Source of the DNA: a virus
Taxonomy: Duplodnaviria > Heunggongvirae > Uroviricota > Caudoviricetes
DNA length: 64,000 nt
Reading direction: 5' to 3' (one strand)
IMG/VR virus record: IMGVR_UViG_3300032304_000977
Location: 1-64,000 of that record
Part shown: positions 1-64,000 of the stretch, piece after piece
Layout: the number at the start of each line of letters is the position of its first letter
How positions within the stretch are numbered: the stretch's first letter is position 1
The notes under the pieces: generated by a model
Database searches by the model: none
What the model was told of the DNA's origin: nothing
What the model saw: only the letters and a program-made list of their open reading frames with translations
Made by a program: the position numbers and the translations under genes

Positions 1-67
1 TTTGGTAATATCACTGAACATCCAGCAAGTAATATTACGAAAGGAAATATTAGTATGTTTTTCATAT

Positions 68-1279
68 TTACCTCGGTCTATTTAAGAAATTATTTCTAGA
101 AAACTCAAGACGATCCACCAACTTAACAACACGATCACCCTGAACAGCTACAAATCCTTCTGGCGTTGTTGCTACTAAAGAATTACCACGCTCAACGAAA
201 CCAGAAACTCCTGTTTCTAACTTATTTAACTTATTTACAATGATCATCTTACATGTAACGATTAATGAAAATGCTTCATACGCTTTCTCAAGAACTGCTC
301 TATTCTTGTCTAAAAAATCAATAATGTTTTGTCTCTCATCAGATTTTTTTGTTTTCGATGCAGGTGTTTTTACTTTATCTATATCTTTCTGCAGTTCGTC
401 ATGCACAAACTGAGCAAACCCATTCGCATGGGTAAGACCAGTGTAATTACCAGCACGAACATTAGAATTATTGTATTTCGCCATTAATGGATATACCAGT
501 TTATGTGATGACAAAAATGTTAAAAATGATGTCGGTATTGCCACTTTAAGTTTTTGTAATTGAGCATGCGCTTTTAACACAACTGCTTGCTCATCGGCAG
601 ACAACGATAGATCTTTTGTTTTATCTTTTAAAATAGCATCATCAACAAATACATTTCGAGATTTTTTAAGTTTGGCTACTGAGTATCCAAAATTTGCTTT
701 CATACTGGAAAAATCATTACCAGTATAATAAGTATGAAAAATAATACCCATCTTACTTGCGAGGATTTTTCTACCAAGATCACTGTCAGCAACGACAGCA
801 TAAACAATAGTATTGGGTTTGAAAGTAACATGTTTTACTCCATCAATAGTTTGTGGTTTCAAGTCATTATCAGTATATAGAAAATCTCCTTGCACTGTGC
901 CATTTATATTGAGCTCTTTGCAGTATTTTAATGCGAATTTTAATTTCTCAACAAGACCAGCAGAATGACCATGATTCTTTTCAATATCTTCATCTGTGCG
1001 GTTTAATTTTGGTGTCGCATTAAATGCTGATTTTGATGCTACCCAAAAATCTGTTCCCGAATCATGAACAATAATTGATGGCGAACCATCCCATTTTGTT
1101 GTAATTAGCGTTCCTGATGATTTGTTATACAGAGCATTGATGTAAATTTGAATGCTCTCAATAGCAAACTCTAAACCTGCTTTCCCTTCTTCAAACATCA
1201 AATCTTCTAAATGAGAGAGATGTTTAAGTCTAGTAGTATCATTTGCTGCTTCTGATATGTATTCTTTTAATTTTAACAT
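68..1279 (-). CDS. ATP-dependent nucleic-acid ligase family protein (RNA ligase-like nucleotidyltransferase)
   Basis: 403 aa. It has a covalent nucleotidyltransferase motif I KxDG (TKWDGSPSII) in an N-terminal position like T4 RnlA. Its position at the edge of the replication module fits. I cannot tell RNA ligase from DNA ligase without alignment. Confidence 0.45.
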   Translation of the reverse strand: MLKLKEYISEAANDTTRLKHLSHLEDLMFEEGKAGLEFAIESIQIYINALYNKSSGTLITTKWDGSPSIIVHDSGTDFWVASKSAFNATPKLNRTDEDIEKNHGHSAGLVEKLKFALKYCKELNINGTVQGDFLYTDNDLKPQTIDGVKHVTFKPNTIVYAVVADSDLGRKILASKMGIIFHTYYTGNDFSSMKANFGYSVAKLKKSRNVFVDDAILKDKTKDLSLSADEQAVVLKAHAQLQKLKVAIPTSFLTFLSSHKLVYPLMAKYNNSNVRAGNYTGLTHANGFAQFVHDELQKDIDKVKTPASKTKKSDERQNIIDFLDKNRAVLEKAYEAFSLIVTCKMIIVNKLNKLETGVSGFVERGNSLVATTPEGFVAVQGDRVVKLVDRLEFSRNNFLNRPR

Positions 1280-2010
1280 TATACGTTTACCAATACTGCG
1301 GTTGATGGGACTTTGTCAGTAACAACGATTCTTCCTGCTGAATCGCCACGGGATGGAGATACACCATAGATCTTTGGTGTTCCATCTTTGTCTTTTGCTG
1401 CTGGATCGAATCTCTGGTCTTCCCTTCTTGCTCTAAGTCTGAAATATAAATCATGTGATTTAGCATATTCGTCTGCTTTAGTGAGTGCGCCATTTAATTT
1501 TACTGTATTTGTTTTGGCATCATATGGTCCAGTAACTGTCATTGGACCAATATACATATAGTCGATTGGTCCACCCATCGCTGCGTTACCAACAACAATT
1601 TTCATTTTTGGCGTTGCGCCAATTTTACCAAAAACATCTGGGACTTTGTCACCAGGATTAAGGGTTTTCTTTAACTTCTTAAACGCTTCGGTCATAAACT
1701 TTTTTGCTATTCCTGGAACAGCTAGTTCTAAACCACGCAATCCACCACCAGCAAGTGATGGCGCAGATTCGCCCTTCAAAGAACAATTAATTTTCTCAAT
1801 CTTGTTACCCTTCTTTACATGAATAACAACATCAGTGTATGGCTCAGAACCAGATTCTTGTCTACCAGTATACTTTTCTGCATGAATTACACCCGTAATC
1901 TTGGTTTTACCAGCGATTACTGTTACAGGATTTTTACTGTTCTTTTTTACTGCGTCAATTATTGCTTTAATGACGCCATTTTCTTGTCGTTCAGCAGATG
2001 CACCAGCCAT
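1279..2010 (-). CDS. hypothetical protein (Gly-rich)
   Basis: 243-aa ORF in uniform minus-strand coding context. No motif recognised with confidence. Confidence 0.45.
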   Translation of the reverse strand: MAGASAERQENGVIKAIIDAVKKNSKNPVTVIAGKTKITGVIHAEKYTGRQESGSEPYTDVVIHVKKGNKIEKINCSLKGESAPSLAGGGLRGLELAVPGIAKKFMTEAFKKLKKTLNPGDKVPDVFGKIGATPKMKIVVGNAAMGGPIDYMYIGPMTVTGPYDAKTNTVKLNGALTKADEYAKSHDLYFRLRARREDQRFDPAAKDKDGTPKIYGVSPSRGDSAGRIVVTDKVPSTAVLVNV

Positions 2011-2040
2011 TTATATCTCCGATTATGAAATCTGATATAT

Positions 2041-2742
2041 TTAGGCTACTCCATGCCTTTCGTAGCGACGATGCCATTTGTAAACTTCAGAAAGTAGTTT
2101 GTGCAAACAATCATTGTTTCTGAAATCGTAATCAAATGTTTTGAGGATTGATGTTAGAGTTGGAGAGTTAGAACGAATTTTGCAAGAACTTAATAGTTCT
2201 TCTATTGATTTATTAGGATATTTACAACGATAGTCTAGATAGATACAATGAGCATATGCTTGGATTTCGTCAAAGTGACTGTAGTAGTTTCGATCCTCTT
2301 CAATTTTATGACGATTGCTACTTTTGTATTGGTAATAATAGGAAGTTCCCTCATCATATCTACGATCGTACTGCATAAAATGCACAAATTCGTGCATAAG
2401 TGTTTGTATAAACTTATATTTAAATCTGTCCCAAGAACGCTCGGTGAACTCAAACACATCATATGTGTTGGTGTAGATAATGACTGTGCTTCGTCTAGTC
2501 TCAGAGTCGTATTCCCCACCGACTGCGACATATTCTTGATAAAATTTTGATTTAGATGTATTGCGGACAAACTTAATGCAAGTTTTCCATTTTTTGCAAA
2601 AATTAATTAACCCGATTGGATCATTTTTGAAGCGATCTAGATCATTCCATGCTTTTGATGGAATGAACTTTGCTCTGAAAGGACGCTCAGAGAAAGGTAA
2701 AAAGTCTATGAAATCTATCGAGAGGTTTTTTATGAATTCCAT
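2041..2742 (-). CDS. HExxH motif protein, putative zinc metallopeptidase-like
   Basis: 233 aa with LMHEFVHFMQY (HExxH). Directly downstream of an early promoter at 2777-2805. Confidence 0.4.
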   Translation of the reverse strand: MEFIKNLSIDFIDFLPFSERPFRAKFIPSKAWNDLDRFKNDPIGLINFCKKWKTCIKFVRNTSKSKFYQEYVAVGGEYDSETRRSTVIIYTNTYDVFEFTERSWDRFKYKFIQTLMHEFVHFMQYDRRYDEGTSYYYQYKSSNRHKIEEDRNYYSHFDEIQAYAHCIYLDYRCKYPNKSIEELLSSCKIRSNSPTLTSILKTFDYDFRNNDCLHKLLSEVYKWHRRYERHGVA

Positions 2743-2776
2743 GACATCCCCATAAAGTTAAGATTATTTATCCTTT

Positions 2777-2805
2777 ATTATACCTTATGGGTTGTTCGAT
2801 GTCAA
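2777..2805 (-). promoter_or_regulatory. sigma70-type early promoter TTGACA-N17-TATAAT
   Basis: On minus strand: cTTGACAtcgaacaacccataaggTATAAT. Upstream of the HExxH gene. Confidence 0.6.
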
Positions 2806-2810
2806 GCAAT

Positions 2811-4160
2811 TTATCCGAAAAATTCGTCCAAACTCTGAATTTCTTGTTTTTCGAAGTGTTCTTCGAACATATTCCTCGAAGTTTTCGCCAAATTTGGGTC
2901 GAAATTCGTTTTTGTAAGAACTTCGTTTAGATAGCCTGTTGGCTTTTGTTCGGCAAGATCAAGATAGTGCTGAGCAATTCGTTTCCGATCAAACTGTTGA
3001 ATTAGACCATAATTATTATCGACGATACGCATATATTCAGCTTCAGACATGTCGCAGTATTCAGTAATCTTATGCGCATACTCTTTTGGAGTAGAACCCT
3101 TTTTAATCATACAGTAGTTGACACCAGCCTTCAGAACTACACCATTGCCATCTTCATTATTTGAAACACCATAATTAATAGCAATTGGTACTGTTCCGAT
3201 TCGCATAGCATCTACCACAACACGATTGAAGTGTTCGCCAAATGTATTACTCCAACTTGGATCAACCAAAAATTTAGAGGAAGATAGGATTTCGTCACGT
3301 TTAGCGCCAGAGATAAAACCGAGATATTCAAAGTTGCCAGAATCCTCAGCATTTTCCCAGATACGTTTTCCGATCATCTTGTCTGTTGCATCTGGATCAT
3401 ATTGTTTTGTGCAAAAATATTCTTCTTTACACTTATCTTTTGACATCATATATGCTGCTTCAATACCATATCCCCCAACCAAAGTTTTGACCATGGGCAT
3501 GTGAGGAACAGCACGAATAAGGTCGTCCACACGCTTCCAGCGTTTAAAGGTTTGTATAGACAGGATTTTGTTCTCGCGACCAGCAAATTTTGGGGTAGGT
3601 GGAACGCCAGCGATATCCTGTGGGTTCAAAATTAACGCTCGAGGTGTGGACATAAAATCAGCTGATTCGTATGCAGCAGGATGCACGCACGCAAGACCAG
3701 CAAAATGTTTTTCGAATAAACTAATCCAAGGATATAGTTTTTTCAAATTAGCATCATGAATGATTACGATTTGTTTGGCTTTCACATTCTCAATCATTGG
3801 TAGCCATTCTTTGTATTGCTCGGTATCTTTGTTCTTAAATCCAAAGATAGATTGCCAAATTACAACATCATGTTTGTTGGCATCTTGAACGAACTGCTCA
3901 ATAGAATCTTTTACTTTATATGAATAATATGGAGCAAGCCAACCATCTCCCTGATGCACAGGAAATCCAGAACCAATACCAATCTCCCATCCCTCTTTCA
4001 ATACAGAAGGAATTTCAACAGGTTTTACCTGTTTGTTTGGCTTAAGATAAGCGAACGTCACTTCATGACCAAGTTCTTTCAACCCTGCCATTAAATGTTC
4101 ACAGTGATTGATAATACCTCCAAAATTGTTGAAGGTGTGCATCGCCATCATAATTTTCAT
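2811..4160 (-). CDS. GT-B fold glycosyltransferase (GT4-like; N-terminus resembles T4 alpha-glucosyltransferase)
   Basis: 449 aa. N-terminus MKIMMAMHTFNNFGG...GHEVTF resembles the GT-B/GT4 start (T4 a-gt MRICIFMARGLEGCG...GHEVTL). C-terminal EX7E-like block TFGEHFNRVVVDAMRIGTVPIAI. Confidence 0.6.
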   Translation of the reverse strand: MKIMMAMHTFNNFGGIINHCEHLMAGLKELGHEVTFAYLKPNKQVKPVEIPSVLKEGWEIGIGSGFPVHQGDGWLAPYYSYKVKDSIEQFVQDANKHDVVIWQSIFGFKNKDTEQYKEWLPMIENVKAKQIVIIHDANLKKLYPWISLFEKHFAGLACVHPAAYESADFMSTPRALILNPQDIAGVPPTPKFAGRENKILSIQTFKRWKRVDDLIRAVPHMPMVKTLVGGYGIEAAYMMSKDKCKEEYFCTKQYDPDATDKMIGKRIWENAEDSGNFEYLGFISGAKRDEILSSSKFLVDPSWSNTFGEHFNRVVVDAMRIGTVPIAINYGVSNNEDGNGVVLKAGVNYCMIKKGSTPKEYAHKITEYCDMSEAEYMRIVDNNYGLIQQFDRKRIAQHYLDLAEQKPTGYLNEVLTKTNFDPNLAKTSRNMFEEHFEKQEIQSLDEFFG

Positions 4161-4321
4161 TTAATATCCTTTGTGTTATTGTCTAACCATTGTTTTGCTT
4201 CTTCTTCTGAATCAAAATATGGTCCAAAAGTTTTGTGGTTTTCATCAACCCAAAAAAACGTATAGGATGGTAAACCAGCATCTCTATATTTCACCAGTTT
4301 TAGTTTAAGTCCAAAGTCCAT
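4161..4321 (-). CDS. small hypothetical protein (53 aa, not in supplied ORF track)
   Basis: ATG at 4319-4321 and TAA at 4161-4163 on the minus strand, filling the gap between two genes. Protein MDFGLKLKLVKYRDAGLPSYTFFWVDENHK... Ends 1 nt before the glycosyltransferase start. Confidence 0.25.
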
Positions 4322-5153
4322 GACGCACCTTGATCAAACGAATCATCATTTCTTCATCTTCGTCTTCGTATTGTTTTTCGAGTTTAGAACACTCATCAAG
4401 CATTTTACTTACACGCTCACGTTGTTCAGGTGTTTTCTCATCACGGAACAATCCCAGTGACTCTCCATCTTCATCTTTCTCATTACGTTTCTCATCGCAA
4501 TAAGCAGACCAACCTGATGCTTCATGAGGATCAACACGCTTAGGACGTTCAACTGTCCACCATGTATATAGATCTAGTATTTCTTGCGCTTGAATCGCTT
4601 GTTGAGTTGGCTTGCCGAATTTTTCGTCTTCGGGGGTTAGACCATAACCTTCATCAGAAATCAACTTACGTTGCCATTCTAAGTTGGCAAGACCACACTC
4701 TGGATTGCGCCATGTTCTCCAACGGAACCAACCCCAAGCCCACCATGGTGCAACAAATTTCTTGCGAGCATCTTGGTCCCATGCTACGTGCCACCATGCC
4801 AATTCTATTTCAACAAAATCTACAAGTTCATTGAAAAGACATGGAAGAAATCTATTTCCAACATCTTGCCATTGTCCTGGCTTAATATCACGAGGGTGAG
4901 CAGTAAGCTGATGAGTGCGAGTAACGAATCGGTTGTTAATATAATACTTGACAGAATAGATTTTGTCAGGCACGAACATGATGGCGTTTTGGATTATGTC
5001 AAGACCTTCTTCTGCTAACCAGTAGCGGAAAGGGTAAGACTTCTTTGCCAGTTTATTCCAAGCTGCCCATCCTTCACTTGTTTCTGCATGTGGCTTTGCT
5101 GTACCACGCAGCCAGTCAGCGAATTTCGAACAAGTCCAATAATTACTTCTCAT
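4305..5153 (-). CDS. hypothetical Trp-rich protein
   Basis: 282 aa, unusually W-rich (WWAWGWFRWRTWRN), acidic C-terminus. Sits in the operon between the 2OG oxygenase and glycosyltransferase genes. Confidence 0.45.
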   Translation of the reverse strand: MRSNYWTCSKFADWLRGTAKPHAETSEGWAAWNKLAKKSYPFRYWLAEEGLDIIQNAIMFVPDKIYSVKYYINNRFVTRTHQLTAHPRDIKPGQWQDVGNRFLPCLFNELVDFVEIELAWWHVAWDQDARKKFVAPWWAWGWFRWRTWRNPECGLANLEWQRKLISDEGYGLTPEDEKFGKPTQQAIQAQEILDLYTWWTVERPKRVDPHEASGWSAYCDEKRNEKDEDGESLGLFRDEKTPEQRERVSKMLDECSKLEKQYEDEDEEMMIRLIKVRHGLWT

Positions 5154-5176
5154 AGTTACTCCAAGTTTTATACCTA

Positions 5177-5205
5177 ATTATACCCGATTATAGTTTAAAT
5201 GTCAA
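5177..5205 (-). promoter_or_regulatory. sigma70-type early promoter TTGACA-N17-TATAAT
   Basis: Minus strand: cTTGACAtttaaactataatcgggTATAAT. The -35 overlaps the stop of the 2OG oxygenase gene. Drives the W-rich and glycosyltransferase genes. Confidence 0.6.
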
Positions 5206-6518
5206 GCAAAAAAATCAGCCAAATCTGCTTTCATTGCATTCGGGTGGTACTTCGAAAGAACTTCTTCGCCAAGTTTTTCTCGAAGATATTCATACCACTC
5301 TTGCTCTTCCCACATTCCTGGCGAAACACCATTCCACAATTTTTTCCAAAGAGGATGTTCTTTATTCAATCTACGCGATTCAACAAATTCATATCTAGCG
5401 TTTTCATATTCAAACGAACCAAGTTCAAGCATGTTTTCACGGAAGTACACAACCAATGAAATTCGTTCAGTTTGATCGTCATTTAATACGATGGGAGTGT
5501 TTCCATGGATAATTTCATGGTTGTTAACAAGTAGTAGGTCTCCTGGACGGACATTAACAGCCATACGAATTTCTGGGAACACCAAGTAACCACCTGTGAA
5601 ATTGCCAGTGTTAGACAAAACCAATAAATTAGACAAACCAGAATCCAAGTCACCAGCATCACGATGTGCTGCGGTGCGGAATGTTTTGTTAACTGTGATT
5701 GTTGTGAATGGTGTTTCTGGAACAAGGTATCGTTTGTCAAGGTTTTTCGCAGCCTCCATTTGATTATTATAACGCCAAGGTAGTAACTCTTTAAAACCAC
5801 GTGCCAAAGATTGTAAGAATGGATATGCCATTGCAAACTTCTCTGGATTGTCGCGAGTATATGTAGTCGCACGACCATAAGGGATTCGAGGATAACGATC
5901 ATACCAACCTGCGATACCAGAATCAACTGGATTGCCATAAGATGTTTCGCTGATCATCTTCATTGTTTCTTTTGTTGATTCTGCTCTCTGCGCAGGTGTT
6001 AATGGAATAATACTATCAACCCATTCGTCAAAATTAAACTTGTTTCTGAAACGTGATATAACCCAGACATTATTCTTACCAGAACCCAATGCCTTTAAAC
6101 GTGCTTCTAGTGTTGGATAGCGTGATCTAACATCTTCAATAATATCTTCATCACCGAGTTTTGCTTTTTCTGCATTTAGCAAAGCAAGCATCATTTCTTC
6201 CTGATAATTAGTAACCCACTCACGACCCTCACCAGTTACCGATGTTCCTTCTTTAATTCCAGAAGCAAGACCACGATTTTCGGTGCGAACAGCTGCTTCA
6301 CGCAAACCAACATATGCTAAATCCTGCTCTTCTTTCGAAAAAAAGTTTTTTCTAAATTTAAATGCAATGTGTCGTTCATCAGGATCTACACCATATCCAG
6401 ATGGGAGAAAACAGTCTGTGTCTTCTTCAATAAGGATATCGTAGTGGTTCTCATCAACAAACATACCGAGCAAATGCTCACAATTTTGTTTTTGATCTAG
6501 TTTAATAATCTGTGTCAT
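5202..6518 (-). CDS. 2OG-Fe(II) dioxygenase domain protein (C-terminal HxD...H...RxS)
   Basis: 438 aa. C-terminal AAHRDAGD ... HEIIHGNTPI ... RISLVVYF is the canonical 2-oxoglutarate/Fe(II) oxygenase triad plus the 2OG-binding RxS. The N-terminal ~250 aa are unassigned. Confidence 0.6.
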   Translation of the reverse strand: MTQIIKLDQKQNCEHLLGMFVDENHYDILIEEDTDCFLPSGYGVDPDERHIAFKFRKNFFSKEEQDLAYVGLREAAVRTENRGLASGIKEGTSVTGEGREWVTNYQEEMMLALLNAEKAKLGDEDIIEDVRSRYPTLEARLKALGSGKNNVWVISRFRNKFNFDEWVDSIIPLTPAQRAESTKETMKMISETSYGNPVDSGIAGWYDRYPRIPYGRATTYTRDNPEKFAMAYPFLQSLARGFKELLPWRYNNQMEAAKNLDKRYLVPETPFTTITVNKTFRTAAHRDAGDLDSGLSNLLVLSNTGNFTGGYLVFPEIRMAVNVRPGDLLLVNNHEIIHGNTPIVLNDDQTERISLVVYFRENMLELGSFEYENARYEFVESRRLNKEHPLWKKLWNGVSPGMWEEQEWYEYLREKLGEEVLSKYHPNAMKADLADFFA

Positions 6519-7897
6519 TCGAATATCTCCGATTTAATTCTTCTTCCAAATTTTGTCGCATCAAACAAAGGTGTGTCATCATCAACTTTACCTTGTCCCT
6601 CAATATGTAGTTGTGCGCTCATTTCAACATTATAAAGTCTCATATGTTTTCTATCAATACCAACCACAAATCTCTTATAAAAGTTTGGATCAGAATAACG
6701 ATTCTTCAATTGTTTTACCATAATCTGATTCATTTGATCGAGTTCTTCAGTAGCAATCAACGCAACCATCAAGTCGGCTGTCGCTGGCAAACCAAAAGAT
6801 TCAGAAGTATCTTCAAGTCCAGGATCGGTGTTAGCAAATCCAGAACGAGTCGTTTGTGTAGCGCTTACAACAGGAACTTTATATTCTCCAGCCAATCCCC
6901 TCAATTCTTCTGCGATAGACTTAATGTATGTATAAGAATTGACATTCGCTCCCATACGTAGTCTTTGGGAAGAGCAGATATTAAGGTAATCGATAAAAAT
7001 CACATCAGGGATAAACTCCCTCTTCATCTTCAACTCTTCAATCAATGCACGGAAATGACCAGCATGAGCAGAAGCAGTAGGATATTCTTTTACGATCAGT
7101 TTACCTTTTGTCTTATTACTAATCTTCTCAATCCTAGAATCAAAGATTCTTCTTTCCATTAACTTCAAACCATCCATAGTGATTTCTAAGAGGTTTGCGT
7201 CAATACGTTCAGCAATCTTTTCTTCAGCCATCTCCATAGTTATGTATAACACATTTTTACCCTGAAGCATAAAACTTGCAGCGAAATGACACATAGCCAA
7301 AGATTTACCAACACCAGTTCCAGCCAAAATAATGTTTAGAGTTTTCCTACTAAGACCACCATTTGTTATTTTGTTAAGAAGGTCGATATCGAAAGGAATT
7401 TTCTCTTCAACTCTGTGATAAAAATCATAGCGATCAGAAGCATTCTCAATATAGTCATGCCCAATATTACTATCAAACGTGACAGCCAAAGCATCGCTAA
7501 GTAAAGATACAATCGCATCTTGGTTGTGATTTTTGTCTTTTCCTTCAATAATTTTGATTGATTGGATGATTGCATTATAAACAGCTCTGTCTTTACAAAA
7601 TTTCTCTGTAGTATCAGTTATCCAATCTTCATTTGTTTTCTCTTCGCTAAGAGAATCCAAAGTCTCGTAAGATCCCTTTACCTCATGTTCAGTTACGTCT
7701 GTCCTATTGCTAATTTCAAGTTTTAATACATCAACAGTAGGAACAGTATTATACTTGTTGAAGAAATTGTTATATTCTTCAAAAATAATCTTATCAGTTC
7801 TATCCGTAAAGTATTCAGGAAATAAGAAAGGAAACACCTTTCTTGCATATTCTTCATTACATAACAGATTTGAAAAAATTTGATTCTCAATCCTCAT
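6515..7897 (-). CDS. 41: DnaB-family replicative DNA helicase (T4 gp41 homolog)
   Basis: 460 aa. Walker [14 protein letters not shown], DnaB-like C-terminal RecA fold. Synteny next to uvsX as in T4-like phages. Confidence 0.85.
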
Positions 7898-8945
7898 TCA
7901 AAACTTCCTCCTCTTCAACAGCAGATTCTACAACATCACTACCATAATTATACTTCTTCTTACAATATGTGTCAAGTTGTGATAAGATATCTTCTGTGAA
8001 AAACTCGGAAGGATTGTTTGCAATATTTTTGCCGAAAACTTTACGACCATCGTGAACTTCAATTCGTCCACCTTGCGCTTTCCAGATTCCTGCTTCAACA
8101 GCAAGGTCGGTAAGACCATGATAACGATCAAGTCCCTTAGTGAAAGACAACTTTGTTTCAACCATAGACTTCTCACGTGTGAATCTTGATTTCTCAAGTT
8201 TACATTTAATGATGTTACCAACAACCTCAGTTCCATCCTTATCCTGTGACTTAGATAGGAACACAATTGTTGAGGCAGCATATTTCAAACCATCACCACC
8301 ACCCATCGTTTTGGTTGGCATGTATGCGCCAACAACTGCATATGTGTGATTCGTAACAACCATCGCTACATCTAGTTTCGCCAACTTCAAAGATAAGACC
8401 CTAAACGCACCTCGAATCAACTGCGCACGGGTCATGTCTCGAGTATCTTTCCCCTCAAGCGTATCTTCCATTTCTTTTGAAGTTGATAGCATACCCAATG
8501 AATCGAGGAAAAACATCAATGGTGGTCTATCTTTCTTGGATGTCTTTTCATAAGCATCTAGAATCTTGGTCGCTTGAGTGCGAAACTCTTGAACAGTTGA
8601 AACAGGAACAATCATAAAACGCTTGGTGTCGATACCACGTTCAACAAGCATTTCTTTGTTTAATGCTCCCTCTGTTTCGAAGTAAATGACTCCAGCTTGT
8701 TCATTAGTGCGTAGAAAGTTGTTCGCAATACCCAAAGCATAGAATGTTTTTCCAGTGGAAGACTCACCAGCCAGAGCTGTAACTTTGTTCCCAGGAAGAC
8801 CACCATAAATGCTACCACTGAGAAGAGCATTAAGGGTATAAGAACCAGTATCGATAAACTTAGTTGTATCACCAACAACGCCATCATCAGCCAATCCCGC
8901 ATACTCATTGTCTAACTCCTTAACTATATTCTTCAAAAAACTCAT
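7887..8945 (-). CDS. uvsX: UvsX RecA-like recombinase
   Basis: 352 aa. RecA core with P-loop GESSTGKTF. Located between gp43 and gp41 as in T4-like genomes. Confidence 0.85.
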
Positions 8946-9166
8946 TGCTTTGTCTCCTCAGGTAATTGATATTCTACTTCGCTTGCGATCATTGAAAGAT
9001 AATCGATAGCACACACTAAACAGTATGATTTCTTTTCATATCCATGTTCTGGCATATTAACACGAAACACATACTCGTCTCTGACTTCTCCGTGTTTTGG
9101 GCAGATAACTTTCGGTGGATTGTTTGGGTCTACTTCTAAAAATTCTAATTGTTTCTCATCAGTCAT
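8942..9166 (-). CDS. small zinc-ribbon protein
   Basis: 74 aa with CPKHG...CLVC cysteine pairs. Tightly packed between gp43 and uvsX. Confidence 0.4.
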
Positions 9167-9217
9167 AATTGTATCCTTTCATATAGTATACATGATCTAT
9201 GTATAAATGTAAATTGT

Positions 9218-11728
9218 TTATCCGAAAAATTCATCAAGAGAATTCTTTTCTTCTAGAGTCCAACCGATTGCTTCTAGAATTGATTCTAATGGATGAACGA
9301 AAACCTTTTCAAATTGTTTTTCATAATCTACGTATTTATGTAAACCAAATTCCTTTGGTAATTCATTTGTAAAACTAATCACATCTTCGTGTATGATATT
9401 TGGCTCTTTCAAGTAGATAAATTTAATTCGGTCGCCCTCTCGGATCAAGGGATAATTGTTTGCCAAATTATGTTCTTTGAGAACGTGATTATACATCAAC
9501 GCACCACGAACATGTATCGGTGTAGATTTACGATAAATTGTTCCATTGTCAGAATATTCTTTGAGGTTATTTACACTTCTTGGAAATGCAGCGTCTTCTA
9601 CTGGCAACTCAAAGAATTCCTTTTTATAATCCAACACAAATTTACGTAAAGCAATAGAATCACCAGAAATAATTAAACTCATCGCCTCTTTTAGTTTACC
9701 ACGAACAACATGCGGTGTAGAAGATTTGATCATTTCAAGACCCATAATCTTCATCTTTGGTACTGAGTATTGAACACCCTCAGAGTTGTGTACATTCAAC
9801 ACGTATCGTTTCTTTGCAACAAAGATACCCTTATCCGCAATAGATTCACGCTTCATGATCATCTTTTGATCATAAGCATTTTGCCTTTGCGCCAACTCAA
9901 CATAGCATTCATCTATGTAGGATTGCATTTTATCTTCACAAAACGTATCAATAGTTTTAACAACTTTCTCTTTATCTTTTTGTTGATCTTTTGTGAAGAT
10001 TTTATCAACCAGTGGACCCATGTTAAGATAAACTGAATCGGTGTCGACAGCAATAACATAATCTTTGCTTTCGGTCTTTAACACTTTATTCATGTAGTCA
10101 TTTAATTTGTTGTGAATCCAACGAATTGATAACTGACCACTCAACGTAATACCCTCAGCCATTCTTCTATCATAGTAACGGAAATACTGATTAGCCAAAG
10201 CACCATAAGCAGAATTAAGAGCAATCTTCAAAGCCATCTGCAAATTATTCAGACGTGATATTTCATTTTTAAGATGCTTCTGGCTTTTATCATTTTCATA
10301 CTGTTGTTGAATGACAAGCATTTGTTTCTTTGCTTTGCTTCTATCAGCATACATCTTTTCCATCAACTCAGGTAAGAATCCTCTTATATCTTTTCGATAG
10401 CACCAGCCATTAGCACTACACGCAAGATTTAAATCTTTGAATCCACCTGTCTCTTCATGCTCTAAGAAATAACCAACACCACCAACATGTGTATAGTTGC
10501 TTACTAATGTTTCTGGTGAGATGTTATATTGCATAATCAAGTGAGGATACAAACTGTTGAGGTCGAATGAAACTACCCAATCGTGCATCCCAACAATTGG
10601 GTCTTTAACGTACGCACCCTCAATAACAGAATCTTTATCGTTGCTTGTTTTGTTTGGAATGACAATTTTCTTTGCTCTTAAATGGTTGTAGATAATTGTA
10701 TCCCACATACGCACCTGAGAGAAAACATCCTCATAGTTGACTTTAGCATTATATGCCATAACAATCGCCAACTCGATTAACTTCATTTTCTCTTCTAACT
10801 TAAATACCAGAACAGTATCATGAATGTTATATTCAACAAACTTCTTCCACCCATTTGTGTAGAATTCTTTAAACGAATCATATTCAGAGTGGTCTAGTTT
10901 GTTTTCGCCAAGTTCAACATAAGCAATGTGATCCAATCTGTATGATTCTTGCATTGAATATGTGAATTTTTTATACAGATCGATGTAATCTAAAATCGAA
11001 ACTCCTGCGATTTCATACATAATCTGCTCATTACCTTTAACGTGAATTCGTCTCTCGGTAATGTCGCCCCATGGAGATAATGTGTTAGCGTGTGATTCGC
11101 CAAGCACATTTGTTATCCGTCTGATTAGATATGGTATATCAAAGAAATTGATGTTCCAACCAGAAACGATATCTGGGCAGTTTTCTTTCCAAAATTTTAA
11201 AAAAGTCAACAACAGTTCTGTTTCATTTTGCACACAATGATAGTTTACATCTTTATTGGCAGTATACGGACTACGACCAAAGGTATGGATCTCATTGGTT
11301 TTAGAATCCATCAAAGTAATAAGAAGAATTTCCTCATCGGCTGTCTCAACATCAGGGAATCCACTATTAGTTGTGGTCTCGATATCAACGAAGAAACATT
11401 TAATCAAATCTTTATCAAATTTGATTTCTGATGGATAATTATCAGATATGTATTGAAACGCATATTGTGAGTTGCCGTAAACATCAAACCCATCAACACC
11501 TTTATATCTTTCTACAAATTCACGTGTGTCCTTCATGCTTCCTGGTTGAATCTCATAAAGAACCTGCCCATCCAATGTGCGAAAAATCTCACCAGAAGAA
11601 TTCTTCTTCTTAGATGAGACGTAAAGAGTTGGACGAAAATCTATTTTATCTTTAGTTGCTATTCCATTGCTATAACCACGAACACATAGTTTGTTTCCTG
11701 ATCGAAACACATTTGTGTAAAATTCCAT
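9218..11728 (-). CDS. 43: family B DNA polymerase (T4 gp43 homolog)
   Basis: 836 aa. Exo I FVDIETT, polymerase motifs DxxSLYPS-like (SFDLNSLYPHLI) and IAVDTDSVY. Size and position typical of gp43. Confidence 0.9.
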   Translation of the reverse strand: MEFYTNVFRSGNKLCVRGYSNGIATKDKIDFRPTLYVSSKKKNSSGEIFRTLDGQVLYEIQPGSMKDTREFVERYKGVDGFDVYGNSQYAFQYISDNYPSEIKFDKDLIKCFFVDIETTTNSGFPDVETADEEILLITLMDSKTNEIHTFGRSPYTANKDVNYHCVQNETELLLTFLKFWKENCPDIVSGWNINFFDIPYLIRRITNVLGESHANTLSPWGDITERRIHVKGNEQIMYEIAGVSILDYIDLYKKFTYSMQESYRLDHIAYVELGENKLDHSEYDSFKEFYTNGWKKFVEYNIHDTVLVFKLEEKMKLIELAIVMAYNAKVNYEDVFSQVRMWDTIIYNHLRAKKIVIPNKTSNDKDSVIEGAYVKDPIVGMHDWVVSFDLNSLYPHLIMQYNISPETLVSNYTHVGGVGYFLEHEETGGFKDLNLACSANGWCYRKDIRGFLPELMEKMYADRSKAKKQMLVIQQQYENDKSQKHLKNEISRLNNLQMALKIALNSAYGALANQYFRYYDRRMAEGITLSGQLSIRWIHNKLNDYMNKVLKTESKDYVIAVDTDSVYLNMGPLVDKIFTKDQQKDKEKVVKTIDTFCEDKMQSYIDECYVELAQRQNAYDQKMIMKRESIADKGIFVAKKRYVLNVHNSEGVQYSVPKMKIMGLEMIKSSTPHVVRGKLKEAMSLIISGDSIALRKFVLDYKKEFFELPVEDAAFPRSVNNLKEYSDNGTIYRKSTPIHVRGALMYNHVLKEHNLANNYPLIREGDRIKFIYLKEPNIIHEDVISFTNELPKEFGLHKYVDYEKQFEKVFVHPLESILEAIGWTLEEKNSLDEFFG

Positions 11729-11737
11729 ATTTCTCCT

Positions 11738-12304
11738 TTATTTGCCATGAACCAACTGCATAATATCGTAAGCGCAGTCATGCACAGGATGGTGTTTGAT
11801 TACATTCGCACCTTTATCGAATGGGATCTTTAATTGACAATAACCATTTTTAGTCGTTTCACAAAGACAATCTAATGCTGTTCTAATATCACGCCAACTG
11901 TTGTATGGCGCAAGAAGATCAACACCAACAACTTTACACAAACTATCAATCGACATTTGATCAAGAGAGCCACGTGACCAAAATGTTGATTTGTCTGGAT
12001 CTTTAATATAACTACGCAATTTTTCTATACCATCAGAAGCAGAAAGATCGTTCTTTGATGGTACGAAACTTACCTCTCGTATAGCAGGGTGAATTTTATT
12101 CCACCACTCGATAGTCGATTTGTCGATTGTGCGGTTATATTTTTTTACCTGCTCTTCTACAGAAAATTTAACAAACAATGCATCTGAGATATACTCATCG
12201 TATGTTGTTTCAGTTTTTGTTGGATCGAAACGGATAATAGCAGCAGACAATATAACAGTAGTAGACTCTACACCAAGAGTCTCTACGTCAAACATATACA
12301 TCAT
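11738..12304 (-). CDS. DEDDh 3'-5' exonuclease (DexA-like)
   Basis: 188 aa. Exo motif I MFDVETLG (DxE) and C-terminal HxAxxD motif HHPVHDCAYDI, typical of the DnaQ/DEDDh fold. Confidence 0.5.
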   Translation of the reverse strand: MMYMFDVETLGVESTTVILSAAIIRFDPTKTETTYDEYISDALFVKFSVEEQVKKYNRTIDKSTIEWWNKIHPAIREVSFVPSKNDLSASDGIEKLRSYIKDPDKSTFWSRGSLDQMSIDSLCKVVGVDLLAPYNSWRDIRTALDCLCETTKNGYCQLKIPFDKGANVIKHHPVHDCAYDIMQLVHGK

Positions 12305-12852
12305 TGTTCTTCTTCTTTCTGATCTTCTTGATACTGATGGTAGTAATCAACCAAACCAGTAAATTCTTTTATGTCATCGGGTAGACAATCAATTGAATCC
12401 CAATCATCGAGAGAGTATTCAAAATAATCACCCTCACCATCAATCCATTGTCCGCAATAAGCCATACCACTCTCATGATAGTATGCTTCTACATACCACT
12501 CATTCTCAAATAAAAATTCATAAAGAGCTTCTGGTGGCGACCAAGCAGTATCAAACGCAATCCAAACTGTAGCGTCATCTTCGCGATCCCAATCGATGAT
12601 TGACATGTCCCACTTTGTTCCCCAATTGTTTATGTTCCAGTCATACCAATTTTCTTTCTCAGAGTCAGGCATGGGGCGCAGATGTTGGAATACTTGCTGA
12701 TTATCTTTATCTTCAAGAACTGCTACCAACGCATCAATCTTTTCTTTACTCGCACTTAAACGAACACTGTTGTTGCACCAATTAGGCATCTTCATCTCCA
12801 AGTTTAACCATACGCATTTCGTCGTAAAGGTTTGGGTATTTAAAAAACTCAC
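12301..12852 (-). CDS. hypothetical acidic Trp-rich protein
   Basis: 183-aa ORF with 4-nt overlap to the upstream gene. No motif recognised. Confidence 0.4.
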   Translation of the reverse strand: MSFLNTQTFTTKCVWLNLEMKMPNWCNNSVRLSASKEKIDALVAVLEDKDNQQVFQHLRPMPDSEKENWYDWNINNWGTKWDMSIIDWDREDDATVWIAFDTAWSPPEALYEFLFENEWYVEAYYHESGMAYCGQWIDGEGDYFEYSLDDWDSIDCLPDDIKEFTGLVDYYHQYQEDQKEEEQ

Positions 12853-12963
12853 TCACTTTTGTTTCGGCTTCTAGCCAATTATCGCAGTATTCTGTGCGAA
12901 CACTAGTACCTCGGTAGAATGCCTCAATTTTATATTTTATTTTGCTTGCATCTAATTCGTTCA

Positions 12964-13161
12964 TCAGTTTAGCAATCCATTTTCAACTTCACTGAAGACT
13001 ATTTTATTCTCATTCATCTTTTTTGTCAAAATTTTTTCTTCAACCAATTCATATACACGTTTTTCGATATACTTGAGTTCTTCCATAGTCAACGAATCTG
13101 GTGGTAATTTTCCTGACAAAACATTCTCAGCAATAGCGATACGTTCTGATGACATTCTCAT
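12964..13161 (-). CDS. small hypothetical protein
   Basis: 65-aa ORF in minus-strand gene array. Confidence 0.3.
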   Translation of the reverse strand: MRMSSERIAIAENVLSGKLPPDSLTMEELKYIEKRVYELVEEKILTKKMNENKIVFSEVENGLLN

Positions 13162-13286
13162 TTGACATTTTCCTTCACAACTGTTTTTGTTTCATTTACA
13201 AATTTATCTAGGTATGTAGCAACACCAGAAAAACCAATTGTTGCTACAACGATTCCAAAAAATACACCAAAAATAAAGTTTAGCAT
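13155..13286 (-). CDS. small membrane protein (43 aa, not in supplied ORF track)
   Basis: Minus-strand ATG at 13284-13286. Product MLNFIFGVFFGIVVATIGFSGVATYLDKF... has a single predicted TM helix. Coordinates approximate. Confidence 0.25.
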
Positions 13287-13507
13287 AGTATCCTCTGTAG
13301 TTCATATTGCGCTTCACGAATAGAATTTACTTTTTTTCCATTGATTTTGATATTTTTGTGTGTCCGAATCACAACATTTGTGTTGCTGATTGACAATGTG
13401 GTTTCTTCACGTGTTTTTGCTTTTCCAACACGTTCACCAGATGCGAAAAACAGTGTATCAAACAACGCATCGGAAGCAACCTTACGCATAAAAAAATTAT
13501 TCGCCAT
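13280..13507 (-). CDS. hypothetical protein
   Basis: 75-aa ORF directly downstream of the consensus early promoter at 13541-13569, with a GGGGA RBS-like sequence. Confidence 0.35.
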   Translation of the reverse strand: MANNFFMRKVASDALFDTLFFASGERVGKAKTREETTLSISNTNVVIRTHKNIKINGKKVNSIREAQYELQRILC

Positions 13508-13540
13508 ACTATCCCCAAAAATAGAGTTTTTACAGTAACA

Positions 13541-13569
13541 ATTATACTATAAACGTGAATTTATGTCAA
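13541..13569 (-). promoter_or_regulatory. sigma70-type early promoter TTGACA-N17-TATAAT
   Basis: Minus strand: aTTGACAtaaattcacgtttatagTATAAT. Confidence 0.6.
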
Positions 13570-13576
13570 TACCTAT

Positions 13577-13597
13577 AACCCTACTGGCTGTAGGGTC
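13577..13597. repeat. ACCCTAC-N5-GTAGGGT hairpin family, copy 1
   Basis: aaccctacTGGCTgtagggtc followed on plus strand by ATTTTTT. About 8 bp from the -35 of the promoter at 13541-13569. Confidence 0.6.
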
Positions 13598-13745
13598 ATT
13601 TTTTAAGCGATTTTGGAGGATTTTTGTGAGTTGGGTGGGGGATAGGTCGCTTGGACCAGAAAAAACGTCCCTGTAGGGTCTAAAATCGTCCTACAAGAGT
13701 CTTTTTTTGGGGTTTAGACCTTATGGGGTCGGTTTTTTAACAACC

Positions 13746-13994
13746 TCAGTCGTCTGGAAACCCCATTTTATTGACTTTTCCACTTCTATTTTGTAAATAA
13801 TCAAGAAAAGCAACAACCTGATGATAATTATGAAACATTTTCGTAAAAAATTCAGAAGTTGTTCTGTCAAAACCAATTAACATTACTTGTTCATCTTTAT
13901 AGACGGATGCTTTGATGAGCCAATCCCCTCTTACTATTGTTTTGTAAGATAACAGATCGTTGTTAATAGATACATGTTTTTGTTTTTGGTTCAT
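13746..13994 (-). CDS. hypothetical protein (start trimmed to ATG at 13992-13994)
   Basis: The track ORF 13746..14027 begins inside the GC hairpin at 14006-14024. The internal Met (MNQKQKH...) at 13994 is the first start clear of that structure. Confidence 0.35.
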   Translation of the reverse strand: MNQKQKHVSINNDLLSYKTIVRGDWLIKASVYKDEQVMLIGFDRTTSEFFTKMFHNYHQVVAFLDYLQNRSGKVNKMGFPDD

Positions 13995-14005
13995 GCAAAT
14001 ATTTA

Positions 14006-14024
14006 GGGGGACACGAAGTCCCCC
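14006..14024 (-). terminator. GC stem-loop (terminator or regulatory hairpin)
   Basis: GGGGGAC-ACGAA-GTCCCCC flanked by the inverted AAATATT arms. An isolated GC hairpin in an AT-rich spacer downstream of the hsp20 operon. Confidence 0.45.
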
Positions 14025-14109
14025 CAAATATTATCTATCACTTTTGTTGCGGTTCTGGTAATTTGCCATTAACCCAATCCCAATCATCATCTGTCATCGG
14101 AATCCAGTG

Positions 14110-14246
14110 AGTTACTTGCATTTTGCATATTCCTCCATAATTTGGTTTGCTCTTTTGTGATCGCCTTGTCTAGCATGAAACGCAGCAGCACGAGCATAAC
14201 CAATTCCTTTGATGATAACGTAAACACCTCTTAGAAAGTTTTTCAT
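14110..14246 (-). CDS. small basic protein (45 aa) translationally coupled to hsp20 (not in track)
   Basis: ATGA overlap: the hsp20 stop TGA at 14244-14246 shares nucleotides with the ATG of MKNFLRGVYVIIKGIGYARAAAFHARQGDHKRANQIMEEYAKCK. Approximate coordinates. Confidence 0.25.
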
Positions 14247-14791
14247 GCTGATTTCTTTCTTGATGCTTTCTTGCTTTCCATTTCTAGGATTTCGTGTTCC
14301 TGAAGAAGTTGAGGATTGTCTTGAGCATACAAAGAGACTGTCGATGCCTCATCAGAAATTTCAATTTGTCTTGGTTTCTTATGTTCAGGGATAATGCGCT
14401 CTAAGAAAATTTTGAGCATACCATTGATCATTTGTGCGCCTTGCACAACAACTTGATCATCAACTACGAAACTACGAGTAAACGCACGAGTAGCAATTCC
14501 TTTGTATAAAAATGCTTGTGTGTCATCTTTCGTTTCGCCTTTGACAATAAGTTTGTCAGCATCAAGTGTAATTTCTACATCTTGTTTGCCGAAACCAGCA
14601 ACTGCCAATTCAATAACATATTTGTTATCTTCTGTTTTGTAGATATTATATGGTGGATAATTGGGAATATGTTTTGTCATGTCATCATGCATTTTCGCAA
14701 GACGATTAAACTGATCATCAAACCCAACAAAAACTTTGTCAAAATCTTTGAATGTGTTGCTCCATGGAGCAGGAATAAAATCTAGTCCCAT
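14243..14791 (-). CDS. hsp20: Hsp20/alpha-crystallin family small heat-shock protein
   Basis: 182 aa. Alpha-crystallin domain signature YNIYKTEDNKYVIELAVAGFGKQDVEITLD...LIVKGE ... AFTRSFVVDDQV ... NGMLKIFLER. Confidence 0.8.
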   Translation of the reverse strand: MGLDFIPAPWSNTFKDFDKVFVGFDDQFNRLAKMHDDMTKHIPNYPPYNIYKTEDNKYVIELAVAGFGKQDVEITLDADKLIVKGETKDDTQAFLYKGIATRAFTRSFVVDDQVVVQGAQMINGMLKIFLERIIPEHKKPRQIEISDEASTVSLYAQDNPQLLQEHEILEMESKKASRKKSA

Positions 14792-14800
14792 ATGTCCCCC

Positions 14801-14998
14801 TTATTTCTTTGTTACTTTATTAGTAACATGATCAGCGATTTCGTGTGCTGTTTTTGCTATCGTTTTAGCAAATTCTGAGCCAGCATCGATGGCTGTTTGT
14901 AGGGGTTTGCGGTATACCTCATCTGTTACAACTGTAGAGAGGATTTTAGACTGAGCACCATGAATGGTGTCGATAGTTGAATTGAAATATGAAATCAT
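14801..14998 (-). CDS. small hypothetical protein
   Basis: 65-aa ORF immediately upstream of hsp20. Confidence 0.3.
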   Translation of the reverse strand: MISYFNSTIDTIHGAQSKILSTVVTDEVYRKPLQTAIDAGSEFAKTIAKTAHEIADHVTNKVTKK

Positions 14999-15152
14999 AT
15001 TTTCTCCTTGTTAAGCGAGTTAATTAAAAAATGCTACCCCGAAGGCATAGCGATCCTGCTTACTGTTTACAGGGACACCTTATCGTAGTGTCAGCCTTAG
15101 ACGCTCCTAAGGTAGTAGAGTCTATACGTTCCCATCCCGAATGGGACAAAAT

Positions 15153-15160
15153 TATTTATA
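15153..15160 (-). promoter_or_regulatory. candidate late promoter TATAAATA upstream of the hsp20 operon
   Basis: Plus-strand TATTTATA in the intergenic region, about 155 bp upstream of ORF 14801..14998 and hsp20. A single 8-mer, so weak evidence. Confidence 0.25.
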
Positions 15161-15367
15161 TCACTTTTTCTGTGATTTCTTCTTTTCTTCTACTTTTTTC
15201 TTTGCAGCTTCACGAGCTTTTTTGGCTTTTTCTGGATCAGCATGTTTAATGCCATCATCCTTCTTTGCAGCTTGTTTCTTTTGTTGCTGCTTTGGCTGCT
15301 GCTTTGGTTGTTCTGCAACAACTGGCATCGCCAGCGAAACGAGTAGAGCGAAAATTAAGTGTTTCAT
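15161..15367 (-). CDS. small secreted lysine-rich protein
   Basis: 68 aa. N-terminal signal-peptide-like MKHLIFALLVSLAMPVVA, then a KQQPKQQQKK.../AKKAREAAKKKVEEKKK low-complexity basic tail. Confidence 0.4.
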   Translation of the reverse strand: MKHLIFALLVSLAMPVVAEQPKQQPKQQQKKQAAKKDDGIKHADPEKAKKAREAAKKKVEEKKKSQKK

Positions 15368-15546
15368 TTTTGTTCTTCTGTTGTAGTTACTGTCGATCCC
15401 TCTTCTTGTGCTTTGAGAGCTTCATATTGAGGGACTGCTTGTGCACGAATTTTATTTATCACTTCAGATACTTTAACAAATGGCATCTCACCAAGTGCGG
15501 TTAAAATCGTATCAATATCATCAACTTTCAATTTCAATGTAATCAT
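15364..15546 (-). CDS. small hypothetical protein
   Basis: 60-aa ORF overlapping the neighbouring stop by 4 nt. Confidence 0.3.
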   Translation of the reverse strand: MITLKLKVDDIDTILTALGEMPFVKVSEVINKIRAQAVPQYEALKAQEEGSTVTTTEEQK

Positions 15547-15558
15547 TTGTTACTCCTA

Positions 15559-15984
15559 TTATTTAACATTACTTTTTTTACCAATATTATATTTAGGAAC
15601 AAGTTCCCACTGGTCTTTATCTTTATACGAGATAACTTTAATTTGCGACAATGATGCTTGTTGCTCTGCTTTGGCTGGAAATTTGATCTTTAGCAATCCC
15701 CAATCTTCAAGCAAAACAGCGACTGTATTTCTACGCTCAATGTCATTGTTTGTTATGTTTGCTTCTTTGCCATCTAAAGCAAACAACTCTTTAAAGTGGA
15801 CGATAAAGTATCGTCCCTGTTTATGTAAAATGTGACAGGACTGAAAGAGTTTATTGTCTTTTCTCGATGCGATACCAATCCTTGTCAATGTTTCTTTAAT
15901 TTTTAGAAAATTGTCAGGTTCTGGGAGTGTCACCTCGAGCATACTCTCTGAAGTCCAATCATAAAACACTGTTTCAACTGTCAT
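15559..15984 (-). CDS. regA: RegA translational repressor
   Basis: 141 aa. Strong similarity by eye to T4 RegA (KETLTRIGIA...SCHILHKQGRYFIVHFKEL...LLEDWGLL...WELVPKYNIG). Conserved position downstream of gp62. Confidence 0.85.
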   Translation of the reverse strand: MTVETVFYDWTSESMLEVTLPEPDNFLKIKETLTRIGIASRKDNKLFQSCHILHKQGRYFIVHFKELFALDGKEANITNNDIERRNTVAVLLEDWGLLKIKFPAKAEQQASLSQIKVISYKDKDQWELVPKYNIGKKSNVK

Positions 15985-16361
15985 GTTCTTCCACCTTTAT
16001 CGAATGCTTTTCTTATTATAGATAACTGCTCATCACTTAAAATGCTGAGCGCAGTCATCGCTTTTCTTTTATTACATGCATAGTATTGCATTATAAGTTC
16101 CAAGTCACTGACTTTTTCAGTTTTAGACCATTTACTGAATCTTTTTTTCTTGGAAACACTATTTAGTAAATAAGAAAATTGCCAATCTACAGGAATCCAG
16201 TGTCTCTGATTCATTTCGTTGGCTTGCAATACGGTATCGTGAAAGTATGCCAATCCTCTATTTATGATGAATGGCTTATAGTCTTTTTCTCCATTTGGTT
16301 GCTTGATTAAACTACTATCCTTTGTCTGATTGATGGCATTTATAAAATCGAATGGTGTCAT
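15981..16361 (-). CDS. 62: clamp-loader small subunit (gp62 homolog)
   Basis: 126 aa. Position between gp44 and regA; blocks resembling T4 gp62 (KDY.KF... and KRFSKWSKTEKVSDLELIMQYYA). Confidence 0.6.
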   Translation of the reverse strand: MTPFDFINAINQTKDSSLIKQPNGEKDYKPFIINRGLAYFHDTVLQANEMNQRHWIPVDWQFSYLLNSVSKKKRFSKWSKTEKVSDLELIMQYYACNKRKAMTALSILSDEQLSIIRKAFDKGGRT

Positions 16362-16368
16362 AGCGACC

Positions 16369-17310
16369 TCACTTGAATTTACAATTAGCCATAATCTCGA
16401 TCAATGCTGCAACATTGTTGACCTCAATATCCGCAACGAATGCAGCCTTGTGTTGATAATCAGCCAAAGTAAGAATGAGTTGTGGGATGGAAGATTGCTC
16501 TAGATAGTCTGTGGCTGTGTCGTAAAGTCTTCGGAAAAGAACAGTAGTTTCAATGTCGTTATTTTTTGCAATCCATGCTCTGGCTTTCATGAAGTCTTTC
16601 TTCTTTAGGAATTCGATAAGTTCCTTCATCGATTCATCAGAAAGATTTGCAATAATTTGCGCATCGATACTACCACCTTTACTATAACGCTGAAGTTCGT
16701 TTAGAACTCTGCGGAAGTCAGGAAAGAAAGTCTCAACAACTTTTGCTACAACCTTTTGGTCGAATTCGATATTCTCAATTGAGAGAATGTCAACAACTCT
16801 ACGATAGAATGCTGCAGCAATTTTTGGTTTATCTTTACTTTCAATTCTAAATTCAACCACCGCACATCGTGAATGAAGTGGCTCAATTATTCTGTTTTTG
16901 AAGTTACAGGTAAGGATGAATCTGCAATTTGCTGAAAATTCTTCAATAAAAGCACGCAGGGCTGCTTGCGCATCTGGGGTGAGATAATCGGCTTCGTCGA
17001 GGATGACGACTTTCGGACCATCTTGGGTGATGCTAACAGACGAGGCAAAGGTTTTGATTTTTGTTCGTAATACATCTATTCCTCTTTCTTCTGAACCATT
17101 AATAAACATAAATTCAGCATTGACTTCATTACACAATGCTCTTGCTACTGTTGTTTTACCAACACCAGCGCTACCAGAAAAAATAAAATTTGGTAGTTGA
17201 CCCTCAGCAATATAATGCTTAAAGTTTTGTTTCAACTCTTCAGCAAGAATACAATCATCAATGGTTTTTGGGCGATACTTCTCGCACCATAAGAATTCTT
17301 CACGACTCAT
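16369..17310 (-). CDS. 44: clamp-loader AAA+ ATPase (gp44 homolog)
   Basis: 313 aa. Walker A SGSAGVGKTT, Walker B ILDEAD, RFC-box architecture. Position between gp45 and gp62. Confidence 0.85.
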   Translation of the reverse strand: MSREEFLWCEKYRPKTIDDCILAEELKQNFKHYIAEGQLPNFIFSGSAGVGKTTVARALCNEVNAEFMFINGSEERGIDVLRTKIKTFASSVSITQDGPKVVILDEADYLTPDAQAALRAFIEEFSANCRFILTCNFKNRIIEPLHSRCAVVEFRIESKDKPKIAAAFYRRVVDILSIENIEFDQKVVAKVVETFFPDFRRVLNELQRYSKGGSIDAQIIANLSDESMKELIEFLKKKDFMKARAWIAKNNDIETTVLFRRLYDTATDYLEQSSIPQLILTLADYQHKAAFVADIEVNNVAALIEIMANCKFK

Positions 17311-17330
17311 AATATAACTCCAGTTGAAAT

Positions 17331-17996
17331 TTATTCAGCTGTTGAACCTGCCTCAACAGCAACATAGTAACAAAGTTCTGCGCTTGTGTTTTTGAAACGA
17401 CAAATCTTCATCTTAGCAATGGTAACATCGTATGCTCCTGGAAGCATTTTTAGGTTTTCTACTTTCAAATAAGCTGTAAACTTCTTGTCCGATTTACCTA
17501 GATCGATTTCGAACTTATTGCTCATTACATTTTTCACATCAACCACACGTGCAACAACTGTATTACCGTCGCCAACAACTGTGAGATCATTCACCTTTAA
17601 AATGCCAGCCGAGCGAATGATATGATCTAAATCTGATGCTGCTAATTTGAAAGTGATATTGCTTTCATCTTCTGGAAAAACAATAGATTTAGATGGCGCT
17701 TTTAGAATGTTTGCTTCTGCTGCTTTGTATTTAATAACATTCTTACCTTCCTTAACTTCAACAATGTCACCATTGAATGCGAAGTCGGGACTCTCGAACA
17801 ACGAAACAACACCCAAAAATTCATTGACGTCATAAATGCCAAAGTCTTGTGGGAATGTCTCAGAAACAGTTACTTCAGCGAAGACATTGTTTCCCTCATT
17901 TCGAGTTGACAATTTGTTTCCCTGTTTGATCAACAAATTCATGTTGATTGAAGCAAAGTTCTTAACGAGTGTTTGCGTTTCTTTTGATAATTTCAT
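17331..17996 (-). CDS. 45: sliding clamp (gp45 homolog)
   Basis: 221 aa. N-terminus MKLSKETQTLVKNFASIN matches the T4 gp45 start MKLSKDTTALLKNFATIN. Preceded by a consensus early promoter. Confidence 0.85.
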   Translation of the reverse strand: MKLSKETQTLVKNFASINMNLLIKQGNKLSTRNEGNNVFAEVTVSETFPQDFGIYDVNEFLGVVSLFESPDFAFNGDIVEVKEGKNVIKYKAAEANILKAPSKSIVFPEDESNITFKLAASDLDHIIRSAGILKVNDLTVVGDGNTVVARVVDVKNVMSNKFEIDLGKSDKKFTAYLKVENLKMLPGAYDVTIAKMKICRFKNTSAELCYYVAVEAGSTAE

Positions 17997-18025
17997 ATTT
18001 TCTCCTTGTCATAATATGTATAACG

Positions 18026-18054
18026 ATTATACCCCAAATGTGTGTTTGTGTCAA
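18026..18054 (-). promoter_or_regulatory. sigma70-type early promoter TTGACA-N17-TATAAT
   Basis: Minus strand: tTTGACAcaaacacacatttggggTATAAT. Upstream of gp45. Confidence 0.6.
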
Positions 18055-18056
18055 AT

Positions 18057-18857
18057 TTATTTTCCAATCATCAAACCAGTCATATTGCTTGGAACAACAA
18101 TCGTTTGAACCTTGCCATTCTTAATACCCTCAGAGATATTCAATGCAGCTTGTGCGTTCATAAAAGCAATGGAACTGGCAGAGTTATTTGCAAGAGCAGC
18201 CATGCGTTCAGCTTCTTTTCTGGCAGTCTGTACTTCAACTTCTTTCTGCTTATATTCGTTCTTGGCACGAACCAGAGCATTGGCAGATTCCACAACAGAG
18301 TCAGCTGGGACAATGTTACGAATCAATACCTGACCAATAACCAAACTACCATCTAACTTTTCTTCAGCCAAAGACTTTTGAATCTGCTCACGAATAGATT
18401 GTTCCATAACCTGACGATTATCAGCCATATCTAGAGCATCATACTTACGTGCTTCTTTGTAGATTGCATTACGAGTAGCCTGAACGATGTAGTTATACAT
18501 CAAGTAGATGTCGCCATTATGGCGAGCATGGAATGCTTGGCTTTTCTGGCTATACAACTCAGCAACTTGTGCTTGGTTAATGTTGTAGATAACTACAGCA
18601 TCAAAGTCTTTCATTGTACTGTTATCTTTGGCAACAGGAGTCATATCATCCAGTTTAACATTAACGTCTTTGACTGGGAAAGTCAAGACATCGCCAATCA
18701 AAACTTGATTGAACGATCCAGGAAGCAACTCACCCTGCTTAACCTGTTTATCAAAACCAACACGAACACCTACCTCGCCAGTTTCAATTCGAGTGCAACC
18801 TGTAGAAAGAACTGCTGCTGCCAAAACACCGATAGTAAAAACTTTTTTCATATTCAA
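18057..18857 (-). CDS. SPFH/band-7 (prohibitin/stomatin-like) lipoprotein
   Basis: 266 aa. Lipoprotein signal MNMKKVFTIGVLAAAVLSTGC, SPFH core with a coiled-coil tail (VRAKNEYKQKEVEVQTARKEAERMAA). Confidence 0.65.
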   Translation of the reverse strand: MNMKKVFTIGVLAAAVLSTGCTRIETGEVGVRVGFDKQVKQGELLPGSFNQVLIGDVLTFPVKDVNVKLDDMTPVAKDNSTMKDFDAVVIYNINQAQVAELYSQKSQAFHARHNGDIYLMYNYIVQATRNAIYKEARKYDALDMADNRQVMEQSIREQIQKSLAEEKLDGSLVIGQVLIRNIVPADSVVESANALVRAKNEYKQKEVEVQTARKEAERMAALANNSASSIAFMNAQAALNISEGIKNGKVQTIVVPSNMTGLMIGK

Positions 18858-18861
18858 TCCT

Positions 18862-19037
18862 TAAAATAAAACAACGACAATAGTAAGAAACACAATAACG
18901 AGAAGAGCGATCGTTACGCTGTAAATGGTAGTCTTTGCGACTTCCCATTTCTCTTTGCCACTAAACTTACGGAAGATTTCAATTCCCGTATAGAATATAA
19001 CAAAAAGAAATATAAATGCAATTAACATTTTAAACAT
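18862..19037 (-). CDS. small two-TM membrane protein (58 aa, not in supplied track)
   Basis: Minus-strand ATG at 19035-19037, stop at 18862-18864. Product MFKMLIAFIFLFVIFYTGIEIFRKFSGKEKWEVAKTTIYSVTIALLVIVFLTIVVVLF. Sits immediately upstream of the SPFH gene. Confidence 0.35.
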
Positions 19038-19038
19038 T

Positions 19039-19371
19039 TTATTCCTTAGAATACTTTACATCATGCTCATAAAGAAACATTAGACAACACATTGCATGAG
19101 CCAAATGATTCTTACCAGTTTCGGGATCATTTTGTTCTCCCTCTTTCCATGCCCAGAGGTGTCTTTGCATTGCATCAAAGTACCTTCGTTTAGAATCTGG
19201 AACATTTTTCCAATTATCTGGTTCGTATTTCTCGGCACCAAATGTTAGAATTTCTACAGTTGCTTTTAATGCAAGTGGTGGTAGTAAACCATATTGTAGT
19301 TTACCACCATCAAATTTTCTACCACCTGTTGTGGCATTTTGAGATTTTTTAATTTCTTCTTTAGTAGCCAT
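19039..19371 (-). CDS. conserved phage protein of unknown function (start trimmed to MATKEE)
   Basis: Track ORF 19039..19401. The first 10 codons overlap the hairpin at 19394-19417, so Met11 is the likelier start. Contains a KFDGGKLQYGLLPP block that I recognise only vaguely from other phage proteins. Confidence 0.4.
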   Translation of the reverse strand: MATKEEIKKSQNATTGGRKFDGGKLQYGLLPPLALKATVEILTFGAEKYEPDNWKNVPDSKRRYFDAMQRHLWAWKEGEQNDPETGKNHLAHAMCCLMFLYEHDVKYSKE

Positions 19372-19393
19372 TTTTCCTCCAGTAAAACGACAA

Positions 19394-19417
19394 ATGGACA
19401 CTCGGGAGAATGTCCAT
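19394..19417 (-). terminator. stem-loop candidate
   Basis: ATGGACA-N10-TGTCCAT. On the minus strand it is followed by a U-rich run. Overlaps the annotated start of ORF 19039..19401. Confidence 0.3.
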
Positions 19418-19434
19418 TAATTACTTACTAAAGA

Positions 19435-19722
19435 TTAGCGAGTAAATGCTTGTGCGCCAAGAATGTTTGCAGCAAGAGCAACCATACGCTTTGTTGGTGT
19501 GCCGATACGATACTTAACAACACGATCACCTGTGCTCAATGTAGTTGGGTTGCTGTATACACATACGCCATGCTCAGTGCGAAGAGCATGAATGGCACGA
19601 CTTGGGTTCTTAAGACCAAATGTGCCAGAGATTTGGCGTGCAGTTACTTCATTACCAGATTCCATATACGAAACCAATTTTGAGATTTTAGACATAGTAA
19701 GTCTCCATAAAAAATTCACCAA
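19435..19722 (-). CDS. hypothetical protein
   Basis: 95-aa ORF followed on the minus strand by a stem-loop. Confidence 0.35.
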   Translation of the reverse strand: MVNFLWRLTMSKISKLVSYMESGNEVTARQISGTFGLKNPSRAIHALRTEHGVCVYSNPTTLSTGDRVVKYRIGTPTKRMVALAANILGAQAFTR

Positions 19723-19736
19723 TCAAAATGGAAAAT

Positions 19737-19762
19737 GGATGCGCTGGTGAAACCACGCATCC
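19737..19762 (-). terminator. stem-loop terminator candidate
   Basis: GGATGCG-N12-CGCATCC 7-bp stem. On the minus strand it is followed by AUUUUCCAUUUU. Lies downstream of ORF 19780..20175. Confidence 0.45.
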
Positions 19763-19779
19763 TCCATGAAAGAAACTAA

Positions 19780-20175
19780 TCAGTTGCTAGACACAAGTTC
19801 TTGCTTGATCGTTTCTAGTTCTTCGTCGTAAGAATCGTCTTCAATAACAGATTCTTCAATAATTTTTTCGAATTTACTTTTCTCAGCAGCAGCTGTTTTT
19901 GTAACAACTTTAGCGGAAGCAGTATCAAGTGGGAGGGCGAACACGCCACGACCAACTTTATTTTTGGCAGTCAACCAGTTGGGGAAACCAACTTTCTCGC
20001 CACCAGCTGCACGCTTTTCATTGAGAGTCCAGTAAATAGACTCAAGTTCTTTACGAGAAACCTGTCCTGTTTTTGCAACAGTAGGGAATTCGCGAACAAC
20101 AGCATCAACGAAACGCTTTTGGGCTTTAGTAAGATCAGAATATTTCAACATAACAATTTCCTTTCGGGTTTTCAA
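19780..20175 (-). CDS. small protein sharing an N-terminal domain with the CobS-like ATPase
   Basis: 131 aa. The segment TGQVSRKELESIYWTLNEK...FPNWLTAKNKVGRGVFAL parallels SGTVSRQQIMSTMEALNTTKYPTWLMQNKVGRGLYAI in the downstream 391-aa ATPase. Preceded by a consensus promoter and followed by a hairpin terminator. Confidence 0.45.
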   Translation of the reverse strand: MKTRKEIVMLKYSDLTKAQKRFVDAVVREFPTVAKTGQVSRKELESIYWTLNEKRAAGGEKVGFPNWLTAKNKVGRGVFALPLDTASAKVVTKTAAAEKSKFEKIIEESVIEDDSYDEELETIKQELVSSN

Positions 20176-20187
20176 GTTTACAAGATA

Positions 20188-20216
20188 ATTATACTACGAT
20201 TTAACATTAATGTCAA
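20188..20216 (-). promoter_or_regulatory. sigma70-type early promoter TTGACA-N17-TATAAT
   Basis: Minus strand: tTTGACAttaatgttaaatcgtagTATAAT. Confidence 0.6.
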
Positions 20217-20223
20217 ACACCAT

Positions 20224-21372
20224 TTAGAACGGGATCTCACCATTCGTAGCCTGTTCGGTAACAGGGGCTACAGTGGCTGGTCCCACCTCAGCGTTTGGGT
20301 CTGCCGAAACTTTGTCAAACAGATCCAAAAACGCATCTTTCGTCAACGGATCGAAACGATTGATAGCAAGATTCACTGACTTACGCTTATCACGATAGAT
20401 CGAAAAGTTCTTAACGATATGAACTAAACGACGAGTCGTAATAACTTCATCAACGCCACCATCTTCGAAAGTACGACGAATAGCATCTGCCCATTTGACG
20501 AGTGTCGAAGCAAACTCACCATCAAGACAGTTAAATTTTTGCATAAGATTCGTAACGATTTTTGTTTCGATCTTAGCAGAAGGATAATCTTGTTCAAACA
20601 CAACAGCGAATCGCTCAAGGAATGCTTCATTCAAAACATTCGTACCAATATAGCGACCATCATCAGATCCCTTACCTTTGGTATTAGCAGTCGCAAGAAT
20701 ATTGAATCCTGCGGTAGGATACACAATCTCATTCTTTGCTTTGATATAATATGGTTTACCCTCAAGAATACCTTGGAGACACATCAACAAGTTGGCTGAG
20801 CCAGCGTCAATTTCGTCAACGAGAATTGGGATACCACGACGCATAGCAACAATCATTGGACCATCTTCAACCACCACGTTACCATCGATCAAAGTCTTAG
20901 ATGCAATCAATTTATCTTCGTCATCAGTGCTGTTCAAGTTCACACGGATGAGAGGGATTTTATGCTTCGCGCAAATCTGCTCAATCATAGTCGACTTACC
21001 ATTACCAGTCGGACCTGTTACATAGACAGGGTGAAACAGACGACTAGTGATAATCTTATCTAGATCAGCATGATTACCCCAAGCAACATATGCAGGGTCA
21101 ACAAGTGGAGCAGCAACTTCTGCTTCGGTTACGTAGACTGGTTTACGCACATCATTCTCGGGGTTTGTTTGTGGGACAGGTTTCATCACAGTATTTCCAC
21201 CAGCAATGGCATAAAGACCACGACCAACTTTGTTTTGCATTAGCCAAGTGGGATACTTGGTTGTATTTAGAGCTTCCATCGTGCTCATAATTTGCTGCCG
21301 ACTTACGGTTCCTGACGACTGAACATCGGGAAACAACTCGAACAGTTTGGTTTCGAACAATTCTTGATTCAT
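20224..21372 (-). CDS. cobS: CobS-like / MoxR-family AAA ATPase (start trimmed to MNQELF)
   Basis: Track ORF 20224..21399 begins with a TTG that lies inside the -10 hexamer. ATG at 21370-21372 has an AGGTGA RBS 4 nt upstream. Walker A GPTGNGKST, Walker B ILVDEIDAG, CobS/MoxR-like spacing. Confidence 0.75.
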   Translation of the reverse strand: MNQELFETKLFELFPDVQSSGTVSRQQIMSTMEALNTTKYPTWLMQNKVGRGLYAIAGGNTVMKPVPQTNPENDVRKPVYVTEAEVAAPLVDPAYVAWGNHADLDKIITSRLFHPVYVTGPTGNGKSTMIEQICAKHKIPLIRVNLNSTDDEDKLIASKTLIDGNVVVEDGPMIVAMRRGIPILVDEIDAGSANLLMCLQGILEGKPYYIKAKNEIVYPTAGFNILATANTKGKGSDDGRYIGTNVLNEAFLERFAVVFEQDYPSAKIETKIVTNLMQKFNCLDGEFASTLVKWADAIRRTFEDGGVDEVITTRRLVHIVKNFSIYRDKRKSVNLAINRFDPLTKDAFLDLFDKVSADPNAEVGPATVAPVTEQATNGEIPF

Positions 21373-21398
21373 AATCACCTTTCTCATAATATAGAACA

Positions 21399-21427
21399 AT
21401 TATACATTAAAATTGAATTAATGTCAA
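21399..21427 (-). promoter_or_regulatory. sigma70-type early promoter TTGACA-N17-TATAAT
   Basis: Minus strand: cTTGACAttaattcaattttaatgTATAAT. Upstream of the cobS-like gene. Confidence 0.6.
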
Positions 21428-21432
21428 GCATT

Positions 21433-21897
21433 TTACCAACTCGACTGATAGTAAAAATCACACTTATCAAAAGTAGGTTCTTCTAGGATTTTCTTGATGC
21501 GATCAGCAGTAAACTGAATATCGCCCATATACCAATCATCGTACTCAGTTGAACCAAAGAAGAAACCACTACGTGTCGGCAACAATTCAATCGCCACTTT
21601 CGGGTTTGCGAGAATTTGCTCACAAATTTTCATAAGGGATTCTAGTTGTTCGCGAGATACTTCATATTGATCGCAGTCGTCTTGACCATCTTGAACATTG
21701 TCGACAAACCACTGGTGAATAGCATTGGCTTTGCGCCAGTAAGCAGCACGGAAAATTACTTCCTGTGCACCATAATCGTTTTCTTCATCACCCTCGATGC
21801 CAAACAATTCATTGATAGAATTGATTCGCTCAGAATCTTTCTCATCAAAATATCGACTCATGTATTTCTTAGCCGACAGATACATATCTAAACCCAT
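21433..21897 (-). CDS. hypothetical protein
   Basis: 154-aa ORF in minus-strand array. Confidence 0.4.
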   Translation of the reverse strand: MGLDMYLSAKKYMSRYFDEKDSERINSINELFGIEGDEENDYGAQEVIFRAAYWRKANAIHQWFVDNVQDGQDDCDQYEVSREQLESLMKICEQILANPKVAIELLPTRSGFFFGSTEYDDWYMGDIQFTADRIKKILEEPTFDKCDFYYQSSW

Positions 21898-21908
21898 AAC
21901 AAATCCCC

Positions 21909-22283
21909 TTACGCTACTTTACGAAAATAACCATACGGTAAACCAAGCAGAAAACAAAGGTACTCATCATCACCATCGCTACCTTCTGCTTCGTGAACCC
22001 AGCGCAATGCTTGCTCACGACTTTTTGCGCCACTCATCATAAGATTAAGCATACGCATTTCAAAATCATGCGAAGCACGATCTTCGTCAATCTGACGCTG
22101 TTTGTCATTACACTCAATCACTGCCACACACTGCTCAAGTTCTTCCTTCAGCTGTTCAATGGACATAGATTCTATATTCATAAACCGAGGACGGATTCCA
22201 TGCGCATCTTTATACGCATCCCACAAAGAACACTCAAGCTGTTCTTTTTCTGTCATTTCTTCCCATGATTTTAACATTATCAA
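21909..22283 (-). CDS. hypothetical protein
   Basis: 124-aa ORF. Confidence 0.4.
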   Translation of the reverse strand: MIMLKSWEEMTEKEQLECSLWDAYKDAHGIRPRFMNIESMSIEQLKEELEQCVAVIECNDKQRQIDEDRASHDFEMRMLNLMMSGAKSREQALRWVHEAEGSDGDDEYLCFLLGLPYGYFRKVA

Positions 22284-22478
22284 TTATCCCTTTTTAAAAG
22301 CAGCAACCGCACGAGGAAAACCATTCGCGAAACCTGAATTACCAGACACGAAACCACGAGAATTTTTGCAAGTCATTTTTGACTTTGGGGTTTTCGTTGG
22401 TTTGTATACAGTAACAGTAACATTATGTACTGGGTCAATGTAAGTGGTCAAAACATTTCGTGGTTTCTTCGTAGTCAT
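22284..22478 (-). CDS. small basic protein
   Basis: 64 aa. Preceded by AAGGAA RBS and the consensus promoter at 22508-22536. Confidence 0.35.
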   Translation of the reverse strand: MTTKKPRNVLTTYIDPVHNVTVTVYKPTKTPKSKMTCKNSRGFVSGNSGFANGFPRAVAAFKKG

Positions 22479-22483
22479 TTAAG

Positions 22484-22537
22484 TTCCTTTTCAATCATCA
22501 TAAGATAATTATACGTCCAAACCGAATTAATGTCAAG
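22484..22537. repeat. 54-bp exact direct repeat, copy A (promoter plus leader)
   Basis: ttccttttcaatcatcataagataattatacgtccaaaccgaattaatgtcaag is identical to 34962-35015. Confidence 0.8.
22508..22536 (-). promoter_or_regulatory. sigma70-type early promoter TTGACA-N17-TATAAT
   Basis: Minus strand: cTTGACAttaattcggtttggacgTATAAT. Lies within the 54-bp exact repeat. Confidence 0.6.
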
Positions 22538-22551
22538 TCCCCCGAATAATA

Positions 22552-22571
22552 ACCCTACAGACTGTAAGGGT
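22552..22571. repeat. ACCCTAC-N5-GTAGGGT hairpin family, copy 2 (imperfect)
   Basis: accctacAGACTgtaagggt, next to the promoter at 22508-22536 and the 24-bp palindrome. Confidence 0.5.
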
Positions 22572-22572
22572 A

Positions 22573-22596
22573 TTAAGTTAGTGGTCACTTACTTAA
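22573..22596. repeat. 24-bp palindrome TTAAGTTAGTGGTCACTtACTTAA (one mismatch)
   Basis: Near-perfect inverted repeat immediately 3' of hairpin copy 2. Confidence 0.6.
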
Positions 22597-22660
22597 AAAA
22601 GGGTCGTCCAATGGGCTTCACAGACCACATATGGACGACCATAAGGTCACCTGACTCGAC

Positions 22661-24970
22661 TCAGGCGACAACCCCTACAAACCGATTCAAAAGAACACGA
22701 CTTGTTTTTTTAGCGGAAAGATGTTTACCGAACTGTTTTGCAATCGCTGCAGCAGTCATTTTTGTCATATCCTCAGTCAACTCTTGCTCATCAACCTTGT
22801 GGTCGGATTTGAGCAAGAACAATTCGTCATGACCTTCTACATCCAATGCAGCAAAACCTTCCTTCAACATATCGCGACGAACATTGTATACAACAACATC
22901 ATTTGTTGGCAGCAAATATGTATTCATCGCATAGTTGATATCACGAGAACGCTTATCGGTAACGTGGAATCCAATCGTCCCACAGTTATATCGATCTTTG
23001 ATCAGTTTCGTAAGAAGATTACCCCACTGAGTATGAGGTTCGATTTGATAAACTTTCTTTGTTATAGGACAACGCAAGAAACGGACATAACGAACTCTGG
23101 TATTATTTTCATACGTATGTGTACTGTTGATGTTACTGCTAGTATATCCATATCGTTCAGCATAAGGATCTCCTGTTGCTACATTTTTTGTCATACAAGA
23201 AGTAACTCTACCCCCATCACCATCTGTCAATTTGATCAATGTAAACTTCTCAATCTGATTGCCAAGAATAAACTTCTCAGAATAGTCATAGAGAAATGCC
23301 AATGATTCATTAAGTGGCGTTCCACCAAGTTCATAATTATCTGCGACAAACCCAAGAGACATACCAAACACTGTTTTACACATCTTATTGAATTCAGTCG
23401 TAGTCATGCGATTGCTGAACAACTCAATCATAGAAAAATCTGGTCGAATTTCTAACACATATTGCGAATCGCCAATTAATTTGTGTATATCATTTTTGTA
23501 GTTTTGATAACGTAGCTGCTCACGATATTCTTGTGACCATGATGGGTCAACAACTTCTACCGATTTCTTCATTTCTTTGTTATCACTAAAAGCGAACACT
23601 TGGAATGGAATCTTGATTCGATGACAAAACATTACCAGCGAAATAAGTTGCTTTACAGTATCGTTCAGATATTCTGACATAGATCCTGACCAATCAAGAA
23701 CAAATATCATACCATGTTTCTTACCATCTTTGGTAATGTTGATGGACTTGAACAAGTCTTCACGAATTTTATATTGAGACAATTTACGCACATCAAGAAC
23801 ACCTGACTTAGCAATCTGAACACGTTTGTAATCAGTTGCTGCTTTGCGCATTTCAAATTCTTTTACAAGATATGATACTACACGTTGTGTTTCCTGCATA
23901 AACTTATCATAGTCAATGTTTTGTTGAGCAGACAGTTTCATAATGTGGTTGATACGATGTTCATAACCACCATCAATAGTCTTCTTAATAACTGCATCAA
24001 CAACACCAACATGATCATTTAAAACTTGTTTGTATGGAACAATAATATCATCGATAAATGGACCAAATCGAACCATGTCGATATATTGATATCGAGTGTT
24101 TACGTCAGCAGATTCTGCCAATTTTTCTTCAAATGATTTGACAGTAACAGGATCCTTAACAGTTTCTTCTGTTTTGATGTTATCGGAATCCGCACCTGCG
24201 CCACGACCAGTGATATCATCACGATCTTCTTTTGGTTCAGTAGTATCCTCGCCAGATTCTTCATACTCATGGCGATTTTCTTCATCATCAAAATCAAAAT
24301 CGTCATCTAACGCATCAAGGTCATCATAATCATCATCTATTTGATTATGTTCTTCCAGCATTTTCTTATATTCTGCATCACCCTCTAGTGATTTGAGAAT
24401 ATCTTGTTTTTGTTTCTTAGTGAAGTCATATACTTTGCGAGCAAGATTGATAACATCATCAACTGTCTCAAGACGTGCGACTTGATCAACGAGATACTTT
24501 TCGGCTGGTGTAAACTTCACACCACATTCAAACCCTGCCTTGTAGTACAGATTAATTCTGTCAATCAACTGCAACGAAGCAAGTTCGTGTTTCTTGACAC
24601 CAAAGAAATCTCGCTCATTGAGTTGTTTATAACCCTTCGCGAATGCGGATCGAAGTCCAGGATACTTGCGCTTCATTAATTTCTCAATACGAGCATCCTC
24701 AAGAATATTACAGAAGCCATGTGGAATACCTTTACGTTCTTCGGTTGCTTTTGCTTTCTCGAAAATAGTAAAATCGGTATAAAGAGCATGAGCAACTTCG
24801 TGCGCTTTGAGCATCTCCTCAATCTCGGGAGTCATGTTTTGCCATTGCGGTAAAGTCAACACACGATTGACAACATCAAATGATGCAGTCGTAACAGGTG
24901 CTCGCTGGATCAACAGGTTTTCCTGAGCCAATAGGCGAGTAGTGATGTCGTTGGTTTGATGTTTATCCAT
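22661..24970 (-). CDS. von Willebrand factor A (vWA) domain protein, CobT-like
   Basis: 769 aa. MIDAS motif VLDWSGSMSEY in the C-terminal half; long poly-acidic linker (DDDYDDLDALDDDFDFDDEEN...) as in CobT; N-terminal HEVAH (HExxH). Located 3 genes downstream of the CobS-like ATPase. Confidence 0.7.
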   Translation of the reverse strand: MDKHQTNDITTRLLAQENLLIQRAPVTTASFDVVNRVLTLPQWQNMTPEIEEMLKAHEVAHALYTDFTIFEKAKATEERKGIPHGFCNILEDARIEKLMKRKYPGLRSAFAKGYKQLNERDFFGVKKHELASLQLIDRINLYYKAGFECGVKFTPAEKYLVDQVARLETVDDVINLARKVYDFTKKQKQDILKSLEGDAEYKKMLEEHNQIDDDYDDLDALDDDFDFDDEENRHEYEESGEDTTEPKEDRDDITGRGAGADSDNIKTEETVKDPVTVKSFEEKLAESADVNTRYQYIDMVRFGPFIDDIIVPYKQVLNDHVGVVDAVIKKTIDGGYEHRINHIMKLSAQQNIDYDKFMQETQRVVSYLVKEFEMRKAATDYKRVQIAKSGVLDVRKLSQYKIREDLFKSINITKDGKKHGMIFVLDWSGSMSEYLNDTVKQLISLVMFCHRIKIPFQVFAFSDNKEMKKSVEVVDPSWSQEYREQLRYQNYKNDIHKLIGDSQYVLEIRPDFSMIELFSNRMTTTEFNKMCKTVFGMSLGFVADNYELGGTPLNESLAFLYDYSEKFILGNQIEKFTLIKLTDGDGGRVTSCMTKNVATGDPYAERYGYTSSNINSTHTYENNTRVRYVRFLRCPITKKVYQIEPHTQWGNLLTKLIKDRYNCGTIGFHVTDKRSRDINYAMNTYLLPTNDVVVYNVRRDMLKEGFAALDVEGHDELFLLKSDHKVDEQELTEDMTKMTAAAIAKQFGKHLSAKKTSRVLLNRFVGVVA

Positions 24971-25002
24971 GATATTATTTAATGTCGAGTTTCAATAATT
25001 CA

Positions 25003-25031
25003 ATTATACACCGAAATGAAATAAATGTCAA
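25003..25031 (-). promoter_or_regulatory. sigma70-type early promoter TTGACA-N17-TATAAT
   Basis: Minus strand: cTTGACAtttatttcatttcggtgTATAAT. Upstream of the vWA gene. Confidence 0.6.
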
Positions 25032-25036
25032 GTATT

Positions 25037-25249
25037 TTATCTCAAGACGTATGTGTTGATTACAAGCGAAGATTTTTTGTTCGAGGGAACACGACTCTTC
25101 AGCACGCATCTTGTTTTTAATTTCGATTCAGACTGTTCAAATATTTGAACATATCGTTGTTCGGATTCAAGACACTGTTCTTTTGTTTCATAAGATGAAT
25201 GTATTGTGTAATCGGATGGTGCTGCTACGATGAAGAGAAGTGCCCACAT
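25037..25249 (-). CDS. small hydrophobic N-terminus protein
   Basis: 70-aa ORF. Confidence 0.3.
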   Translation of the reverse strand: MWALLFIVAAPSDYTIHSSYETKEQCLESEQRYVQIFEQSESKLKTRCVLKSRVPSNKKSSLVINTYVLR

Positions 25250-25251
25250 AA

Positions 25252-25992
25252 TTACACCACGAATCCTGTAGTATCTTTCTTAGCACGTCCCTTCGCCTTC
25301 AATCCAACGATAACATTTTTTTTGTCAAGAAAACGCAAATCGGTTTCATCGCCGTTGATAACAGGACGACCAAAATAGGTTTCAGGGAGTGAGCGGAAAA
25401 CAGCAGCCACATTCATACCAGCTGACGCAGCCAGACGAGTATCCATGTCATTACCATCTGCTTTAGAAAATGTAAGATGATAATTCTTTAGATGAGCAAC
25501 CTTACGATTGCGCATTTTTGTGTAGTCATAGAACTGCACTTCAGGAAACATCTGGAAAATGTTACGACCCTCTAGGATCTCATACTTTTCCCATGCAATA
25601 TCGCTAGTACCATTGAGACGGAAGCAAGGAATCAATCCTTTCTTTTCGGCTTGCTTGATTGCGAGTGTGATGTCTTTGAGCAGTTTACTCATAAACTCAG
25701 TACGATTTTCGTAAAATAATTTTGTTTTGCGAATACGTGCTTGCTGAATCACGTTGGTGGTTTCGCCTTTCTTGAACATACCACCACGACCAGCTGTGTT
25801 CAAACATGCAGCTGTGCAACCAGCAGTTCTTTTTGGACAAGTTTCGTAGCCAGATAAATTGGCAGGGGCGAGATGAAGGATGAAGGACATGTATCCTTTC
25901 TTTTCGCCTTTGAGTAACTTTGGGTTTCCAGTAGAAAGTAAATTCATATAAACCTCAAACCAATTTGCTGATTGAAACGTCGTATGACACAC
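25252..25992 (-). CDS. Cys-cluster protein (possible metal/Fe-S binding)
   Basis: 246 aa with YETCPKRTAGCTAACLNTAGRGG (C-x6-C-x3-C). Family not identifiable by eye. Confidence 0.4.
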   Translation of the reverse strand: MCHTTFQSANWFEVYMNLLSTGNPKLLKGEKKGYMSFILHLAPANLSGYETCPKRTAGCTAACLNTAGRGGMFKKGETTNVIQQARIRKTKLFYENRTEFMSKLLKDITLAIKQAEKKGLIPCFRLNGTSDIAWEKYEILEGRNIFQMFPEVQFYDYTKMRNRKVAHLKNYHLTFSKADGNDMDTRLAASAGMNVAAVFRSLPETYFGRPVINGDETDLRFLDKKNVIVGLKAKGRAKKDTTGFVV

Positions 25993-26167
25993 GATTCATC
26001 TTGTGGTCATAGACATGCATTCTGGAAGAAATGCCAATTCCATTAAACAAATTCTCAAACAGTTGACGCACAACAGTATTTACACTCACCGAGTCACCAA
26101 CGCCACGTTTGATAGCAGCAGCACTGGTATAAAACGAAACGCCATTCACAATCACACGATATTTCAT
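25955..26167 (-). CDS. small hypothetical protein
   Basis: 70-aa ORF immediately downstream of the promoter at 26197-26225. Overlaps the next gene by 38 nt. Confidence 0.3.
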   Translation of the reverse strand: MKYRVIVNGVSFYTSAAAIKRGVGDSVSVNTVVRQLFENLFNGIGISSRMHVYDHKMNRVSYDVSISKLV

Positions 26168-26196
26168 AACAACTCCTATTCGATCAATATAGAGTA

Positions 26197-26225
26197 ATTA
26201 TGCCTGGAAACCGAATAAATGTCAA
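26197..26225 (-). promoter_or_regulatory. sigma70-type early promoter TTGACA-N17-CATAAT
   Basis: Minus strand: cTTGACAtttattcggtttccaggCATAAT. Confidence 0.55.
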
Positions 26226-26230
26226 GCATT

Positions 26231-26251
26231 AACCCTACAGCTGGTAGGGTT
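26231..26251. repeat. ACCCTAC-N5-GTAGGGT hairpin family, copy 3
   Basis: aaccctacAGCTGgtagggtt, 5 bp from the -35 of the promoter at 26197-26225. Confidence 0.6.
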
Positions 26252-26275
26252 ATTTGGATCCTTACTGGATGGGGC

Positions 26276-26761
26276 TTACAGGCGCTCGACAATCGGTTTA
26301 TCTAGCATATCTTCGCCAAGGGAAAAATTCTCGTAATAACAGCGGACAAAACCCTTACGCTCAAGAGAGGTTATAATAATCAATTGTCGCATTGTCATTA
26401 ACTGGCGATTCATACCTTCCATATCATCATTGGGTAAATTTGTTCCCTCAGCATGAGATAGCATCAATGTCAGCAACAATAGTTGTTCCGTCTCATAGCA
26501 ATGTTCATTGTCTTCAGATTCCTCAGCCAATTCAAATATCTCTTGAAAAGAACGCTCGCCCAAACTCATAAGCCAATCGCCGACTGTTAGGTATGGTGTT
26601 TTTTGTAACGTAGCAGCCAGTAGTCGAATGGTTGGTGATGTGGTTTCAGATTTTAAAATATTGTCATAATTAAGATACCATTCTCGATCGCTGCCTGGAT
26701 AGTCAAACTCTAGATCCATATCATTCTTCTCCATTTCGTCGTTTTTGATATTCAGCTTCAT
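26276..26761 (-). CDS. hypothetical acidic protein (start uncertain)
   Basis: Track ORF 26276..26827 overlaps the upstream gene by about 107 nt. An internal Met (MKLNIKNDEM or MEKND) is more plausible. Confidence 0.35.
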   Translation of the reverse strand: MKLNIKNDEMEKNDMDLEFDYPGSDREWYLNYDNILKSETTSPTIRLLAATLQKTPYLTVGDWLMSLGERSFQEIFELAEESEDNEHCYETEQLLLLTLMLSHAEGTNLPNDDMEGMNRQLMTMRQLIIITSLERKGFVRCYYENFSLGEDMLDKPIVERL

Positions 26762-27278
26762 GCTTATCACACAGAGTGCGAATCCATCCACCATGACGAA
26801 TTGTGCCACGATCGCCACAAGTTTCACAAGTCACAGATGCCCATGACTCAGCCATACGAACCATACCATACACTTGGTCATCACCACCTTCATAATAGAA
26901 GCGGAGACCACCAAACTTTTCTTTGACTTGAACAACAGTTACATGTTGTATTTTGTCGGCGATCTTAATACCATTCTCCATAATTTCTTGAGCACGCTCT
27001 TCATCCCACTCTCGGACAGGTCGACCACGTGATAAATGTTTTATCAGAGCATCGTATCCTTTTCGACGAGCACGTTCAATGCGCAAGTCATAAGCACGTG
27101 AATTACGTTTCCATTTAATGTGGCTGTCGATATTACGACACAGAGAGTGCAGAATGTCAAACCATCCATCACCACACTCAAATCCCCAGCACATAGCAGT
27201 CTCGGTCATCGGAGCATAGCGACCTCGAAACATACGAGGAAATTCCTTAACCAATTGTGCATCTAGTTCTTCACGCAT
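26721..27278 (-). CDS. zinc-ribbon protein, member of YC-x-[KE]H paralog family
   Basis: 185 aa. CETCGDRGTIRHGGWIRTLCDKHEAE resembles the C-termini of ORFs 31440..31658 and 31666..32016. Confidence 0.4.
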   Translation of the reverse strand: MREELDAQLVKEFPRMFRGRYAPMTETAMCWGFECGDGWFDILHSLCRNIDSHIKWKRNSRAYDLRIERARRKGYDALIKHLSRGRPVREWDEERAQEIMENGIKIADKIQHVTVVQVKEKFGGLRFYYEGGDDQVYGMVRMAESWASVTCETCGDRGTIRHGGWIRTLCDKHEAEYQKRRNGEE

Positions 27279-27782
27279 TTAAAGCTCCTCATTAGGAAAG
27301 GCATCTGTTGGTTCAAACACATATTCTCTCTTCGGTGTATAAGGGAAAACAATTGGCACAAAGGACGCAGATCCAGTGTAGTATGATTTGAAAGGTTTAC
27401 CATCCTCATCACTCATATACCAGTTCCAAAAAATTTTACCTTCTAGGTCATAGGGCTGACCATTGAATCGATCAGATTGTTTGAACACATGGCTGCAACG
27501 ATTGTTTTGAAACACACCATCACTCACTTCATTCCACTCAGAGTCTTCTCCTGTGAGTGGAATGATTGGTTCAAAGGAAGCCAACTTCTTGAACAAGTCG
27601 ATAGTATAAGGTGCAGTCGAACCCGAGTGACCCTTTTTCGAAAACATATTAATCAATTTTAGAACATGCTGACAAATCGCACCCTGCATCTCATCGCAGT
27701 ATGTACCATCCTCATTCAACCAACCAGCTACTTTAAATTCTCTCAATGCGTGTTTTTTTAAATTGCTCATGCTGTAATCCAA
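27279..27782 (-). CDS. hypothetical protein
   Basis: 167-aa ORF. Confidence 0.4.
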   Translation of the reverse strand: MDYSMSNLKKHALREFKVAGWLNEDGTYCDEMQGAICQHVLKLINMFSKKGHSGSTAPYTIDLFKKLASFEPIIPLTGEDSEWNEVSDGVFQNNRCSHVFKQSDRFNGQPYDLEGKIFWNWYMSDEDGKPFKSYYTGSASFVPIVFPYTPKREYVFEPTDAFPNEEL

Positions 27783-28231
27783 TAATCGTTTTCTTTATAC
27801 ATAATAGACTCAGAGCCATCATATTCATCAATACGAAACTGAGTACCCTCTGGTATCCACTCAATGGTCAAATCGCCAGCGCCACCAAAATAGCCATCGG
27901 GGTATTTTTTTTCGCAATAGGCTACGATGTTATCAACCCAGCTGCTCCGACTCGCATCTTCAGCTTTCTCCATTTCCTCAACCATATAAACAATCGAGGG
28001 ATCAAACATCAACTCATCTCCGAGAATTTCTCCACGCATTGTGTTCCAAGTGCTCCAGCCAGCACCATATCCTGGCGAATACAGAACCGCAACCAATCCA
28101 TTCCGAATCTCTTTTTTTACACCACTCATAGGATAATTCCTCTTTTCAACAAATTTAATAAACTCTGGATCATCCAAAGGAACAATCCTATCCATATTAG
28201 CCATCGCTTTTTTGCTTCGATATCCACTCAT
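27767..28231 (-). CDS. hypothetical protein
   Basis: 154-aa ORF. Confidence 0.4.
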   Translation of the reverse strand: MSGYRSKKAMANMDRIVPLDDPEFIKFVEKRNYPMSGVKKEIRNGLVAVLYSPGYGAGWSTWNTMRGEILGDELMFDPSIVYMVEEMEKAEDASRSSWVDNIVAYCEKKYPDGYFGGAGDLTIEWIPEGTQFRIDEYDGSESIMYKENDYWITA

Positions 28232-28587
28232 CTGCTCACACTCAATTCTGCATTCGGATTATCCCAGCAAGCATTCCTGTAATTATAAACAAAATTACAA
28301 AGACCATCATAAGAACCCCAACCATTTTCTGGATTAAACTTCTTGAAATACTCGGGATCGGAAAGTAGAATATTCCAACCAATATCAAGAAGATCAGAGA
28401 TTTCTTTAGCGTATTTAAACCCATGCTCATCTGGTCGCCAGAGAACATCATACAACGATAGATCCGCAACACCTACCCACTCTAGACCATACTTAACCTC
28501 ACGAGCCATTGCTCCAAGATTATGTGTGATATTACCAGAGTAAACCGAAGTCGGCTGAACTACCATCAAATCAACATCAAGACTCAT
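28228..28587 (-). CDS. hypothetical protein
   Basis: 119-aa ORF with 4-nt overlaps to both neighbours (operon packing). Confidence 0.4.
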   Translation of the reverse strand: MSLDVDLMVVQPTSVYSGNITHNLGAMAREVKYGLEWVGVADLSLYDVLWRPDEHGFKYAKEISDLLDIGWNILLSDPEYFKKFNPENGWGSYDGLCNFVYNYRNACWDNPNAELSVSR

Positions 28588-28811
28588 ATCGATTTCCCTC
28601 TGATTACGTTGACCTTAAAATCAACACAAGTACCTTCCAACAGCTCAATCTTACCTTGACCTGCCATTTTAACCAAATCTCGCATACGTTGCTTTTGCAT
28701 TTCCATATCCACCATACATTCAGTTTCGTCTGTGTAATAACCTGTAGACTGCATAAACTCACAATTGCCATTCAAACATATAAACAGCAAGGGTATAAAA
28801 ATAGTTGTCAC
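28584..28811 (-). CDS. small Cys-containing protein
   Basis: 75-aa ORF. Confidence 0.3.
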   Translation of the reverse strand: MTTIFIPLLFICLNGNCEFMQSTGYYTDETECMVDMEMQKQRMRDLVKMAGQGKIELLEGTCVDFKVNVIRGKSI

Positions 28812-29062
28812 GAAAAATCCTTCAATCGTTTCATTCCCTTAGCAGGGACATGTACTACATAACGTGTATCGCCATTCATCTTTATCGGAAGATCGAGATG
28901 GCAAAGAATCATAGTAGAATCCTCATATTCTTCACGAATTACCATACCAATCACTGGAACCTTACCAACCTTACCTGAGATACGATCGCCATAGACCCAT
29001 GTAGGTGTAGGTTTATTCGCATCTCGCTTCTCAAAATAATCTTTAAGACTTGCCATAAACAC
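28808..29062 (-). CDS. small hypothetical protein
   Basis: 84 aa. Downstream of the consensus promoter at 29227-29255. Confidence 0.35.
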   Translation of the reverse strand: MFMASLKDYFEKRDANKPTPTWVYGDRISGKVGKVPVIGMVIREEYEDSTMILCHLDLPIKMNGDTRYVVHVPAKGMKRLKDFS

Positions 29063-29226
29063 CCCATTTCCTAATACAGAGAGTGATGATTAAACCTACC
29101 GTAAGTTCTACAGCAAATAAACCAAGAATTATCCATAGTATAATCATTGTAATCTCTTATATCGAATATACAAACCAATACATACCAAAATGAAAATGAA
29201 AGTCATTGTCTAATCCATCCTTCGTT

Positions 29227-29255
29227 AATTATACACGTGTCGCTGATTAATGTCA
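29227..29255 (-). promoter_or_regulatory. sigma70-type early promoter TTGACA-N17-TATAAT
   Basis: Minus strand: cTTGACAttaatcagcgacacgtgTATAAT. Confidence 0.6.
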
Positions 29256-29362
29256 AGAGATATGTCCGAAGTTCGAAAGGAAGAAGAAAAAGTCTCGGGG
29301 GACAAGCCGAAAGGGACCCGACCCGAAAAAAAAGGACCCGAATTTAATAGTCCATTTTTTGA

Positions 29363-29372
29363 CCCCCCCCCC
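29363..29372. repeat. homopolymeric C10 tract (G10 on the coding strand)
   Basis: gaCCCCCCCCCCttatgggg, within a locally GC-rich non-coding stretch that contains GACCCGA direct repeats (29300-29345). Confidence 0.7.
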
Positions 29373-29402
29373 TTATGGGGTGCTGAATGTCATTTAGTCT
29401 TC

Positions 29403-29579
29403 GTCACTCAGACTCATCATCCAGTACTGATTCTCCTGCTCTAGCCATTCCATGTATTCTTCATGTTCTTCTTGGTATAGCATAGCCACATACTCTTTTA
29501 CTCTTTCTTCTCTCTCTTGCTCAGCAATCTCTTGTAACAACGCATTCACATCATCCATGGTAGTAGTCATAGTGCTAGT
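29403..29579 (-). CDS. small highly acidic protein (58 aa, below track threshold)
   Basis: Minus-strand ORF MTTTMDDVNALLQEIAEQEREERVKEYVAMLYQEEHEEYMEWLEQENQYWMMSLSDED. About one third Asp/Glu. Coordinates approximate. Confidence 0.3.
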
Positions 29580-29740
29580 CCTTAGTCTTTCTCTTAGAAA
29601 CCTCTACATGGTTATTATACAGTTCTTCCTCATAGTTGTCAAATAAATCTCCGAACACATGTGATTCTTCGAATGTCTCTTCATCAGAGATCAACACATG
29701 CATGGGAACACCCAACAGGGAGGATGCATCAGCGAGGGTC
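29570..29740 (-). CDS. small acidic protein (about 56 aa, below track threshold)
   Basis: Minus-strand ORF MTLADASSLLGVPMHVLISDEETFEESHVFGDLFDNYEEELYNNHVEVSKRKTKD. Coordinates approximate. Confidence 0.25.
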
Positions 29741-29750
29741 ATAGTAGGCT

Positions 29751-29758
29751 CCCCCCCC
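29751..29758. repeat. homopolymeric C8 tract immediately 3' of the AAA ATPase stop codon
   Basis: ggctCCCCCCCCta followed by tta (stop on minus strand). Confidence 0.7.
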
Positions 29759-29760
29759 TA

Positions 29761-30693
29761 TTAAGCAGTCAACATATAAGTAGCCAGATCTTTCCACTCG
29801 GTGTTGGCAGCACGAACCTTGGACACAGAGATCAGCGTACGCAGGGAGATTTCTTTGCACTCATCTTTGATCTCACGGATCAGCGCCAGCGAGTCAGCGA
29901 TGATAGACTTATCGTACTCAGGGAGAAACTCATCAGACATAGCGATGTGCTCCATGCGCTCAATCTTCTGATCAGTTGTCATGCTCAGATCAATCATCAT
30001 TGAACGTGAGCGGATGGCTTGGTCAATCTTACCATCATCCATATTAGAGATGAAGATAATACGACCTTCAAAGTTGAAGCTCTTAGGCAGGTCTTCATCT
30101 TTGAAGTCAGCGTTCCAGGAAATGATGCGCTTACCGTAGCTGTCAAGAGCAGACTTCAGAATGTTCAGCGCAACTGGGTCTTTGAGAATGCTATCGCAGT
30201 CATCAAACACGATGATGCCTTTGTTGTTCTCAAACAAAGTGCGGTACAAACCCTTGGGAGTAGAGTAACCCTTGACCATGCGATAGCACTTGCGCATGTT
30301 CAGAATAGAACCAACAGCAAACTCACCGAGATCCGAGATGTCCTTCAGACCATTGCTCTCAAGTGTCTTGGTGACAGTGTAAGTCTTACCGAGACCACCT
30401 TCGCCAGTGATAATAGCGGAGGGCTGTACACCAGTCGCGACCATGTTCACCAACTTCTCAACAAAGCCGAAGCGAGTGTTAATGCCAAACTTGTCGGCTT
30501 TGGGTTCAGTCACGGGAGTGGTACCAACGATCTGAGCAAATGCCATTTTAGTACCAGTGATCTTCTTGTAGTGATATTCAACCACCTGTTCGAGACCAGC
30601 ACCAGTTTTGCCAGTCTTCACAATCTTGTCGCCAAGACGGATCTCAGATTTACCATCACGGAAGGTCTTCACAGAGACTTTAAGAGCATTCAT
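29761..30693 (-). CDS. AAA+/P-loop ATPase of unknown function (start trimmed to MNALKV)
   Basis: Track ORF 29761..30753 starts inside the -35 box. ATG at 30691-30693 has an AGGA RBS. Walker A GEGGLGKTY, Walker B IIVFDDCD, sensor-like IIFISNMD. Coding GC visibly higher than surrounding genes. Confidence 0.6.
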   Translation of the reverse strand: MNALKVSVKTFRDGKSEIRLGDKIVKTGKTGAGLEQVVEYHYKKITGTKMAFAQIVGTTPVTEPKADKFGINTRFGFVEKLVNMVATGVQPSAIITGEGGLGKTYTVTKTLESNGLKDISDLGEFAVGSILNMRKCYRMVKGYSTPKGLYRTLFENNKGIIVFDDCDSILKDPVALNILKSALDSYGKRIISWNADFKDEDLPKSFNFEGRIIFISNMDDGKIDQAIRSRSMMIDLSMTTDQKIERMEHIAMSDEFLPEYDKSIIADSLALIREIKDECKEISLRTLISVSKVRAANTEWKDLATYMLTA

Positions 30694-30724
30694 TTCAATT
30701 CCTTTTTTCATATTCAATAATAGA

Positions 30725-30753
30725 ATTATGCCTGAGAACCGAATTAATAGCAA
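30725..30753 (-). promoter_or_regulatory. sigma70-type early promoter TTGCTA-N17-CATAAT (variant)
   Basis: Minus strand: aTTGCTAttaattcggttctcaggCATAAT. Same conserved spacer TTAATTCGG as the other copies. Upstream of the AAA ATPase. Confidence 0.5.
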
Positions 30754-30758
30754 TAGAA

Positions 30759-30780
30759 AAACCCTACGTATAGTAGGGTT
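30759..30780. repeat. ACCCTAC-N5-GTAGGGT hairpin family, copy 4
   Basis: aaccctacGTATAgtagggtt adjacent to the promoter at 30725-30753. Confidence 0.6.
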
Positions 30781-30788
30781 ATCTTAAG

Positions 30789-30950
30789 TTAGTTAGTACT
30801 TACTTCCAGGTCTATATTATAAATCGGGGTTTCGCCCGAATCGTTATATTCTAGCCATTTCTGGATTTCTTTTATAGCCGATTTATAATTATCAAATTCA
30901 GAAACAAAAAATTTAACCCCAAACTCGTCCGTAATATAAAGTTTAAACAT
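30789..30950 (-). CDS. small hypothetical protein (start trimmed to MFKLYI)
   Basis: Track ORF 30789..30983 starts inside the -10 hexamer 30971-30976. The internal Met is clear of the promoter. Confidence 0.3.
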   Translation of the reverse strand: MFKLYITDEFGVKFFVSEFDNYKSAIKEIQKWLEYNDSGETPIYNIDLEVSTN

Positions 30951-30970
30951 CTTTTCTCCTTTGAAAAGAT

Positions 30971-30999
30971 GATTATAACTCATCTTTGGATTAATGTCA
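30971..30999 (-). promoter_or_regulatory. sigma70-type early promoter TTGACA-N17-TATAAT
   Basis: Minus strand: aTTGACAttaatccaaagatgagtTATAAT. Confidence 0.6.
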
Positions 31000-31022
31000 A
31001 TCCGATGTAAGTAAGCACTAAC

Positions 31023-31379
31023 TTACCTCCACAGATCTCCATCCCTGTCTATCTCATACGAGAATCCAGGATCCTCAGGGGGAATAACGCCAAACTCCTC
31101 CATCTCAGCATACAGTTGCTCGGCTGTCTTTCCATCCGCACGTTTCTGCTGAGTAATAATCCACTTGCTTTTCTCAGCAGACTCTTTACCACTTGCCATA
31201 TGCGCACGATTACCATCCGCGATCTTAGTCTTTGTTTCCTGTGAGTGCGATCTTAACGTAGCAGCACAACTACGAGAGCAGTTTGGTCCACGTTTCCTAT
31301 GCTCAGCACCGCAAACAGGACACTCTTTTAATCTATAAACTCCTGGCATGTTTCTCCTTACGCAACTGTTCGAACACAA
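31023..31379 (-). CDS. zinc-ribbon protein
   Basis: 118 aa with CPVCGAEHRKRGPNCSRSC. GC-elevated coding. Confidence 0.4.
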   Translation of the reverse strand: MCSNSCVRRNMPGVYRLKECPVCGAEHRKRGPNCSRSCAATLRSHSQETKTKIADGNRAHMASGKESAEKSKWIITQQKRADGKTAEQLYAEMEEFGVIPPEDPGFSYEIDRDGDLWR

Positions 31380-31439
31380 CCACCACTAAATAGAGCACAT
31401 CACAATTCTACCTTGAGATGCTCCTGCGTCACTAGATGC

Positions 31440-31658
31440 TCATGCTTCACTCCAATATGTATAAGAATCATTCACATAATAATCTTCCTCTTCCATTGCA
31501 TGCTTTAAGCAATAAGGATGATCACCTGCGAATTGTGTATGTCTAATATGTACTGCCATTGCTCCACATTCTAAACATCTCTCATATTCTTTACTTGCAG
31601 CCTCTTCAGCTTGCTCAACTATTCTATTGTTCAGCTTTGTATAATCAATTTTGCTCAT
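31440..31658 (-). CDS. zinc-ribbon protein, YC-x-[KE]H family
   Basis: 72 aa. CLECGAMAVH...HPYCLKHAMEEED. Confidence 0.4.
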   Translation of the reverse strand: MSKIDYTKLNNRIVEQAEEAASKEYERCLECGAMAVHIRHTQFAGDHPYCLKHAMEEEDYYVNDSYTYWSEA

Positions 31659-31665
31659 ATTCTTC

Positions 31666-32016
31666 TTAACTCTCTCTTCCTGCTATAAATGCAGCTTGCA
31701 ACCATACCATTATACGCTTGGCTTTCTCAGGTGTCAACTCACAATCAGTGAAGAATCTATCACTACGATATGAATATCCAGATGCTCCTGCGTCACTTTC
31801 AAGTTCATTAAACCAATCAAAGAACGCCAACTCTTTTCTATTCTCCCAATAGGATGTATCTGTATCCTGACAGAAGTCATCTTCAAAAATAGCATGTTCA
31901 TCGCAGTAATTCATATCTCCGTGAACTGTTTTTCTTATCCAATCGACCTTGTTATGACAGTCGGGAGAGCAGCAAAAAAGAGCCGTAGTCTTTTTCATTG
32001 GTTTGGTTGCGGTCAT
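31666..32016 (-). CDS. zinc-ribbon protein, YC-x-[KE]H family
   Basis: 116 aa. CCSPDCHNKVDWIRKTVHGDMNYCDEHAIFEDD. Paralogous to the previous gene. Confidence 0.4.
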   Translation of the reverse strand: MTATKPMKKTTALFCCSPDCHNKVDWIRKTVHGDMNYCDEHAIFEDDFCQDTDTSYWENRKELAFFDWFNELESDAGASGYSYRSDRFFTDCELTPEKAKRIMVWLQAAFIAGRES

Positions 32017-32234
32017 ACATATCCCTTTCCGAACAGTTTATGTATAGATGTAGTTGCATCTTCACGTTCAGCGATTATTTCCATCTCGTACTTACTTGGA
32101 TAATGTCTAAGTAAACGTCTTGCACGCTCACGAATGTCCTTTGGTACTCTGGGTGTTTTACTTGGATCTAGCAATTCATATAAGAATTCCTGAGTCCAAA
32201 CCACTGCGTTTGTTCTTTCTACTGGGACTGTCAT
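32013..32234 (-). CDS. small hypothetical protein
   Basis: 73-aa ORF, 4-nt overlap packing. Confidence 0.3.
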   Translation of the reverse strand: MTVPVERTNAVVWTQEFLYELLDPSKTPRVPKDIRERARRLLRHYPSKYEMEIIAEREDATTSIHKLFGKGYV

Positions 32235-32464
32235 TCTATACCACCAAATGCACGAATTATCATATTACATGCGGTAATATTTGTTTTGTTGCCAACCACA
32301 TCATCAGGGTGTAACCAATAGCCATTCGGATTTAATTCACTGCGAGGATTGTCTTCCCATTGCTTTAGTTCATCAATCAAATAATCACGCCACTGTGTCA
32401 CGTTTGCGATCGTGATAGCATCAGCTGCAGCCTGTGGAATCTCAAATGCATTTGTCATTACCAA
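32231..32464 (-). CDS. small hypothetical protein
   Basis: 77-aa ORF. Confidence 0.3.
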   Translation of the reverse strand: MVMTNAFEIPQAAADAITIANVTQWRDYLIDELKQWEDNPRSELNPNGYWLHPDDVVGNKTNITACNMIIRAFGGIE

Positions 32465-32667
32465 TCCTTTTCGTCTTTTAATGTAAATGTAACTGTTCCC
32501 GCAGACTTAAACATCTTCACATCATGAATCGCTACCTTCAGGTATGTTCCTATGCCAGATGATGAATCTGCTATCAACTCTACTTGTGCTGAATCAGGGA
32601 ATTCTTCAAACAACTCTGTCAATAGTTTTACATCGTTGCGTGTTAGCCAAATGTTATTACTTGTCAT
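32458..32667 (-). CDS. small hypothetical protein
   Basis: 69-aa ORF. Confidence 0.3.
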   Translation of the reverse strand: MTSNNIWLTRNDVKLLTELFEEFPDSAQVELIADSSSGIGTYLKVAIHDVKMFKSAGTVTFTLKDEKDW

Positions 32668-32668
32668 T

Positions 32669-32881
32669 CTATCGCTCCAATATTACATAATCGCCAAAGT
32701 ATTTATCAAAGGTAGTGATCAGATGTTCATAGTTGCCAGCTGTCATCTCATTTACAATTTCTGCACCATTCAGCTCCAGCTGTTTTGCTAGTTGCTTTGC
32801 TGTTCCCATCAAATAGAATGCGTTACCCTGTGGACCTGTGAGATCAATCACAGGGGTAGTGTTTTGTTTTTCACGAATCAT
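32669..32881 (-). CDS. small hypothetical protein
   Basis: 70-aa ORF. Confidence 0.3.
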   Translation of the reverse strand: MIREKQNTTPVIDLTGPQGNAFYLMGTAKQLAKQLELNGAEIVNEMTAGNYEHLITTFDKYFGDYVILER

Positions 32882-33329
32882 AGCTGGCTCCCAACACTCT
32901 CATCATCTTACTCTTTACTCTTAAGTTTGGTTGACGGTAGCGATCAGTGGGCGTAAATCCCATCATCGCTCCAATCTCAACCACTGCACCACTACGGCAG
33001 ATACCAGCATGGCAGTGCACTAGCACGTTCATACTTTTCTCCATAGCGTGGCTCAACAACATCACAAGTTCATTGGCTTGACTGTCGTTGATTTTAAAAT
33101 CATCATCAAATCCATCCTCGTCCTCTGCATCCAGAAACTCAAAGCAATGAACTTCTTTAAATTGTCGCTTGGTAGCTTTGAATTCAGTAGCAGGATCTTG
33201 AATGCGAATGAGCATGACATTCTCACCAAGATCACTATGATGACCAAGATGAATGTCTGCCATGCTACAGTTTTCAATCCAACGTATCACTTTACCACTC
33301 GCTTTCGTATTCTTCTTCGTAGGTTTCAC
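32871..33329 (-). CDS. protein tyrosine / dual-specificity phosphatase
   Basis: 152 aa with the CX5R catalytic loop VHCHAGICRSGAV (HCxxGxxRS). True start may be an internal Met. Confidence 0.6.
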   Translation of the reverse strand: MKPTKKNTKASGKVIRWIENCSMADIHLGHHSDLGENVMLIRIQDPATEFKATKRQFKEVHCFEFLDAEDEDGFDDDFKINDSQANELVMLLSHAMEKSMNVLVHCHAGICRSGAVVEIGAMMGFTPTDRYRQPNLRVKSKMMRVLGASYDS

Positions 33330-33510
33330 TCAAATCAATGATATCGCTGAGGTCGGTAGCACCCCTGCGGATATAACTGCGACCACCATCAGTAAAGATA
33401 GCACCACAACCACAACGTACAAAATCATGGCGATGTTTGCTTTCAATAACATCGCCACACTTTGCGCATTGACATTTGTTGACAACCACGACCTCACGTT
33501 TTCTAATCGG
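33292..33510 (-). CDS. zinc-binding protein (C-terminal part of track ORF 33292..33738)
   Basis: CQCAKCGD...HRHDFVRCGCGAIF cysteine/histidine cluster. The N-terminal half of the track ORF overlaps ORF 33515..33766 in another frame, so a start at MPIRKRE is proposed. Confidence 0.3.
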   Translation of the reverse strand, partial: PIRKREVVVVNKCQCAKCGDVIESKHRHDFVRCGCGAIFTDGGRSYIRRGATDLSDIIDLSETYEEEYESEW

Positions 33511-33514
33511 CATA

Positions 33515-33766
33515 TCATATCCAATCTTTCTTACCATCAAATTGCTCATTATATTCATAGCCAGCGAAATAAGCACGCAGTTCTGCCATTGACATTTCTG
33601 CTGACTCAATGCGCTTTCCGTGACCTGTTCCCTCAGGATACCAGTGTGGATCTTGTGGGCGACTATACCAGCTGTCAGCTGAACCTCGATCAAAGGGACT
33701 ACCATGTGTACGATCGAATGTTTGTCCACGATATTCAATTGTGTTGTTCATCTCTTCACTCATCAT
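33515..33766 (-). CDS. hypothetical protein
   Basis: 83-aa ORF. Competes with the 148-aa overlapping ORF. Confidence 0.3.
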   Translation of the reverse strand: MMSEEMNNTIEYRGQTFDRTHGSPFDRGSADSWYSRPQDPHWYPEGTGHGKRIESAEMSMAELRAYFAGYEYNEQFDGKKDWI

Positions 33767-34026
33767 TCTTCTCCGTAGTAACCATAATCTTCATCGGTAC
33801 CAAACCCAGCACTTGCCATTGCTGAGTCAAAGTCACCATCCATTTCGCCAGGATCAGCATCATAGTTTTCGTCAGCATAATCACGCACAATCTCACTGAC
33901 TTCTGTCACTGGTATATCAAACTTGGCAGCAATATCTTCGTCTGCCCATCCATCATTATGCATATCCATAATGTCAACAATTAAATCTGAAAAGTATCCC
34001 ATTTTATATCCTGTAAGCAATACCAA
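33763..34026 (-). CDS. small highly acidic protein
   Basis: 87 aa, very D/E-rich (ENYDADPGEMDGDFDSAMASAGFGTDEDYGYYGEE). Confidence 0.35.
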   Translation of the reverse strand: MVLLTGYKMGYFSDLIVDIMDMHNDGWADEDIAAKFDIPVTEVSEIVRDYADENYDADPGEMDGDFDSAMASAGFGTDEDYGYYGEE

Positions 34027-34264
34027 TTACATAAATGAGCAACAATCCTGCATTGACAGCGATCATTGCTCGCTCTTTAATACAAATTCCCCAAATCAAA
34101 AACAACAATGCACCAGCATTTAGCAACCAGATGTTGAGCGGATCAAGCATCAGCGCAGTTGCTGCAGCACCAGCAAGGGTAACTGCGGTAGCAATCCATT
34201 TCAGCAAATTCACATACATCTCAATCTCCTGAATCAATCTGATAGCGATCACCACAATGAACAC
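34004..34264 (-). CDS. small membrane protein
   Basis: 86 aa with 2-3 hydrophobic helices (WIATAVTLAGAAATALML, LLNAGALLFLIWGICI). Confidence 0.35.
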   Translation of the reverse strand: MFIVVIAIRLIQEIEMYVNLLKWIATAVTLAGAAATALMLDPLNIWLLNAGALLFLIWGICIKERAMIAVNAGLLLIYVIGIAYRI

Positions 34265-34505
34265 AGGTATATTCAGTCAAACAGCGACCAACAGTTTTGC
34301 TGGTATATTCATGAGTACATGCACTACCATCAGGACGAGCACGGACTTCGCCTTTCGGACTGCCGAACATATACTGACCACCACAATTTCTGCAGGGTAG
34401 TGTATCAGTTTCTTTATCGTAGCCAGCGATCACGGACTTATACTTATTATCGCCAGCGGAGATACGACCGCTACCGTTACAAACAGGACAAACACATTTC
34501 AACAT
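34221..34505 (-). CDS. zinc-finger protein
   Basis: 94 aa with CVCPVCNGSG ... CRNCGG ... CVHCGD: four CxxC pairs. Confidence 0.4.
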   Translation of the reverse strand: MLKCVCPVCNGSGRISAGDNKYKSVIAGYDKETDTLPCRNCGGQYMFGSPKGEVRARPDGSACTHEYTSKTVGRCLTEYTCVHCGDRYQIDSGD

Positions 34506-34738
34506 TAAACAACTTTCTTCATAGCATTAACACCACTTGCCATAATCAACAAACCAGCGATCGCCAGTCCAGTACAGACCAACACATCATTTTCAGGAAC
34601 ATCAAGACCACCAACTGCACCAAACACAATCAGTAGACCAACAATCATTCGAATCGAACCCTTCATAATTTTCTCCTTACTTAGACAAGTTGATAATGCG
34701 ACCATCATATTCCATGAAAGAAACTTCCATCGGAACAA
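34505..34738 (-). CDS. small membrane protein
   Basis: 77 aa, two hydrophobic helices. Confidence 0.35.
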   Translation of the reverse strand: MFRWKFLSWNMMVALSTCLSKEKIMKGSIRMIVGLLIVFGAVGGLDVPENDVLVCTGLAIAGLLIMASGVNAMKKVV

Positions 34739-34961
34739 ACACAGTTTTCGCTATACGGGAAGAACGAACACCCTTACATTTTTTACCATCAAACACATCG
34801 GTCATCACATAGATTTTGAAAGATGCGTATGGCACTTCACGAGGATTTATTTCTTCAATTCTACCTTCAACGTAGCAGTCGTTGCGACCAAGCATCGGTT
34901 TGAAGTCATAAGCACGGATTACATCACCAACTGTAGCAATATTTGCGTTTTTCATATTCAT
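34677..34961 (-). CDS. hypothetical protein (start trimmed to MNMKNAN)
   Basis: Track ORF 34677..34979. AAGGAA RBS precedes the internal ATG. Downstream of the promoter copy at 34986-35014. Confidence 0.35.
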   Translation of the reverse strand: MNMKNANIATVGDVIRAYDFKPMLGRNDCYVEGRIEEINPREVPYASFKIYVMTDVFDGKKCKGVRSSRIAKTVFVPMEVSFMEYDGRIINLSK

Positions 34962-35015
34962 TTCCTTTTCAATCATCATAAGATAATTATACGTCCAAAC
35001 CGAATTAATGTCAAG
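34962..35015. repeat. 54-bp exact direct repeat, copy B
   Basis: Identical to 22484-22537. Contains the RBS, -10, spacer and -35 of the promoter. Confidence 0.8.
34986..35014 (-). promoter_or_regulatory. sigma70-type early promoter TTGACA-N17-TATAAT
   Basis: Minus strand: cTTGACAttaattcggtttggacgTATAAT. Identical to the copy at 22508-22536 (part of the 54-bp repeat). Confidence 0.6.
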
Positions 35016-35352
35016 CGAATAACCCTACACGCTGTAGGGTCTTTTTGAACGTGTTCAGGGCTGGCTGCAGGTCGTTGATCAGCTGGGTTTCGTAAGCATG
35101 AGCATCTTTTTTGCCACGCACTACTGTGATCACCTGCGTATCCCAGTTTTCGTAGGTACGGATGGCTTCTGACAGTGCCCAGTCTTTGTCTTGACGATGA
35201 GCACGATATTGATGCTGTTGCCAGCGAGTCGCAAGGGTTTTAAGTTGGGCACGTCCACGCATCACTGTTACACCAATGTAGCTGTCGCCTGTGTCAAGAC
35301 AGGTCAGCTGGTATATCAGGTGGTTACGATCAGTTCGTTTTTTCCTATTCAT
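35011..35352 (-). CDS. GIY-YIG family nuclease (homing-endonuclease-like, catalytic domain only)
   Basis: Track ORF 35011..35388 starts with TTG inside the -35 box. Met13 at 35350-35352 is likelier. Motif HLIYQLTCLDTGDSYIGVT...R...RWQQH...YETQLIN fits GIY-YIG (GIY...YIG...R...H...E...N). Its stop codon lies inside the next promoter's -35. Confidence 0.55.
   Translation of the reverse strand: MNRKKRTDRNHLIYQLTCLDTGDSYIGVTVMRGRAQLKTLATRWQQHQYRAHRQDKDWALSEAIRTYENWDTQVITVVRGKKDAHAYETQLINDLQPALNTFKKTLQRVGLFA
35021..35041. repeat. ACCCTAC-N5-GTAGGGT hairpin family, copy 5
   Basis: aaccctacACGCTgtagggtc adjacent to the promoter at 34986-35014. Lies within the last codons of the GIY-YIG ORF. Confidence 0.6.
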
Positions 35353-35359
35353 ACAGTCT

Positions 35360-35388
35360 ATTATAGGGGAAAACCGAATTATTGTCAA
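35360..35388 (-). promoter_or_regulatory. sigma70-type early promoter TTGACA-N17-TATAAT
   Basis: Minus strand: cTTGACAataattcggttttccccTATAAT. Upstream of the GIY-YIG gene; would give a nearly leaderless transcript. Confidence 0.55.
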
Positions 35389-35394
35389 GCAATA

Positions 35395-35414
35395 ACCCTA
35401 CAAGTTGTAGGGGT
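35395..35414. repeat. ACCCTAC-N5-GTAGGGT hairpin family, copy 6 (variant CCCTAC...GTAGGGG)
   Basis: aaccctacAAGTTgtaggggtt adjacent to the promoter at 35360-35388 and the 24-bp palindrome. Confidence 0.55.
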
Positions 35415-35438
35415 TTAAGTTAGTGGTCACTAACTTAA
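35415..35438. repeat. 24-bp perfect palindrome TTAAGTTAGTG-G-TCACTAACTTAA
   Basis: Perfect 11-bp arms around a central G. Overlaps the stop of ORF 35435..36055. Degenerate copies at about 30783-30807 and 31005-31024. Confidence 0.65.
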
Positions 35439-36055
35439 AGATTTAATTCAGTTAGAGATACATTCTTTCCGATATTACCTTTTACGAATATATTGAACGC
35501 AAGACTGACACGTGGTGTCTCATGTTCTTTTTTATCTACGTAATGTATAACACTAGATGGAAATAAAATTATTTTACCTGGATTAACTTTAAACCATGAC
35601 ATCTCTGCATTAAACATGTTGCTGTCTTCAGGATTATCTGGTTGAATCTTTATCTGCTCATAAGCTGTTTTCTCAAAACAAATCCTGTCATCTTCGCCAT
35701 GAATATACAACACACCAGAAATATAACTGTTGGAGTGTGTATGTTTATGATGAAATTGATCTTTCATTGTCCAATTTAACCAACTCTGAGTAATGTATGG
35801 TTGTGCGTTTTTATTCTTAATTAGTTTAGTAAACCAATAATTAACAACCTCCATTAAATCAGTTCTTAAATTCAGTAACTCTGGTTCATCAAGAACATAA
35901 TTGTTATGTGAGGTTGCATTACCTTCATTCTTAATGGTTTTCTTCCCCATCTCATTGAAGAAATCTATTTCCTCATCTGTAAATTCCCTACCCAAAGCAC
36001 TATGCAATGTTGGTATTGGAAATATAGGTTCAACTGTTGGTTGTATGATTGGCAT
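35435..36055 (-). CDS. 2OG-Fe(II) oxygenase-like / cupin protein
   Basis: 206 aa with HHKHTHSNSYISGVLYIHGEDD, resembling the phage-type 2OG-Fe(II) oxygenase signature (H.H..S..SGV.Y). Low certainty. Confidence 0.4.
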   Translation of the reverse strand: MPIIQPTVEPIFPIPTLHSALGREFTDEEIDFFNEMGKKTIKNEGNATSHNNYVLDEPELLNLRTDLMEVVNYWFTKLIKNKNAQPYITQSWLNWTMKDQFHHKHTHSNSYISGVLYIHGEDDRICFEKTAYEQIKIQPDNPEDSNMFNAEMSWFKVNPGKIILFPSSVIHYVDKKEHETPRVSLAFNIFVKGNIGKNVSLTELNL

Positions 36056-36183
36056 TATTATTTCTCTCTTTAAAGTATTTGTACATCCTCACATAGTATG
36101 CGAATCTAATTGGTTCATGAATTGGGTTGGGGAGTTTATCTCCCCATTCCTTTAGCATCTCATCATATGCTTGAAGCACCTCA

Positions 36184-36477
36184 TCATCTGTCATATGATT
36201 CCAAAACTTTTAGCAACTTAACATCTTCATTCGGAGCAAGATAAACTGTTGCGCTGATTCTGCGTTCAAATGTTATTGGGTCTAGTGGTCTTGACACAAT
36301 ATCCACCAATCTACGATCAATTATATTATCAACAATTGCCGTAACAAGTTCTTGACGATATTTGCGCTTATCATCTTCAGTCAAATCCACAAAATTCTCT
36401 TTAGGAATTGTTATATACGCTTCTACCTTTTTTCCACCAATGGCATAGGATTTATAATCAAGTTTAATATTGTTCAT
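36184..36477 (-). CDS. hypothetical protein
   Basis: 97-aa ORF, 4-nt overlap with gp46. Confidence 0.4.
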   Translation of the reverse strand: MNNIKLDYKSYAIGGKKVEAYITIPKENFVDLTEDDKRKYRQELVTAIVDNIIDRRLVDIVSRPLDPITFERRISATVYLAPNEDVKLLKVLESYDR

Positions 36478-38186
36478 ACGATCACCGAAAAGTCATTTTG
36501 TTTCTGGAATTTAATCACACTGCGGAATTTATCAAACAGCTGATCGCCCTTGTGACTAATAACAAACACATTAGTATTCTCACCAAACGCATCCATCAAA
36601 GTCAGAAAATAGTCTGTACCTGCAACATCCAGACTGCTATCGAAAATCTCATCAAGAATAAGAAGATTGGTATTAACACTGTTCTTCATCTTAGCAATCT
36701 GACGCCAAGTAAAAAGAATAGCCAAGTCAATGCGCATCTTTTCACCCTCAGAGAAACTTGCATATGTGAATGCATCTCTGTGACGAGATTTGATTATCTC
36801 ATTGAATACCTCGTCTAACTCGAAGTGTACAAAGAACTCCATAGATTGCAAATATTTGTTAATCAACTTGTTCATAGTCGGCAAATATTCACGAATGATT
36901 TTAGTTTTAATACCAGTGTCACGTAAAAGATTTGATGCTACTTCTTGATAGTATCTATCTGTTGATAGTGTATTTTTTCTATCAAGTAAGGTGATTGCTT
37001 CTTGAGCCATCTCTTTCAGTTTGACCTTTTCCTCAGTAACATTACTTTTATCTTCTTGAGTTTCGGTAATCTCTCGCATCAACTGTTGATTCATAGTGTT
37101 CAAAAACGTAATTGACTGATTAGCAGTTGAAACTTCGATATTCTTATCAGATATTAAATTTTGTACTGTATTGATCTGTTCTAATCTTTCCTCTAGTTTC
37201 CCTAGTGCTGCTGTAATATCCTCAATATGCTTCATATTTTCTTCATAATCACGTTGTATTTCCTCAATAATTCTCGTTTTATGCTCATGTGGGATGCCTT
37301 GATCACATTGAGGACAAACCTCATTACCATTAAAGAATTCAACTGTTTCTGTTAGATCTGCAATCTTATTGGTTTTCTTATTGGCAATTGTTTTCGCCTT
37401 CTCAATTTGGGATAGGATTTCTGTCCTGTCTGCGATGCTTTGTTTAAGACTATTAATGTCTTGAGTGAGAACCTCAATAGTTTCATTCGTGGCTTTGATA
37501 GATACATCATTATTGTCAATCTTTGCCTGTAAAGAAGATACAACCTCTTTTCTGTTGTCGAGCAATATTTTAATCGTCTTTTGCTGATTATCAACCCTCT
37601 CACGTGCCAATGTGAGTTTAGATTCAGTAGCTGCGATTTCATCCTTTGTCTCCTGCATTTTCTGTTTCAGAATAGTATTCATTGTGCTGAATACACGGAT
37701 ATCTAGAATATCCTCAATAACCTCACGTCTTGTTGCTGATGGTAATTGCATAAAAGGAACGAATGATGCGCTACCAAGGATAACAACTTGAGTAAATGTT
37801 TTGTAATTTAACTTTAGAATTTGTTGCTCAAGAACCTTTTGATAATCTTTTGCTGCAGCATCCTGATTCATTAACACATTATCTTGATAAATCTCGAACA
37901 CATTTGGTTTTATACCACGAACAATTCTGTATTCTGTTTTTCCAATATCAAATTCAATCTCAACAACACAATTCTTTTGGTTGATGCTGTTAATTAATTG
38001 CGGTTTGTTGATGTTTCTAAATGGTTTCCCAAAAAGAGAAAAGCACAATGCATCTAGAATTGTGCTTTTGCCATCACCATTTTTACCAACAATAAGAGTT
38101 GTTGTACTTCTGTTTAGAATTACTTTGTTCTCTGCATTACCTGTTGATAAGAAATTTTTCCAAGAAATCGTTTTAAATGTAATCAT
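36474..38186 (-). CDS. 46: recombination endonuclease subunit gp46 (SbcC/Rad50-like)
   Basis: 570 aa. N-terminal Walker A LIVGKNGDGKSTILDA, long coiled-coil middle, CxxC zinc hook (CPQCDQ), C-terminal Walker B LLILDEIFD. Confidence 0.85.
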   Translation of the reverse strand: MITFKTISWKNFLSTGNAENKVILNRSTTTLIVGKNGDGKSTILDALCFSLFGKPFRNINKPQLINSINQKNCVVEIEFDIGKTEYRIVRGIKPNVFEIYQDNVLMNQDAAAKDYQKVLEQQILKLNYKTFTQVVILGSASFVPFMQLPSATRREVIEDILDIRVFSTMNTILKQKMQETKDEIAATESKLTLARERVDNQQKTIKILLDNRKEVVSSLQAKIDNNDVSIKATNETIEVLTQDINSLKQSIADRTEILSQIEKAKTIANKKTNKIADLTETVEFFNGNEVCPQCDQGIPHEHKTRIIEEIQRDYEENMKHIEDITAALGKLEERLEQINTVQNLISDKNIEVSTANQSITFLNTMNQQLMREITETQEDKSNVTEEKVKLKEMAQEAITLLDRKNTLSTDRYYQEVASNLLRDTGIKTKIIREYLPTMNKLINKYLQSMEFFVHFELDEVFNEIIKSRHRDAFTYASFSEGEKMRIDLAILFTWRQIAKMKNSVNTNLLILDEIFDSSLDVAGTDYFLTLMDAFGENTNVFVISHKGDQLFDKFRSVIKFQKQNDFSVIV

Positions 38187-38189
38187 AGA

Positions 38190-38804
38190 TTAGTGTGAGG
38201 GATTGTTTAAGTCAAAAGTGTCAAGATCAAATAATGAAATAACCTTTACCTCTTTTGGTAAATATATGTCAGAATATAGTCGATGATCATGAACACCCTT
38301 GTTTGATTTATTAACAATTACTACTGCTAAATTTGCAGATGGTAGTTTCAACGCATTGCTGGCAATATTATGAGCATGAGCAAGAGATGTTGAAGAGTTA
38401 CACAAATCATCAACAAGTACATAAGGTATTTTGTTATACGCCATACCTTCATGCCAATTCATTAATCCGTATCCTTTTCGTTCTTTTCTAACAACGAAAG
38501 AACCAAGTCTTATGCCATGTGTTTTTGCTACAAGTGGCATCGCTGCAGCAATTGGTGTTCCAGCAGTTTCAGCACCACAGATTTGAAAGTTGTAGTCACC
38601 AAGTTCTTGATGAATTCTATACAACATCATCTCGCTTACATATTGTAAAAAATCTGCATTGAACAAACCATTCCTAAGATAAAACATCCAGGTATATTTT
38701 GTTCCTGGAAGTTTTCCTGGCATATTACCTTTAATTATACAATGTTTTTGTATAAAATGTCTCACAACTTCTTCACATTGTTTGTATTGCTCTTCGGTTA
38801 TCAT
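38190..38804 (-). CDS. phosphoribosyltransferase-domain protein
   Basis: 204 aa. PRPP-binding-like acidic loop VLVDDLCNSSTSL and upstream ICGAETAGTPIAAAM as in type I PRTases. Inserted between gp47 and gp46. Confidence 0.45.
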   Translation of the reverse strand: MITEEQYKQCEEVVRHFIQKHCIIKGNMPGKLPGTKYTWMFYLRNGLFNADFLQYVSEMMLYRIHQELGDYNFQICGAETAGTPIAAAMPLVAKTHGIRLGSFVVRKERKGYGLMNWHEGMAYNKIPYVLVDDLCNSSTSLAHAHNIASNALKLPSANLAVVIVNKSNKGVHDHRLYSDIYLPKEVKVISLFDLDTFDLNNPSH

Positions 38805-39871
38805 ACACTCTCCTGATTCACTGCCTCAGTATATAATACTCTCATCAATGTTTTTACTCTATCTTTATCTGCTTCAGTTTCAATTGAATCGATATAGTTA
38901 CTTAATACTGACATTGTATCTTCAAGGTTTATGTTTTCGTCAATTTCACCCTCATCAAGCGAAGACATATCCTCAATAATTTTAATCTCATGACATCCTT
39001 TTTTGTAGAGTTTATTCGTAAACTCATCATACTTTGCGATGTCAGTTTTGTTCACAACAACCAACTTAACGAATTTGTCTGTTAAGTCCAGGGAATCAAC
39101 ATCTCTAGTTTGGGTTTCGGCTCTATCATCGTACTCGATTCTTTCATACATAGTATATGGATTTGGGATGAAGTCAAGTTTTCTCGTGTCAACATCAAAC
39201 AAGTGAAATCCTCTGGGATCATTATAATCCTGCCATGTGAGTTCGTATGGGTTTCCCAAATAAAATATATGACCATCATCTGAGCGATGATGATAATGCC
39301 CACTGAACACCATATCAAATTTCTCGAATGTCTTTTTATCCAGTCCTTCATGAGATTCCATTCCTCTATACATTGCGAAACCAGCAACCTCTAAGTGCCC
39401 CATACATATTGTGGCACTTGTGTTTTGAATTTCTGTTAATGATTGTGTGTAATTATCTGCACATATCCATGGTAGCATCAATATATCAGCACTAGTATTA
39501 CCATAATCTAAATGTATCGTCTGAGGTGTGTCAATGACATTGATGTTGTCGTATTCTCTTAGAAGCAAATCTGGAGAATTTACATCATTAGTGTTTTTGT
39601 AGTAGGTGTCGTGGTTGCCAGCAAGCATGTGAACTTGAATGTTTCTTTGCGCTAGTTTATCAAAGAACATTTCTTTGGTTCTTTGTAGGGCATAGAAGTT
39701 TACATACTTGCGTCTATCAAAGGTATCACCAAGAACAAGTACGGTATCAATGCCAGCAGAATCAATAGTAGGAAAGAAAGTATTTTCATAAAATTTCTCA
39801 AAAAAATCTAAGAACAATATGCTGTCATTACGAGCACCAAAATGTTGGTCGGTTATAATTGCTACTCTCAT
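38801..39871 (-). CDS. 47: recombination endonuclease subunit gp47 (SbcD/Mre11-like)
   Basis: 356 aa. Calcineurin-like phosphoesterase motifs ITDQHFG, LGDTFD, GNHD, GHLE. Adjacent to gp46. Confidence 0.85.
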   Translation of the reverse strand: MRVAIITDQHFGARNDSILFLDFFEKFYENTFFPTIDSAGIDTVLVLGDTFDRRKYVNFYALQRTKEMFFDKLAQRNIQVHMLAGNHDTYYKNTNDVNSPDLLLREYDNINVIDTPQTIHLDYGNTSADILMLPWICADNYTQSLTEIQNTSATICMGHLEVAGFAMYRGMESHEGLDKKTFEKFDMVFSGHYHHRSDDGHIFYLGNPYELTWQDYNDPRGFHLFDVDTRKLDFIPNPYTMYERIEYDDRAETQTRDVDSLDLTDKFVKLVVVNKTDIAKYDEFTNKLYKKGCHEIKIIEDMSSLDEGEIDENINLEDTMSVLSNYIDSIETEADKDRVKTLMRVLYTEAVNQESV

Positions 39872-40143
39872 GAAAGGTCTAAGTCTGCTGCTGGGTATCC
39901 AACTGGCAGTGGATTTGTCTCTGCATAATATTTCGTTTCAAGAACACGATCTCCTAATTTTCTAGAAAACTCAAATGCTGCCTCAGAAGTCTTAAACCAT
40001 TTAAACATCACAGCATCATAAGAGTTTGTATGATCTGCGTAATACACTACTTTATACATTACCTTCCTCCATAAAATCATCAAGAGAAGATGTTTTGTTC
40101 TTCTTCTTTTTTGGTTTCTTTGGTACATTATACTCGCTATCAT
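39868..40143 (-). CDS. small hypothetical protein
   Basis: 91-aa ORF overlapping the gp55 3' end. Could be spurious. Confidence 0.25.
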   Translation of the reverse strand: MIASIMYQRNQKRRRTKHLLLMILWRKVMYKVVYYADHTNSYDAVMFKWFKTSEAAFEFSRKLGDRVLETKYYAETNPLPVGYPAADLDLS

Positions 40144-40609
40144 TATTATTACGCAAATAATCTAACATCTGACTTGTATATTCACTATCTTCGTCATGTT
40201 CCTGCAGTTCGAACGCTTCTAGTGGCATTTCAAGCATCATTTTATTTTTTACAATAGATTGTTTTTTCTCTTTTTGTATTTTTCGAATAAATGCGTAATA
40301 AATTATTTGAGTAAAATATGCGAACGGATTACTTGATTTTGTTGGATCAAAATTACTTATGTACTGTAAACAATTTTCTACACCATCCAGAATCATGTCC
40401 TCACGATATGTGTAGTTAATGAAGTTGTGCTTGTATGATAGATGTGTTGCAATCTTCAAAAGGCAGTCGCCAATATATTCGGGTACTCGGGGTTTTGGTT
40501 TGCCAGCAGCTGCTGCTTCATCACATTCTGCTCGCCACTTCTTAATTGCTTCAAGAAAGTCAGCGTTGCTTACGTAATGTGGCTTTGGTTTTGGTTGAAC
40601 TTCAATCAT
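40052..40609 (-). CDS. 55: late-transcription sigma factor gp55
   Basis: 185 aa (T4 gp55 is 185 aa). Shared blocks by eye: PKPHYVSNADFLEAI vs T4 KPKYNYVNNKELLQAI; NFINYTYRED...DGVEN vs NFSGYTQSW...DGIEA. Confidence 0.8.
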   Translation of the reverse strand: MIEVQPKPKPHYVSNADFLEAIKKWRAECDEAAAAGKPKPRVPEYIGDCLLKIATHLSYKHNFINYTYREDMILDGVENCLQYISNFDPTKSSNPFAYFTQIIYYAFIRKIQKEKKQSIVKNKMMLEMPLEAFELQEHDEDSEYTSQMLDYLRNNNDSEYNVPKKPKKKKNKTSSLDDFMEEGNV

Positions 40610-40668
40610 ACTCGCTCCTTACATGTTATATACATTATACCTTTAATTAACAAAAAAGTCAAATATAT

Positions 40669-41091
40669 TTAATGAATTACCTTTGACTCGAAATTTTGTA
40701 ATTCTTCTAATTCGTCATTATCGTTCTCAATGTGCTCTAACAAATCAGCACCAAAGTCTTTCGGTTTTATCAGGTGATTAAGATTGTACGCAAGAAGTCT
40801 TTCCTCTTCCTCATGACGATTTAACATGTCAACATAATATGGAACAGCTTCTTGGTTCATCGATTTGACAAACATTAGATTTCTTTTTTGAAACACGAAT
40901 TCTTTATCATCAGTAAATGGACAGAAGGATGTAGTTGTATGCACTTCCCTCATTAACGTATCAGTCATTTGTATAGTTTGTTTAGATAAAATCATTGGAA
41001 ATAATACAGTGATGTATTCGTTAGTTTCTTCTTTGACTATTCCTAAGAAACTTTCTCCTGTGTTCAGTCTAATAACTTTAAATTCTGTCAT
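40669..41091 (-). CDS. hypothetical protein
   Basis: 140-aa ORF between uvsW and gp55. Confidence 0.4.
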   Translation of the reverse strand: MTEFKVIRLNTGESFLGIVKEETNEYITVLFPMILSKQTIQMTDTLMREVHTTTSFCPFTDDKEFVFQKRNLMFVKSMNQEAVPYYVDMLNRHEEEERLLAYNLNHLIKPKDFGADLLEHIENDNDELEELQNFESKVIH

Positions 41092-42602
41092 AGATCCAAT
41101 TCTACAATTTTTACTTTAAATTGTTCTTCCGAATACAACTTCACTCTTTCTAGGAAGTGATTTAGTGTATGGTTTTTCCAAGACTTATATGTCAAATCAT
41201 CAGCAATATCAAACAAATTACAAGCATCTTTACCTTCTTTTAATCGTAAGCCACGACCAATTGATTGTAAATTTCTAATCCTAGATTTACTTGGACTAGC
41301 AAATATAATATTCTCGATAGATGGTATATTGATTCCAGTAGAGAAAGTACCATAGGATGCTAGAATAATCATGTTATCTTTTTTCTCAGCATTCAATCGA
41401 ATAAACTCTCTGTCATCAACACTAACATCACCATGAACAATAGCAATTTCTTTTCCTTCTATTTCACCAAACAGTTCATGTAAAACTTTACCATGTTTCT
41501 CGACATACTGAAACAATATCAATGTATTTCCTGTAGTGGAGCTGGCAAGATTTTTAATGAAACGATTACGTTTCTGGTTTGAGACTAAAAAGTCCATCTC
41601 CTCTTGGTATAAATTATTCTTGCGTACCTTACAGGTTTGCTCATCGTGCTTCAACAATATACACTTAATATTTAGTTGAGCAACTCTTTGAGTTTCCATC
41701 AATTGTTTTGTGGTTGTTACTTTGTATACTGGACCAAACAATCCTTCCAACACAAGACGATGAACCTGTTTATTATCTAATGTCCCAGTAGTTCCTATTC
41801 TGTATGGTATACTTGTCATCTTTTCCATAACAGTTGATAAAGACTTTGCTTTAAACTGATGCGCTTCGTCGCCAAACACTACTTGAAACTGATCAAACCA
41901 ACTACGTGGTTGCTTGTAAATAGATTGCCAAGTGGTAATCAGTACACTAGAATCAAACACCTTAGAAAAACCTGAGTATAATTTTTGACAGTGTTTCTTT
42001 ACACTCCAACCATTTTCATATGAATAATCAGAGAAATCTGTATACATTTGTTCAACCAGTGATGTGGTTGGAACGATAAGAATACACTTCTTACCCTCGC
42101 CAACGTAGTGACGCATTAAAGTATAGATGATTAGAGATTTACCAGACGCAGTTGGTGATAATAGTAGCTGTCTGTTGTTGTTTAAACAATTTAATATTGC
42201 ATCAATTTGATAGTCTCGAATCTCAATCGGTTTCCCTCGAGCAGTGAGATGGAGAGCTTCTGCGTATGATTGTATCTCGTCGTGTGTGAATTTGTTTCGA
42301 GGCACTGGTTTAAAATCTGTTGCTGCCACCTCGATATATTGATACTGGTTTCTTTTCGCAAACTCCTCAACATAATTTTTGAGTCCAGCGTAGAGTGTCT
42401 TTCTTTGTAAGTCGTATAGTCTAATCTTTCCATCCCACAACCTCGCTTTATATGCTGGCATAAATTTTGCACCAGGAACATCGAATGTGAAAAAGTTACT
42501 TAACTCTTGCTCAACATTTGGCTCAGAGAAAACACGGATATTAACATTATCAAAATTTTCTACGTATATTTTCATTACATACCAACTAAGAACTGCTTCC
42601 AA
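41088..42602 (-). CDS. uvsW: UvsW SF2 DNA/RNA helicase
   Basis: 504 aa. Walker A LLLSPTASGKSLI, DEAH box GDEAHQF, C-terminal helicase motifs. Adjacent to uvsY. Confidence 0.8.
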   Translation of the reverse strand: MEAVLSWYVMKIYVENFDNVNIRVFSEPNVEQELSNFFTFDVPGAKFMPAYKARLWDGKIRLYDLQRKTLYAGLKNYVEEFAKRNQYQYIEVAATDFKPVPRNKFTHDEIQSYAEALHLTARGKPIEIRDYQIDAILNCLNNNRQLLLSPTASGKSLIIYTLMRHYVGEGKKCILIVPTTSLVEQMYTDFSDYSYENGWSVKKHCQKLYSGFSKVFDSSVLITTWQSIYKQPRSWFDQFQVVFGDEAHQFKAKSLSTVMEKMTSIPYRIGTTGTLDNKQVHRLVLEGLFGPVYKVTTTKQLMETQRVAQLNIKCILLKHDEQTCKVRKNNLYQEEMDFLVSNQKRNRFIKNLASSTTGNTLILFQYVEKHGKVLHELFGEIEGKEIAIVHGDVSVDDREFIRLNAEKKDNMIILASYGTFSTGINIPSIENIIFASPSKSRIRNLQSIGRGLRLKEGKDACNLFDIADDLTYKSWKNHTLNHFLERVKLYSEEQFKVKIVELDL

Positions 42603-43012
42603 GTAATTCCATTTTTAATTTGGAAATCTCTAGATTTAATTTGCGTCATGATAGACTCAAGGAAATATACGATGGTGCTTAGATACTCAACCTTTTGTTC
42701 CATTTGAACTAATTCGGTATCTCCTTGTAGAAATTCATCCATCTCATTCTTCAATGGCTTAACACCTTGCCATTGTTGCCACCCAAGATCTTCTAACTCT
42801 TGTTTTGATAACTCGCCACGATAGTATCTGAATTTGTTTTTACGTAACAGATTGTATTCAGCTTTCATCTTAGCGAGTTTGAGTTTATAAGAAACAAGAT
42901 AGTTTATGTATTTAGAATGTAGATTTGGGGTATTGGTTGATGCTTCTCCGAGATGATTGTCGTCAATTTTACAATCGTTCTCCCAAGTTTCCATTAATTG
43001 CTCAAGATTCAT
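42575..43012 (-). CDS. uvsY: UvsY recombination mediator
   Basis: 145 aa. Blocks resembling T4 UvsY (YYRGELS vs YYSGRGD; IKSRDFQIKNG vs IKSRGFAIKH). Position between gp3 and uvsW as in cyanomyoviruses. Confidence 0.7.
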   Translation of the reverse strand: MNLEQLMETWENDCKIDDNHLGEASTNTPNLHSKYINYLVSYKLKLAKMKAEYNLLRKNKFRYYRGELSKQELEDLGWQQWQGVKPLKNEMDEFLQGDTELVQMEQKVEYLSTIVYFLESIMTQIKSRDFQIKNGITWKQFLVGM

Positions 43013-43030
43013 AACAACTCCAAAAATAAA

Positions 43031-43579
43031 TTAATTTTCGAACACGTAGTAATTATACCTGAAAGTTGCATTTCCTATCAAATAATTTACATCACTTTCG
43101 ATTCCAGTAAACGTCAAACTTTCTAGCGAAACTGGAAACATGTTCTTAAACGTAACAAGTTTACTCTCAGTGTTATTATTTGTCAAAATAAAAAGCGAAG
43201 CATCTGATGTGTTTCTGGTGTATTCGGATGATCCCTGCGCAACTGTGTCTTGTGCTAGAAAGTTGGAATATTGCGAACGATCAATTGGAAATCCCAATCC
43301 GAATAGCCATGTATTGATTGCTTTATAGTTTTCTAAAGTTTCGTCAACAAGAAATTGAATTGACAATTCACCAAACTCCAATTTATCTCCAGGGATTGGA
43401 ACATTTGATAGTGGCGTTGTATATACAGCATCAGGAAGGGTTATGCTTGGAAGATTTACTGTCTGGCAGTAAAATTGCATTTTAGGTAATTTGGTGATGA
43501 GAAACCTGAATCCCGATGGCGCAAGAGGATTCATGTTACTGGGTATTTTAGCAGACCATTGTGCTGGTATTGTTGGCAT
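43031..43579 (-). CDS. 3: tail completion / sheath stabiliser gp3
   Basis: 182 aa (T4 gp3 is 176 aa). Located immediately downstream of gp23 as in marine T4-like phages. A candidate late promoter lies upstream. Confidence 0.5.
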   Translation of the reverse strand: MPTIPAQWSAKIPSNMNPLAPSGFRFLITKLPKMQFYCQTVNLPSITLPDAVYTTPLSNVPIPGDKLEFGELSIQFLVDETLENYKAINTWLFGLGFPIDRSQYSNFLAQDTVAQGSSEYTRNTSDASLFILTNNNTESKLVTFKNMFPVSLESLTFTGIESDVNYLIGNATFRYNYYVFEN

Positions 43580-43597
43580 AGTATCTCCTTTGATTCA

Positions 43598-43605
43598 CTA
43601 TTTAT
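43598..43605 (-). promoter_or_regulatory. candidate late promoter AATAAATA (NATAAATA class)
   Basis: Plus-strand TATTTATT, 19-26 bp upstream of the gp3 start. Confidence 0.35.
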
Positions 43606-43684
43606 TTGACATAAATTTGTTGTGCATGTAAAATAACAATGTCGGGTTTGAACTGATGCATCTAAAGAACTGTTGACTACAATG

Positions 43685-43709
43685 AAAAAGAGCCACCCGA
43701 AGGTGGCTC
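43685..43709 (-). terminator. rho-independent terminator after gp23
   Basis: Minus-strand GAGCCACC-TTCG-GGTGGCTC, 8-bp GC stem with tetraloop, followed by UUUUU. Sits 30 nt after the gp23 stop. Confidence 0.75.
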
Positions 43710-43738
43710 AAATACTGATCTTACGTCAGCTTCATCAA

Positions 43739-45100
43739 TTACATAATGTTCTGTACACGAACTCTACGGTAGTAGACGTTGTTATTTGAACCGATTGATG
43801 TTGCCAATGATGTTCCAGTTGCGAATGGGTTTGCGATCATGCCGTAGCGTGTCTTGAAACCAATCTTAGGCTGGAATGTATTTGGATCAACTGCGCGAAC
43901 CATTTGCAATGGAACGTATGGGCAATAGAAGATACCAGCGTCGAATGCGCTAGAACCTTTGTAACCAACTACATAGAATTGGTCATTTGCGCCACCATTA
44001 GATGCATATGGATCGATATAAACACGATAGCGTCCATTTAGAACACCAGCGAATGTGTTACCTGCGTCATCAACTTGTAAATTTGTTGACAATGCTGGAG
44101 TGTAGTCAAGAACGCCAGCCATTGCTAATGCAGATGCAACATCTGAAGAGCAAAGGATGAAGTTACCTTTTCCACGACGTGTTTCTTGTGCAATTACGTT
44201 AGCATCACGTTCGATTTGGAACAATAGACCCTTGAATTTCTCAACTGACCAACGTCCGTTAGCGTCTGTGTCTAAGTCAAACACACCAGCTGTTGTAACT
44301 GTACCAGATGCTGCACCGCTCTTAGCTGTGTAGTAAATTGTACGAACAACTTCACGATTGATTTCAGCAAGAATTTCTGTTGAAAGGATGTTGCTCAACT
44401 CTGACTCAGCGTCAAGACCATGAACTGCTTTCAAGTCTTGTGCCAATTCAATTGAGTACTCAGCCTTCAAAGCACGAGATCTAGCAGTTACGCTTGTCTT
44501 CTCGATTGAGAATGCCATTTCATTAAAAGATGTAGAACCTGGACCTGGATCAGATGCTGGAGATGCGCCTGTTGAAGAAGCAGAGTGACCACCTTCAGCT
44601 TGCTGAGTAGTCATACCACCAGCAGCGTTTACTGTGTTAAACCAGTTAGAACCAGAGATTGCTGTTTGGTTTGTGTTAGCACCTAAGTCTGCGCCTGAGA
44701 ACTCAGCATTTGCTTCGTTGTAGCCAGCTTCTGTACCACCTTGTGAACCATAACGTGCTTTCATAGCAAACACTAGACCTGTTGGACCTGTCATTGGCTG
44801 AACACCGCATAGATCGTAAGCGATCATTTGTGGAGCAGCACGACGTACCAAGTTGATCAAGATTGGATCATACTTAGCAACACCACCTGTGTCTGGGTTT
44901 GTTGATGAGCCATTATAGTTGGCGTTTGTTGGAACTGCTTCGAAAAGTGCAGAACGCTCTTCGCGCAATGCTTTTTCTTGGTTCTCTAAAAGAACCGCAG
45001 TACATTCTTTACGATATTGATCCTTGATTGGATCAAGACTTTCGTGCTCGAGCACTGGTGCCCATTTTTTCACTAAGTCTTCTCTTAACATTGTTGACAT
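43739..45100 (-). CDS. 23: major capsid protein gp23
   Basis: 453 aa. Position after the gp22 scaffold and before a strong rho-independent terminator. Composition typical of T4-like MCP. Confidence 0.8.
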   Translation of the reverse strand: MSTMLREDLVKKWAPVLEHESLDPIKDQYRKECTAVLLENQEKALREERSALFEAVPTNANYNGSSTNPDTGGVAKYDPILINLVRRAAPQMIAYDLCGVQPMTGPTGLVFAMKARYGSQGGTEAGYNEANAEFSGADLGANTNQTAISGSNWFNTVNAAGGMTTQQAEGGHSASSTGASPASDPGPGSTSFNEMAFSIEKTSVTARSRALKAEYSIELAQDLKAVHGLDAESELSNILSTEILAEINREVVRTIYYTAKSGAASGTVTTAGVFDLDTDANGRWSVEKFKGLLFQIERDANVIAQETRRGKGNFILCSSDVASALAMAGVLDYTPALSTNLQVDDAGNTFAGVLNGRYRVYIDPYASNGGANDQFYVVGYKGSSAFDAGIFYCPYVPLQMVRAVDPNTFQPKIGFKTRYGMIANPFATGTSLATSIGSNNNVYYRRVRVQNIM

Positions 45101-45125
45101 TTTTGTCTCCTAATTTGTTGAAAGG

Positions 45126-46094
45126 TTATTTCTTTAATTTACCAATTGCATCTGCATAATGAGCGATTGATTCACTAATGAATTTTTCAGTCGCTGGTTC
45201 TGTAGCATCATCTAATTTCGCAACTGGTTTTGCCTTTGCGAAATATGATTCACGGATAGTTTCAAGTTTCTTTGTAAAAGAACCTTCGCTTTCGTAAACA
45301 ATTTCAGATGCCAATGCTGTAAATTTCTCTGTTTCTGTATCTGTTAGACCATCTGACAAAGAATTAACAATTTGCGAACGCTTCATTTCTGCTAGCTGCT
45401 TATTCATTTCAATATTATGATTTACGGACTCATTCAGCTTCTCTTCCAGCTGTCCTACTTTTTCTTCTAGAGAACCAAGTACGTCATATTTCTCAGCTGG
45501 TACATCAACATAGTGCTCTTCGAACACTTGTTTAATACCTTCGATAAATGACTCAGCTAATTCAGCTTTGATTCCGCTTTCGAGGGCTAGTTCATTCTGT
45601 TTCATCCACTGCTCAACCATATAGTTGAGGTATCCATCGACCTTGTCAACAAGTTCCTCTTTAATGATAGCAAACTCTTCAACGAGTTTGTTGTCATATT
45701 CTTCTTGAATCTTAGAAATTTCTTCTTTGACTCTTGTAACAACTGCTGCTTCAAAAATTGTTGCAGCTTTTGTTTTAAATTCTTCTGACAACTCTTCACC
45801 TTCTACAAGGGCAGCAACGTCATCAGTTGAATCATAAGAAATTTCTTCTTTCTTTACTGATGGTTGTGGCTCAGATCCTGAACCACCCGCACCTGCCTTA
45901 GAGTTGTCTTTCTTTGTGCTAACTTCTGGGGCTTTGTCTTCGCCTTCCATACCCTTAGCATTGTCTGGATTTTGACCAGTTCCCTGACCAGTTCCTTTGG
46001 CTTTAATAGTTTCTGCCGCACCTTCCTCAATCTCTTGAGTATTAAGTTTTTCTGATTCGGCTAGTAATTCTGCAATTTTCTGTTCAACTGACAT
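45126..46094 (-). CDS. 22: prohead scaffold protein gp22
   Basis: 322 aa, highly acidic with coiled-coil character and low complexity. Between gp21 and gp23. Confidence 0.65.
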   Translation of the reverse strand: MSVEQKIAELLAESEKLNTQEIEEGAAETIKAKGTGQGTGQNPDNAKGMEGEDKAPEVSTKKDNSKAGAGGSGSEPQPSVKKEEISYDSTDDVAALVEGEELSEEFKTKAATIFEAAVVTRVKEEISKIQEEYDNKLVEEFAIIKEELVDKVDGYLNYMVEQWMKQNELALESGIKAELAESFIEGIKQVFEEHYVDVPAEKYDVLGSLEEKVGQLEEKLNESVNHNIEMNKQLAEMKRSQIVNSLSDGLTDTETEKFTALASEIVYESEGSFTKKLETIRESYFAKAKPVAKLDDATEPATEKFISESIAHYADAIGKLKK

Positions 46095-46146
46095 TTATAG
46101 TCTCCTGTTTTTAGTAGGTTATGTCCGATTAGTTTCGATATAATTC

Positions 46147-46154
46147 TATTTATA
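46147..46154 (-). promoter_or_regulatory. candidate late promoter TATAAATA
   Basis: Plus-strand TATTTATA (T4 late consensus TATAAATA on minus), about 53 bp upstream of gp22, overlapping the end of gp21. Confidence 0.35.
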
Positions 46155-46158
46155 AAAT

Positions 46159-46809
46159 TCAAAGTTTCTTCAAAAAACGAGCAAATTCTTTAAGAGATTG
46201 CTCTTGTAATCTTTTCGAAGGTGTCGCTTTGATAATTTTCTTTGCTGTTTCAATGTCTCTTTGCACGTATTTTCCATCAACATAAACCCACTCGACACCC
46301 TCCATAATGCCACGAACGAAGGCATCTGGAGCTGATGGGTCGGCTACGATGTCTGCTGCAGTTGACAGCATAAAATCGTCCTGAACAATTTGAACACCAT
46401 CTTTGTCTTCTTTCAAAGAACCAAGTGCTCTGCTAGAAACTCCAAGGTTTGCGCCACCGTCCAAAAGACCACGTGCAATCATACCCATTGGGGTTTCTAA
46501 AACCTTTGCTTTACCAATATAGTTCGTGCCTTCTTTTCTTAGATCAACAATAATGTGTGATACACGATCTAAATTAATAGTTGGTGTATCTGGGTGACCC
46601 AATTCGCCATAAGCACGATTATTCTTTACGTATTGCTCCATATAGCGATTGACTTCTTTGTCCATCACACCTTCTGGATACATACGACCATTGCGGTTTT
46701 TCAATTCTGATTGAAGGAACACTCCCTCAATAAAATATTGTTTTCCTTTGCCAAGTTTTTCTTCAACAATCAACTTGGTTTCTGATAGCTGTTCTCTAAT
46801 TAATTTCAT
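46159..46809 (-). CDS. 21: prohead protease gp21
   Basis: 216 aa (T4 gp21 is 212 aa). Position upstream of gp22. Confidence 0.65.
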   Translation of the reverse strand: MKLIREQLSETKLIVEEKLGKGKQYFIEGVFLQSELKNRNGRMYPEGVMDKEVNRYMEQYVKNNRAYGELGHPDTPTINLDRVSHIIVDLRKEGTNYIGKAKVLETPMGMIARGLLDGGANLGVSSRALGSLKEDKDGVQIVQDDFMLSTAADIVADPSAPDAFVRGIMEGVEWVYVDGKYVQRDIETAKKIIKATPSKRLQEQSLKEFARFLKKL

Positions 46810-46810
46810 T

Positions 46811-47227
46811 TTAGCTACCTACTGCGTTAATGTTATCGCCACCACCGAAAGATCCTGGCTCAAACTTTGGCGAGAATCCGCTTACTTTTGTCAATTCAAG
46901 CAATACCATTCCTGGTCCACCCACAAATGTAACAACAATATCACTGGTGTTTTGATCGGTTAATACCCAGTCTGATTCATCGATAATATCAGAACCATAA
47001 AATGCGCCCACAGTAGTTCCGTTGCGTGCTAGTGTGATGCTGTTTGCTGTACTCGCTTTAACTTTTGCGATGTTTATTGCTACTGTTCCACCTGCAGTCA
47101 GCGCTTCAAAGGTGCCGAGACAATCTACATCCAAATCTACTGTTGATGTATCGCTCGATGCTGTAGCAACAATGCGTATAAGGCATTTGTTGATGTTATT
47201 TCTTACAACTGTTTTTGTAGCAGCCAT
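46811..47227 (-). CDS. hypothetical virion-associated protein
   Basis: 138-aa ORF in the gp20-gp21 interval (T4 has prohead core genes 67/68 here). Confidence 0.4.
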   Translation of the reverse strand: MAATKTVVRNNINKCLIRIVATASSDTSTVDLDVDCLGTFEALTAGGTVAINIAKVKASTANSITLARNGTTVGAFYGSDIIDESDWVLTDQNTSDIVVTFVGGPGMVLLELTKVSGFSPKFEPGSFGGGDNINAVGS

Positions 47228-47237
47228 TTGGTCTTCC

Positions 47238-47798
47238 TTATAATTGTTTAACTACATGCATAAAATGTTTAACATTCTCTTGCATATAGTTAAGAATTTC
47301 TTCTTTATTATCAGAACTATTTAGCAAATTGCAAATCTTCTCGAAAGTTTCTTCGTTAATTGCTACGCATTTATCGTCATTTAATCTAAAATCAATTTTG
47401 TTTTCTATAAGATTTGACGTCTTATATGTCGTTCTTATTTCAGCAAGAACGGGATCAGTAGTAAACGATTTAGAGGAAGCAAGGGAGATATATGATTCTA
47501 TAAGTGTAGTTGTTACTTTTAGCGATTCATTATGTTTTCTGATAATTCCTGCTATCTTAATGTCTGTAATTGTTTCGTATAATTTTTCTTTAGTCTCGTT
47601 TGCAGATTCTTGTAAATTAATGTATTCCCTTACTTCCTCCAAATCGCTCAGTTTTGATTCTATCAAAACTCCATCTACGAAATATTGTCCTTTATCATTT
47701 TCTATAATCTGATGATCGTAATGTGTTACAACAGAAACTACTTTTCCATAGTTTCCGTTCTTAGAATATAGATTATTGATAAAATCCTTTAATACCAT
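47238..47798 (-). CDS. hypothetical protein
   Basis: 186-aa ORF in the gp20-gp21 interval. Confidence 0.4.
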   Translation of the reverse strand: MVLKDFINNLYSKNGNYGKVVSVVTHYDHQIIENDKGQYFVDGVLIESKLSDLEEVREYINLQESANETKEKLYETITDIKIAGIIRKHNESLKVTTTLIESYISLASSKSFTTDPVLAEIRTTYKTSNLIENKIDFRLNDDKCVAINEETFEKICNLLNSSDNKEEILNYMQENVKHFMHVVKQL

Positions 47799-47799
47799 A

Positions 47800-48123
47800 T
47801 TACTCTGGTGTAGATTCTGGTGGGGGAGTTTCTTCTGAAGTTTCTTCTGAAGATTCCTCAGAATTTTCTTCTACACCATCCCAAACATCCATTTGACCAG
47901 ATGGAAATTGACCATCGCCGTGTTCGCCTTCGCCAGTATCTTCTGTTGAGTTTTCCTCAGTTACTGGTTCTGGATTGAAAAACGAGTTAGCAACATCTTG
48001 ACGATACTGCTCGATTCTATCTACCAACTTGTCATTAATGATGTTCTGAAACACTGTTTCAGAATCTACTGAATTCTCATCAACGATCGCATCAATAAGA
48101 TCTCTAATTGATTCGTGTGCCAT
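47800..48123 (-). CDS. acidic small protein, possible prohead core protein
   Basis: 107 aa with acidic Ser/Glu-rich tail (EENSEESSEETSEETPPPE). Position equivalent to T4 gp67/gp68. Confidence 0.35.
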   Translation of the reverse strand: MAHESIRDLIDAIVDENSVDSETVFQNIINDKLVDRIEQYRQDVANSFFNPEPVTEENSTEDTGEGEHGDGQFPSGQMDVWDGVEENSEESSEETSEETPPPESTPE

Positions 48124-48135
48124 AAAATATTCTCC

Positions 48136-49707
48136 TTAATTGGTTTCGCTAGTTGGTGCTTCCTGTGTTTCAGGTGGAGCATTTTTCTGTAAATAAACTT
48201 GTTGAGCAGTTTGAGTAACACCAGCAACAGTTCCTTGATGATCAGCATCAACAAACTCTTGTTGTTTTTCCGCTTCAATTTCTGTTTCCATCTTCTTAAT
48301 TTGTTCATCAGTAAGACGGAGAATTTCTTCTTGTATATATCTCTTGGAATAATATTTTCCAGCAAATGGATCTAGCTGAGTCAACATAGCAACACGTCCA
48401 GAAATGATTTCTGTTTCTTTCAATTCAGCATAGTAATTGTCATAATTGAAAGAATAACGAATTTGTGAACTAATAGTATCCCACTCATCGGCACGAATAA
48501 TTCCCTTTAGAATGAGTTGTACTCGAAGAATTTCTGAAAACAGCATAGAAAAGCGACTACGCAATCTAGAAATAAACTTCGAGAATTTAATCTCATCACG
48601 AGAAATCTCAGCTGACTTACCAACATTAAACATACCACCATCTTGCGTCAAACGTGTCAATGGGACGTTTAAAGATTGATATAGTTTTTGCTTAAAGTAC
48701 TCAACGTCATCTAATTGTCCTAAACTTCCACCACCTGGGAGAGTAGTAATCTCAGTACCTTTACCGCCTTCACGACGAGGCATCCAAAAGTCTTCAAGCA
48801 TTGACATATGCTTGCGATCATCTTTAATCTCTCCAGTATTCGCATCATAAACAAGTTTATTGCGGTACTTGTTCATGATGTCACGAACATACTGTTCTGC
48901 TTTTACTTTTGGTAAATTACCAACATCGATGTAAAATATACGACGTTCTGGTGCACGAGATACACGATAAATTACCAAAGAGTCTTCAATCATTTTTAAT
49001 TGATTGACAGGTTTAATTGCTTTGTGGAGATGACTCAAGACCATGTTTTTGCCTTGATCCACCAACCCAGATGTGCAAGAAACAACACTATCTGCGCTCA
49101 GTTTTACACCTTGCGTAGTGTTGTTAACAATTCCTTTGTCATTATATACGTAGTATTCTTCTGTTGATTTTACAACATCAATACCAGTTTTCTTATCACG
49201 TTCTTTTTTAACTTCTTTGACTTTACGAATTTTAGTAGAGTCAATATATCTTAATTCTTTAATTCCAGATTTGGTATCTTTGTCGTCCAACAAAATTTGA
49301 TAATGTACTCTTCCATCTACATACCAATTACGAAATATGTCATGACCCTTCATGTGAAATGCTAAAAGCGATAACACATTATCAAATTCGTCATGAAATT
49401 TTTTCTTAATGGAGTCAGAAAGTTTTAATTCATCTAAATTTAACTCAACAACTTTCTCACTTTCTTCACTAACAATTGATTCGTTGACGATATCTTCAAT
49501 TGCTGCATCTACTTCAGTAAATCCAGCGATTTCACGATATTTCTTTAATAAATCATTCTCAGTTGTTATCTGAGTGTCAGTATTAAGTGTTTGCGCATAA
49601 TATCCAGCTTGTGTAGATATTAGCGTTGATCCGTCATCGATCGGTGGAGCAACCACCGAATCGATTTCAGTTTTCTTTCGCTTTATTTCAAATCCAAAAA
49701 AGTCCAT
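48136..49707 (-). CDS. 20: portal protein gp20
   Basis: 523 aa (T4 gp20 is 524 aa). Position between gp19 and the prohead core, scaffold and capsid genes. Confidence 0.8.
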   Translation of the reverse strand: MDFFGFEIKRKKTEIDSVVAPPIDDGSTLISTQAGYYAQTLNTDTQITTENDLLKKYREIAGFTEVDAAIEDIVNESIVSEESEKVVELNLDELKLSDSIKKKFHDEFDNVLSLLAFHMKGHDIFRNWYVDGRVHYQILLDDKDTKSGIKELRYIDSTKIRKVKEVKKERDKKTGIDVVKSTEEYYVYNDKGIVNNTTQGVKLSADSVVSCTSGLVDQGKNMVLSHLHKAIKPVNQLKMIEDSLVIYRVSRAPERRIFYIDVGNLPKVKAEQYVRDIMNKYRNKLVYDANTGEIKDDRKHMSMLEDFWMPRREGGKGTEITTLPGGGSLGQLDDVEYFKQKLYQSLNVPLTRLTQDGGMFNVGKSAEISRDEIKFSKFISRLRSRFSMLFSEILRVQLILKGIIRADEWDTISSQIRYSFNYDNYYAELKETEIISGRVAMLTQLDPFAGKYYSKRYIQEEILRLTDEQIKKMETEIEAEKQQEFVDADHQGTVAGVTQTAQQVYLQKNAPPETQEAPTSETN

Positions 49708-49738
49708 ATCGACCCCACGTAAACATTAAAAAAATCAA

Positions 49739-50341
49739 TTAAATTCTAATACCTGGAAGCTGGAATCCACCCACATTGACATTAACACCACCACTGATTA
49801 ACGAACCAGTTGATGTTGATTGTGTAGACAACCAGTAGTTGTACTGGAATGTTACTGTAAATTCTTCGACCTGATTGTTTGTATCAAAGTTTAGTTCAAT
49901 TGCTCCAACTTCAGTTGGGAATGCATCAACAAATTTATAGTTTTTAATAGGATTACCATTGCGGTCAAGTTGCGCTACTTCCATATCAACTTGATATTGA
50001 GCTGCGTTGATTAATCCAGTATTGCTAGCATTGTTGTTAATTCCATTCATCCATGCTTCAAATGCATTTCTTAACAGAAAATCGTTATCGTTTAGAATTG
50101 TAACAGTCCAAGGTGCGAAAGTTCTCTCACCAGCAAAGTTTACTTGACGACCACGGTAATTTACTGGGGTATTGTCAATTGTTGATGCTGGTAATTGTGC
50201 TCCCTTACATACGAACTGACCTTTGGCAGATGCCAATGTGCCAGAAGATACGTAGTTTGGAAATGTTAAATTAACGAAAAACTGGTTGGCACGTGCGCCA
50301 CCACCGATCATGTTGGCTTTAAAAGCGTCAATATTTGCCAT
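49739..50341 (-). CDS. 19: tail tube protein gp19
   Basis: 200 aa. Blocks resembling T4 gp19 (ARANQFFVNLTFP vs ARPNLFQVEISY; AGERTFAPWTVTILND vs AGDRTFDDWTVTVMND). Confidence 0.8.
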   Translation of the reverse strand: MANIDAFKANMIGGGARANQFFVNLTFPNYVSSGTLASAKGQFVCKGAQLPASTIDNTPVNYRGRQVNFAGERTFAPWTVTILNDNDFLLRNAFEAWMNGINNNASNTGLINAAQYQVDMEVAQLDRNGNPIKNYKFVDAFPTEVGAIELNFDTNNQVEEFTVTFQYNYWLSTQSTSTGSLISGGVNVNVGGFQLPGIRI

Positions 50342-50366
50342 GTCTTATTCTCCTGAGTTTTTCTTT

Positions 50367-50374
50367 TATTTATT
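50367..50374 (-). promoter_or_regulatory. candidate late promoter AATAAATA
   Basis: Plus-strand TATTTATT, 26-33 bp upstream of the gp19 start. Confidence 0.35.
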
Positions 50375-52451
50375 AAGCGCCAAGCTCGTCAAAACTCACA
50401 CTTGTTCTAGCAGCAACAAAGTTGAGAGTAATGAAATTGATAGAGCGAGCAGGTTTAACAAAAATGTCTGCTACAAATTGATTTGTGTCAATAATTTGTC
50501 CAGTATTATTTGTCTCATCACATACAACACGGAAGTCGAAAATACCACGACGACCTTGCACATCACGTAGATATGGCTCTACTAGGTTCTTAAATTGAGC
50601 ACGTGTAAACGTGTCGTTAAATTCAAATAATTGAAACTTAGCAGCTGTAGAAATAGATTTCTCAAGAATGATGAATAAACGACGCACGTTAATACGATCA
50701 AATGCGCTTGGCTTGCTCAACATTGTCTTATCGCCAAACAACACAGTTCCTTGTCCTGGGAATGTAACAACTGGATTAATACCGTTCTTATACAATGTAT
50801 CACGTTCTGTTTGGCTTGGATTGTATGCCAATTTAACAACATTCTTGATAACACCACGACTGTATCCACCTGGAGAGAACCATGGGTCAGCTGTGTAATC
50901 TGTTCTTGCGCATAGACCTGCGATATCTGCATTTAATGGAACATACAAATATTTGTCATTGTACTTATCGTACTGATATTTGTAACCAGAGTCCATTGTT
51001 GCGTAAGAAGTTGATGTATTTACAGAGTTACTTGCTGCAGTTCTGTAAGAAACCAAAGAAGCAAACTCACTTGTTTTTGTAACAGGTGTCAAACTAGAAC
51101 CATCGTCTTTAGCAGCAGAGATAAACACAACACAATCTTTTCTTGTTTCTGCGATTGCAATAACGTATTTTGCAACAACTGATTCAACTTCACCAACAGC
51201 GATTAAGCCAACATCAATTTCTTCTGTATTGCTAAATTTGTCATATGCTAACTGTAAACCAGATTTAATAGCTGCATCATGCGCTTTAGAAGATGTTGTA
51301 AATCCATCAACACCTTTACCATTTGTCATAATTGCAATAGCACCAGTTGCTTCTGTTACATTATAACCCATCACTGCTGTATATGGACGCTTTAGTGTAA
51401 TAAACACTGTATTAGCACCCATACCACCTGTTGCAACATTAACGGAGAATGCTGCAGCTGAAGATGTGTTTTGATATGTTACAGAAACGATATCATCAAT
51501 GTCACGTAAATTCCAAATATATTCAGAAGAACGATTGATAACAGTTTTGTAGTAATTGTTTGTTCCATCTGATAAAACTGAGTCAGCAGCTTTAGATACG
51601 TTCTCAAATTTTTCAAGAACTGTACCTTGAACGCCAGTAAATTGACCAAGACGATCAACAACAACGATGTGCATTTCGTCTTTGGCAGCCGACAAACCTT
51701 GAGAGGTAGCATATGCAGATGTTCCTGGAGCAGCAACAAAACTATCAGCATATTCCCATTCAAAAACAATCGATACGATAGCTGAAGCGATTCCTGGGTT
51801 GCTTGTTAATGTTGCAGCAGAAGCAGATGTGATAGAAGCGATTGCTGAAGTTCCTAGCAATGTTCCAGTACCACCAGCTGCGCTATAAAACTTTACAACA
51901 GATCCAACTGTTGCTTGTGTAGTGATTGCGCCACCAGTAATTGATAATGCTGTGCTAGTTTGTGCGCCAGCAATAGTTCCAGTAGCAACTGTACGGAATG
52001 AATCTGCATCGCAAACAGAAACTTTAAGTGTATTGCCAAGTGATCCTGGATATTTTGCAACCCATGTTGAGTTTGGCGAAGATGCAGTTGAGTAGTTTGC
52101 GACGTAATCATCGGCGCTCTTAATTACAATTGCTGTAACGTCTTCTGACTGAGCATTTTTAGAATCAGAAGTTCCACCTGTTGTTGGAAGAGCACGAACA
52201 ACGACCATGTTGTTTGAGTATCCCAAAAAGTTAGATGCAGTAAAGAATGAACGAGCGATAAAGTCGTTCACACCTACTGGTTTTCCGAATGTGGTTGCTA
52301 GATCTGCTTCACTGGCTAGTGTTGTTGGTAGCTCGGCTGGTCCCCAACGGAAAAACCCAGCAGTAGCACCAATGGAAGCAGCAATCTGAGGAATTACTAA
52401 AGAGAGATCTTTCTCTACAACTGCAACTCCTGGAGAAACTTGAAATGGCAT
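50373..52451 (-). CDS. 18: tail sheath protein gp18
   Basis: 692 aa. N-terminal FRWGPAELPTTLASEADLATTFG matches T4 gp18 FQWGPAFQIKQVTNEVDLVNTFG. Confidence 0.85.
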   Translation of the reverse strand: MPFQVSPGVAVVEKDLSLVIPQIAASIGATAGFFRWGPAELPTTLASEADLATTFGKPVGVNDFIARSFFTASNFLGYSNNMVVVRALPTTGGTSDSKNAQSEDVTAIVIKSADDYVANYSTASSPNSTWVAKYPGSLGNTLKVSVCDADSFRTVATGTIAGAQTSTALSITGGAITTQATVGSVVKFYSAAGGTGTLLGTSAIASITSASAATLTSNPGIASAIVSIVFEWEYADSFVAAPGTSAYATSQGLSAAKDEMHIVVVDRLGQFTGVQGTVLEKFENVSKAADSVLSDGTNNYYKTVINRSSEYIWNLRDIDDIVSVTYQNTSSAAAFSVNVATGGMGANTVFITLKRPYTAVMGYNVTEATGAIAIMTNGKGVDGFTTSSKAHDAAIKSGLQLAYDKFSNTEEIDVGLIAVGEVESVVAKYVIAIAETRKDCVVFISAAKDDGSSLTPVTKTSEFASLVSYRTAASNSVNTSTSYATMDSGYKYQYDKYNDKYLYVPLNADIAGLCARTDYTADPWFSPGGYSRGVIKNVVKLAYNPSQTERDTLYKNGINPVVTFPGQGTVLFGDKTMLSKPSAFDRINVRRLFIILEKSISTAAKFQLFEFNDTFTRAQFKNLVEPYLRDVQGRRGIFDFRVVCDETNNTGQIIDTNQFVADIFVKPARSINFITLNFVAARTSVSFDELGA

Positions 52452-52533
52452 GGCTATATCTCCTTGATACGATTATTAGTAGTTGTTATACAACTTTTTT
52501 GTTTCATCTATTTTATTTAGTTTTTTAGGATTT

Positions 52534-54117
52534 TTAGAAGTGTTGGTGTTCGTTTTCAGGAATTCCATCTTCAATAAATCCAAATGGTGTAAGTTCTTCT
52601 TCAATTGCCAGCATTTGCTTTTCGTACATCTCTTTTCTTAAATCGATGGCTTTATTGTGCATATCTTTGAAGTATGTATTGGTTGTCAACCAACCAAACA
52701 GAACTAATGGCATAACGAGGTCATCATGATATCCTTGGTCTGCAGCAAAAGAACCTCTAGACTCAATGAATGTAGTTATCTCAGAGATAGTATCAATATC
52801 GTTGACTATGAGTTTTTTCTCCTCAACCATGGCTTTAAAATTTTGACATCCAATACGTTTTACACGCTTATCGGTATTCACGCCAAATTGAACTTTACCT
52901 CCACCAAAACCACCAGAAACTACTTGTCCTGCTGTAGTTCTATTCACAAAAATGATGTTTTCATACATCAATTCATCATGTAAAATATAAGCTACTTGTT
53001 CGCTTATGTTAATTTCAATCAAAACAAAGGCATCATTATAGTCTCTTGCTACCTTATGTATCACATTTGGGTACAATATTGGACTCATTTTGTTATTTCT
53101 GTATTTACCCACCATTTTATATGGCGCTTCTGTCATATCAATAATAACAAACGCAGAATAATCATTCTCGACACCCTTCGCTACGTCTGCAATAAGAACA
53201 TATTGATGATTTTTCTGAGGGAATGCGGTAAGATCTAGACCATCTTTTGAGTATATATAAGCATCGGGCGACATTTGCGCAATAGTATCTGCGTTGACAA
53301 GTGTAAGACTAGAACCCAAAAACTTACATAAGACTTCTTGATTATATTTCAATTCTCCAAGTTGCCTTCTTTGCTCTTCTGCCCACTTATCATCACGACC
53401 TGGAATTCTCCAATATGGAATAAACATAGAAACAAAATCATTACGCTTATTTTCAGCATCGTTCCAAAATTTCCAGAAGTGATTGTAACCAAGTGGTGTC
53501 GATGTAATCAAAATCTTAGTGGTTGTACCAGCAGAAATTGTTGGATAGACCGATGTGAAGAATGCTTCTGCAATAGTGTTGGGAATAATCGCTGCTTCGT
53601 CAATGTATAATAAATTTACTGACTTAGAACGAATACCTGCTGCAGTTGTAGCAGCAGTAAACACTTTGGAACCATTCTCCAGTTCAATGTCGCCTTTGTT
53701 CCATGTCGTAACACCTTGTTGCATCCAAAGTGGTAAATTTTCATACATGGTTTGGTATCTAGATAATATTTCTCTTGCAGTTGATGCTTTGTTTGCTAGA
53801 ATAGCCACGTTTTTGTTTTGTTGAAACAATGTATACCAAAGAATATATGCTGCTGATGTTGTGGTTTTACCTTGCTGTCGACCTTCCATCAAAATAACTT
53901 TGCGATTGTCGTGTATTAATTTTATTTTTTCTTTTTGGCAATCGTATAATTTAAACATCTGAAGACCATGATCTAGTGTAACAATATAACAATAATTGTC
54001 AATAAAATACACTGGATCTTGAGAACATTTGATATATTCCTTAATATCCTCTTGTGTGAATGGTATGTCTACACCAGCTGCTTTGAGGTTCGCATTCGCA
54101 TTATAATTTCTTGTCAT
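52534..54117 (-). CDS. 17: terminase large subunit gp17
   Basis: 527 aa. Walker A MEGRQQGKTT (T4 SRQLGKT), Walker B LLYIDEAAI, C-terminal RNase-H-like nuclease region. Confidence 0.85.
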   Translation of the reverse strand: MTRNYNANANLKAAGVDIPFTQEDIKEYIKCSQDPVYFIDNYCYIVTLDHGLQMFKLYDCQKEKIKLIHDNRKVILMEGRQQGKTTTSAAYILWYTLFQQNKNVAILANKASTAREILSRYQTMYENLPLWMQQGVTTWNKGDIELENGSKVFTAATTAAGIRSKSVNLLYIDEAAIIPNTIAEAFFTSVYPTISAGTTTKILITSTPLGYNHFWKFWNDAENKRNDFVSMFIPYWRIPGRDDKWAEEQRRQLGELKYNQEVLCKFLGSSLTLVNADTIAQMSPDAYIYSKDGLDLTAFPQKNHQYVLIADVAKGVENDYSAFVIIDMTEAPYKMVGKYRNNKMSPILYPNVIHKVARDYNDAFVLIEINISEQVAYILHDELMYENIIFVNRTTAGQVVSGGFGGGKVQFGVNTDKRVKRIGCQNFKAMVEEKKLIVNDIDTISEITTFIESRGSFAADQGYHDDLVMPLVLFGWLTTNTYFKDMHNKAIDLRKEMYEKQMLAIEEELTPFGFIEDGIPENEHQHF

Positions 54118-54896
54118 TAAAAATTAAAATCCCACTCTTCAGTTATTGGTATCGGAGAAGTTCCTACTGCAGTATTTGATGGATCTACTGATGCGGTATA
54201 TCTTCCAGTAACACCTGAAACAGTCGAACCATCAACATCTTTTTGCTCTTTGTTAATGTTTGCTGTTACTGTTCTTATCAGATTAGTTTCATTTATTGGT
54301 CCAAACATTTGTGTCTTCATTGTAAAAGTAAGTGTGTATAGAACAACTCGTTTAATTTCAAACTGCCCATCATAATCATCTTGTAATGTGACACTATTCA
54401 ATATAGTTGGAACATCAAAACTATAACCCATTTGCGGATTAATATTTACTGTTAAATTGTAAGCTGGTGTGAAGAATGGTAGAATTTGCTCAACAATTTG
54501 AAGAGCATCCTCTTGCGTTTTGGATATAATATACATAGTTATACCCAAATTGTATGGAACAGGAACAAATTGTGTTCTTCTCTTTTGATCGTTTTCTGTA
54601 TCTTCAACAACCAATTGATTTAAAGAATTTAATTTTCTAGTTGTATCGTATTGGAAATCAGTAATCTCAAATGTCATCCTTGGTAAAACAATTTCAACTG
54701 GACGATCTAATGTTGGATCATTTTGCGAACGCTGTAACCATTTTTCTTTTGGACCATACGTCATTGGAACTTTTACTAATTGATTTGGTGTTCCATCACT
54801 ATTATCACGTTTGATGTAGACTTGATTGAACAATTTACCAAACACAATAATACTATTTCTTACTGTGGCATGATAGAAGTGTGAGTGATTAAGCAT
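54117..54896 (-). CDS. 15: tail sheath stabiliser / tail completion protein gp15
   Basis: 259 aa. IKRDNSDG...VKVPMTYGPKE and VLPRM match T4 gp15 IKRQLESG...IRVPITYASKE and ILPRI. Confidence 0.75.
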   Translation of the reverse strand: MLNHSHFYHATVRNSIIVFGKLFNQVYIKRDNSDGTPNQLVKVPMTYGPKEKWLQRSQNDPTLDRPVEIVLPRMTFEITDFQYDTTRKLNSLNQLVVEDTENDQKRRTQFVPVPYNLGITMYIISKTQEDALQIVEQILPFFTPAYNLTVNINPQMGYSFDVPTILNSVTLQDDYDGQFEIKRVVLYTLTFTMKTQMFGPINETNLIRTVTANINKEQKDVDGSTVSGVTGRYTASVDPSNTAVGTSPIPITEEWDFNF

Positions 54897-55614
54897 TCTT
54901 TACCTCGCCGAATGGATTTGTTTCATCAAAATCAACAAGACCAGTTCCTTCAGAATCGTATCTATCATTGTCTGATATGTCTGTTGCTGGATCGCCCTCT
55001 GTTTCTAGTTCATATTCTTCATCAGTTTGTTCGCCTTCAATAAATTCTCCATCCTCAGCACGAATCATATCAGTGTCATAAGAGAATGTTTCTTCAATGT
55101 TGTCGATTTCTGGTATTCCTGTATCCAGTTTTTCACTAGCATATTGGAATGTTTCAATGCGCAACTTAAACACATACAGTTTTCCAAGTTGATAAAATGG
55201 ATCTTCGTGTTCTACGAAACGAATCTCAAATAATTTCTTTGTTAGGGGAAAGTAGATTAAATCGCCTTCTGCTGGACGAGAAGGAATTCTTGTTACACCA
55301 TGTCTGCCGATTAATTGTTCCCATCTACGACGTGCAACAACAAGAGTTGCAGACTTTTCTATTTCTATGCCAAATTTTTGTAGAAATGTTCCTTGACCTT
55401 GAAAATCATCAACGTCTTCAAAATACATTTCTATGTCATAAGCTGCCTCAAATTTAGATAAAACGTCTTCTCCAAGAACTAAGTCTTGTTTTACTAGAAC
55501 TCTTGGGATATAATATACATCTTGACCATAAATCTGCAATGATTCAACAATTATGTCTTCAAGAAGATACTGCTCGCTTTTAGTTCCTTGAGTGAAATAT
55601 ACATTTTTTGGCAT
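54889..55614 (-). CDS. 14: neck protein gp14
   Basis: 241 aa. LQIYGQDVYYIPRV matches T4 gp14 IQIFGFDVYYIPRV. Confidence 0.7.
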   Translation of the reverse strand: MPKNVYFTQGTKSEQYLLEDIIVESLQIYGQDVYYIPRVLVKQDLVLGEDVLSKFEAAYDIEMYFEDVDDFQGQGTFLQKFGIEIEKSATLVVARRRWEQLIGRHGVTRIPSRPAEGDLIYFPLTKKLFEIRFVEHEDPFYQLGKLYVFKLRIETFQYASEKLDTGIPEIDNIEETFSYDTDMIRAEDGEFIEGEQTDEEYELETEGDPATDISDNDRYDSEGTGLVDFDETNPFGEVKNA

Positions 55615-55615
55615 T

Positions 55616-56368
55616 TCATCCCATCATAAAATCTGGTGGTAAAGAGAAAGTGTTTTGTGCTTGTTCTTCTAATTCTTTTATTTCGTCCATAGCCTCTTGG
55701 TACAGCTTATCGCCATCTAAAGTGACACCACCTGGAAGTTGAAGACCTGAAAACTTTTTAATGTTCGCAGCCCACTGTCTTTTAATAAGAGCAGTAGCAT
55801 ACTTTTTTAACCACATATCGTTCCAAACATCTGACCATGTTGTTGGATCCATAGCACGATAACAGTCAACAATAATGTATTGACCAGCATTTATTTCCTG
55901 TGTCCAATTCATATCAATGTATAAACGATTTTGATGTTTATTAAATCTTAATGGCTTTGCTCCATTCAACAACATATCTAATAAAGCAATATAATCTCGA
56001 ACAGTGTTATAGTATATTAAGGATGTATTTGTTAGATCGTAAAGATCATTTAATCTTAATTGATACTGTAAATTAAACAGACCAGAGTCGGCTCCACTAA
56101 CATTATCTCCACTAAATGGTAATATATTTCTAACACCAATAATTAAATCGGTTAAAGGTATATAACCATCAGAAATATTTTGAGATGTTACTAGATGTTT
56201 TAGATAAATTCTCTCAACACCATCGTAATGAAACTCTTGATAGAATTGCAATGCTTCGTCTATGCGATCGGAAACTTGATCATCATCTACGTTAATTTCT
56301 ATAACAGGATGACCAAGTTGTCGCAAACAATAATCTGTAAAAGTATCTCTTGTTGTTGGGATAGCCAT
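55616..56368 (-). CDS. 13: neck protein gp13 (by position)
   Basis: 250-aa ORF immediately upstream of gp14. Assignment by synteny only. Confidence 0.5.
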   Translation of the reverse strand: MAIPTTRDTFTDYCLRQLGHPVIEINVDDDQVSDRIDEALQFYQEFHYDGVERIYLKHLVTSQNISDGYIPLTDLIIGVRNILPFSGDNVSGADSGLFNLQYQLRLNDLYDLTNTSLIYYNTVRDYIALLDMLLNGAKPLRFNKHQNRLYIDMNWTQEINAGQYIIVDCYRAMDPTTWSDVWNDMWLKKYATALIKRQWAANIKKFSGLQLPGGVTLDGDKLYQEAMDEIKELEEQAQNTFSLPPDFMMG

Positions 56369-56371
56369 ATA

Positions 56372-59300
56372 TTACGCCTGTGCTTCAGTCCATGACATAC
56401 GAGCAGCAATTTGTCCTGGTGGTGAAATTACAACAGTTCCGTTAATACCAGAAGTTGCGTTTCTTGAGAAAGAAACATCAAAATTACCAGCAGCCTTAGC
56501 AGTAACAGAAAGAACAACGCTACCAACTTGAATACCACCTGTTGATGAAGTCACAACCCATCCTGGCGTAAAACTTGTTACATTATCGTATGTAACAATT
56601 GGCGAACCAGTTGTTGTTGATGTTGGAGAAGTAATTGCTGGTGTTAATACGTTTGAACAGCAAACAGTAACAATATCTGGACCATCTGGAAATATACCAA
56701 CTCCAGAATTCAATGTTAATGTGTTAGACAGTCCACCACCAAGAACAGAATTGCCTAGATCTCTAATTTTATCCAATTCATAAGACGTTGTTGAGTAATT
56801 CAATCCACCACCACCCTGATCAGTGTAGAAAGCGAAGATCGTTTCACCACCAGTAATCTGTGTTCCATTTGGATGGTATGCGATTTGCGAAAGGGAAGAT
56901 CCACCAACAGATTGGAATGTTGGCGCATTAGTAACAAATTTAGGATTAAGCACCATACGAACAAACAAAGCACCATTAGAAGTAATACCTAATTGACGCA
57001 TTGTTAGCTGCATTCTGTTTATAACTTCTTTAACACCAAGCAAACCAGTTGCGCCATTATCTACTGATGGTGCCACACGAATACTCAAAACAGCATTAAT
57101 CGATGATGTGTAGTTTGTTACATAAGAAGGATTACCAGCTGTAAACACTAAAGATTTGTCATCATCATAACGACCATCCATAATTACTGAAGTTCCCCAG
57201 TGATTTGCTGTCGGAGCAAATTGGTGTGTATGTAAAAATACAGGAATTGCTGGTCCATCAGTGTCGAAAGTATGCGTAACACCAGAGTTATTAATACCAT
57301 TGGCATTTGATGACATTGCATAAATCAAAAAGTTTGTTATTGATCCAGTAGCAGTTGCGGCTTGACTCAATTCAATTGTTGAACCTGAGGAGTTGTAACC
57401 AGTAATATATGTTCCTTCAGGTATACCAGTTCCTGTTACGAAAGAGCCGACTGGCGCCATGTTGAGCGAATTTCCGATAGCATTTGTCGAAAACCCTTTT
57501 GATGTTGTAACAGTGTTACTTCCTGATGTTGTTGATACTGTTCCACTAGATGTATTAAAGTAATTAGAACGATAACCATCAATTGTTGCACCAGTCATAC
57601 CCAATCCAGCGCCACGTTGTGTTACTGTGAATGTTGTTGCAGTTTTACCATTATATTGAACATATTCGTAATAATCATCACCACCTGGACCACCAGATGA
57701 TAATGCAGCATCAGCAGATGTTCTTCCTGGATCTCCGATCAATAATGTTCCAGAAGATGGGAATGCGCTAGTATCGGCAACTGTTAGTGTAGATGTTCCA
57801 GAGTTGAATGTTGCAGTCATATATGTGTATGGAACAAATGTATTTGTTTCATAACGAGCTGGTAAATTACCAGATCTTAAATATGCTTCAGTGTTTATAT
57901 TAGAGTTTACAATACGATGACAGTATATAACTCTTCCCTCTTGGTCTTTAAAACCAAAACGAATAGCACCAGCACCGTACCACGCATAATCCATAAACAC
58001 CATTTGCATTTTGTTTAGGTCTAGCGTAAATCCTGATGGTCCATAACCATCGCAACGATCGATATTCCAAGAAGATTGTGGGATTTTAGTTTCTACAATT
58101 TTACTAATTGTTCCACCACTAATTGTTGTTCCACGATATTCTGGATTAATTCTAATTCTTTGGTCATTAATTACTTCCATTACACGATATGTTTGACCAC
58201 GAACATTAATCCAATCTCCTGGAGTAAGTTGCTTTAAGAATTTGGTTTGTTTTGCTGCACCAAGAGTTGTCAAAGATGTAATTTGATCTGATCCATTTGT
58301 TGCTGCAATCAATCCAGAAATTTGCAAGACACTATTTCTACGAACTGCGGAAAGTGTTTGACCATCGTATTCTAAGAAAAATCCATTCGCAGAGTCCATC
58401 ATACCAATAGCAATAGCAGCGCCTCTCCAACTACTTGCGCCAACAATAGGATAACCATAAGCAGTCGTTACTGATGGTGTTGATGCCATTTGATATGTGA
58501 ATTCAAATTCGTTATTTACATCAAGAAGAGTAAATGTGCCATTATATGCGCTAGATGCTTGTCCTGGCTCTGTTGCGCCAGTTACATTAATAGTCAATCC
58601 TGGTTGTAAATTGTGTGGTTCTTTTGTTGTCGCTGTTGCAATATTTGCAACAGAAGTCAAAGCATCAAGTGTAAAGTTTGGTCTTAACACACATCCTGTT
58701 GAGAATTGAATTCCTTTACCAGATTGATAACGGAAATATCTTCTTGTTTGTCTCAATGCCTGATAATTGTGACTTTGTGTATTTGTTGAAAAACGAACAC
58801 CACCATCAAACGGACGATGGGAGAATGAAGATTCATTTCTTGCATAACAACCCAAAGTGCCGATAGCTGTAATCGTTGGTACGTTTGAACCAGCTGCCAT
58901 CAGTACACCAAATTTACGTGGGCTGTAAACAGCAATAACAATATAAGATGTTCCTCCTGGATTTGTTCCAGTAGAAAGAGTAGCTGATCCTGTTAAGTAA
59001 ACAAGATTACCAACTGTCAAACCATGATTTCTTGCAGTCGTCAAAACAACCACAATATCGTTCGCTGGACTACCAGCTGCTGTTGCTGAGAAAGCAGCAG
59101 CGCTTGACAGAGTTATTTGCGCATTGCTGTAAAAACTACCAGCAAATACAGAAGTAATACCAGTGTTAAGAATTGAGCCAGTCGTTCCAGTAAACGCAGC
59201 TGAAGAACGATAGCGGATTTCCCATCTAGATGATGCGATTACAGCTGTTGTAAGTTCGATAAGATAGCCACCATTCGCTGCTGGGAAAAGTGTTTCTTGT

Positions 59301-60049
59301 ATTTGAATTGGTGTACCGATGTCTGGGATTTTCTGTGGAGCGATTCTAAATGCTGCTGCTGCGATAGCAACTGCACCATTCGATTGCAATGTCAATGATG
59401 TGTCAGATTCAACAGAAGAAACGACACCAACAAAAACATCAGAAGAATTATAAAGAGCATATCCAGGAAAAACTTGCGTTAAAAATGAAGTACCAGCTCC
59501 AGTTACAGTTGTTGATGATGTTGATACCGTAACAGTTCCTGTTCCAGAAGTATACGTCGCATAAACTATTACGTTTCTTGATCCATTAGTAGCTTGGACA
59601 TCATTAATAACAATTGGCGCTTGTAAATCAACATAGAATGATGGACGTCCATTCAATAGAGAAATATTTTCCCATTTAGTTGGCTGCGTTCCATATTCAA
59701 AGTCAGTATCAATTAAAGATTGTGGCGTTGACATGCGCATTTTCTGCACAGGATCCTGATATACCTCAGCAGGAACAATTTCTTGAACAGTATCGTCATA
59801 CACAAATTGCAATGCATCTGACGCAGACATAGATGTCGTGTTGTAATTTAATGTAATGGTTGTAACACCATTAACAACAGTATAACCAGTAGCTGTTAGA
59901 TTAGGGTCGCTGAAGTTGTAAATAACCTTATTGGTTGTCACGTTTGTGATAAGAACAAGGTTTTCTCTTTGAATTGCTTTTGGAATTACAACCTGACGTG
60001 ACGCTGGCGTAAAGGTATAATACTGTTCTGTCAAGACTTTCTTAGCCAT
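56372..60049 (-). CDS. giant Gly/Ser/Thr-rich virion structural protein (putative fibre/baseplate-associated), paralog A
   Basis: 1225 aa. Shares at least 5 long conserved blocks with the 61077..64000 protein, e.g. STPQSLIDTDFEYG.QPTKWE, QTRRYFRYQSGKG, WNIDRCDG.GPSGF...MDY.WYGAG.IR.GF, YCHR...N.N.EAY.RSGNLPARYETNTF, HWGTSVIMDGR.DDDKS.VF, and a C-terminal WTEAQA. Sits upstream of the neck genes, where T4 has gp12/wac. Confidence 0.6.
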   Translation of the reverse strand: MAKKVLTEQYYTFTPASRQVVIPKAIQRENLVLITNVTTNKVIYNFSDPNLTATGYTVVNGVTTITLNYNTTSMSASDALQFVYDDTVQEIVPAEVYQDPVQKMRMSTPQSLIDTDFEYGTQPTKWENISLLNGRPSFYVDLQAPIVINDVQATNGSRNVIVYATYTSGTGTVTVSTSSTTVTGAGTSFLTQVFPGYALYNSSDVFVGVVSSVESDTSLTLQSNGAVAIAAAAFRIAPQKIPDIGTPIQIQETLFPAANGGYLIELTTAVIASSRWEIRYRSSAAFTGTTGSILNTGITSVFAGSFYSNAQITLSSAAAFSATAAGSPANDIVVVLTTARNHGLTVGNLVYLTGSATLSTGTNPGGTSYIVIAVYSPRKFGVLMAAGSNVPTITAIGTLGCYARNESSFSHRPFDGGVRFSTNTQSHNYQALRQTRRYFRYQSGKGIQFSTGCVLRPNFTLDALTSVANIATATTKEPHNLQPGLTINVTGATEPGQASSAYNGTFTLLDVNNEFEFTYQMASTPSVTTAYGYPIVGASSWRGAAIAIGMMDSANGFFLEYDGQTLSAVRRNSVLQISGLIAATNGSDQITSLTTLGAAKQTKFLKQLTPGDWINVRGQTYRVMEVINDQRIRINPEYRGTTISGGTISKIVETKIPQSSWNIDRCDGYGPSGFTLDLNKMQMVFMDYAWYGAGAIRFGFKDQEGRVIYCHRIVNSNINTEAYLRSGNLPARYETNTFVPYTYMTATFNSGTSTLTVADTSAFPSSGTLLIGDPGRTSADAALSSGGPGGDDYYEYVQYNGKTATTFTVTQRGAGLGMTGATIDGYRSNYFNTSSGTVSTTSGSNTVTTSKGFSTNAIGNSLNMAPVGSFVTGTGIPEGTYITGYNSSGSTIELSQAATATGSITNFLIYAMSSNANGINNSGVTHTFDTDGPAIPVFLHTHQFAPTANHWGTSVIMDGRYDDDKSLVFTAGNPSYVTNYTSSINAVLSIRVAPSVDNGATGLLGVKEVINRMQLTMRQLGITSNGALFVRMVLNPKFVTNAPTFQSVGGSSLSQIAYHPNGTQITGGETIFAFYTDQGGGGLNYSTTSYELDKIRDLGNSVLGGGLSNTLTLNSGVGIFPDGPDIVTVCCSNVLTPAITSPTSTTTGSPIVTYDNVTSFTPGWVVTSSTGGIQVGSVVLSVTAKAAGNFDVSFSRNATSGINGTVVISPPGQIAARMSWTEAQA

Positions 60050-60080
60050 TTAATTGCTCCAATTAATGTTTCTCTTTTGT

Positions 60081-60088
60081 TATTTATT
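60081..60088 (-). promoter_or_regulatory. candidate late promoter AATAAATA
   Basis: Plus-strand TATTTATT, 32-39 bp upstream of the 1225-aa structural gene. Same geometry as the gp19 and gp3 sites. Confidence 0.35.
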
Positions 60089-61073
60089 AGGTAAAATTAG
60101 TAATCTCTGTAAGAATCCATCCATATTCCATATACTGATGAACGAGATAATTCGTACCTGTTCCAGCATGATTAAAATACTGAAGTTTGTAAGTTACTGG
60201 TAAAAGTGTTCCAGGTGTATCGAAATATTTTAAATTCATGTCCGACCAAGTTGCTTCTTTATAAGACCAGCCATATTGATATCTAGATGATCCACCTGAT
60301 TTTGGTGTTAAATTTGTATACCCACCACCATTTATATCACGAAACAACATAGTTCCTAACTGCGAACTAGCAGCTGCTCCATATGCCATAGTAGAAAAGA
60401 ACTCAACTTCTATTCTACTATTTATGTATTTTGGTGTAATCGATAGTGTTAGTGGTAAATCTGCTGGAGTTGTCGTTGCAGTTGAGATGTGAGATGTTGG
60501 CATTGCGCTAACATATTTTTTCTGAACTACAGTTGGTGATTGCACTGCCAGTGTTAATTGATCAACCGATGGGGGGATTACTGGATTGTCCTGATAACCA
60601 ATCCAATTTGTTCCACCATCAAAGGTTATGAACTTAAAAACATCAACACGGAATGGTAATGATTGAAGTGATGGAAAAATTTGATTTGCTGTTGATGTTC
60701 CTGTATTAGGAAATTTTACATTTGTTAATGCAGAGAAATTCAAAACTCTACTACCAACAACATCTTGATTAAAGTATACAGTAACAAGAAATGCTCCATC
60801 CGTTGATGATGGAACATTTGTGAACGTGATGCCTGTCGCATTCGCAGCCATAATAACATTATGGTTCTGGTACGAACAATCTATCAATAGGTTCTGGTTG
60901 GAATAGATGTGATTTGTTGTTACAAATGGAGTGGCAACACGATTCGCATAAATCGTATTGCCAACTCTTAGATCATTTTCTATACCAACATTTCTACCAA
61001 GGGCGACATTGCCGCCATCGGTATTAATTTGATTACCTACCTGTAATCCATTTTGTGGTAAAGTTTGTTTCAT
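60087..61073 (-). CDS. putative structural protein
   Basis: 328 aa. Gly/Asn/Thr-rich and beta-rich by composition. Sandwiched between the two giant paralogs. Confidence 0.45.
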   Translation of the reverse strand: MKQTLPQNGLQVGNQINTDGGNVALGRNVGIENDLRVGNTIYANRVATPFVTTNHIYSNQNLLIDCSYQNHNVIMAANATGITFTNVPSSTDGAFLVTVYFNQDVVGSRVLNFSALTNVKFPNTGTSTANQIFPSLQSLPFRVDVFKFITFDGGTNWIGYQDNPVIPPSVDQLTLAVQSPTVVQKKYVSAMPTSHISTATTTPADLPLTLSITPKYINSRIEVEFFSTMAYGAAASSQLGTMLFRDINGGGYTNLTPKSGGSSRYQYGWSYKEATWSDMNLKYFDTPGTLLPVTYKLQYFNHAGTGTNYLVHQYMEYGWILTEITNFT

Positions 61074-61076
61074 TCA

Positions 61077-64000
61077 TTATGCTTGTGCTTCAGTCCAACC
61101 AACACGGCAAGCAATATCTTGTGCAGTACCAGTGATGTTTTGGGCGATAATATGAATAGTATCTGGACCATCTGGGTAAATTGCAGCGTTACCAGCAGTA
61201 CCACCACCACCGAGAATAGAGTTACCAAGATCACGAATCAACGACAAGTCTTGCGCTGTAGTTGTGTAACCAGAACCAGATCCTGGGTTGGTATAGAAAC
61301 CACCAATAACTTCACCACCAGAAATTGTTGTGCCTGTTGCATAGATAATATACTGAGCAAGAGAAGAACCACCCTGAGATACCCATGTACCAGCAGTTGA
61401 TGGGGTTCCGTTCAACACAAATGTAATCAAGAAACGACCATTAGATAGAACACCAGTTTGACGAAGAACCATTTGCATACGATTCACAAGATCACGCGAA
61501 CCAATCGCAGAAGCTGCAGATCCGTTAGAGACGAATGGAGCAATACGAACAGCCATCAATGCGTTTGTTGCGCCGATAGCAATATTGATTGTTGATGGCA
61601 TACCACGCAAGAACACAAACGATTTATCGTCATCGAAACGACCATCCATAATCACCGATGTGCCCCAGTGATTGATTGTTGATGCAACTAGTGGAGAATG
61701 CAACTGAACAGCTGTTGGTAAAGTTGCTGAGTAGTTAAACGTCTGAGCAGTTTGACCCATCGGAGCGTATACTAATGTAGTTGTCGCTGAAGATTGAGCA
61801 GCACGACTTAAAGTAATGCTCGAGTTAGCAACAAAACTTACAACATATGTTCCTTGTGGGAAAATACCAAGAGATGGCGCAACCACAAATTGACCAATCT
61901 GAACACCTGATGTTGACGCTACAGTTACTGTGTTAGAACCAGTTGTATGTGTAGAGCTGATAGAACCACCACCCTGACCACGTGTTACACCAGCAAAAGT
62001 AGTTGCTGTTTTGCTTGTGTAGTTTACATATTCAGTTTGAGTATTGTTACGAATCATCAACGTACCTGTTGATGGGAATTCGGATGTTGATAACACGTTA
62101 ATTGTTGTATCAGAAGAGCCAATAGTTGCTGTAGTGATTGTGTTTTTGCTAAATGTATTTGTCTCATAACGAGCTGGCAAGTTACCAGATCTCATATATG
62201 CTTCAACATTAAGGTTATTATTCATCATTCTGTGACAGTAAGTAATATTGCCATCAGCTGTACGGAATCCCCAACGAATAAATCCTGCACCGTACCATGA
62301 GTAATCCATGTAATACATTTGCATCTTAGAAGAATCTAAGACGAATCCAGATGGACCTGTTCCATCACAACGATCGATATTCCAAGCTGACTGAGCAATT
62401 CTTGTATCAACAGTTTTGCTCATAATACCTTTAGTAAGGTTAGCCGAGCCACGATATGCTGGATAGATTGTCAAAGATGTATCAGAGTTTACTGTAAGAA
62501 CTTTATATGACGAACCACGGATAACAACGAAATCATTTGGTCTTAGTTGGTTCGAGAAATAAGTTGTCACACCATTAACAGTTAAACCAGTAACAGTGTT
62601 ATCATTAGCGCTGACAGAAATAAAACCACCGATTTGATATGTCGAGCTACGACGAACAACATATGTTCCTTGACCATCGTGTTCAAAGAAAATACCATTC
62701 TGTGAATCAAACAAACCAGTGCGGTTTGCGCCACCATACCAGCTGTCGATTGTTATTTGAGGTGTTCCAGATGCAGCAGTTACACCTGGTGATCCGCTCG
62801 CCACATACTCAAAACGATAACGATTAACAACACGTGTTACAGTATATGTTCCGTTGAATGCTGATTCAGTTGCGCCAGAAACTTTAATCGCAACTCCTGG
62901 CTGTAAATTATGCTGAAATTTTGTATATGCAGTAATTGTAGAACCAGAAGCAGTTAATGCGTCAATAAGAACTTGTGTTTTTAATGTTGTTCCTGTTGAA
63001 ACTTGAACACCCTTACCAGATTGGTAACGGAAATAACGACGAGTCTGACGAATCATTTGATGATTGTGAGATGGTGTGTTTGTTGAGAATGTCACACCAC
63101 CATCAAATGCGCGATGGTTTGATGTTCCTGGAGGACGAACATAAATTGTATTAGCTGAACCAGTTGGAGCACCTGCGTTAGCTGTTACGTCTGTATAATA
63201 AGTGAATACAGTTGGAGATAAAACAGAAGCGACAAAATGATTACCATACTGAGAGTCGGTTGCACCACCTGTTTTGCTATTAACAAGCATAAGTTCGTTA
63301 CCAATTTCAAGACCATGAGGTAATGATGTTGTAACTTGTTGTAGCTGACCAGATGGAGCAGCATAAGTTGGTGTGCCACCTAAACCAGCGCCTGTGTAGA
63401 ACTGAGCATCATAAATTGTTGTTGGAATATTTGCATCATTGATGTCTGTTGATGGCGTATCGCCAGTAACCCATGCTTCTGACGCTTTGTATGTGAAAGA
63501 AGTACCACCTGGAACAGTTTCAATTAAAAATAATCCGTTAGCAGGTGCCCACTGAGAATCTTGAATGAAGATACCTTGACCAACTGCGAAACCAGTAGAA
63601 GAAGCAACAGTAACAGTAACTAGACGAGAGCCGTTGGACACTGTCAAGTTGGTGATAGTTGTGGCAGACGCTTGCGAACGACCGAAGTTAGGACGATCGA
63701 GGTTGATAAAACATGATGGACGATTATTAACCAACGATAATTGTTCCCACTTAGTTGGCTGTAAGCCATATTCAAAGTCAGTATCAATTAAAGACTGTGG
63801 TGTAGAAACACGGAATTTTCCTACTGGATCGGTTAATGTTTCACCTGGAGTGAACTTGCTTTCGTATTCGTCAACGATAACTTGTAGTTTATCGTTTGCG
63901 CCCATTGAAGTTGTATTATACTGCAATACAATTGTTGTGATTGCATCAGAAGCATAACCCAACGCAGAACCACCAGATGCATGTGTATATGATGTTGCGG
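61077..64000 (-). CDS. giant Gly/Ser/Thr-rich virion structural protein, paralog B (5' partial; continues beyond window)
   Basis: The track start is a TTG read as M. The reading frame stays open to the window edge, and the upstream residues (ATSYTHASGGSALGYASD...) align with residues ~50-70 of paralog A. The true start is therefore outside the window. Confidence 0.6.
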   Translation of the reverse strand, partial: ATSYTHASGGSALGYASDAITTIVLQYNTTSMGANDKLQVIVDEYESKFTPGETLTDPVGKFRVSTPQSLIDTDFEYGLQPTKWEQLSLVNNRPSCFINLDRPNFGRSQASATTITNLTVSNGSRLVTVTVASSTGFAVGQGIFIQDSQWAPANGLFLIETVPGGTSFTYKASEAWVTGDTPSTDINDANIPTTIYDAQFYTGAGLGGTPTYAAPSGQLQQVTTSLPHGLEIGNELMLVNSKTGGATDSQYGNHFVASVLSPTVFTYYTDVTANAGAPTGSANTIYVRPPGTSNHRAFDGGVTFSTNTPSHNHQMIRQTRRYFRYQSGKGVQVSTGTTLKTQVLIDALTASGSTITAYTKFQHNLQPGVAIKVSGATESAFNGTYTVTRVVNRYRFEYVASGSPGVTAASGTPQITIDSWYGGANRTGLFDSQNGIFFEHDGQGTYVVRRSSTYQIGGFISVSANDNTVTGLTVNGVTTYFSNQLRPNDFVVIRGSSYKVLTVNSDTSLTIYPAYRGSANLTKGIMSKTVDTRIAQSAWNIDRCDGTGPSGFVLDSSKMQMYYMDYSWYGAGFIRWGFRTADGNITYCHRMMNNNLNVEAYMRSGNLPARYETNTFSKNTITTATIGSSDTTINVLSTSEFPSTGTLMIRNNTQTEYVNYTSKTATTFAGVTRGQGGGSISSTHTTGSNTVTVASTSGVQIGQFVVAPSLGIFPQGTYVVSFVANSSITLSRAAQSSATTTLVYAPMGQTAQTFNYSATLPTAVQLHSPLVASTINHWGTSVIMDGRFDDDKSFVFLRGMPSTINIAIGATNALMAVRIAPFVSNGSAASAIGSRDLVNRMQMVLRQTGVLSNGRFLITFVLNGTPSTAGTWVSQGGSSLAQYIIYATGTTISGGEVIGGFYTNPGSGSGYTTTAQDLSLIRDLGNSILGGGGTAGNAAIYPDGPDTIHIIAQNITGTAQDIACRVGWTEAQA

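Follow-up and report, generated by a model that had tools for sequence, protein, structure and literature searches.

A 24-bp palindrome recurs next to early promoters between positions 22,573 and 35,438 of a 64,000-nucleotide stretch of viral DNA (IMGVR_UViG_3300032304_000977; "the window" is this whole stretch). Does it serve as the operator of a dimeric DNA-binding protein, as a homing or recombination site, or as a bidirectional terminator, the readings put forward in the initial annotation? The genome belongs to an uncultured, T4-like phage: its gp46-like protein is ~51% identical to those of phage Melnitz and cyanomyophages, and a syntenic relative (L335) carries gp23, UvsY, UvsW, gp47, gp46, and gp45. 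All genes in the window lie on the minus strand, and the region from 25 to 35 kb holds ~30 small ORFs, mostly without Pfam hits.

Palindrome copies and their neighbors

The palindrome is a non-random repeat (Table 1). Copy 1 was originally described as a perfect 11+1+11 palindrome; its 11-bp arms are indeed fully complementary, but because two non-complementary bases (GT) split them the geometry is 11+2+11, or 24 bp. The one-mismatch copy claimed at 22573-22596 is borne out by the sequence (copy 2), the mismatch being an A.A pair that comes from the minus-strand left arm TTAAGTAAGTG. Two degenerate copies placed at about 30783-30807 and 31005-31024 are also real (copies 3 and 4). Copy 3 is of the subtype that precedes GIY-YIG genes in L152, L180, and L210, and the 20-mer of copy 4 is found unchanged in the relative L246. 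A mismatch scan supported the repetition: the 24-mer with at most three mismatches occurs only as copies 1 and 2 (none expected from 100 dinucleotide shuffles), the 11-mer half-site with at most one mismatch occurs seven times vs. 1.8 expected (a count reached in 0 of 100 shuffles), and the general motif TNAGTNAG-(N2 or N6)-CTNACTNA has three matches vs. 0.05 expected.

On the minus strand, the order of elements is an upstream stop codon (before or inside the palindrome), the palindrome, and then a sigma-70 promoter. For example, copy 1 contains the TAA (35437-35435) of a 2OG-Fe(II) oxygenase gene, copy 3 the stop codon (30791-30789) of a 64-aa ORF, and copy 4 that of the ORF at 31023-31379. 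An ACCCTAC hairpin lies between palindrome and promoter at three of the copies; copy 4 ends 6 nt from the -35 hexamer, with no hairpin between. The earlier statement that a hairpin and a consensus promoter adjoin copies 1 and 2 holds, as does the placement of the degenerate copies beside promoters, the one at copy 3 being weaker. The window has 17 consensus promoters, all on the minus strand, of which six are preceded by CCCTAC-N5-GTAGGG hairpins (folding energy -9.4 kcal/mol); the palindrome is present in only three of six hairpin cassettes in the window. A GIY-YIG gene is confirmed beside copy 1. Its promoter is leaderless in layout, with 7 nt from the -10 hexamer to the ATG, and its ORF continues across the next hairpin (35039-35023) to end at a TGA within the TTGACA of the next promoter. 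A repeat first given as 54 bp is present as 59 nt, and the hairpin abutting copy 2 ends a 769-aa peptidase-like gene.

Table 1. Coordinates of the palindrome copies and neighboring features in the window.
Feature	Position	Strand	Description
Palindrome copy 1	35415..35438	.	Perfect 11+2+11, TTAAGTTAGTGGTCACTAACTTAA; core on minus strand AGTTAGT-GACC-ACTAACT
Palindrome copy 2	22573..22596	.	One mismatch, TTAAGTTAGTGGTCACTTACTTAA
Palindrome copy 3	30785..30806	.	Degenerate, TAAGTTAGTTAGTACTTACTTC; minus strand GAAGTAAGT-ACTA-ACTAACTTA
Palindrome copy 4	31007..31026	.	Variant with shorter spacing, GTAAGTTAG-TG-CTTACTTAC; minus strand GTAAGTTAGTGCTTACTTAC
PeSL stem-loop	35396..35412	-	CCCTAC-N5-GTAGGG; between copy 1 and promoter
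PeSL stem-loop	22553..22569	-	CCTTAC..GTAGGG; between copy 2 and promoter
PeSL stem-loop	30762..30778	-	Between copy 3 and promoter
Consensus sigma-70 promoter	35360..35388	-	12/12; drives GIY-YIG gene
Consensus promoter	22508..22536	-	12/12; downstream of copy 2, part of 59-nt repeat
Weaker promoter	30753-30725	-	TTGCTA..CATAAT; downstream of copy 3
Consensus promoter	30972..31000	-	12/12; directly downstream of copy 4
Promoter and 5' UTR repeat	22479..22537	-	59 nt, 97% identical to 34957-35015
Intrinsic-terminator-like hairpin	22597..22641	-	GGTCGTCCA...TGGACGACC with T-run; abuts copy 2
Small GIY-YIG nuclease gene	35011..35352	-	113 aa, catalytic domain only

Mobile cassettes headed by the palindrome

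The palindrome-bearing units of the window are PeSL-type promoter/stem-loop cassettes. PeSLs (promoter-early stem-loops) are known from T4-type phages, where they act as mobile cassettes with a regulatory role (Arbiol et al., 2010, PMC2839356; Comeau et al., 2014, PMC4122927). Here too a near-consensus sigma-70 promoter and a conserved stem-loop are repeated intergenically in a small-ORF-rich region of a T4-like genome, and copies border insertions, deletions, or replacements between the window and the relatives L005, L133, and L254. The initial annotation, in reading the palindrome as an operator beside early promoters, overlooked that it is a module of this known mobile cassette.

The palindrome is the 5' boundary, or leading edge, of these small mobile early-promoter cassettes. 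In BLAST alignments, homology to relatives starts inside it, at 35436/35435 or 22594/22593. L005 has a cassette of 110 bp, with 81% identity to 22594-22485, upstream of a different gene, and the orthologous L005 site is without the palindrome. The ORFs upstream of the palindrome in the window, L254, and L133 all differ, yet each stops within it. The GIY-YIG gene has a cassette on either side, and the cassette at 22.5 kb is chimeric, its upstream half resembling the 35.4-kb cassette and its downstream half the one located after the GIY-YIG gene.

Core conservation and the nature of the site

The core AGTTAGT-N4-ACTAACT is kept in diverged and unrelated phages, with a freely varying 4-nt center. 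It is identical in T4-like relatives (L038, L095/L133, L148, L152, L210, L232, L254, L314, and L327) and in unrelated contigs (L186, L224, L356, L383, L397, and L415), reaching ~18 copies per roughly 10 kb in L186 and eight in L224, and TTGACA..TATAAT is always downstream. A variant arm, AGTAAGT, recurs with its A.A mismatch uncompensated (copies 2 and 3, L254, L005, and L246), which halves the hairpin energy. Upstream of GIY-YIG promoters the core is retained where the proteins are only 45-52% identical and the rest of the intergenic sequence cannot be aligned. Perfect symmetry shows no strong conservation, since the degraded palindrome of the nearest relative (L254) keeps 8 of 11 arm pairs. 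Nor can conservation among close relatives decide the matter, because recombination also keeps PeSL stems conserved in sequence within one genome.

Conserved arms around a free center, together with uncompensated arm changes, favor the earlier idea of a dimeric-protein site beside early promoters. So does the identity of the motif to operator-like palindromes upstream of bacterial manganese-homeostasis genes: in the bacterial contig L345, an Nramp (NRAMP/MntH) gene (Pfam 8e-139) is preceded at a distance of 23 nt by an exact AAGTTAGTG-NN-CACTAACTT, and in a second bacterial contig, L359, the exact motif immediately precedes a gene for a Fe_dep_repress (DtxR/MntR) regulator, from which an SBP_bac_6 transporter gene diverges. 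The manganese or iron link comes from only these two loci; two others (L348 and L388) have the same palindrome upstream of TetR-family genes, so the site does not pin down a single regulator family. No DtxR/MntR homolog is encoded in the window or in loci L001-L253.

The palindrome is not a classical repressor operator, because its position, about -51 to -84, is ahead of the promoter and not over it. The window copies are each a single site, centered at about -73.5, -83.5, -77.5, and -51.5, without the promoter overlap of MntR/DtxR-family repression or the array reaching the -35 of B. subtilis-type activation. Measured from palindrome center to -35, the distances group around -51.5, -61.5, and -70.5 (Rayleigh test: p ~0.01 with 19 sites, p 0.0003-0.003 with the 13 hairpin-less sites, in a partly hand-curated set whose members are not independent); L186, where the spacing to the promoter is 54-71 nt, shows no phasing. 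Activation by MntR bound upstream of a promoter is known, as are distant upstream sites of the E. coli mntP type (PMC11882963).

Taken together, we propose with moderate confidence that the palindrome is a recognition site for a dimeric DNA-binding regulator, carried as the upstream module of mobile PeSL-type early-promoter cassettes. The core, lengthened to 11-bp arms in this phage, is the candidate dimer site; a protein dimer would bind it and modulate the adjacent early promoter from upstream, and the cassettes, palindrome included, would spread by recombination between their conserved parts. The putative regulator is probably host-encoded, a proposal based on the 8+4+8 architecture and TAG/CTA register that the motif has in common with MntR/DtxR-family (manganese sensor) operators and on the identical sequence upstream of NRAMP/MntH and DtxR-family genes in bacterial contigs.

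It is possible, though unlikely, that the palindrome is instead a second PeSL stem-loop module acting at the nucleic-acid level without a dedicated binding protein. Possible roles are attenuation of read-through, stabilization of the upstream mRNA 3' end, or a homology or cruciform patch for cassette recombination. The palindrome, at which inter-cassette homology starts, makes up the 3' end of the upstream gene's transcript and folds (copy 1, -8.2 kcal/mol, z = -4.6). It also takes the place of the PeSL stem-loop in hairpin-less cassettes (copy 4, L152-type, L397, and L443), and the PeSL papers describe elements that begin at the upstream stop codon, within an AT-rich region, and have a variable stem-loop position (PMC2839356, PMC4122927). 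In L224, flanks outside the core covary (CGG/CCG, GCA/TGC, and CTG/CAG) and one core pair is changed compensatorily, suggesting that a hairpin or cruciform is under selection in this lineage; in L038 a G>A change is paired with a C>T change, leaving the palindrome perfect. However, complementarity of the flanks past +/-2 bp does not exceed chance in the pooled set, the recurrent A.A variant is never compensated, and copy 2 reaches just -4.1 kcal/mol, equaled by 10 of 200 shuffles. Structure alone also does not explain the core in unrelated phages and at operator-like bacterial sites. No Rfam covariance model matched positions 20000-38000 at E <= 1. The weak hairpin without a U-tract makes a poor terminator, and the bidirectional terminator once suggested is poorly supported: the AU-rich stem runs into AACCCC or TACCC, a consensus scan does not list the palindrome, and a separate, better terminator-type hairpin lies downstream (at copy 2, another upstream).

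We regard as decidedly unlikely that a homodimer of the adjacent GIY-YIG nuclease uses the palindrome as a cleavage/homing target or an autoregulatory operator, in which case it would mark cassettes into which the gene spreads or where the nuclease stimulates recombination. Copy 1 is directly upstream of the GIY-YIG promoter, and in 67 distinct GIY-YIG loci fetched irrespective of the palindrome all palindrome-type matches, one lineage apart, lie within 250 nt upstream of the gene, with none elsewhere in ~408 kb. Palindromes occur at 6 of 44 GIY-YIG promoters vs. 2 of 141 other same-strand promoters of these loci (p = 0.0026), counts that are not phylogenetically independent, and at the same position another lineage-specific palindrome, GTTG-N5-10-CAAC, shows ~12-fold enrichment. 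The protein has conserved catalytic residues and would have to oligomerize, since it is without a DNA-binding domain; the PeSL authors asked whether a helper protein targets the stem-loops (PMC2839356, PMC4122927). The link to the gene is statistically enriched but not obligatory. Enrichment lends the homing-site alternative some support, which is weakened by the closest GIY-YIG relatives besides L254/L255 (L344, L343, L339, and L335, at 84, 73, 69, and 62% identity), where the hairpin and leaderless promoter are present and the palindrome is absent. Moreover, palindrome type does not track the GIY-YIG tree, L133 is without the gene yet has the palindrome at this locus, and three of the four window copies and the ~18 copies in L186 have no GIY-YIG neighbor. 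Nor would homing immunity lead one to expect an intact perfect site beside the gene.

That the palindrome is a functionless hitch-hiker, an AT-rich, stop-codon-rich junction copied with the cassettes and only recently perfected, would fit the degraded symmetry in L254, the palindrome-free orthologous L005 cassette, and the hairpin cassettes of the window that lack it, but is highly improbable given the persistence of the core at diverged GIY-YIG promoters, its high copy number in unrelated phage lineages, and its non-random position relative to the -35 hexamer.

Comparison with known systems

The GIY-YIG homing endonuclease I-TevI represses its own expression at an operator in its promoter, using a DNA-binding domain, and T4 carries free-standing Seg/Mob endonuclease genes. 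The locus described here is similar: between phage genes sits a GIY-YIG nuclease gene that has its own promoter, and near it is a candidate target or operator. Unlike I-TevI, the protein is without that DNA-binding domain; the candidate site is symmetric, a palindrome located ahead of the promoter, and its association with the gene is not obligatory.

The resemblance to PeSLs extends from the T4-like genome and the small ORFs, each with a near-perfect sigma-70 promoter and conserved stem-loop, to the chimeric cassettes and the copies at the edges of regions inserted, deleted, or replaced between relatives. In contrast to the described elements, the stem-loop is CCCTAC-N5-GTAGGG, the conserved promoter spacer is TTGACATTAATTCGGTTT, and a subset has an extra AT-rich conserved palindrome ahead of the stem-loop, a module for which the excerpts of PMC2839356 and PMC4122927 contain no mention. 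The palindrome core also heads promoter cassettes of phages unrelated to T4.

Operators of the MntR/DtxR family, with which we compared the phage core (AAGTTAGT-N4-ACTAACTT), include the enterobacterial MntR consensus AACATAGCnnnnGCTATGTT (PMC1698941), the D. radiodurans DR2539 operator ATTTTAGTCGCGCCTAAAAT, and the IdeR/DtxR iron box TTAGGTTAGGCTAACCTAA. Like the published consensuses, the phage motif is an 18-20 bp inverted repeat with 8-9 bp arms in an 8+4+8 layout, with TAG and CTA in the same register and a free center. It matches the DR2539 operator at 6/8 and 5/8 positions in the same layout. The phage sites differ in lying at -51 to -84 rather than over the promoter, in preceding genes without an evident metal link, in having no MntR/DtxR gene in the window, and in sharing their sequence with sites ahead of TetR-family genes.

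Host-regulator operators are carried by other phages, such as the DtxR operator at the corynephage beta tox promoter and the NtcA and PhoB boxes of cyanophages. There, as would be the case here, a host transcription factor site in a phage promoter region ties expression to host physiology. Whereas the known sites control specific auxiliary genes, the present one is located on a repeated mobile promoter cassette before assorted small early genes.

Palindromes at the early promoters of a T4-like phage

The window carries a palindrome, TTAAGTTAGTGGTCACTAACTTAA in copy 1, that recurs with a single base changed in copy 2, as the initial annotation had reported. The 11+1+11 geometry given there does not hold: the arms are 11 bp long and the centre consists of two non-complementary bases, so the structure is 11+2+11. 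At up to three mismatches the 24-mer occurs at these two loci only in the window, where chance predicts none. Half-sites with at most one mismatch occur seven times against 1.8 expected, and the generalised form TNAGTNAG-(N2 or N6)-CTNACTNA matches three times against 0.05 expected. The two degenerate copies proposed earlier are real and could be placed exactly (copies 3 and 4 in the table), and a repeat described as 54 bp is present with a length of 59 nt and 97% identity. A "universal stop-codon trap" offers no explanation, since the arm of copy 2 stops all three frames and that of copy 1 only two of three.

Every long ORF in the window lies on the minus strand. The Rad50/gp46-like protein has about 51% identity to proteins of Methylophilales phage Melnitz and of cyanomyophages, a syntenic metagenomic relative encodes gp23, UvsY, UvsW, gp47, gp46, and gp45, and INPHARED holds no DNA match that would indicate a close cultured relative. 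Thus, the window is part of an uncultured T4-like phage. We found 17 sigma-70 consensus promoters on the minus strand, six of them preceded by the hairpin CCCTAC-N5-GTAGGG, an arrangement like that of the mobile promoter/stem-loop (PeSL) early cassettes of T4-type phages. Many of these promoters have the spacer TTGACATTAATTCGGTTT in common. The spacers TTGACAtTAATTCGGTTT.. kept at five promoters are unusual for sigma-70 promoters; they could serve cassette recombination as a patch of homology, or act as an extra recognition element. No known RNA families of the Rfam type were found in the 20-38 kb region. The hyperplastic early region also encodes an anti-defence gene, a type I Thoeris inhibitor (Tad3).

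Coordinates of palindrome copies, repeats, promoters, and genes in the window
Feature	Coordinates	Strand	Remarks
Palindrome copy 1	35415-35438		24 bp
Palindrome copy 2	22573-22596		one base different from copy 1
Palindrome copy 3	30785-30806		degenerate
Palindrome copy 4	31007-31026		degenerate
59-nt repeat	22479-22537; 34957-35015		
Promoters with spacers TTGACAtTAATTCGGTTT..	22508-22536; 34986-35014; 35360-35388; 26197-26225; 21399-21427		
Rad50/gp46-like protein	36474-38186		
GIY-YIG gene, 113 aa	35352-35011	-	match confined to the catalytic half of group I intron endonucleases
87-aa ORF	33763-34026	-	weak HTH match, acidic tail
Dual-specificity phosphatase-like ORF	32871-33329	-	early region
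Tad3 ORF	27279-27782	-	Pfam match, E = 6.6e-36
GP88-family protein (PF17338)	25252-25992	-	early region; also beside palindrome arrays in L154 and L221
769-aa protein	22661-24970	-	matches phrog_459 'peptidase'; early region
AAA_5/CbbQ-like ATPase	20224-21399	-	early region

Cassette movement and conservation across phages

Along the direction of transcription the order is the end of the upstream gene, palindrome, 2-5 nt, hairpin, 7-16 nt, -35, -10, and 5' UTR. The stop codon of the upstream ORF falls within copies 1, 3, and 4, copy 2 is preceded by a separate terminator-like hairpin with a T-run, and copy 4 has no hairpin, the -35 hexamer lying 6 nt past its end. Just three of the six hairpin cassettes of the window contain the palindrome, which is best described as operator-like and as the leading (5') part of one subclass of mobile early-promoter cassettes of the PeSL type.

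When related contigs are aligned by BLAST, the homology shared with non-orthologous cassettes starts inside the palindrome (22594/22593 or 35436/35435) and stops past the 5' UTR. In the comparison locus L005, hairpin and promoter but no palindrome follow the peptidase-like gene at the site orthologous to copy 2; a 110-bp cassette with 81% identity to 22594-22485 is found upstream of the GP88-like gene instead, where the window's own cassette has no palindrome. At the copy 1 locus, palindrome and hairpin are kept downstream of a gp46/oxygenase block in the window, L254, and L133, and both flanks differ. In the window they lie between the oxygenase, immediately upstream, and the GIY-YIG gene; in L254 an additional 99-aa ORF is found on the upstream side; and L133 has two additional small ORFs there and lacks the GIY-YIG gene. 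In all three the last upstream ORF terminates within the palindrome. The 22.5-kb cassette is chimeric: the upstream half is like the 35.4-kb cassette, the promoter and UTR like the cassette downstream of the GIY-YIG gene. Relatives that lack the 12-kb block of small ORFs have the order gp46, (deformylase), GIY-YIG, peptidase, 124-aa gene, AAA_5; hence the GIY-YIG gene, the hyperplastic insert, and the peptidase gene all lie between the two best copies of the window. Even if protein binding is not confirmed, the palindrome is a well-defined marker with which to trace cassette movement in metagenomic phage genomes.

The core AGTTAGT-N4-ACTAACT lies directly upstream of promoters in the T4-like loci L038, L095/L133, L148, L152, L180, L210, L232, L246, L254, L314, L327, and L329, and its central four nucleotides vary freely (GACC, GAAC, ATCC, AGCT, ACTA, GCTA, AAGC, ACCA). 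It also heads promoter cassettes in contigs that have no gene in common with the window. One of these, L186 (IMGVR_UViG_3300021399_000003, 169 kb), has about 18 core copies in 10 kb, with GGCCGGCC after every copy and TTGACA..TATAAT another 40-60 nt on; a further contig, L224, has eight. The dense cassettes of both contigs consist of the core, GGCCGGCC, a TTAACATAAACTTTACAT-like sequence, and TTGACA..TATAAT, and no recognisable cultured relative of these phages was found. Further independent cases outside the T4-like group are L356, L383, L397, L415, and L443.

The exact palindrome has no match in IMG/VR, and the strict pattern has a single chance-level match, in a Roseburia MAG, among 185,579 bacterial and archaeal genomes, so no host is indicated. 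A literature search on the sequence itself returned unrelated primers only. Scanning metagenomes for the exact pattern gave many coding coincidences and a small number of bacterial intergenic sites. In the coding cases the same 20-mer encodes the peptide K-L-V-x-T-N-L within two conserved phage genes, a helicase-like gene (..VIDESSRFKDPSTK..) and one containing ..RRALELRQEGSQTSVAKYAKM.. (L137, L138, L146, L346, L350, and about 50 more; L147, L187, L355, L372, and others).

In a siphovirus-like clade, arrays of three to six related palindromes (GTTAGTGAGTGCTCACTAAC and variants) spaced by about 28-29 bp lie immediately upstream of terS (Sf6-like) and terL (L142, L154, L165-L169, L176, L182, L196, L199, L204, L209, L213, L221, L233, L234). 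These arrays may be a packaging or regulatory site, and contig selection may account for their likeness to the window motif. No protein is common to these contigs and the window; among themselves the contigs share only TerS and TerL. In L229, L251, and L253 the -10 hexamer is followed after about 11 nt by the palindrome AAGTTAGTGAGTACTCACTAACTT, where repressor operators classically lie, and the promoter itself is within another palindrome (GCCAAAATTATAT/ATATAATTTTGGC).

Stem-loop, nuclease site, or operator

Judged from sequence patterns, we consider a protein-binding, operator-like site about an even prospect. Rather unlikely is a role as a nucleic-acid stem-loop, to which two lineages lend support: a paired change in L038 keeps the palindrome perfect, and L224 shows covariation at three flanking pairs (CGG/CCG, GCA/TGC, CTG/CAG) together with a compensatory change at one core pair. 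Against it, the copies fold weakly as RNA (-8.2 kcal/mol for copy 1 and only -4.1 kcal/mol for copy 2), neither is followed by a U-tract, and the AGTAAGT variant, with its A.A mismatch, recurs uncompensated (copies 2 and 3, L254, L005, L246). Flank complementarity past two positions is at chance level across 41 distinct promoter-linked sites, and the better conserved arm is the promoter-proximal CACTAACTTAA. On balance, sequence is constrained more than pairing, with pairing probably selected in at least one lineage. An intrinsic or bidirectional terminator, the latter suggested in the initial annotation, is rejected on the weak stems, the missing U-tract, and the location of all genes on one strand; copies 1 and 2 are not listed in a terminator scan of the window.

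Recognition by the adjoining GIY-YIG protein is improbable. The catalytic residues of this protein are conserved and it has at least 543 relatives in IMG/VR, with no match in cultured phages (tblastn, INPHARED) or among PDB sequences. Across 67 distinct loci, selected solely on protein similarity, palindromes of the window type are restricted to the 250 nt upstream of the GIY-YIG gene, one lineage excepted, and they favour GIY-YIG promoters over other promoters of the same loci (odds ratio 11, p = 0.0026, uncorrected for phylogeny), a concentration that speaks for a recognition site. Many GIY-YIG promoters (L265-L333) have upstream of them one to five copies of a different, lineage-specific palindrome, (T)GTTG-N5-10-CAAC(A). 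The GTTG-N5-10-CAAC form reaches 2.9 per kb there against about 0.25 per kb elsewhere, or about 12-fold (odds ratio over other promoters of the same loci 4.2, p = 1e-4, again phylogeny-uncorrected). In some cases it falls within the part of the upstream gene that encodes the C-terminus (..LPWELDVAKKQQ..). However, relatives of the nuclease at 84%, 73%, 69%, and 62% identity have hairpin and promoter without palindrome, palindrome type is discordant with the protein tree, and L133 keeps the palindrome in the absence of the gene. The first two observations exclude an obligatory operator or target of the nuclease, and together the three indicate that the nuclease gene is a frequent neighbour of the palindrome and not its owner. 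This proximity may arise because the nuclease promoter is controlled more often. The least probable reading is a functionless junction, given that the core is kept ahead of promoters in contigs that have no gene in common with the window.

The GIY-YIG family is leaderless, with an in-frame ATG 6-9 nt past the -10 hexamer in 58 of the 67 distinct loci (exactly 6 nt in 53 of the 58); in the window the distance is 7 nt. The 3' end of the window gene (35011-35045) has lost the family's usual C-terminus (..NTFGVK), runs through the next PeSL hairpin, and stops at a TGA within the TTGACA -35 hexamer of the next promoter. It looks like a recombination joint.

Returning to the operator-like reading, palindrome centres lie at about -51.5 (copy 4, L397, L443), -61.5 (L148, the L152 group, L327/L328, L383/L415), and -70.5 (L329, L356), and between -73.5 and -84.5 where a hairpin intervenes. 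Helical phasing at a 10-10.5 bp period (Rayleigh test, p ~0.01 for 19 sites and 0.0003-0.003 for the 13 hairpin-less sites) is suggestive only, because the sites are not independent; it also appears in an automated, redundant site set and is not seen in the L186 sites.

Candidate regulators and relation to known systems

Two bacterial sites lie beside manganese genes. The palindrome is found 23 nt upstream of an NRAMP/MntH gene on a 67% GC bacterial contig (L345; Pfam Nramp, 8e-139) and a short way upstream of the gene for a DtxR/MntR-family regulator, which is divergent from the gene for an SBP_bac_6 transporter (L359). Two other bacterial sites are upstream of TetR-family genes (L348, L388). 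The proposal of an operator for a dimeric protein is the reading that the pattern favours, with constrained arms and matches at bacterial manganese genes. The repeat and its placement, the cassette boundary and cassette movement, the conservation pattern, and the identity to bacterial sites at manganese genes are observed directly; from them we infer binding itself, the identity of the protein, and any effect on the promoter.

A regulator of the MntR type is a tentative candidate on the basis of these sequence matches. MntR sites are 18 bp long with two 9-bp inverted repeats, and MntR bound upstream of a promoter can act as an activator (PMC11882963). Neither the window nor L001-L253 encodes a DtxR/MntR homologue; if this identification is right, the regulator would come from the host. 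By-eye comparison with CRP, FNR, NtcA, LexA, and CtrA consensus sites found none in register. Pfam scans of about 30 small ORFs of the window gave no convincing DNA-binding domain. The sole phage-encoded candidate there is the 87-aa ORF, a possible binder of the palindrome, with homologues in L133, L254, L152, L008, L017, and L018 and in the palindrome-bearing L229 and L251.

The fuller proposal is unlikely as a whole: judging by motif likeness, mobile early-promoter cassettes in several unrelated phage lineages would carry the palindromes as operators of the host manganese sensor (MntR/DtxR family), either coupling early transcription to the manganese status of the host or soaking up the sensor. 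If so, about 18 copies per 10 kb on one contig could titrate the sensor, which would derepress manganese uptake for Mn-dependent phage enzymes such as the gp46/gp47 nuclease. Were binding real, early phage promoters would be connected to a metal sensor of the host by a portable module, giving phages a new means of reading or manipulating host physiology.

The phage motif shares with MntR-family operators the 8+4+8 layout, with TAG/CTA in register. The enterobacterial MntR consensus is AACATAGCnnnnGCTATGTT (PMC1698941), and the Deinococcus radiodurans DR2539 site at its NRAMP gene, ATTTTAGTCGCGCCTAAAAT, is identical to the phage motif at 6/8 and 5/8 positions. Gene shuffling in T4-like phages has been attributed to PeSL cassettes, and the authors of that work left open whether a specific DNA-binding protein recognises conserved cassette parts (PMC2839356, PMC4122927). 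The same core in early cassettes of unrelated uncultured phages, together with its match to bacterial manganese-sensor operators, provides a concrete and cheaply testable hypothesis for that question. The palindrome-bearing cassette is a variant on the already known PeSL type, from which its subclass differs by the added operator-like palindrome.

Follow-up and report, generated by a model that had tools for sequence, protein, structure and literature searches.

A putative autonomous early transcription unit with a codon-biased NrdC.10-family ATPase and variable poly-G tracts in an uncultured T4-like phage

The GC-elevated segment analysed here, part of a 64 kb stretch of viral DNA (the window), is probably best understood as an autonomous early transcription unit that combines slippage-prone poly-G signals with a codon-selected AAA+ ATPase gene. 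In the proposed arrangement, a canonical PeSL (a hairpin with a sigma-70 promoter) would drive the ATPase gene and two small acidic ORFs, and the unit would end in an atypical PeSL-like element, in which a G tract and (C)GGGTC(C) repeats precede a weak, U-tailed hairpin and then a consensus promoter. The poly-G tracts would have arisen where G-rich signals between cistrons, on the sense strand, expanded in a slippage-prone manner, with tract 1 extending the GGAG ribosome-binding site of orf55 and tract 2 opening the operon-end element as an uninterrupted form of a G5-6-TA-G4 motif, and their lengths would be free to drift because nothing reads through the tracts in frame. The anatomy of the segment, the homology of the ATPase, its codon bias and the conservation of that bias, the polymorphism of the tracts and the restriction of the motifs to a single zone and strand are observed; the explanation further implies an ATPase that, as far as sequence features can tell, is likely to be expressed early and at a high level.

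Judged by its gene content, the source is an uncultured T4-like myovirus, with the segment lying within a hyperplastic early region. T4-like core genes were found in the window, and the capsid protein shares 62–65% identity with those of myoviruses of Methylophilales and Pelagibacter and of cyanophages; a near-identity DNA search with the segment against cultured phages yielded no match, and a search for tRNAs found none. The minus strand is the coding strand for all genes of the window, so the C8 and C10 tracts of the plus strand are G runs in the transcript. Canonical AGGAG/GGAG motifs serve the phage as ribosome-binding sites, the promoter family of the window reads TTGACATTAATTCGGTTT...(T/C)ATAAT, and six CCCT(T)AC-N5-6-GTAGGG hairpins are located upstream of promoters. 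Genes in the neighbourhood (31–35 kb), among them a GIY-YIG endonuclease, share a raised GC3 with the ATPase gene. The first-pass annotation had pointed to a GC-elevated segment with odd tracts, and computed composition and run counts over the 64 kb bore this out. The features of the segment are as follows.

30760–30780, minus strand: PeSL stem-loop AACCCTAC-TATAC-GTAGGGTT followed by TTTTCT (terminator scan, folding)
30725–30753, minus strand: TTGCTA-17-CATAAT, sigma-70-type early promoter serving the ATPase (9/12 consensus matches)
29761–30693, minus strand: AAA+ ATPase of the T4 NrdC.10 family, 310 aa (phrog_1250, BLASTP, Walker motifs, AF2)
29751–29758, minus strand: poly-G tract 1 (plus-strand C8), exact run
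29575–29742, minus strand: orf55, small acidic, lineage-specific (13 acidic, 4 basic residues)
29614–29642, minus strand: perfect promoter TTGACA-17-TATAAT (12/12), inside the 3' part of orf55 and upstream of orf58
29394–29570, minus strand: orf58, small and very acidic (18 acidic residues against 3 basic)
29363–29381, minus strand: CACCCC-ATAA-G10 with poly-G tract 2 (plus-strand C10 at 29363–29372; complementary CCCC just upstream)
29313–29345, minus strand: three (T)CGGGTC(C) copies, one GGGTCCC, U8 in between (plus-strand GACCCGA repeats and poly-A)
29283–29328, minus strand: terminator-like hairpin (29293–29328) and U-rich tail (29283–29292); terminator scan site 29312–29293
29228–29256, minus strand: perfect early promoter TTGACATTAAT...TATAAT, TTGACA-17-TATAAT (12/12)

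Identity and codon usage of the ATPase

The ATPase, initially regarded as an orphan, turned out to be conserved. A profile search matched residues 56–308 to phrog_1250 (E 9.4e-62), and BLASTP aligned approximately 250 residues with T4 NrdC.10 at 27% identity (E 5e-23) and gave no match with T4 NrdC.11. Homologues were found in 1304 phage records, and more than 6700 were found in metagenomes. Among 40–41 homologues with 26–61% identity, G100, G102 and K103 of the Walker A motif (GGLGKT) and D164 and D165 of the Walker B motif (VFDDCD) were invariant. The AF2 model (pLDDT 90.7, pTM 0.79) placed a C-terminal helical lid after an alpha/beta ATPase core. A fold search with it yielded 422 matches in the PDB (E ≤ 0.001), and those listed at the top were all AAA+ proteins (dynein, Msp1, ORC4, NorQ, Bcs1, Vps4 and RFC; TM 0.3–0.5). 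These matches were generic, and the fold search assigned the protein to no specific AAA+ clade. The Pfam AAA family scored 18.9 bits, below its cut-off of 21.2, PDB sequence searches with the single sequence and with a profile gave P-loop-level matches only, and neither NCBIfam nor PADLOC gave an informative match to the ATPase or to orf55 and orf58. The reading of a 233-aa antisense ORF (30019–30720) as an overlapping gene was discarded, as this ORF is a codon-aligned shadow frame, the stops of which correspond to sense TTA, CTA and TCA and number 0–9 in relatives.

The gene had been judged by eye to be GC-richer than the core genes (about 45–50% against about 35%), and the computed values agree, with a GC content of 0.467 for the coding sequence compared to 0.379 for the window. 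In sliding 933-bp windows, the maximum (0.479) fell over the ATPase, and only 4 of 1262 windows reached the gene's own value. Its GC3 of 0.551 was the highest for any of the 65 ORFs on the minus strand (mean 0.313, sd 0.068), with GC1 and GC2 being ordinary. A-ending codons were scarce (A3 0.08), with CTA, TTA, AGA, CGA, GGA and ATA absent altogether, and the Nc of 39 corresponds to a bias equal in strength to that of the capsid gene, which prefers A-ending codons, but opposite in direction. Among 34 distinct full-length relatives, the loci of which were found by searching for the ATPase so that absences of the gene fall outside the sample, the ATPase with A3 depletion was present in 34 of 34, with A3 values of 0.09–0.16 compared to 0.21–0.33 in the flanks. 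The depletion was present even in a clade with an ordinary GC3 of 0.31. Codon usage, with its clade-wide avoidance of A-ending codons, accounts for the excess of GC in the ATPase gene, and the initial reservation that the gene might not differ from the genome average does not hold.

Since the avoidance of A-ending codons is common to all relatives, it points to selection and not to recent transfer. The target of such selection may be a gene that is expressed in abundance or very early, with presumed host-type codons. The ATPase promoter is, however, the weakest of its family, which is hard to reconcile with very high expression. T4 NrdC.10 is homologous to the protein, carries both Walker motifs, is of similar size, is encoded among small genes and is likewise a predicted AAA ATPase. 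In contrast, the T4 gene has the ordinary composition of T4 (A3 0.26 and GC 0.37), and poly-G tracts are not known to adjoin it.

The PeSL, the poly-G tracts and the operon end

In T4-type phages, PeSLs combine a stem-loop terminator with a consensus sigma-70 early promoter and are found in many copies between the ORFs of hyperplastic regions, where they flank small ORFan cassettes (PMC2839356; PMC4122927), and their stem-loops often include polyG followed by polyC (PMC2839356). The element upstream of the ATPase (30725–30780) is a textbook example of this published type, being an intergenic combination of a stable stem-loop and a sigma-70-like promoter that is repeated in the window (six composites). 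The hairpin folds at −13 kcal/mol (z = −4.4), with 0 of 200 shuffles as good, and is a putative terminator or attenuator of transcription arriving from upstream. The variant −35 box TTGCTA described in the first-pass annotation was found at its place in the promoter, and relatives carry TTTACA, TTGCTA or TTGACG together with TATAAT or CATAAT at the same position. The hairpin-promoter composite precedes the ATPase in all relatives as well, and the genes that flank the conserved ATPase vary among them.

Apart from the two tracts, the 64 kb contain no run of C or G of 7 nt or more, which agrees with the initial remark that such homopolymers are otherwise absent, and approximately 0.2 runs of C8 or longer and 0.01 runs of C10 or longer would be expected by chance from the base frequencies. 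Nine assemblies with 99–100% identity, derived from separate samples and pipelines (JGI, ENA, Logan), contained tract 1 as G7 or G8 and tract 2 as G8, G10, G11 or G12, and between the near-identical loci L001 and L002 every indel fell in a G tract. As the tracts recur in nine independent assemblies, they are real. The variation in length could partly stem from sequencing or assembly error at homopolymers, and slippage is its likely source otherwise. That the tracts themselves are sequencing or assembly artefacts, a caveat raised at the outset, is extremely improbable; homopolymer length is error-prone and the lengths do vary across assemblies, but the tracts are found at the same positions in all nine, and dozens of related phages have them at the homologous positions.

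Tract 1 lies in the context TAA-TA-GGGGGGGG-AG-CCTACT-ATG, where TAA (29761–29763) is the stop codon of the ATPase. The C8 run had been placed 2 nt past this stop codon; the run was located exactly as described, while the transcript reads TAA, TA, G8. The tract ends in GGAG, 6 nt ahead of the ATG of orf55, and thereby probably extends this ORF's GGAG Shine-Dalgarno sequence in the 5' direction, with a presumed role in ribosome binding. At the same position, some relatives carry a plain Shine-Dalgarno sequence (TAATAGGAG...) and others G6–G9. As described earlier, only two tiny, extremely acidic ORFs are situated between the tracts. Searches of Pfam, PHROG, NCBIfam and PADLOC with orf55 gave no match, and its N-terminus resembles a small ORF that L001 and L002 likewise carry 3' of a G tract. 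The position of orf58 is that of an acidic 'LDTMW' protein family (F0) in relatives.

Compared with its relatives, tract 2 is, by all appearances, a derived, uninterrupted form of their conserved G5-6-TA-G4 motif: the related locus L148 reads CACCCCATA-G12-TCAAAA..., and a colinear element in L013 holds G6-TAGGGG at this position. The GC-rich patch with GACCCGA repeats and a poly-A run noted earlier was recovered, with a GC content of 0.505 in the non-coding stretch 29280–29380, three repeats (29315–29321, 29320–29326 and 29335–29341) and A8 at 29326–29333. GGGTCC and CGGGTC are nearly unique to 29313–29345 within the 64 kb, and relatives carry TTCGGGTCCC-N8-12-CTCGGGTCCC at the repeat position. 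The downstream hairpin, which holds C5 of the transcript at 29297–29301, folds at −14.9 kcal/mol with z = −1.25 and is therefore not significant on its own. In the MFE structure of the element, G10 and C5 pair, with z-scores between −0.6 and −1.25. A terminator function of this hairpin is plausible, and the promoter at 29228–29256 heads the next unit, among whose members are orf84 and a small membrane ORF (29043–29147), which is kept in four relatives (L013, L192, L187 and L019). The element differs from published PeSLs in that it does not fold significantly, in that its G run (8–12 nt) and C5 are approximately 60 nt apart with (C)GGGTC(C) repeats in between, and in that its motif set (poly-G, GGGGTAGGGG, GGGTCCC and GGGACTCCT) is limited to one zone of 2–2.5 kb instead of being distributed across all PeSLs. 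The other PeSLs of the window have CCCTAC...GTAGGG stems.

The downstream motif zone and alternative explanations

In 61 related loci, poly-G, GGGGTAGGGG, GGGTCCC and GGGACTCC were found almost exclusively within 2–2.5 kb 3' of the ATPase and on the sense strand. G runs of at least 6 nt were approximately 85 times more common in the 2 kb after the ATPase than elsewhere, and the strand counts for the zone motifs were 42 G against 1 C runs, 112:3, 26:0 and 28:2. All 26 sense copies of GGGTCCC were located in the zone, with 0 on the antisense strand and 0 copies of GGGACCC. The confinement of GGGACTCC(T), GGGTCCC and GGGGTAGGGG to zone and sense strand persisted even within coding sequences, and the tracts lie 0–55 nt past stop codons. 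The cluster holds its place downstream of the ATPase in approximately 25 of 40 distinct loci, and relatives have up to six GGGACTCC copies at 20 bp spacing, abutting a promoter −35 box. Next to GGGACTCC, only a T at position 9 is conserved, and a role of this motif as a −30 box or ribosome-binding element was discarded, as it has no conserved flank and no fixed distance to an ATG. Arrays of GGGACTCC were also found in phage contigs without an ATPase homologue in the DNA examined per contig, and among the matches listed in viral-contig pattern scans (CGGGTCCC-N-CGGGTCCC and GGGACTCC-N-GGGACTCC) most were unrelated or of high GC. Both the enrichment of G runs after the ATPase and the zone and strand confinement of GGGACTCC(T), GGGTCCC and GGGGTAGGGG are left unaccounted for by the ribosome-binding and PeSL roles of the preferred explanation.

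The first-pass annotation had proposed a laterally acquired cassette, a slipped-strand switch or a structured RNA or G-tract element. Of the first idea, a PeSL-type cassette remains, with a terminator-promoter at its 5' end and an atypical one at its 3' end, in a hyperplastic region. Recent acquisition from a GC-richer donor, with a composition that has not yet drifted, is very unlikely: it would fit the highest GC and GC3 of the window, a codon usage opposite to that of the capsid gene, the recombinogenic PeSLs that flank the ATPase, the varying neighbours in relatives and the raised GC3 at 31–35 kb, but the ATPase, the PeSL and the 5' leader are conserved across relatives with 66–100% identity, and the A3 depletion that every one of these relatives shows, including those with a GC3 equal to that of the genome, largely refutes it. 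In terms of genomic islands, the composition is atypical, whereas neither patchy presence nor a composition unshared by relatives was found among loci that were themselves retrieved by searching for the ATPase, and as the best cultured-phage matches of the ATPase are only 28–51% identical, no donor is identifiable. In Campylobacter phages, hypermutable polyG tracts are located in coding sequences and act by frameshift. A comparable function as contingency loci, where slipped-strand length changes would switch or tune the neighbouring genes as bet-hedging, is quite unlikely here. The lengths do vary among 99–100% identical genomes, as the switch proposal would have it, and in a TAAT-G8 variant, a new ATG upstream and in frame lengthens orf55 to 61 aa. 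A recent study reported contingency loci in T2 and T4 (PMC12633550), and the 7–12 nt homopolymers described here resemble them in varying between near-identical genomes; those loci, however, lie in coding sequence and are reported to act via reversible frameshift mutations (PMC12633550), whereas the present tracts are intergenic and interrupt nothing. With neither tract inside an ORF or a −35/−10 promoter spacer, a frameshift-type switch does not apply; moreover, tract 1 grows at its 5' side, leaving the GGAG-ATG spacing unaltered, and C10 is spanned by a single ORF, which lies on the plus strand and is frameshifted in other assemblies.

It is rather unlikely that the G tracts and motifs of the sense strand act in RNA, either as an exonuclease block that stabilizes the ATPase message or as motifs that pair, are bound by a factor or are cut. 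Poly(G) is an established experimental tool for blocking exonucleases, and a simple block would suit the tolerated changes in length. The near-absolute strand bias and the position of the tracts shortly after stop codons agree with such a role, but with all genes on one strand, any transcription or translation signal would be equally biased. RNAalifold on 13 elements paired UAGGGG with CUCCUA, and GGGACUCCU includes an anti-Shine-Dalgarno-like CUCCU; the consensus energy was −5.5 kcal/mol, with 1 compensatory pair. The non-coding stretch of the minus-strand transcript folded no better than shuffles (z = +0.9 and −0.6), and Rfam searches of the window, the segment and eight related or look-alike loci gave no match at the gathering threshold, with chance-level E-values. 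Neither strand of the window carried a canonical G-quadruplex (four tracts of at least three G with short loops); the C10 region reached the top G4Hunter score (−1.72), which arises from the homopolymer alone. A structured RNA is thus not supported, and what is left of that proposal is a possible G-tract role at the RNA or R-loop level. Known R-loop and iteron origins include T4 oriF, oriG and oriE, of which oriE contains iterons and has small early Rep genes, and G runs occur in ColE1 RNA II and mitochondrial CSBII. A dedicated cis-acting role of the tracts and motifs at the DNA level, for instance as a replication origin or an array bound by a phage protein, appears unlikely, and so does the more specific version in which non-template G tracts promote R-loops, the repeats are iterons beside A/T runs and the ATPase or the small ORFs act there. 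The downstream element resembles such origins in a non-template G run past a strong promoter, direct repeats, A/T runs (A6 and U8) and small early genes, which amounts to a resemblance only. The uniqueness of the cluster in the 64 kb, its retained position after the ATPase, the GGGACTCC arrays beside promoter −35 boxes, the G runs, which lie downstream of consensus promoters and always on the non-template strand, and AAA+ fold matches that include ORC, RFC and MoxR-type proteins are consistent with a DNA site. Against it stand the occurrence of GGGACTCC arrays on contigs without an ATPase homologue in the DNA examined, the generic nature of the fold matches, the mere three, irregularly spaced repeats of the window and the strict strand bias, with T and never A at the centre of GGGWCCC. 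This bias (26:0) is unlike a symmetric double-strand site and also argues against GGGWCCC/GGASTCC as palindromic dimer sites.

A further reading, which we offer tentatively, is that the zone harbours a system of strand-specific motifs acting in cis (poly-G, GGGGTAGGGG, GGGTCCC and GGGACTCCT) that has not been described before, possibly serving as an R-loop/iteron-type origin or as an RNA-level regulon or decoy, and that it would be functionally tied to the ATPase and to the small acidic and the HTH-like proteins encoded in the zone, with the tracts and (C)GGGTC(C) repeats of the window as one local form. The pattern is statistically extreme, reproducible in 61 loci and not covered by current PeSL descriptions.

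With regard to the preferred explanation of an autonomous early unit, the results demonstrate that a GC-rich phage gene is not necessarily foreign, as the excess here reflects a conserved, gene-specific avoidance of A-ending codons. The opposite direction of the bias in the capsid gene points to separate translational regimes for early and late genes. The NrdC.10 ATPase family is widespread and uncharacterised, and if the zone is an origin, a regulator-binding array or an RNA device, it would provide the first functional handle on this family as well as insight into the organisation of early hyperplastic regions.

The ATPase and its codon usage

The first-pass annotation had taken the AAA+ ATPase encoded beside the poly-C tracts for an orphan. 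A profile search instead matched it to phrog_1250 (E 9.4e-62), and it aligned with T4 NrdC.10 (27% identity over 257 residues, E 5e-23) while giving no alignment with T4 NrdC.11. A translated search matched 1304 phage records, including many from T4-like coliphages, and at E <= 1e-10 more than 6700 metagenomic proteins matched, many with 70-87% identity; an exhaustive search yielded 3483 cluster representatives. The Walker A and Walker B residues are invariant across the homologues. A weak AAA match had been noted early for NrdC.10, a protein of unknown function (PMC1524935). The AlphaFold model is confident (pLDDT 90.7) and resembles AAA+ proteins in general (dynein modules, Msp1, ORC4, NorQ, Bcs1, Vps4 and RFC), and a fold search with it indicated no particular AAA+ clade.

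The gene had also been described as GC-richer than the core genes, which the sliding-window and codon-usage analyses bore out: GC is 0.467 in the coding sequence (29761-30693, minus strand) against 0.379 in the window, whose maximum falls in the 933-bp windows covering the gene. The excess is synonymous, since the GC fraction at third codon positions (GC3, 0.551) exceeds that of every other ORF among 65 (mean 0.313, sd 0.068), with GC1 and GC2 at average values. Beneath it lies a tendency to avoid A as the third base: the share of A at that position (A3) is 0.08 compared to approximately 0.30 in structural and replication genes, with CTA, TTA, AGA, CGA, GGA and ATA never used. A 233-aa ORF inside the gene (30019-30720, plus strand) was rejected as a gene; this codon-aligned shadow frame, with 0-9 stops in relatives, is a by-product, open because TTA and CTA are absent and TCA is rare in the ATPase.

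Every one of the 34 distinct full-length relatives showed A3 depletion (0.09-0.16, compared to 0.21-0.33 in the flanks), including the L011/L164/L165 clade, although GC3 there (0.31) equals that of the flanks. The depletion persists across protein identities of 66-100% and independently of GC, which indicates selection rather than unameliorated import, and the proposed recent lateral acquisition was not upheld. Weaker A3 avoidance is seen in other early-region ORFs, and the composition of T4 nrdC.10 is ordinary. The major capsid gene (43739-45100, minus strand) is biased with equal strength (Nc 38, compared to 39 for the ATPase) in the opposite direction, favouring A-ending codons to an extreme degree (ACA 0.82, CCA 0.94, GCA 0.52), and this opposition suggests that early and late genes follow different codon regimes. 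The 64-kb window contains no tRNA genes. We infer that the ATPase may be an early gene whose codons are adapted to the tRNA pool of the host, with late genes using A-ending codons. The conserved A3 avoidance is one genuinely unusual feature of the unit.

Promoter stem-loops and the early region

Judged by its core genes (gp43-type DNA polymerase, gp46-like nuclease subunit, helicase, major head protein, portal, sheath and large terminase), the window belongs to a T4-like myovirus, with all long ORFs on the minus strand. The nearest cultured relatives of its capsid protein, Methylophilales phage Melnitz, Pelagibacter phage Mosig and cyanomyoviruses, share only 62-65% identity, and a DNA-level search of the segment against cultured phages gave no match. 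At least nine metagenome assemblies contain this phage (longest contig 151,879 bp).

Features of the unit and its surroundings
27279-27782 (-), Tad3, type I Thoeris inhibitor (Pfam E 6.6e-36, exceeding the curated cut-off)
29043-29147 (-), hydrophobic 34-aa ORF directly after a consensus promoter (53-75% identity in loci L013, L192, L187 and L019)
29256-29228 (-), perfect promoter after the non-coding element
29642-29614 (-), perfect promoter embedded in orf55
30725-30753 (-), ATPase promoter TTGCTA-17-CATAAT (pattern match)
30760-30780 (-), ATPase hairpin (folding z = -4.4)
32871-33329 (-), dual-specificity-phosphatase-like ORF
33292-33705 (-), DUF7695 ORF
35011-35352 (-), GIY-YIG endonuclease-like ORF (E 6.9e-07)

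The minus strand carries 17 promoter-pattern matches (for example at 35388, 35014, 26225, 22536 and 13569): 14 TTGACA-N16-18-TATAAT, two with CATAAT and the ATPase promoter, whose variant -35 was found as first described. TTGACATTAATTCGGTTT is common to many of them, and a CCCT(T)AC-N5-6-GTAGGG hairpin precedes 6/17. In T4-type phages, promoter-early stem-loops (PeSLs) join a terminator stem-loop to an early promoter in hyperplastic regions, flank ORFan cassettes and mediate their shuffling (PMC2839356, PMC4122927). By sequence, the composites in the window are PeSLs so defined and make up a dense family, here in a phage distant from the coliphages in which such elements were reported.

The ATPase has a PeSL of its own, made up of the hairpin at 30760-30780 and the promoter at 30725-30753, and in all relatives this composite and a conserved leader likewise stand upstream of the gene. 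Downstream follow G8, orf55, a promoter inside orf55, orf58, the non-coding element and a promoter; orf55 (29575-29742) and orf58 (29394-29570) are the two tiny acidic ORFs already recognised between the tracts. The unit is thus a cassette in the PeSL sense, but not a recently acquired one, as the A3 depletion is clade-wide.

The early region that holds the ATPase also carries an anti-defence gene, Tad3, 2 kb downstream of the unit's ATPase gene. GC3 of the GIY-YIG endonuclease-like ORF (0.50) is the second-highest in the window and is also raised in the phosphatase-like and DUF7695 ORFs; the compositional shift covers the whole 31-35 kb early block. Tad3, the phosphatase-like protein and the endonuclease around the unit fit an early host-takeover region. 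Owing to its conservation in four loci, the 34-aa ORF probably encodes a genuine small membrane protein.

Poly-G tracts and the non-coding element

C8 (29751-29758, tract 1) and C10 (29363-29372, tract 2) are the only C/G runs of at least 7 in 64 kb, as had been noticed, and are poly-G in the transcript because the genes sit on the minus strand. Nine assemblies of the phage (JGI, ENA, Logan; 99-100% identical over 2-5 kb) all carry both, which excludes an outright artefact. Tract 1 is G7 or G8 and tract 2 G8, G10, G11 or G12, one repeat of the element differs (C2/C3), and the three indels that separate the near-identical L001 and L002 over 1130 bp all sit in G tracts. These length differences may reflect slippage in nature or homopolymer error. 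A phase-variable switch had been suggested; length does vary, but both tracts lie outside ORFs and promoter spacers, and no phase-switch architecture is present.

In tract 1 (TAA-TA-G8-AG-CCTACT-ATG) the GGAG end lies 6 nt upstream of the orf55 start, and AGGAG/GGAG ribosome-binding sites are used throughout the phage; some relatives have plain TAATAGGAG at this position. Two assemblies of this phage (L439, 1690-1720; L442, 1776-1806) read TAAT-G8 rather than TAATA-G8, which creates an in-frame ATG, so gene callers can give orf55 a length of 61 rather than 55 aa. The counterpart of tract 2 in relatives is G5-6-TA-G4, at or just past the stop of the final small gene; in otherwise colinear elements the sequence is CACCCCATA-G12 in L148 and G6-TAGGGG in L013.

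After G10, the element (29228-29385) runs through A6, three (T)CGGGTC(C) copies around U8, a weak hairpin (-14.9 kcal/mol, z = -1.25), a U-rich tail and the promoter; the three GACCCGA copies and A8 are as previously reported. The structured RNA proposed for this stretch found no support: it folded no better than shuffled sequence, Rfam held no match, and an alignment of 13 related elements showed almost no covariation. The tract gives the window's top G4Hunter score, and no canonical G-quadruplex motif was found. PolyG followed by polyC is reported to be frequent in PeSL stem-loops (PMC2839356), and the element is therefore read as a putative atypical, expanded PeSL.

G-rich motifs confined to one zone

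Motifs were counted in 61 non-redundant related loci, the zone being the first 2 kb (G/C runs) or 2.5 kb (other motifs) from the ATPase stop.

Motif counts in the zone and in the rest of the fetched sequence
G/C runs of at least 6: zone, 42 G (sense) and 1 C in 78 kb; rest, 2 in 312 kb
GGGACTCC: zone, 112 sense and 3 antisense; rest, 2
GGGTCCC: zone, 26 sense and 0 antisense; rest, 0
GGGGTAGGGG: zone, 28 sense and 2 antisense; rest, 0

GGGACTCC extends to the 9-mer GGGACTCCT, with flanks not conserved, which occurs in 20-bp-phased intergenic arrays abutting a promoter and also within coding sequences in differing frames. In L151, L154, L156 and L045 it recurs 8-12 times per locus, 2-2.5 kb after the ATPase and on the sense strand only. 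In seven low-GC phage contigs (L412, L378, L414, L357, L369, L415, L377) similar arrays precede TATAAT-like boxes by 6-9 nt; no ATPase homologue is present in the DNA fetched for these contigs.

Look-alikes occur elsewhere. An unrelated, abundant phage family (L065, L079, L086, L091, L033 and about 50 similar loci; GC approximately 0.51) has GGGGG(G)TAGGGGT(T/C)(G/A)AAAA, in two copies in L091, about 30 nt upstream of the large-terminase gene, intergenic and adjoining a small upstream gene; its 12-mer is identical to that of the element described above. L040/L047, L046, L141/L143 and L055 have no proteins in common with the window, yet show equal motif order (G6, GGGGGTAGGGG, GGGACTCC or GGAGTCCC 66-72 nt on, and a second G cluster) in a long intergenic region adjoining AAAATTTT-type runs.

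Neither ribosome binding nor termination explains why the motifs are confined to one zone. The zone could be a replication origin or an array bound by protein; its motifs could act at the RNA level, for example by blocking exonucleases or through anti-Shine-Dalgarno pairing; or the pattern could be a recombination footprint. The unit departs from known PeSL cassettes as a variant, and its zone-restricted G-rich motif system is genuinely unusual.
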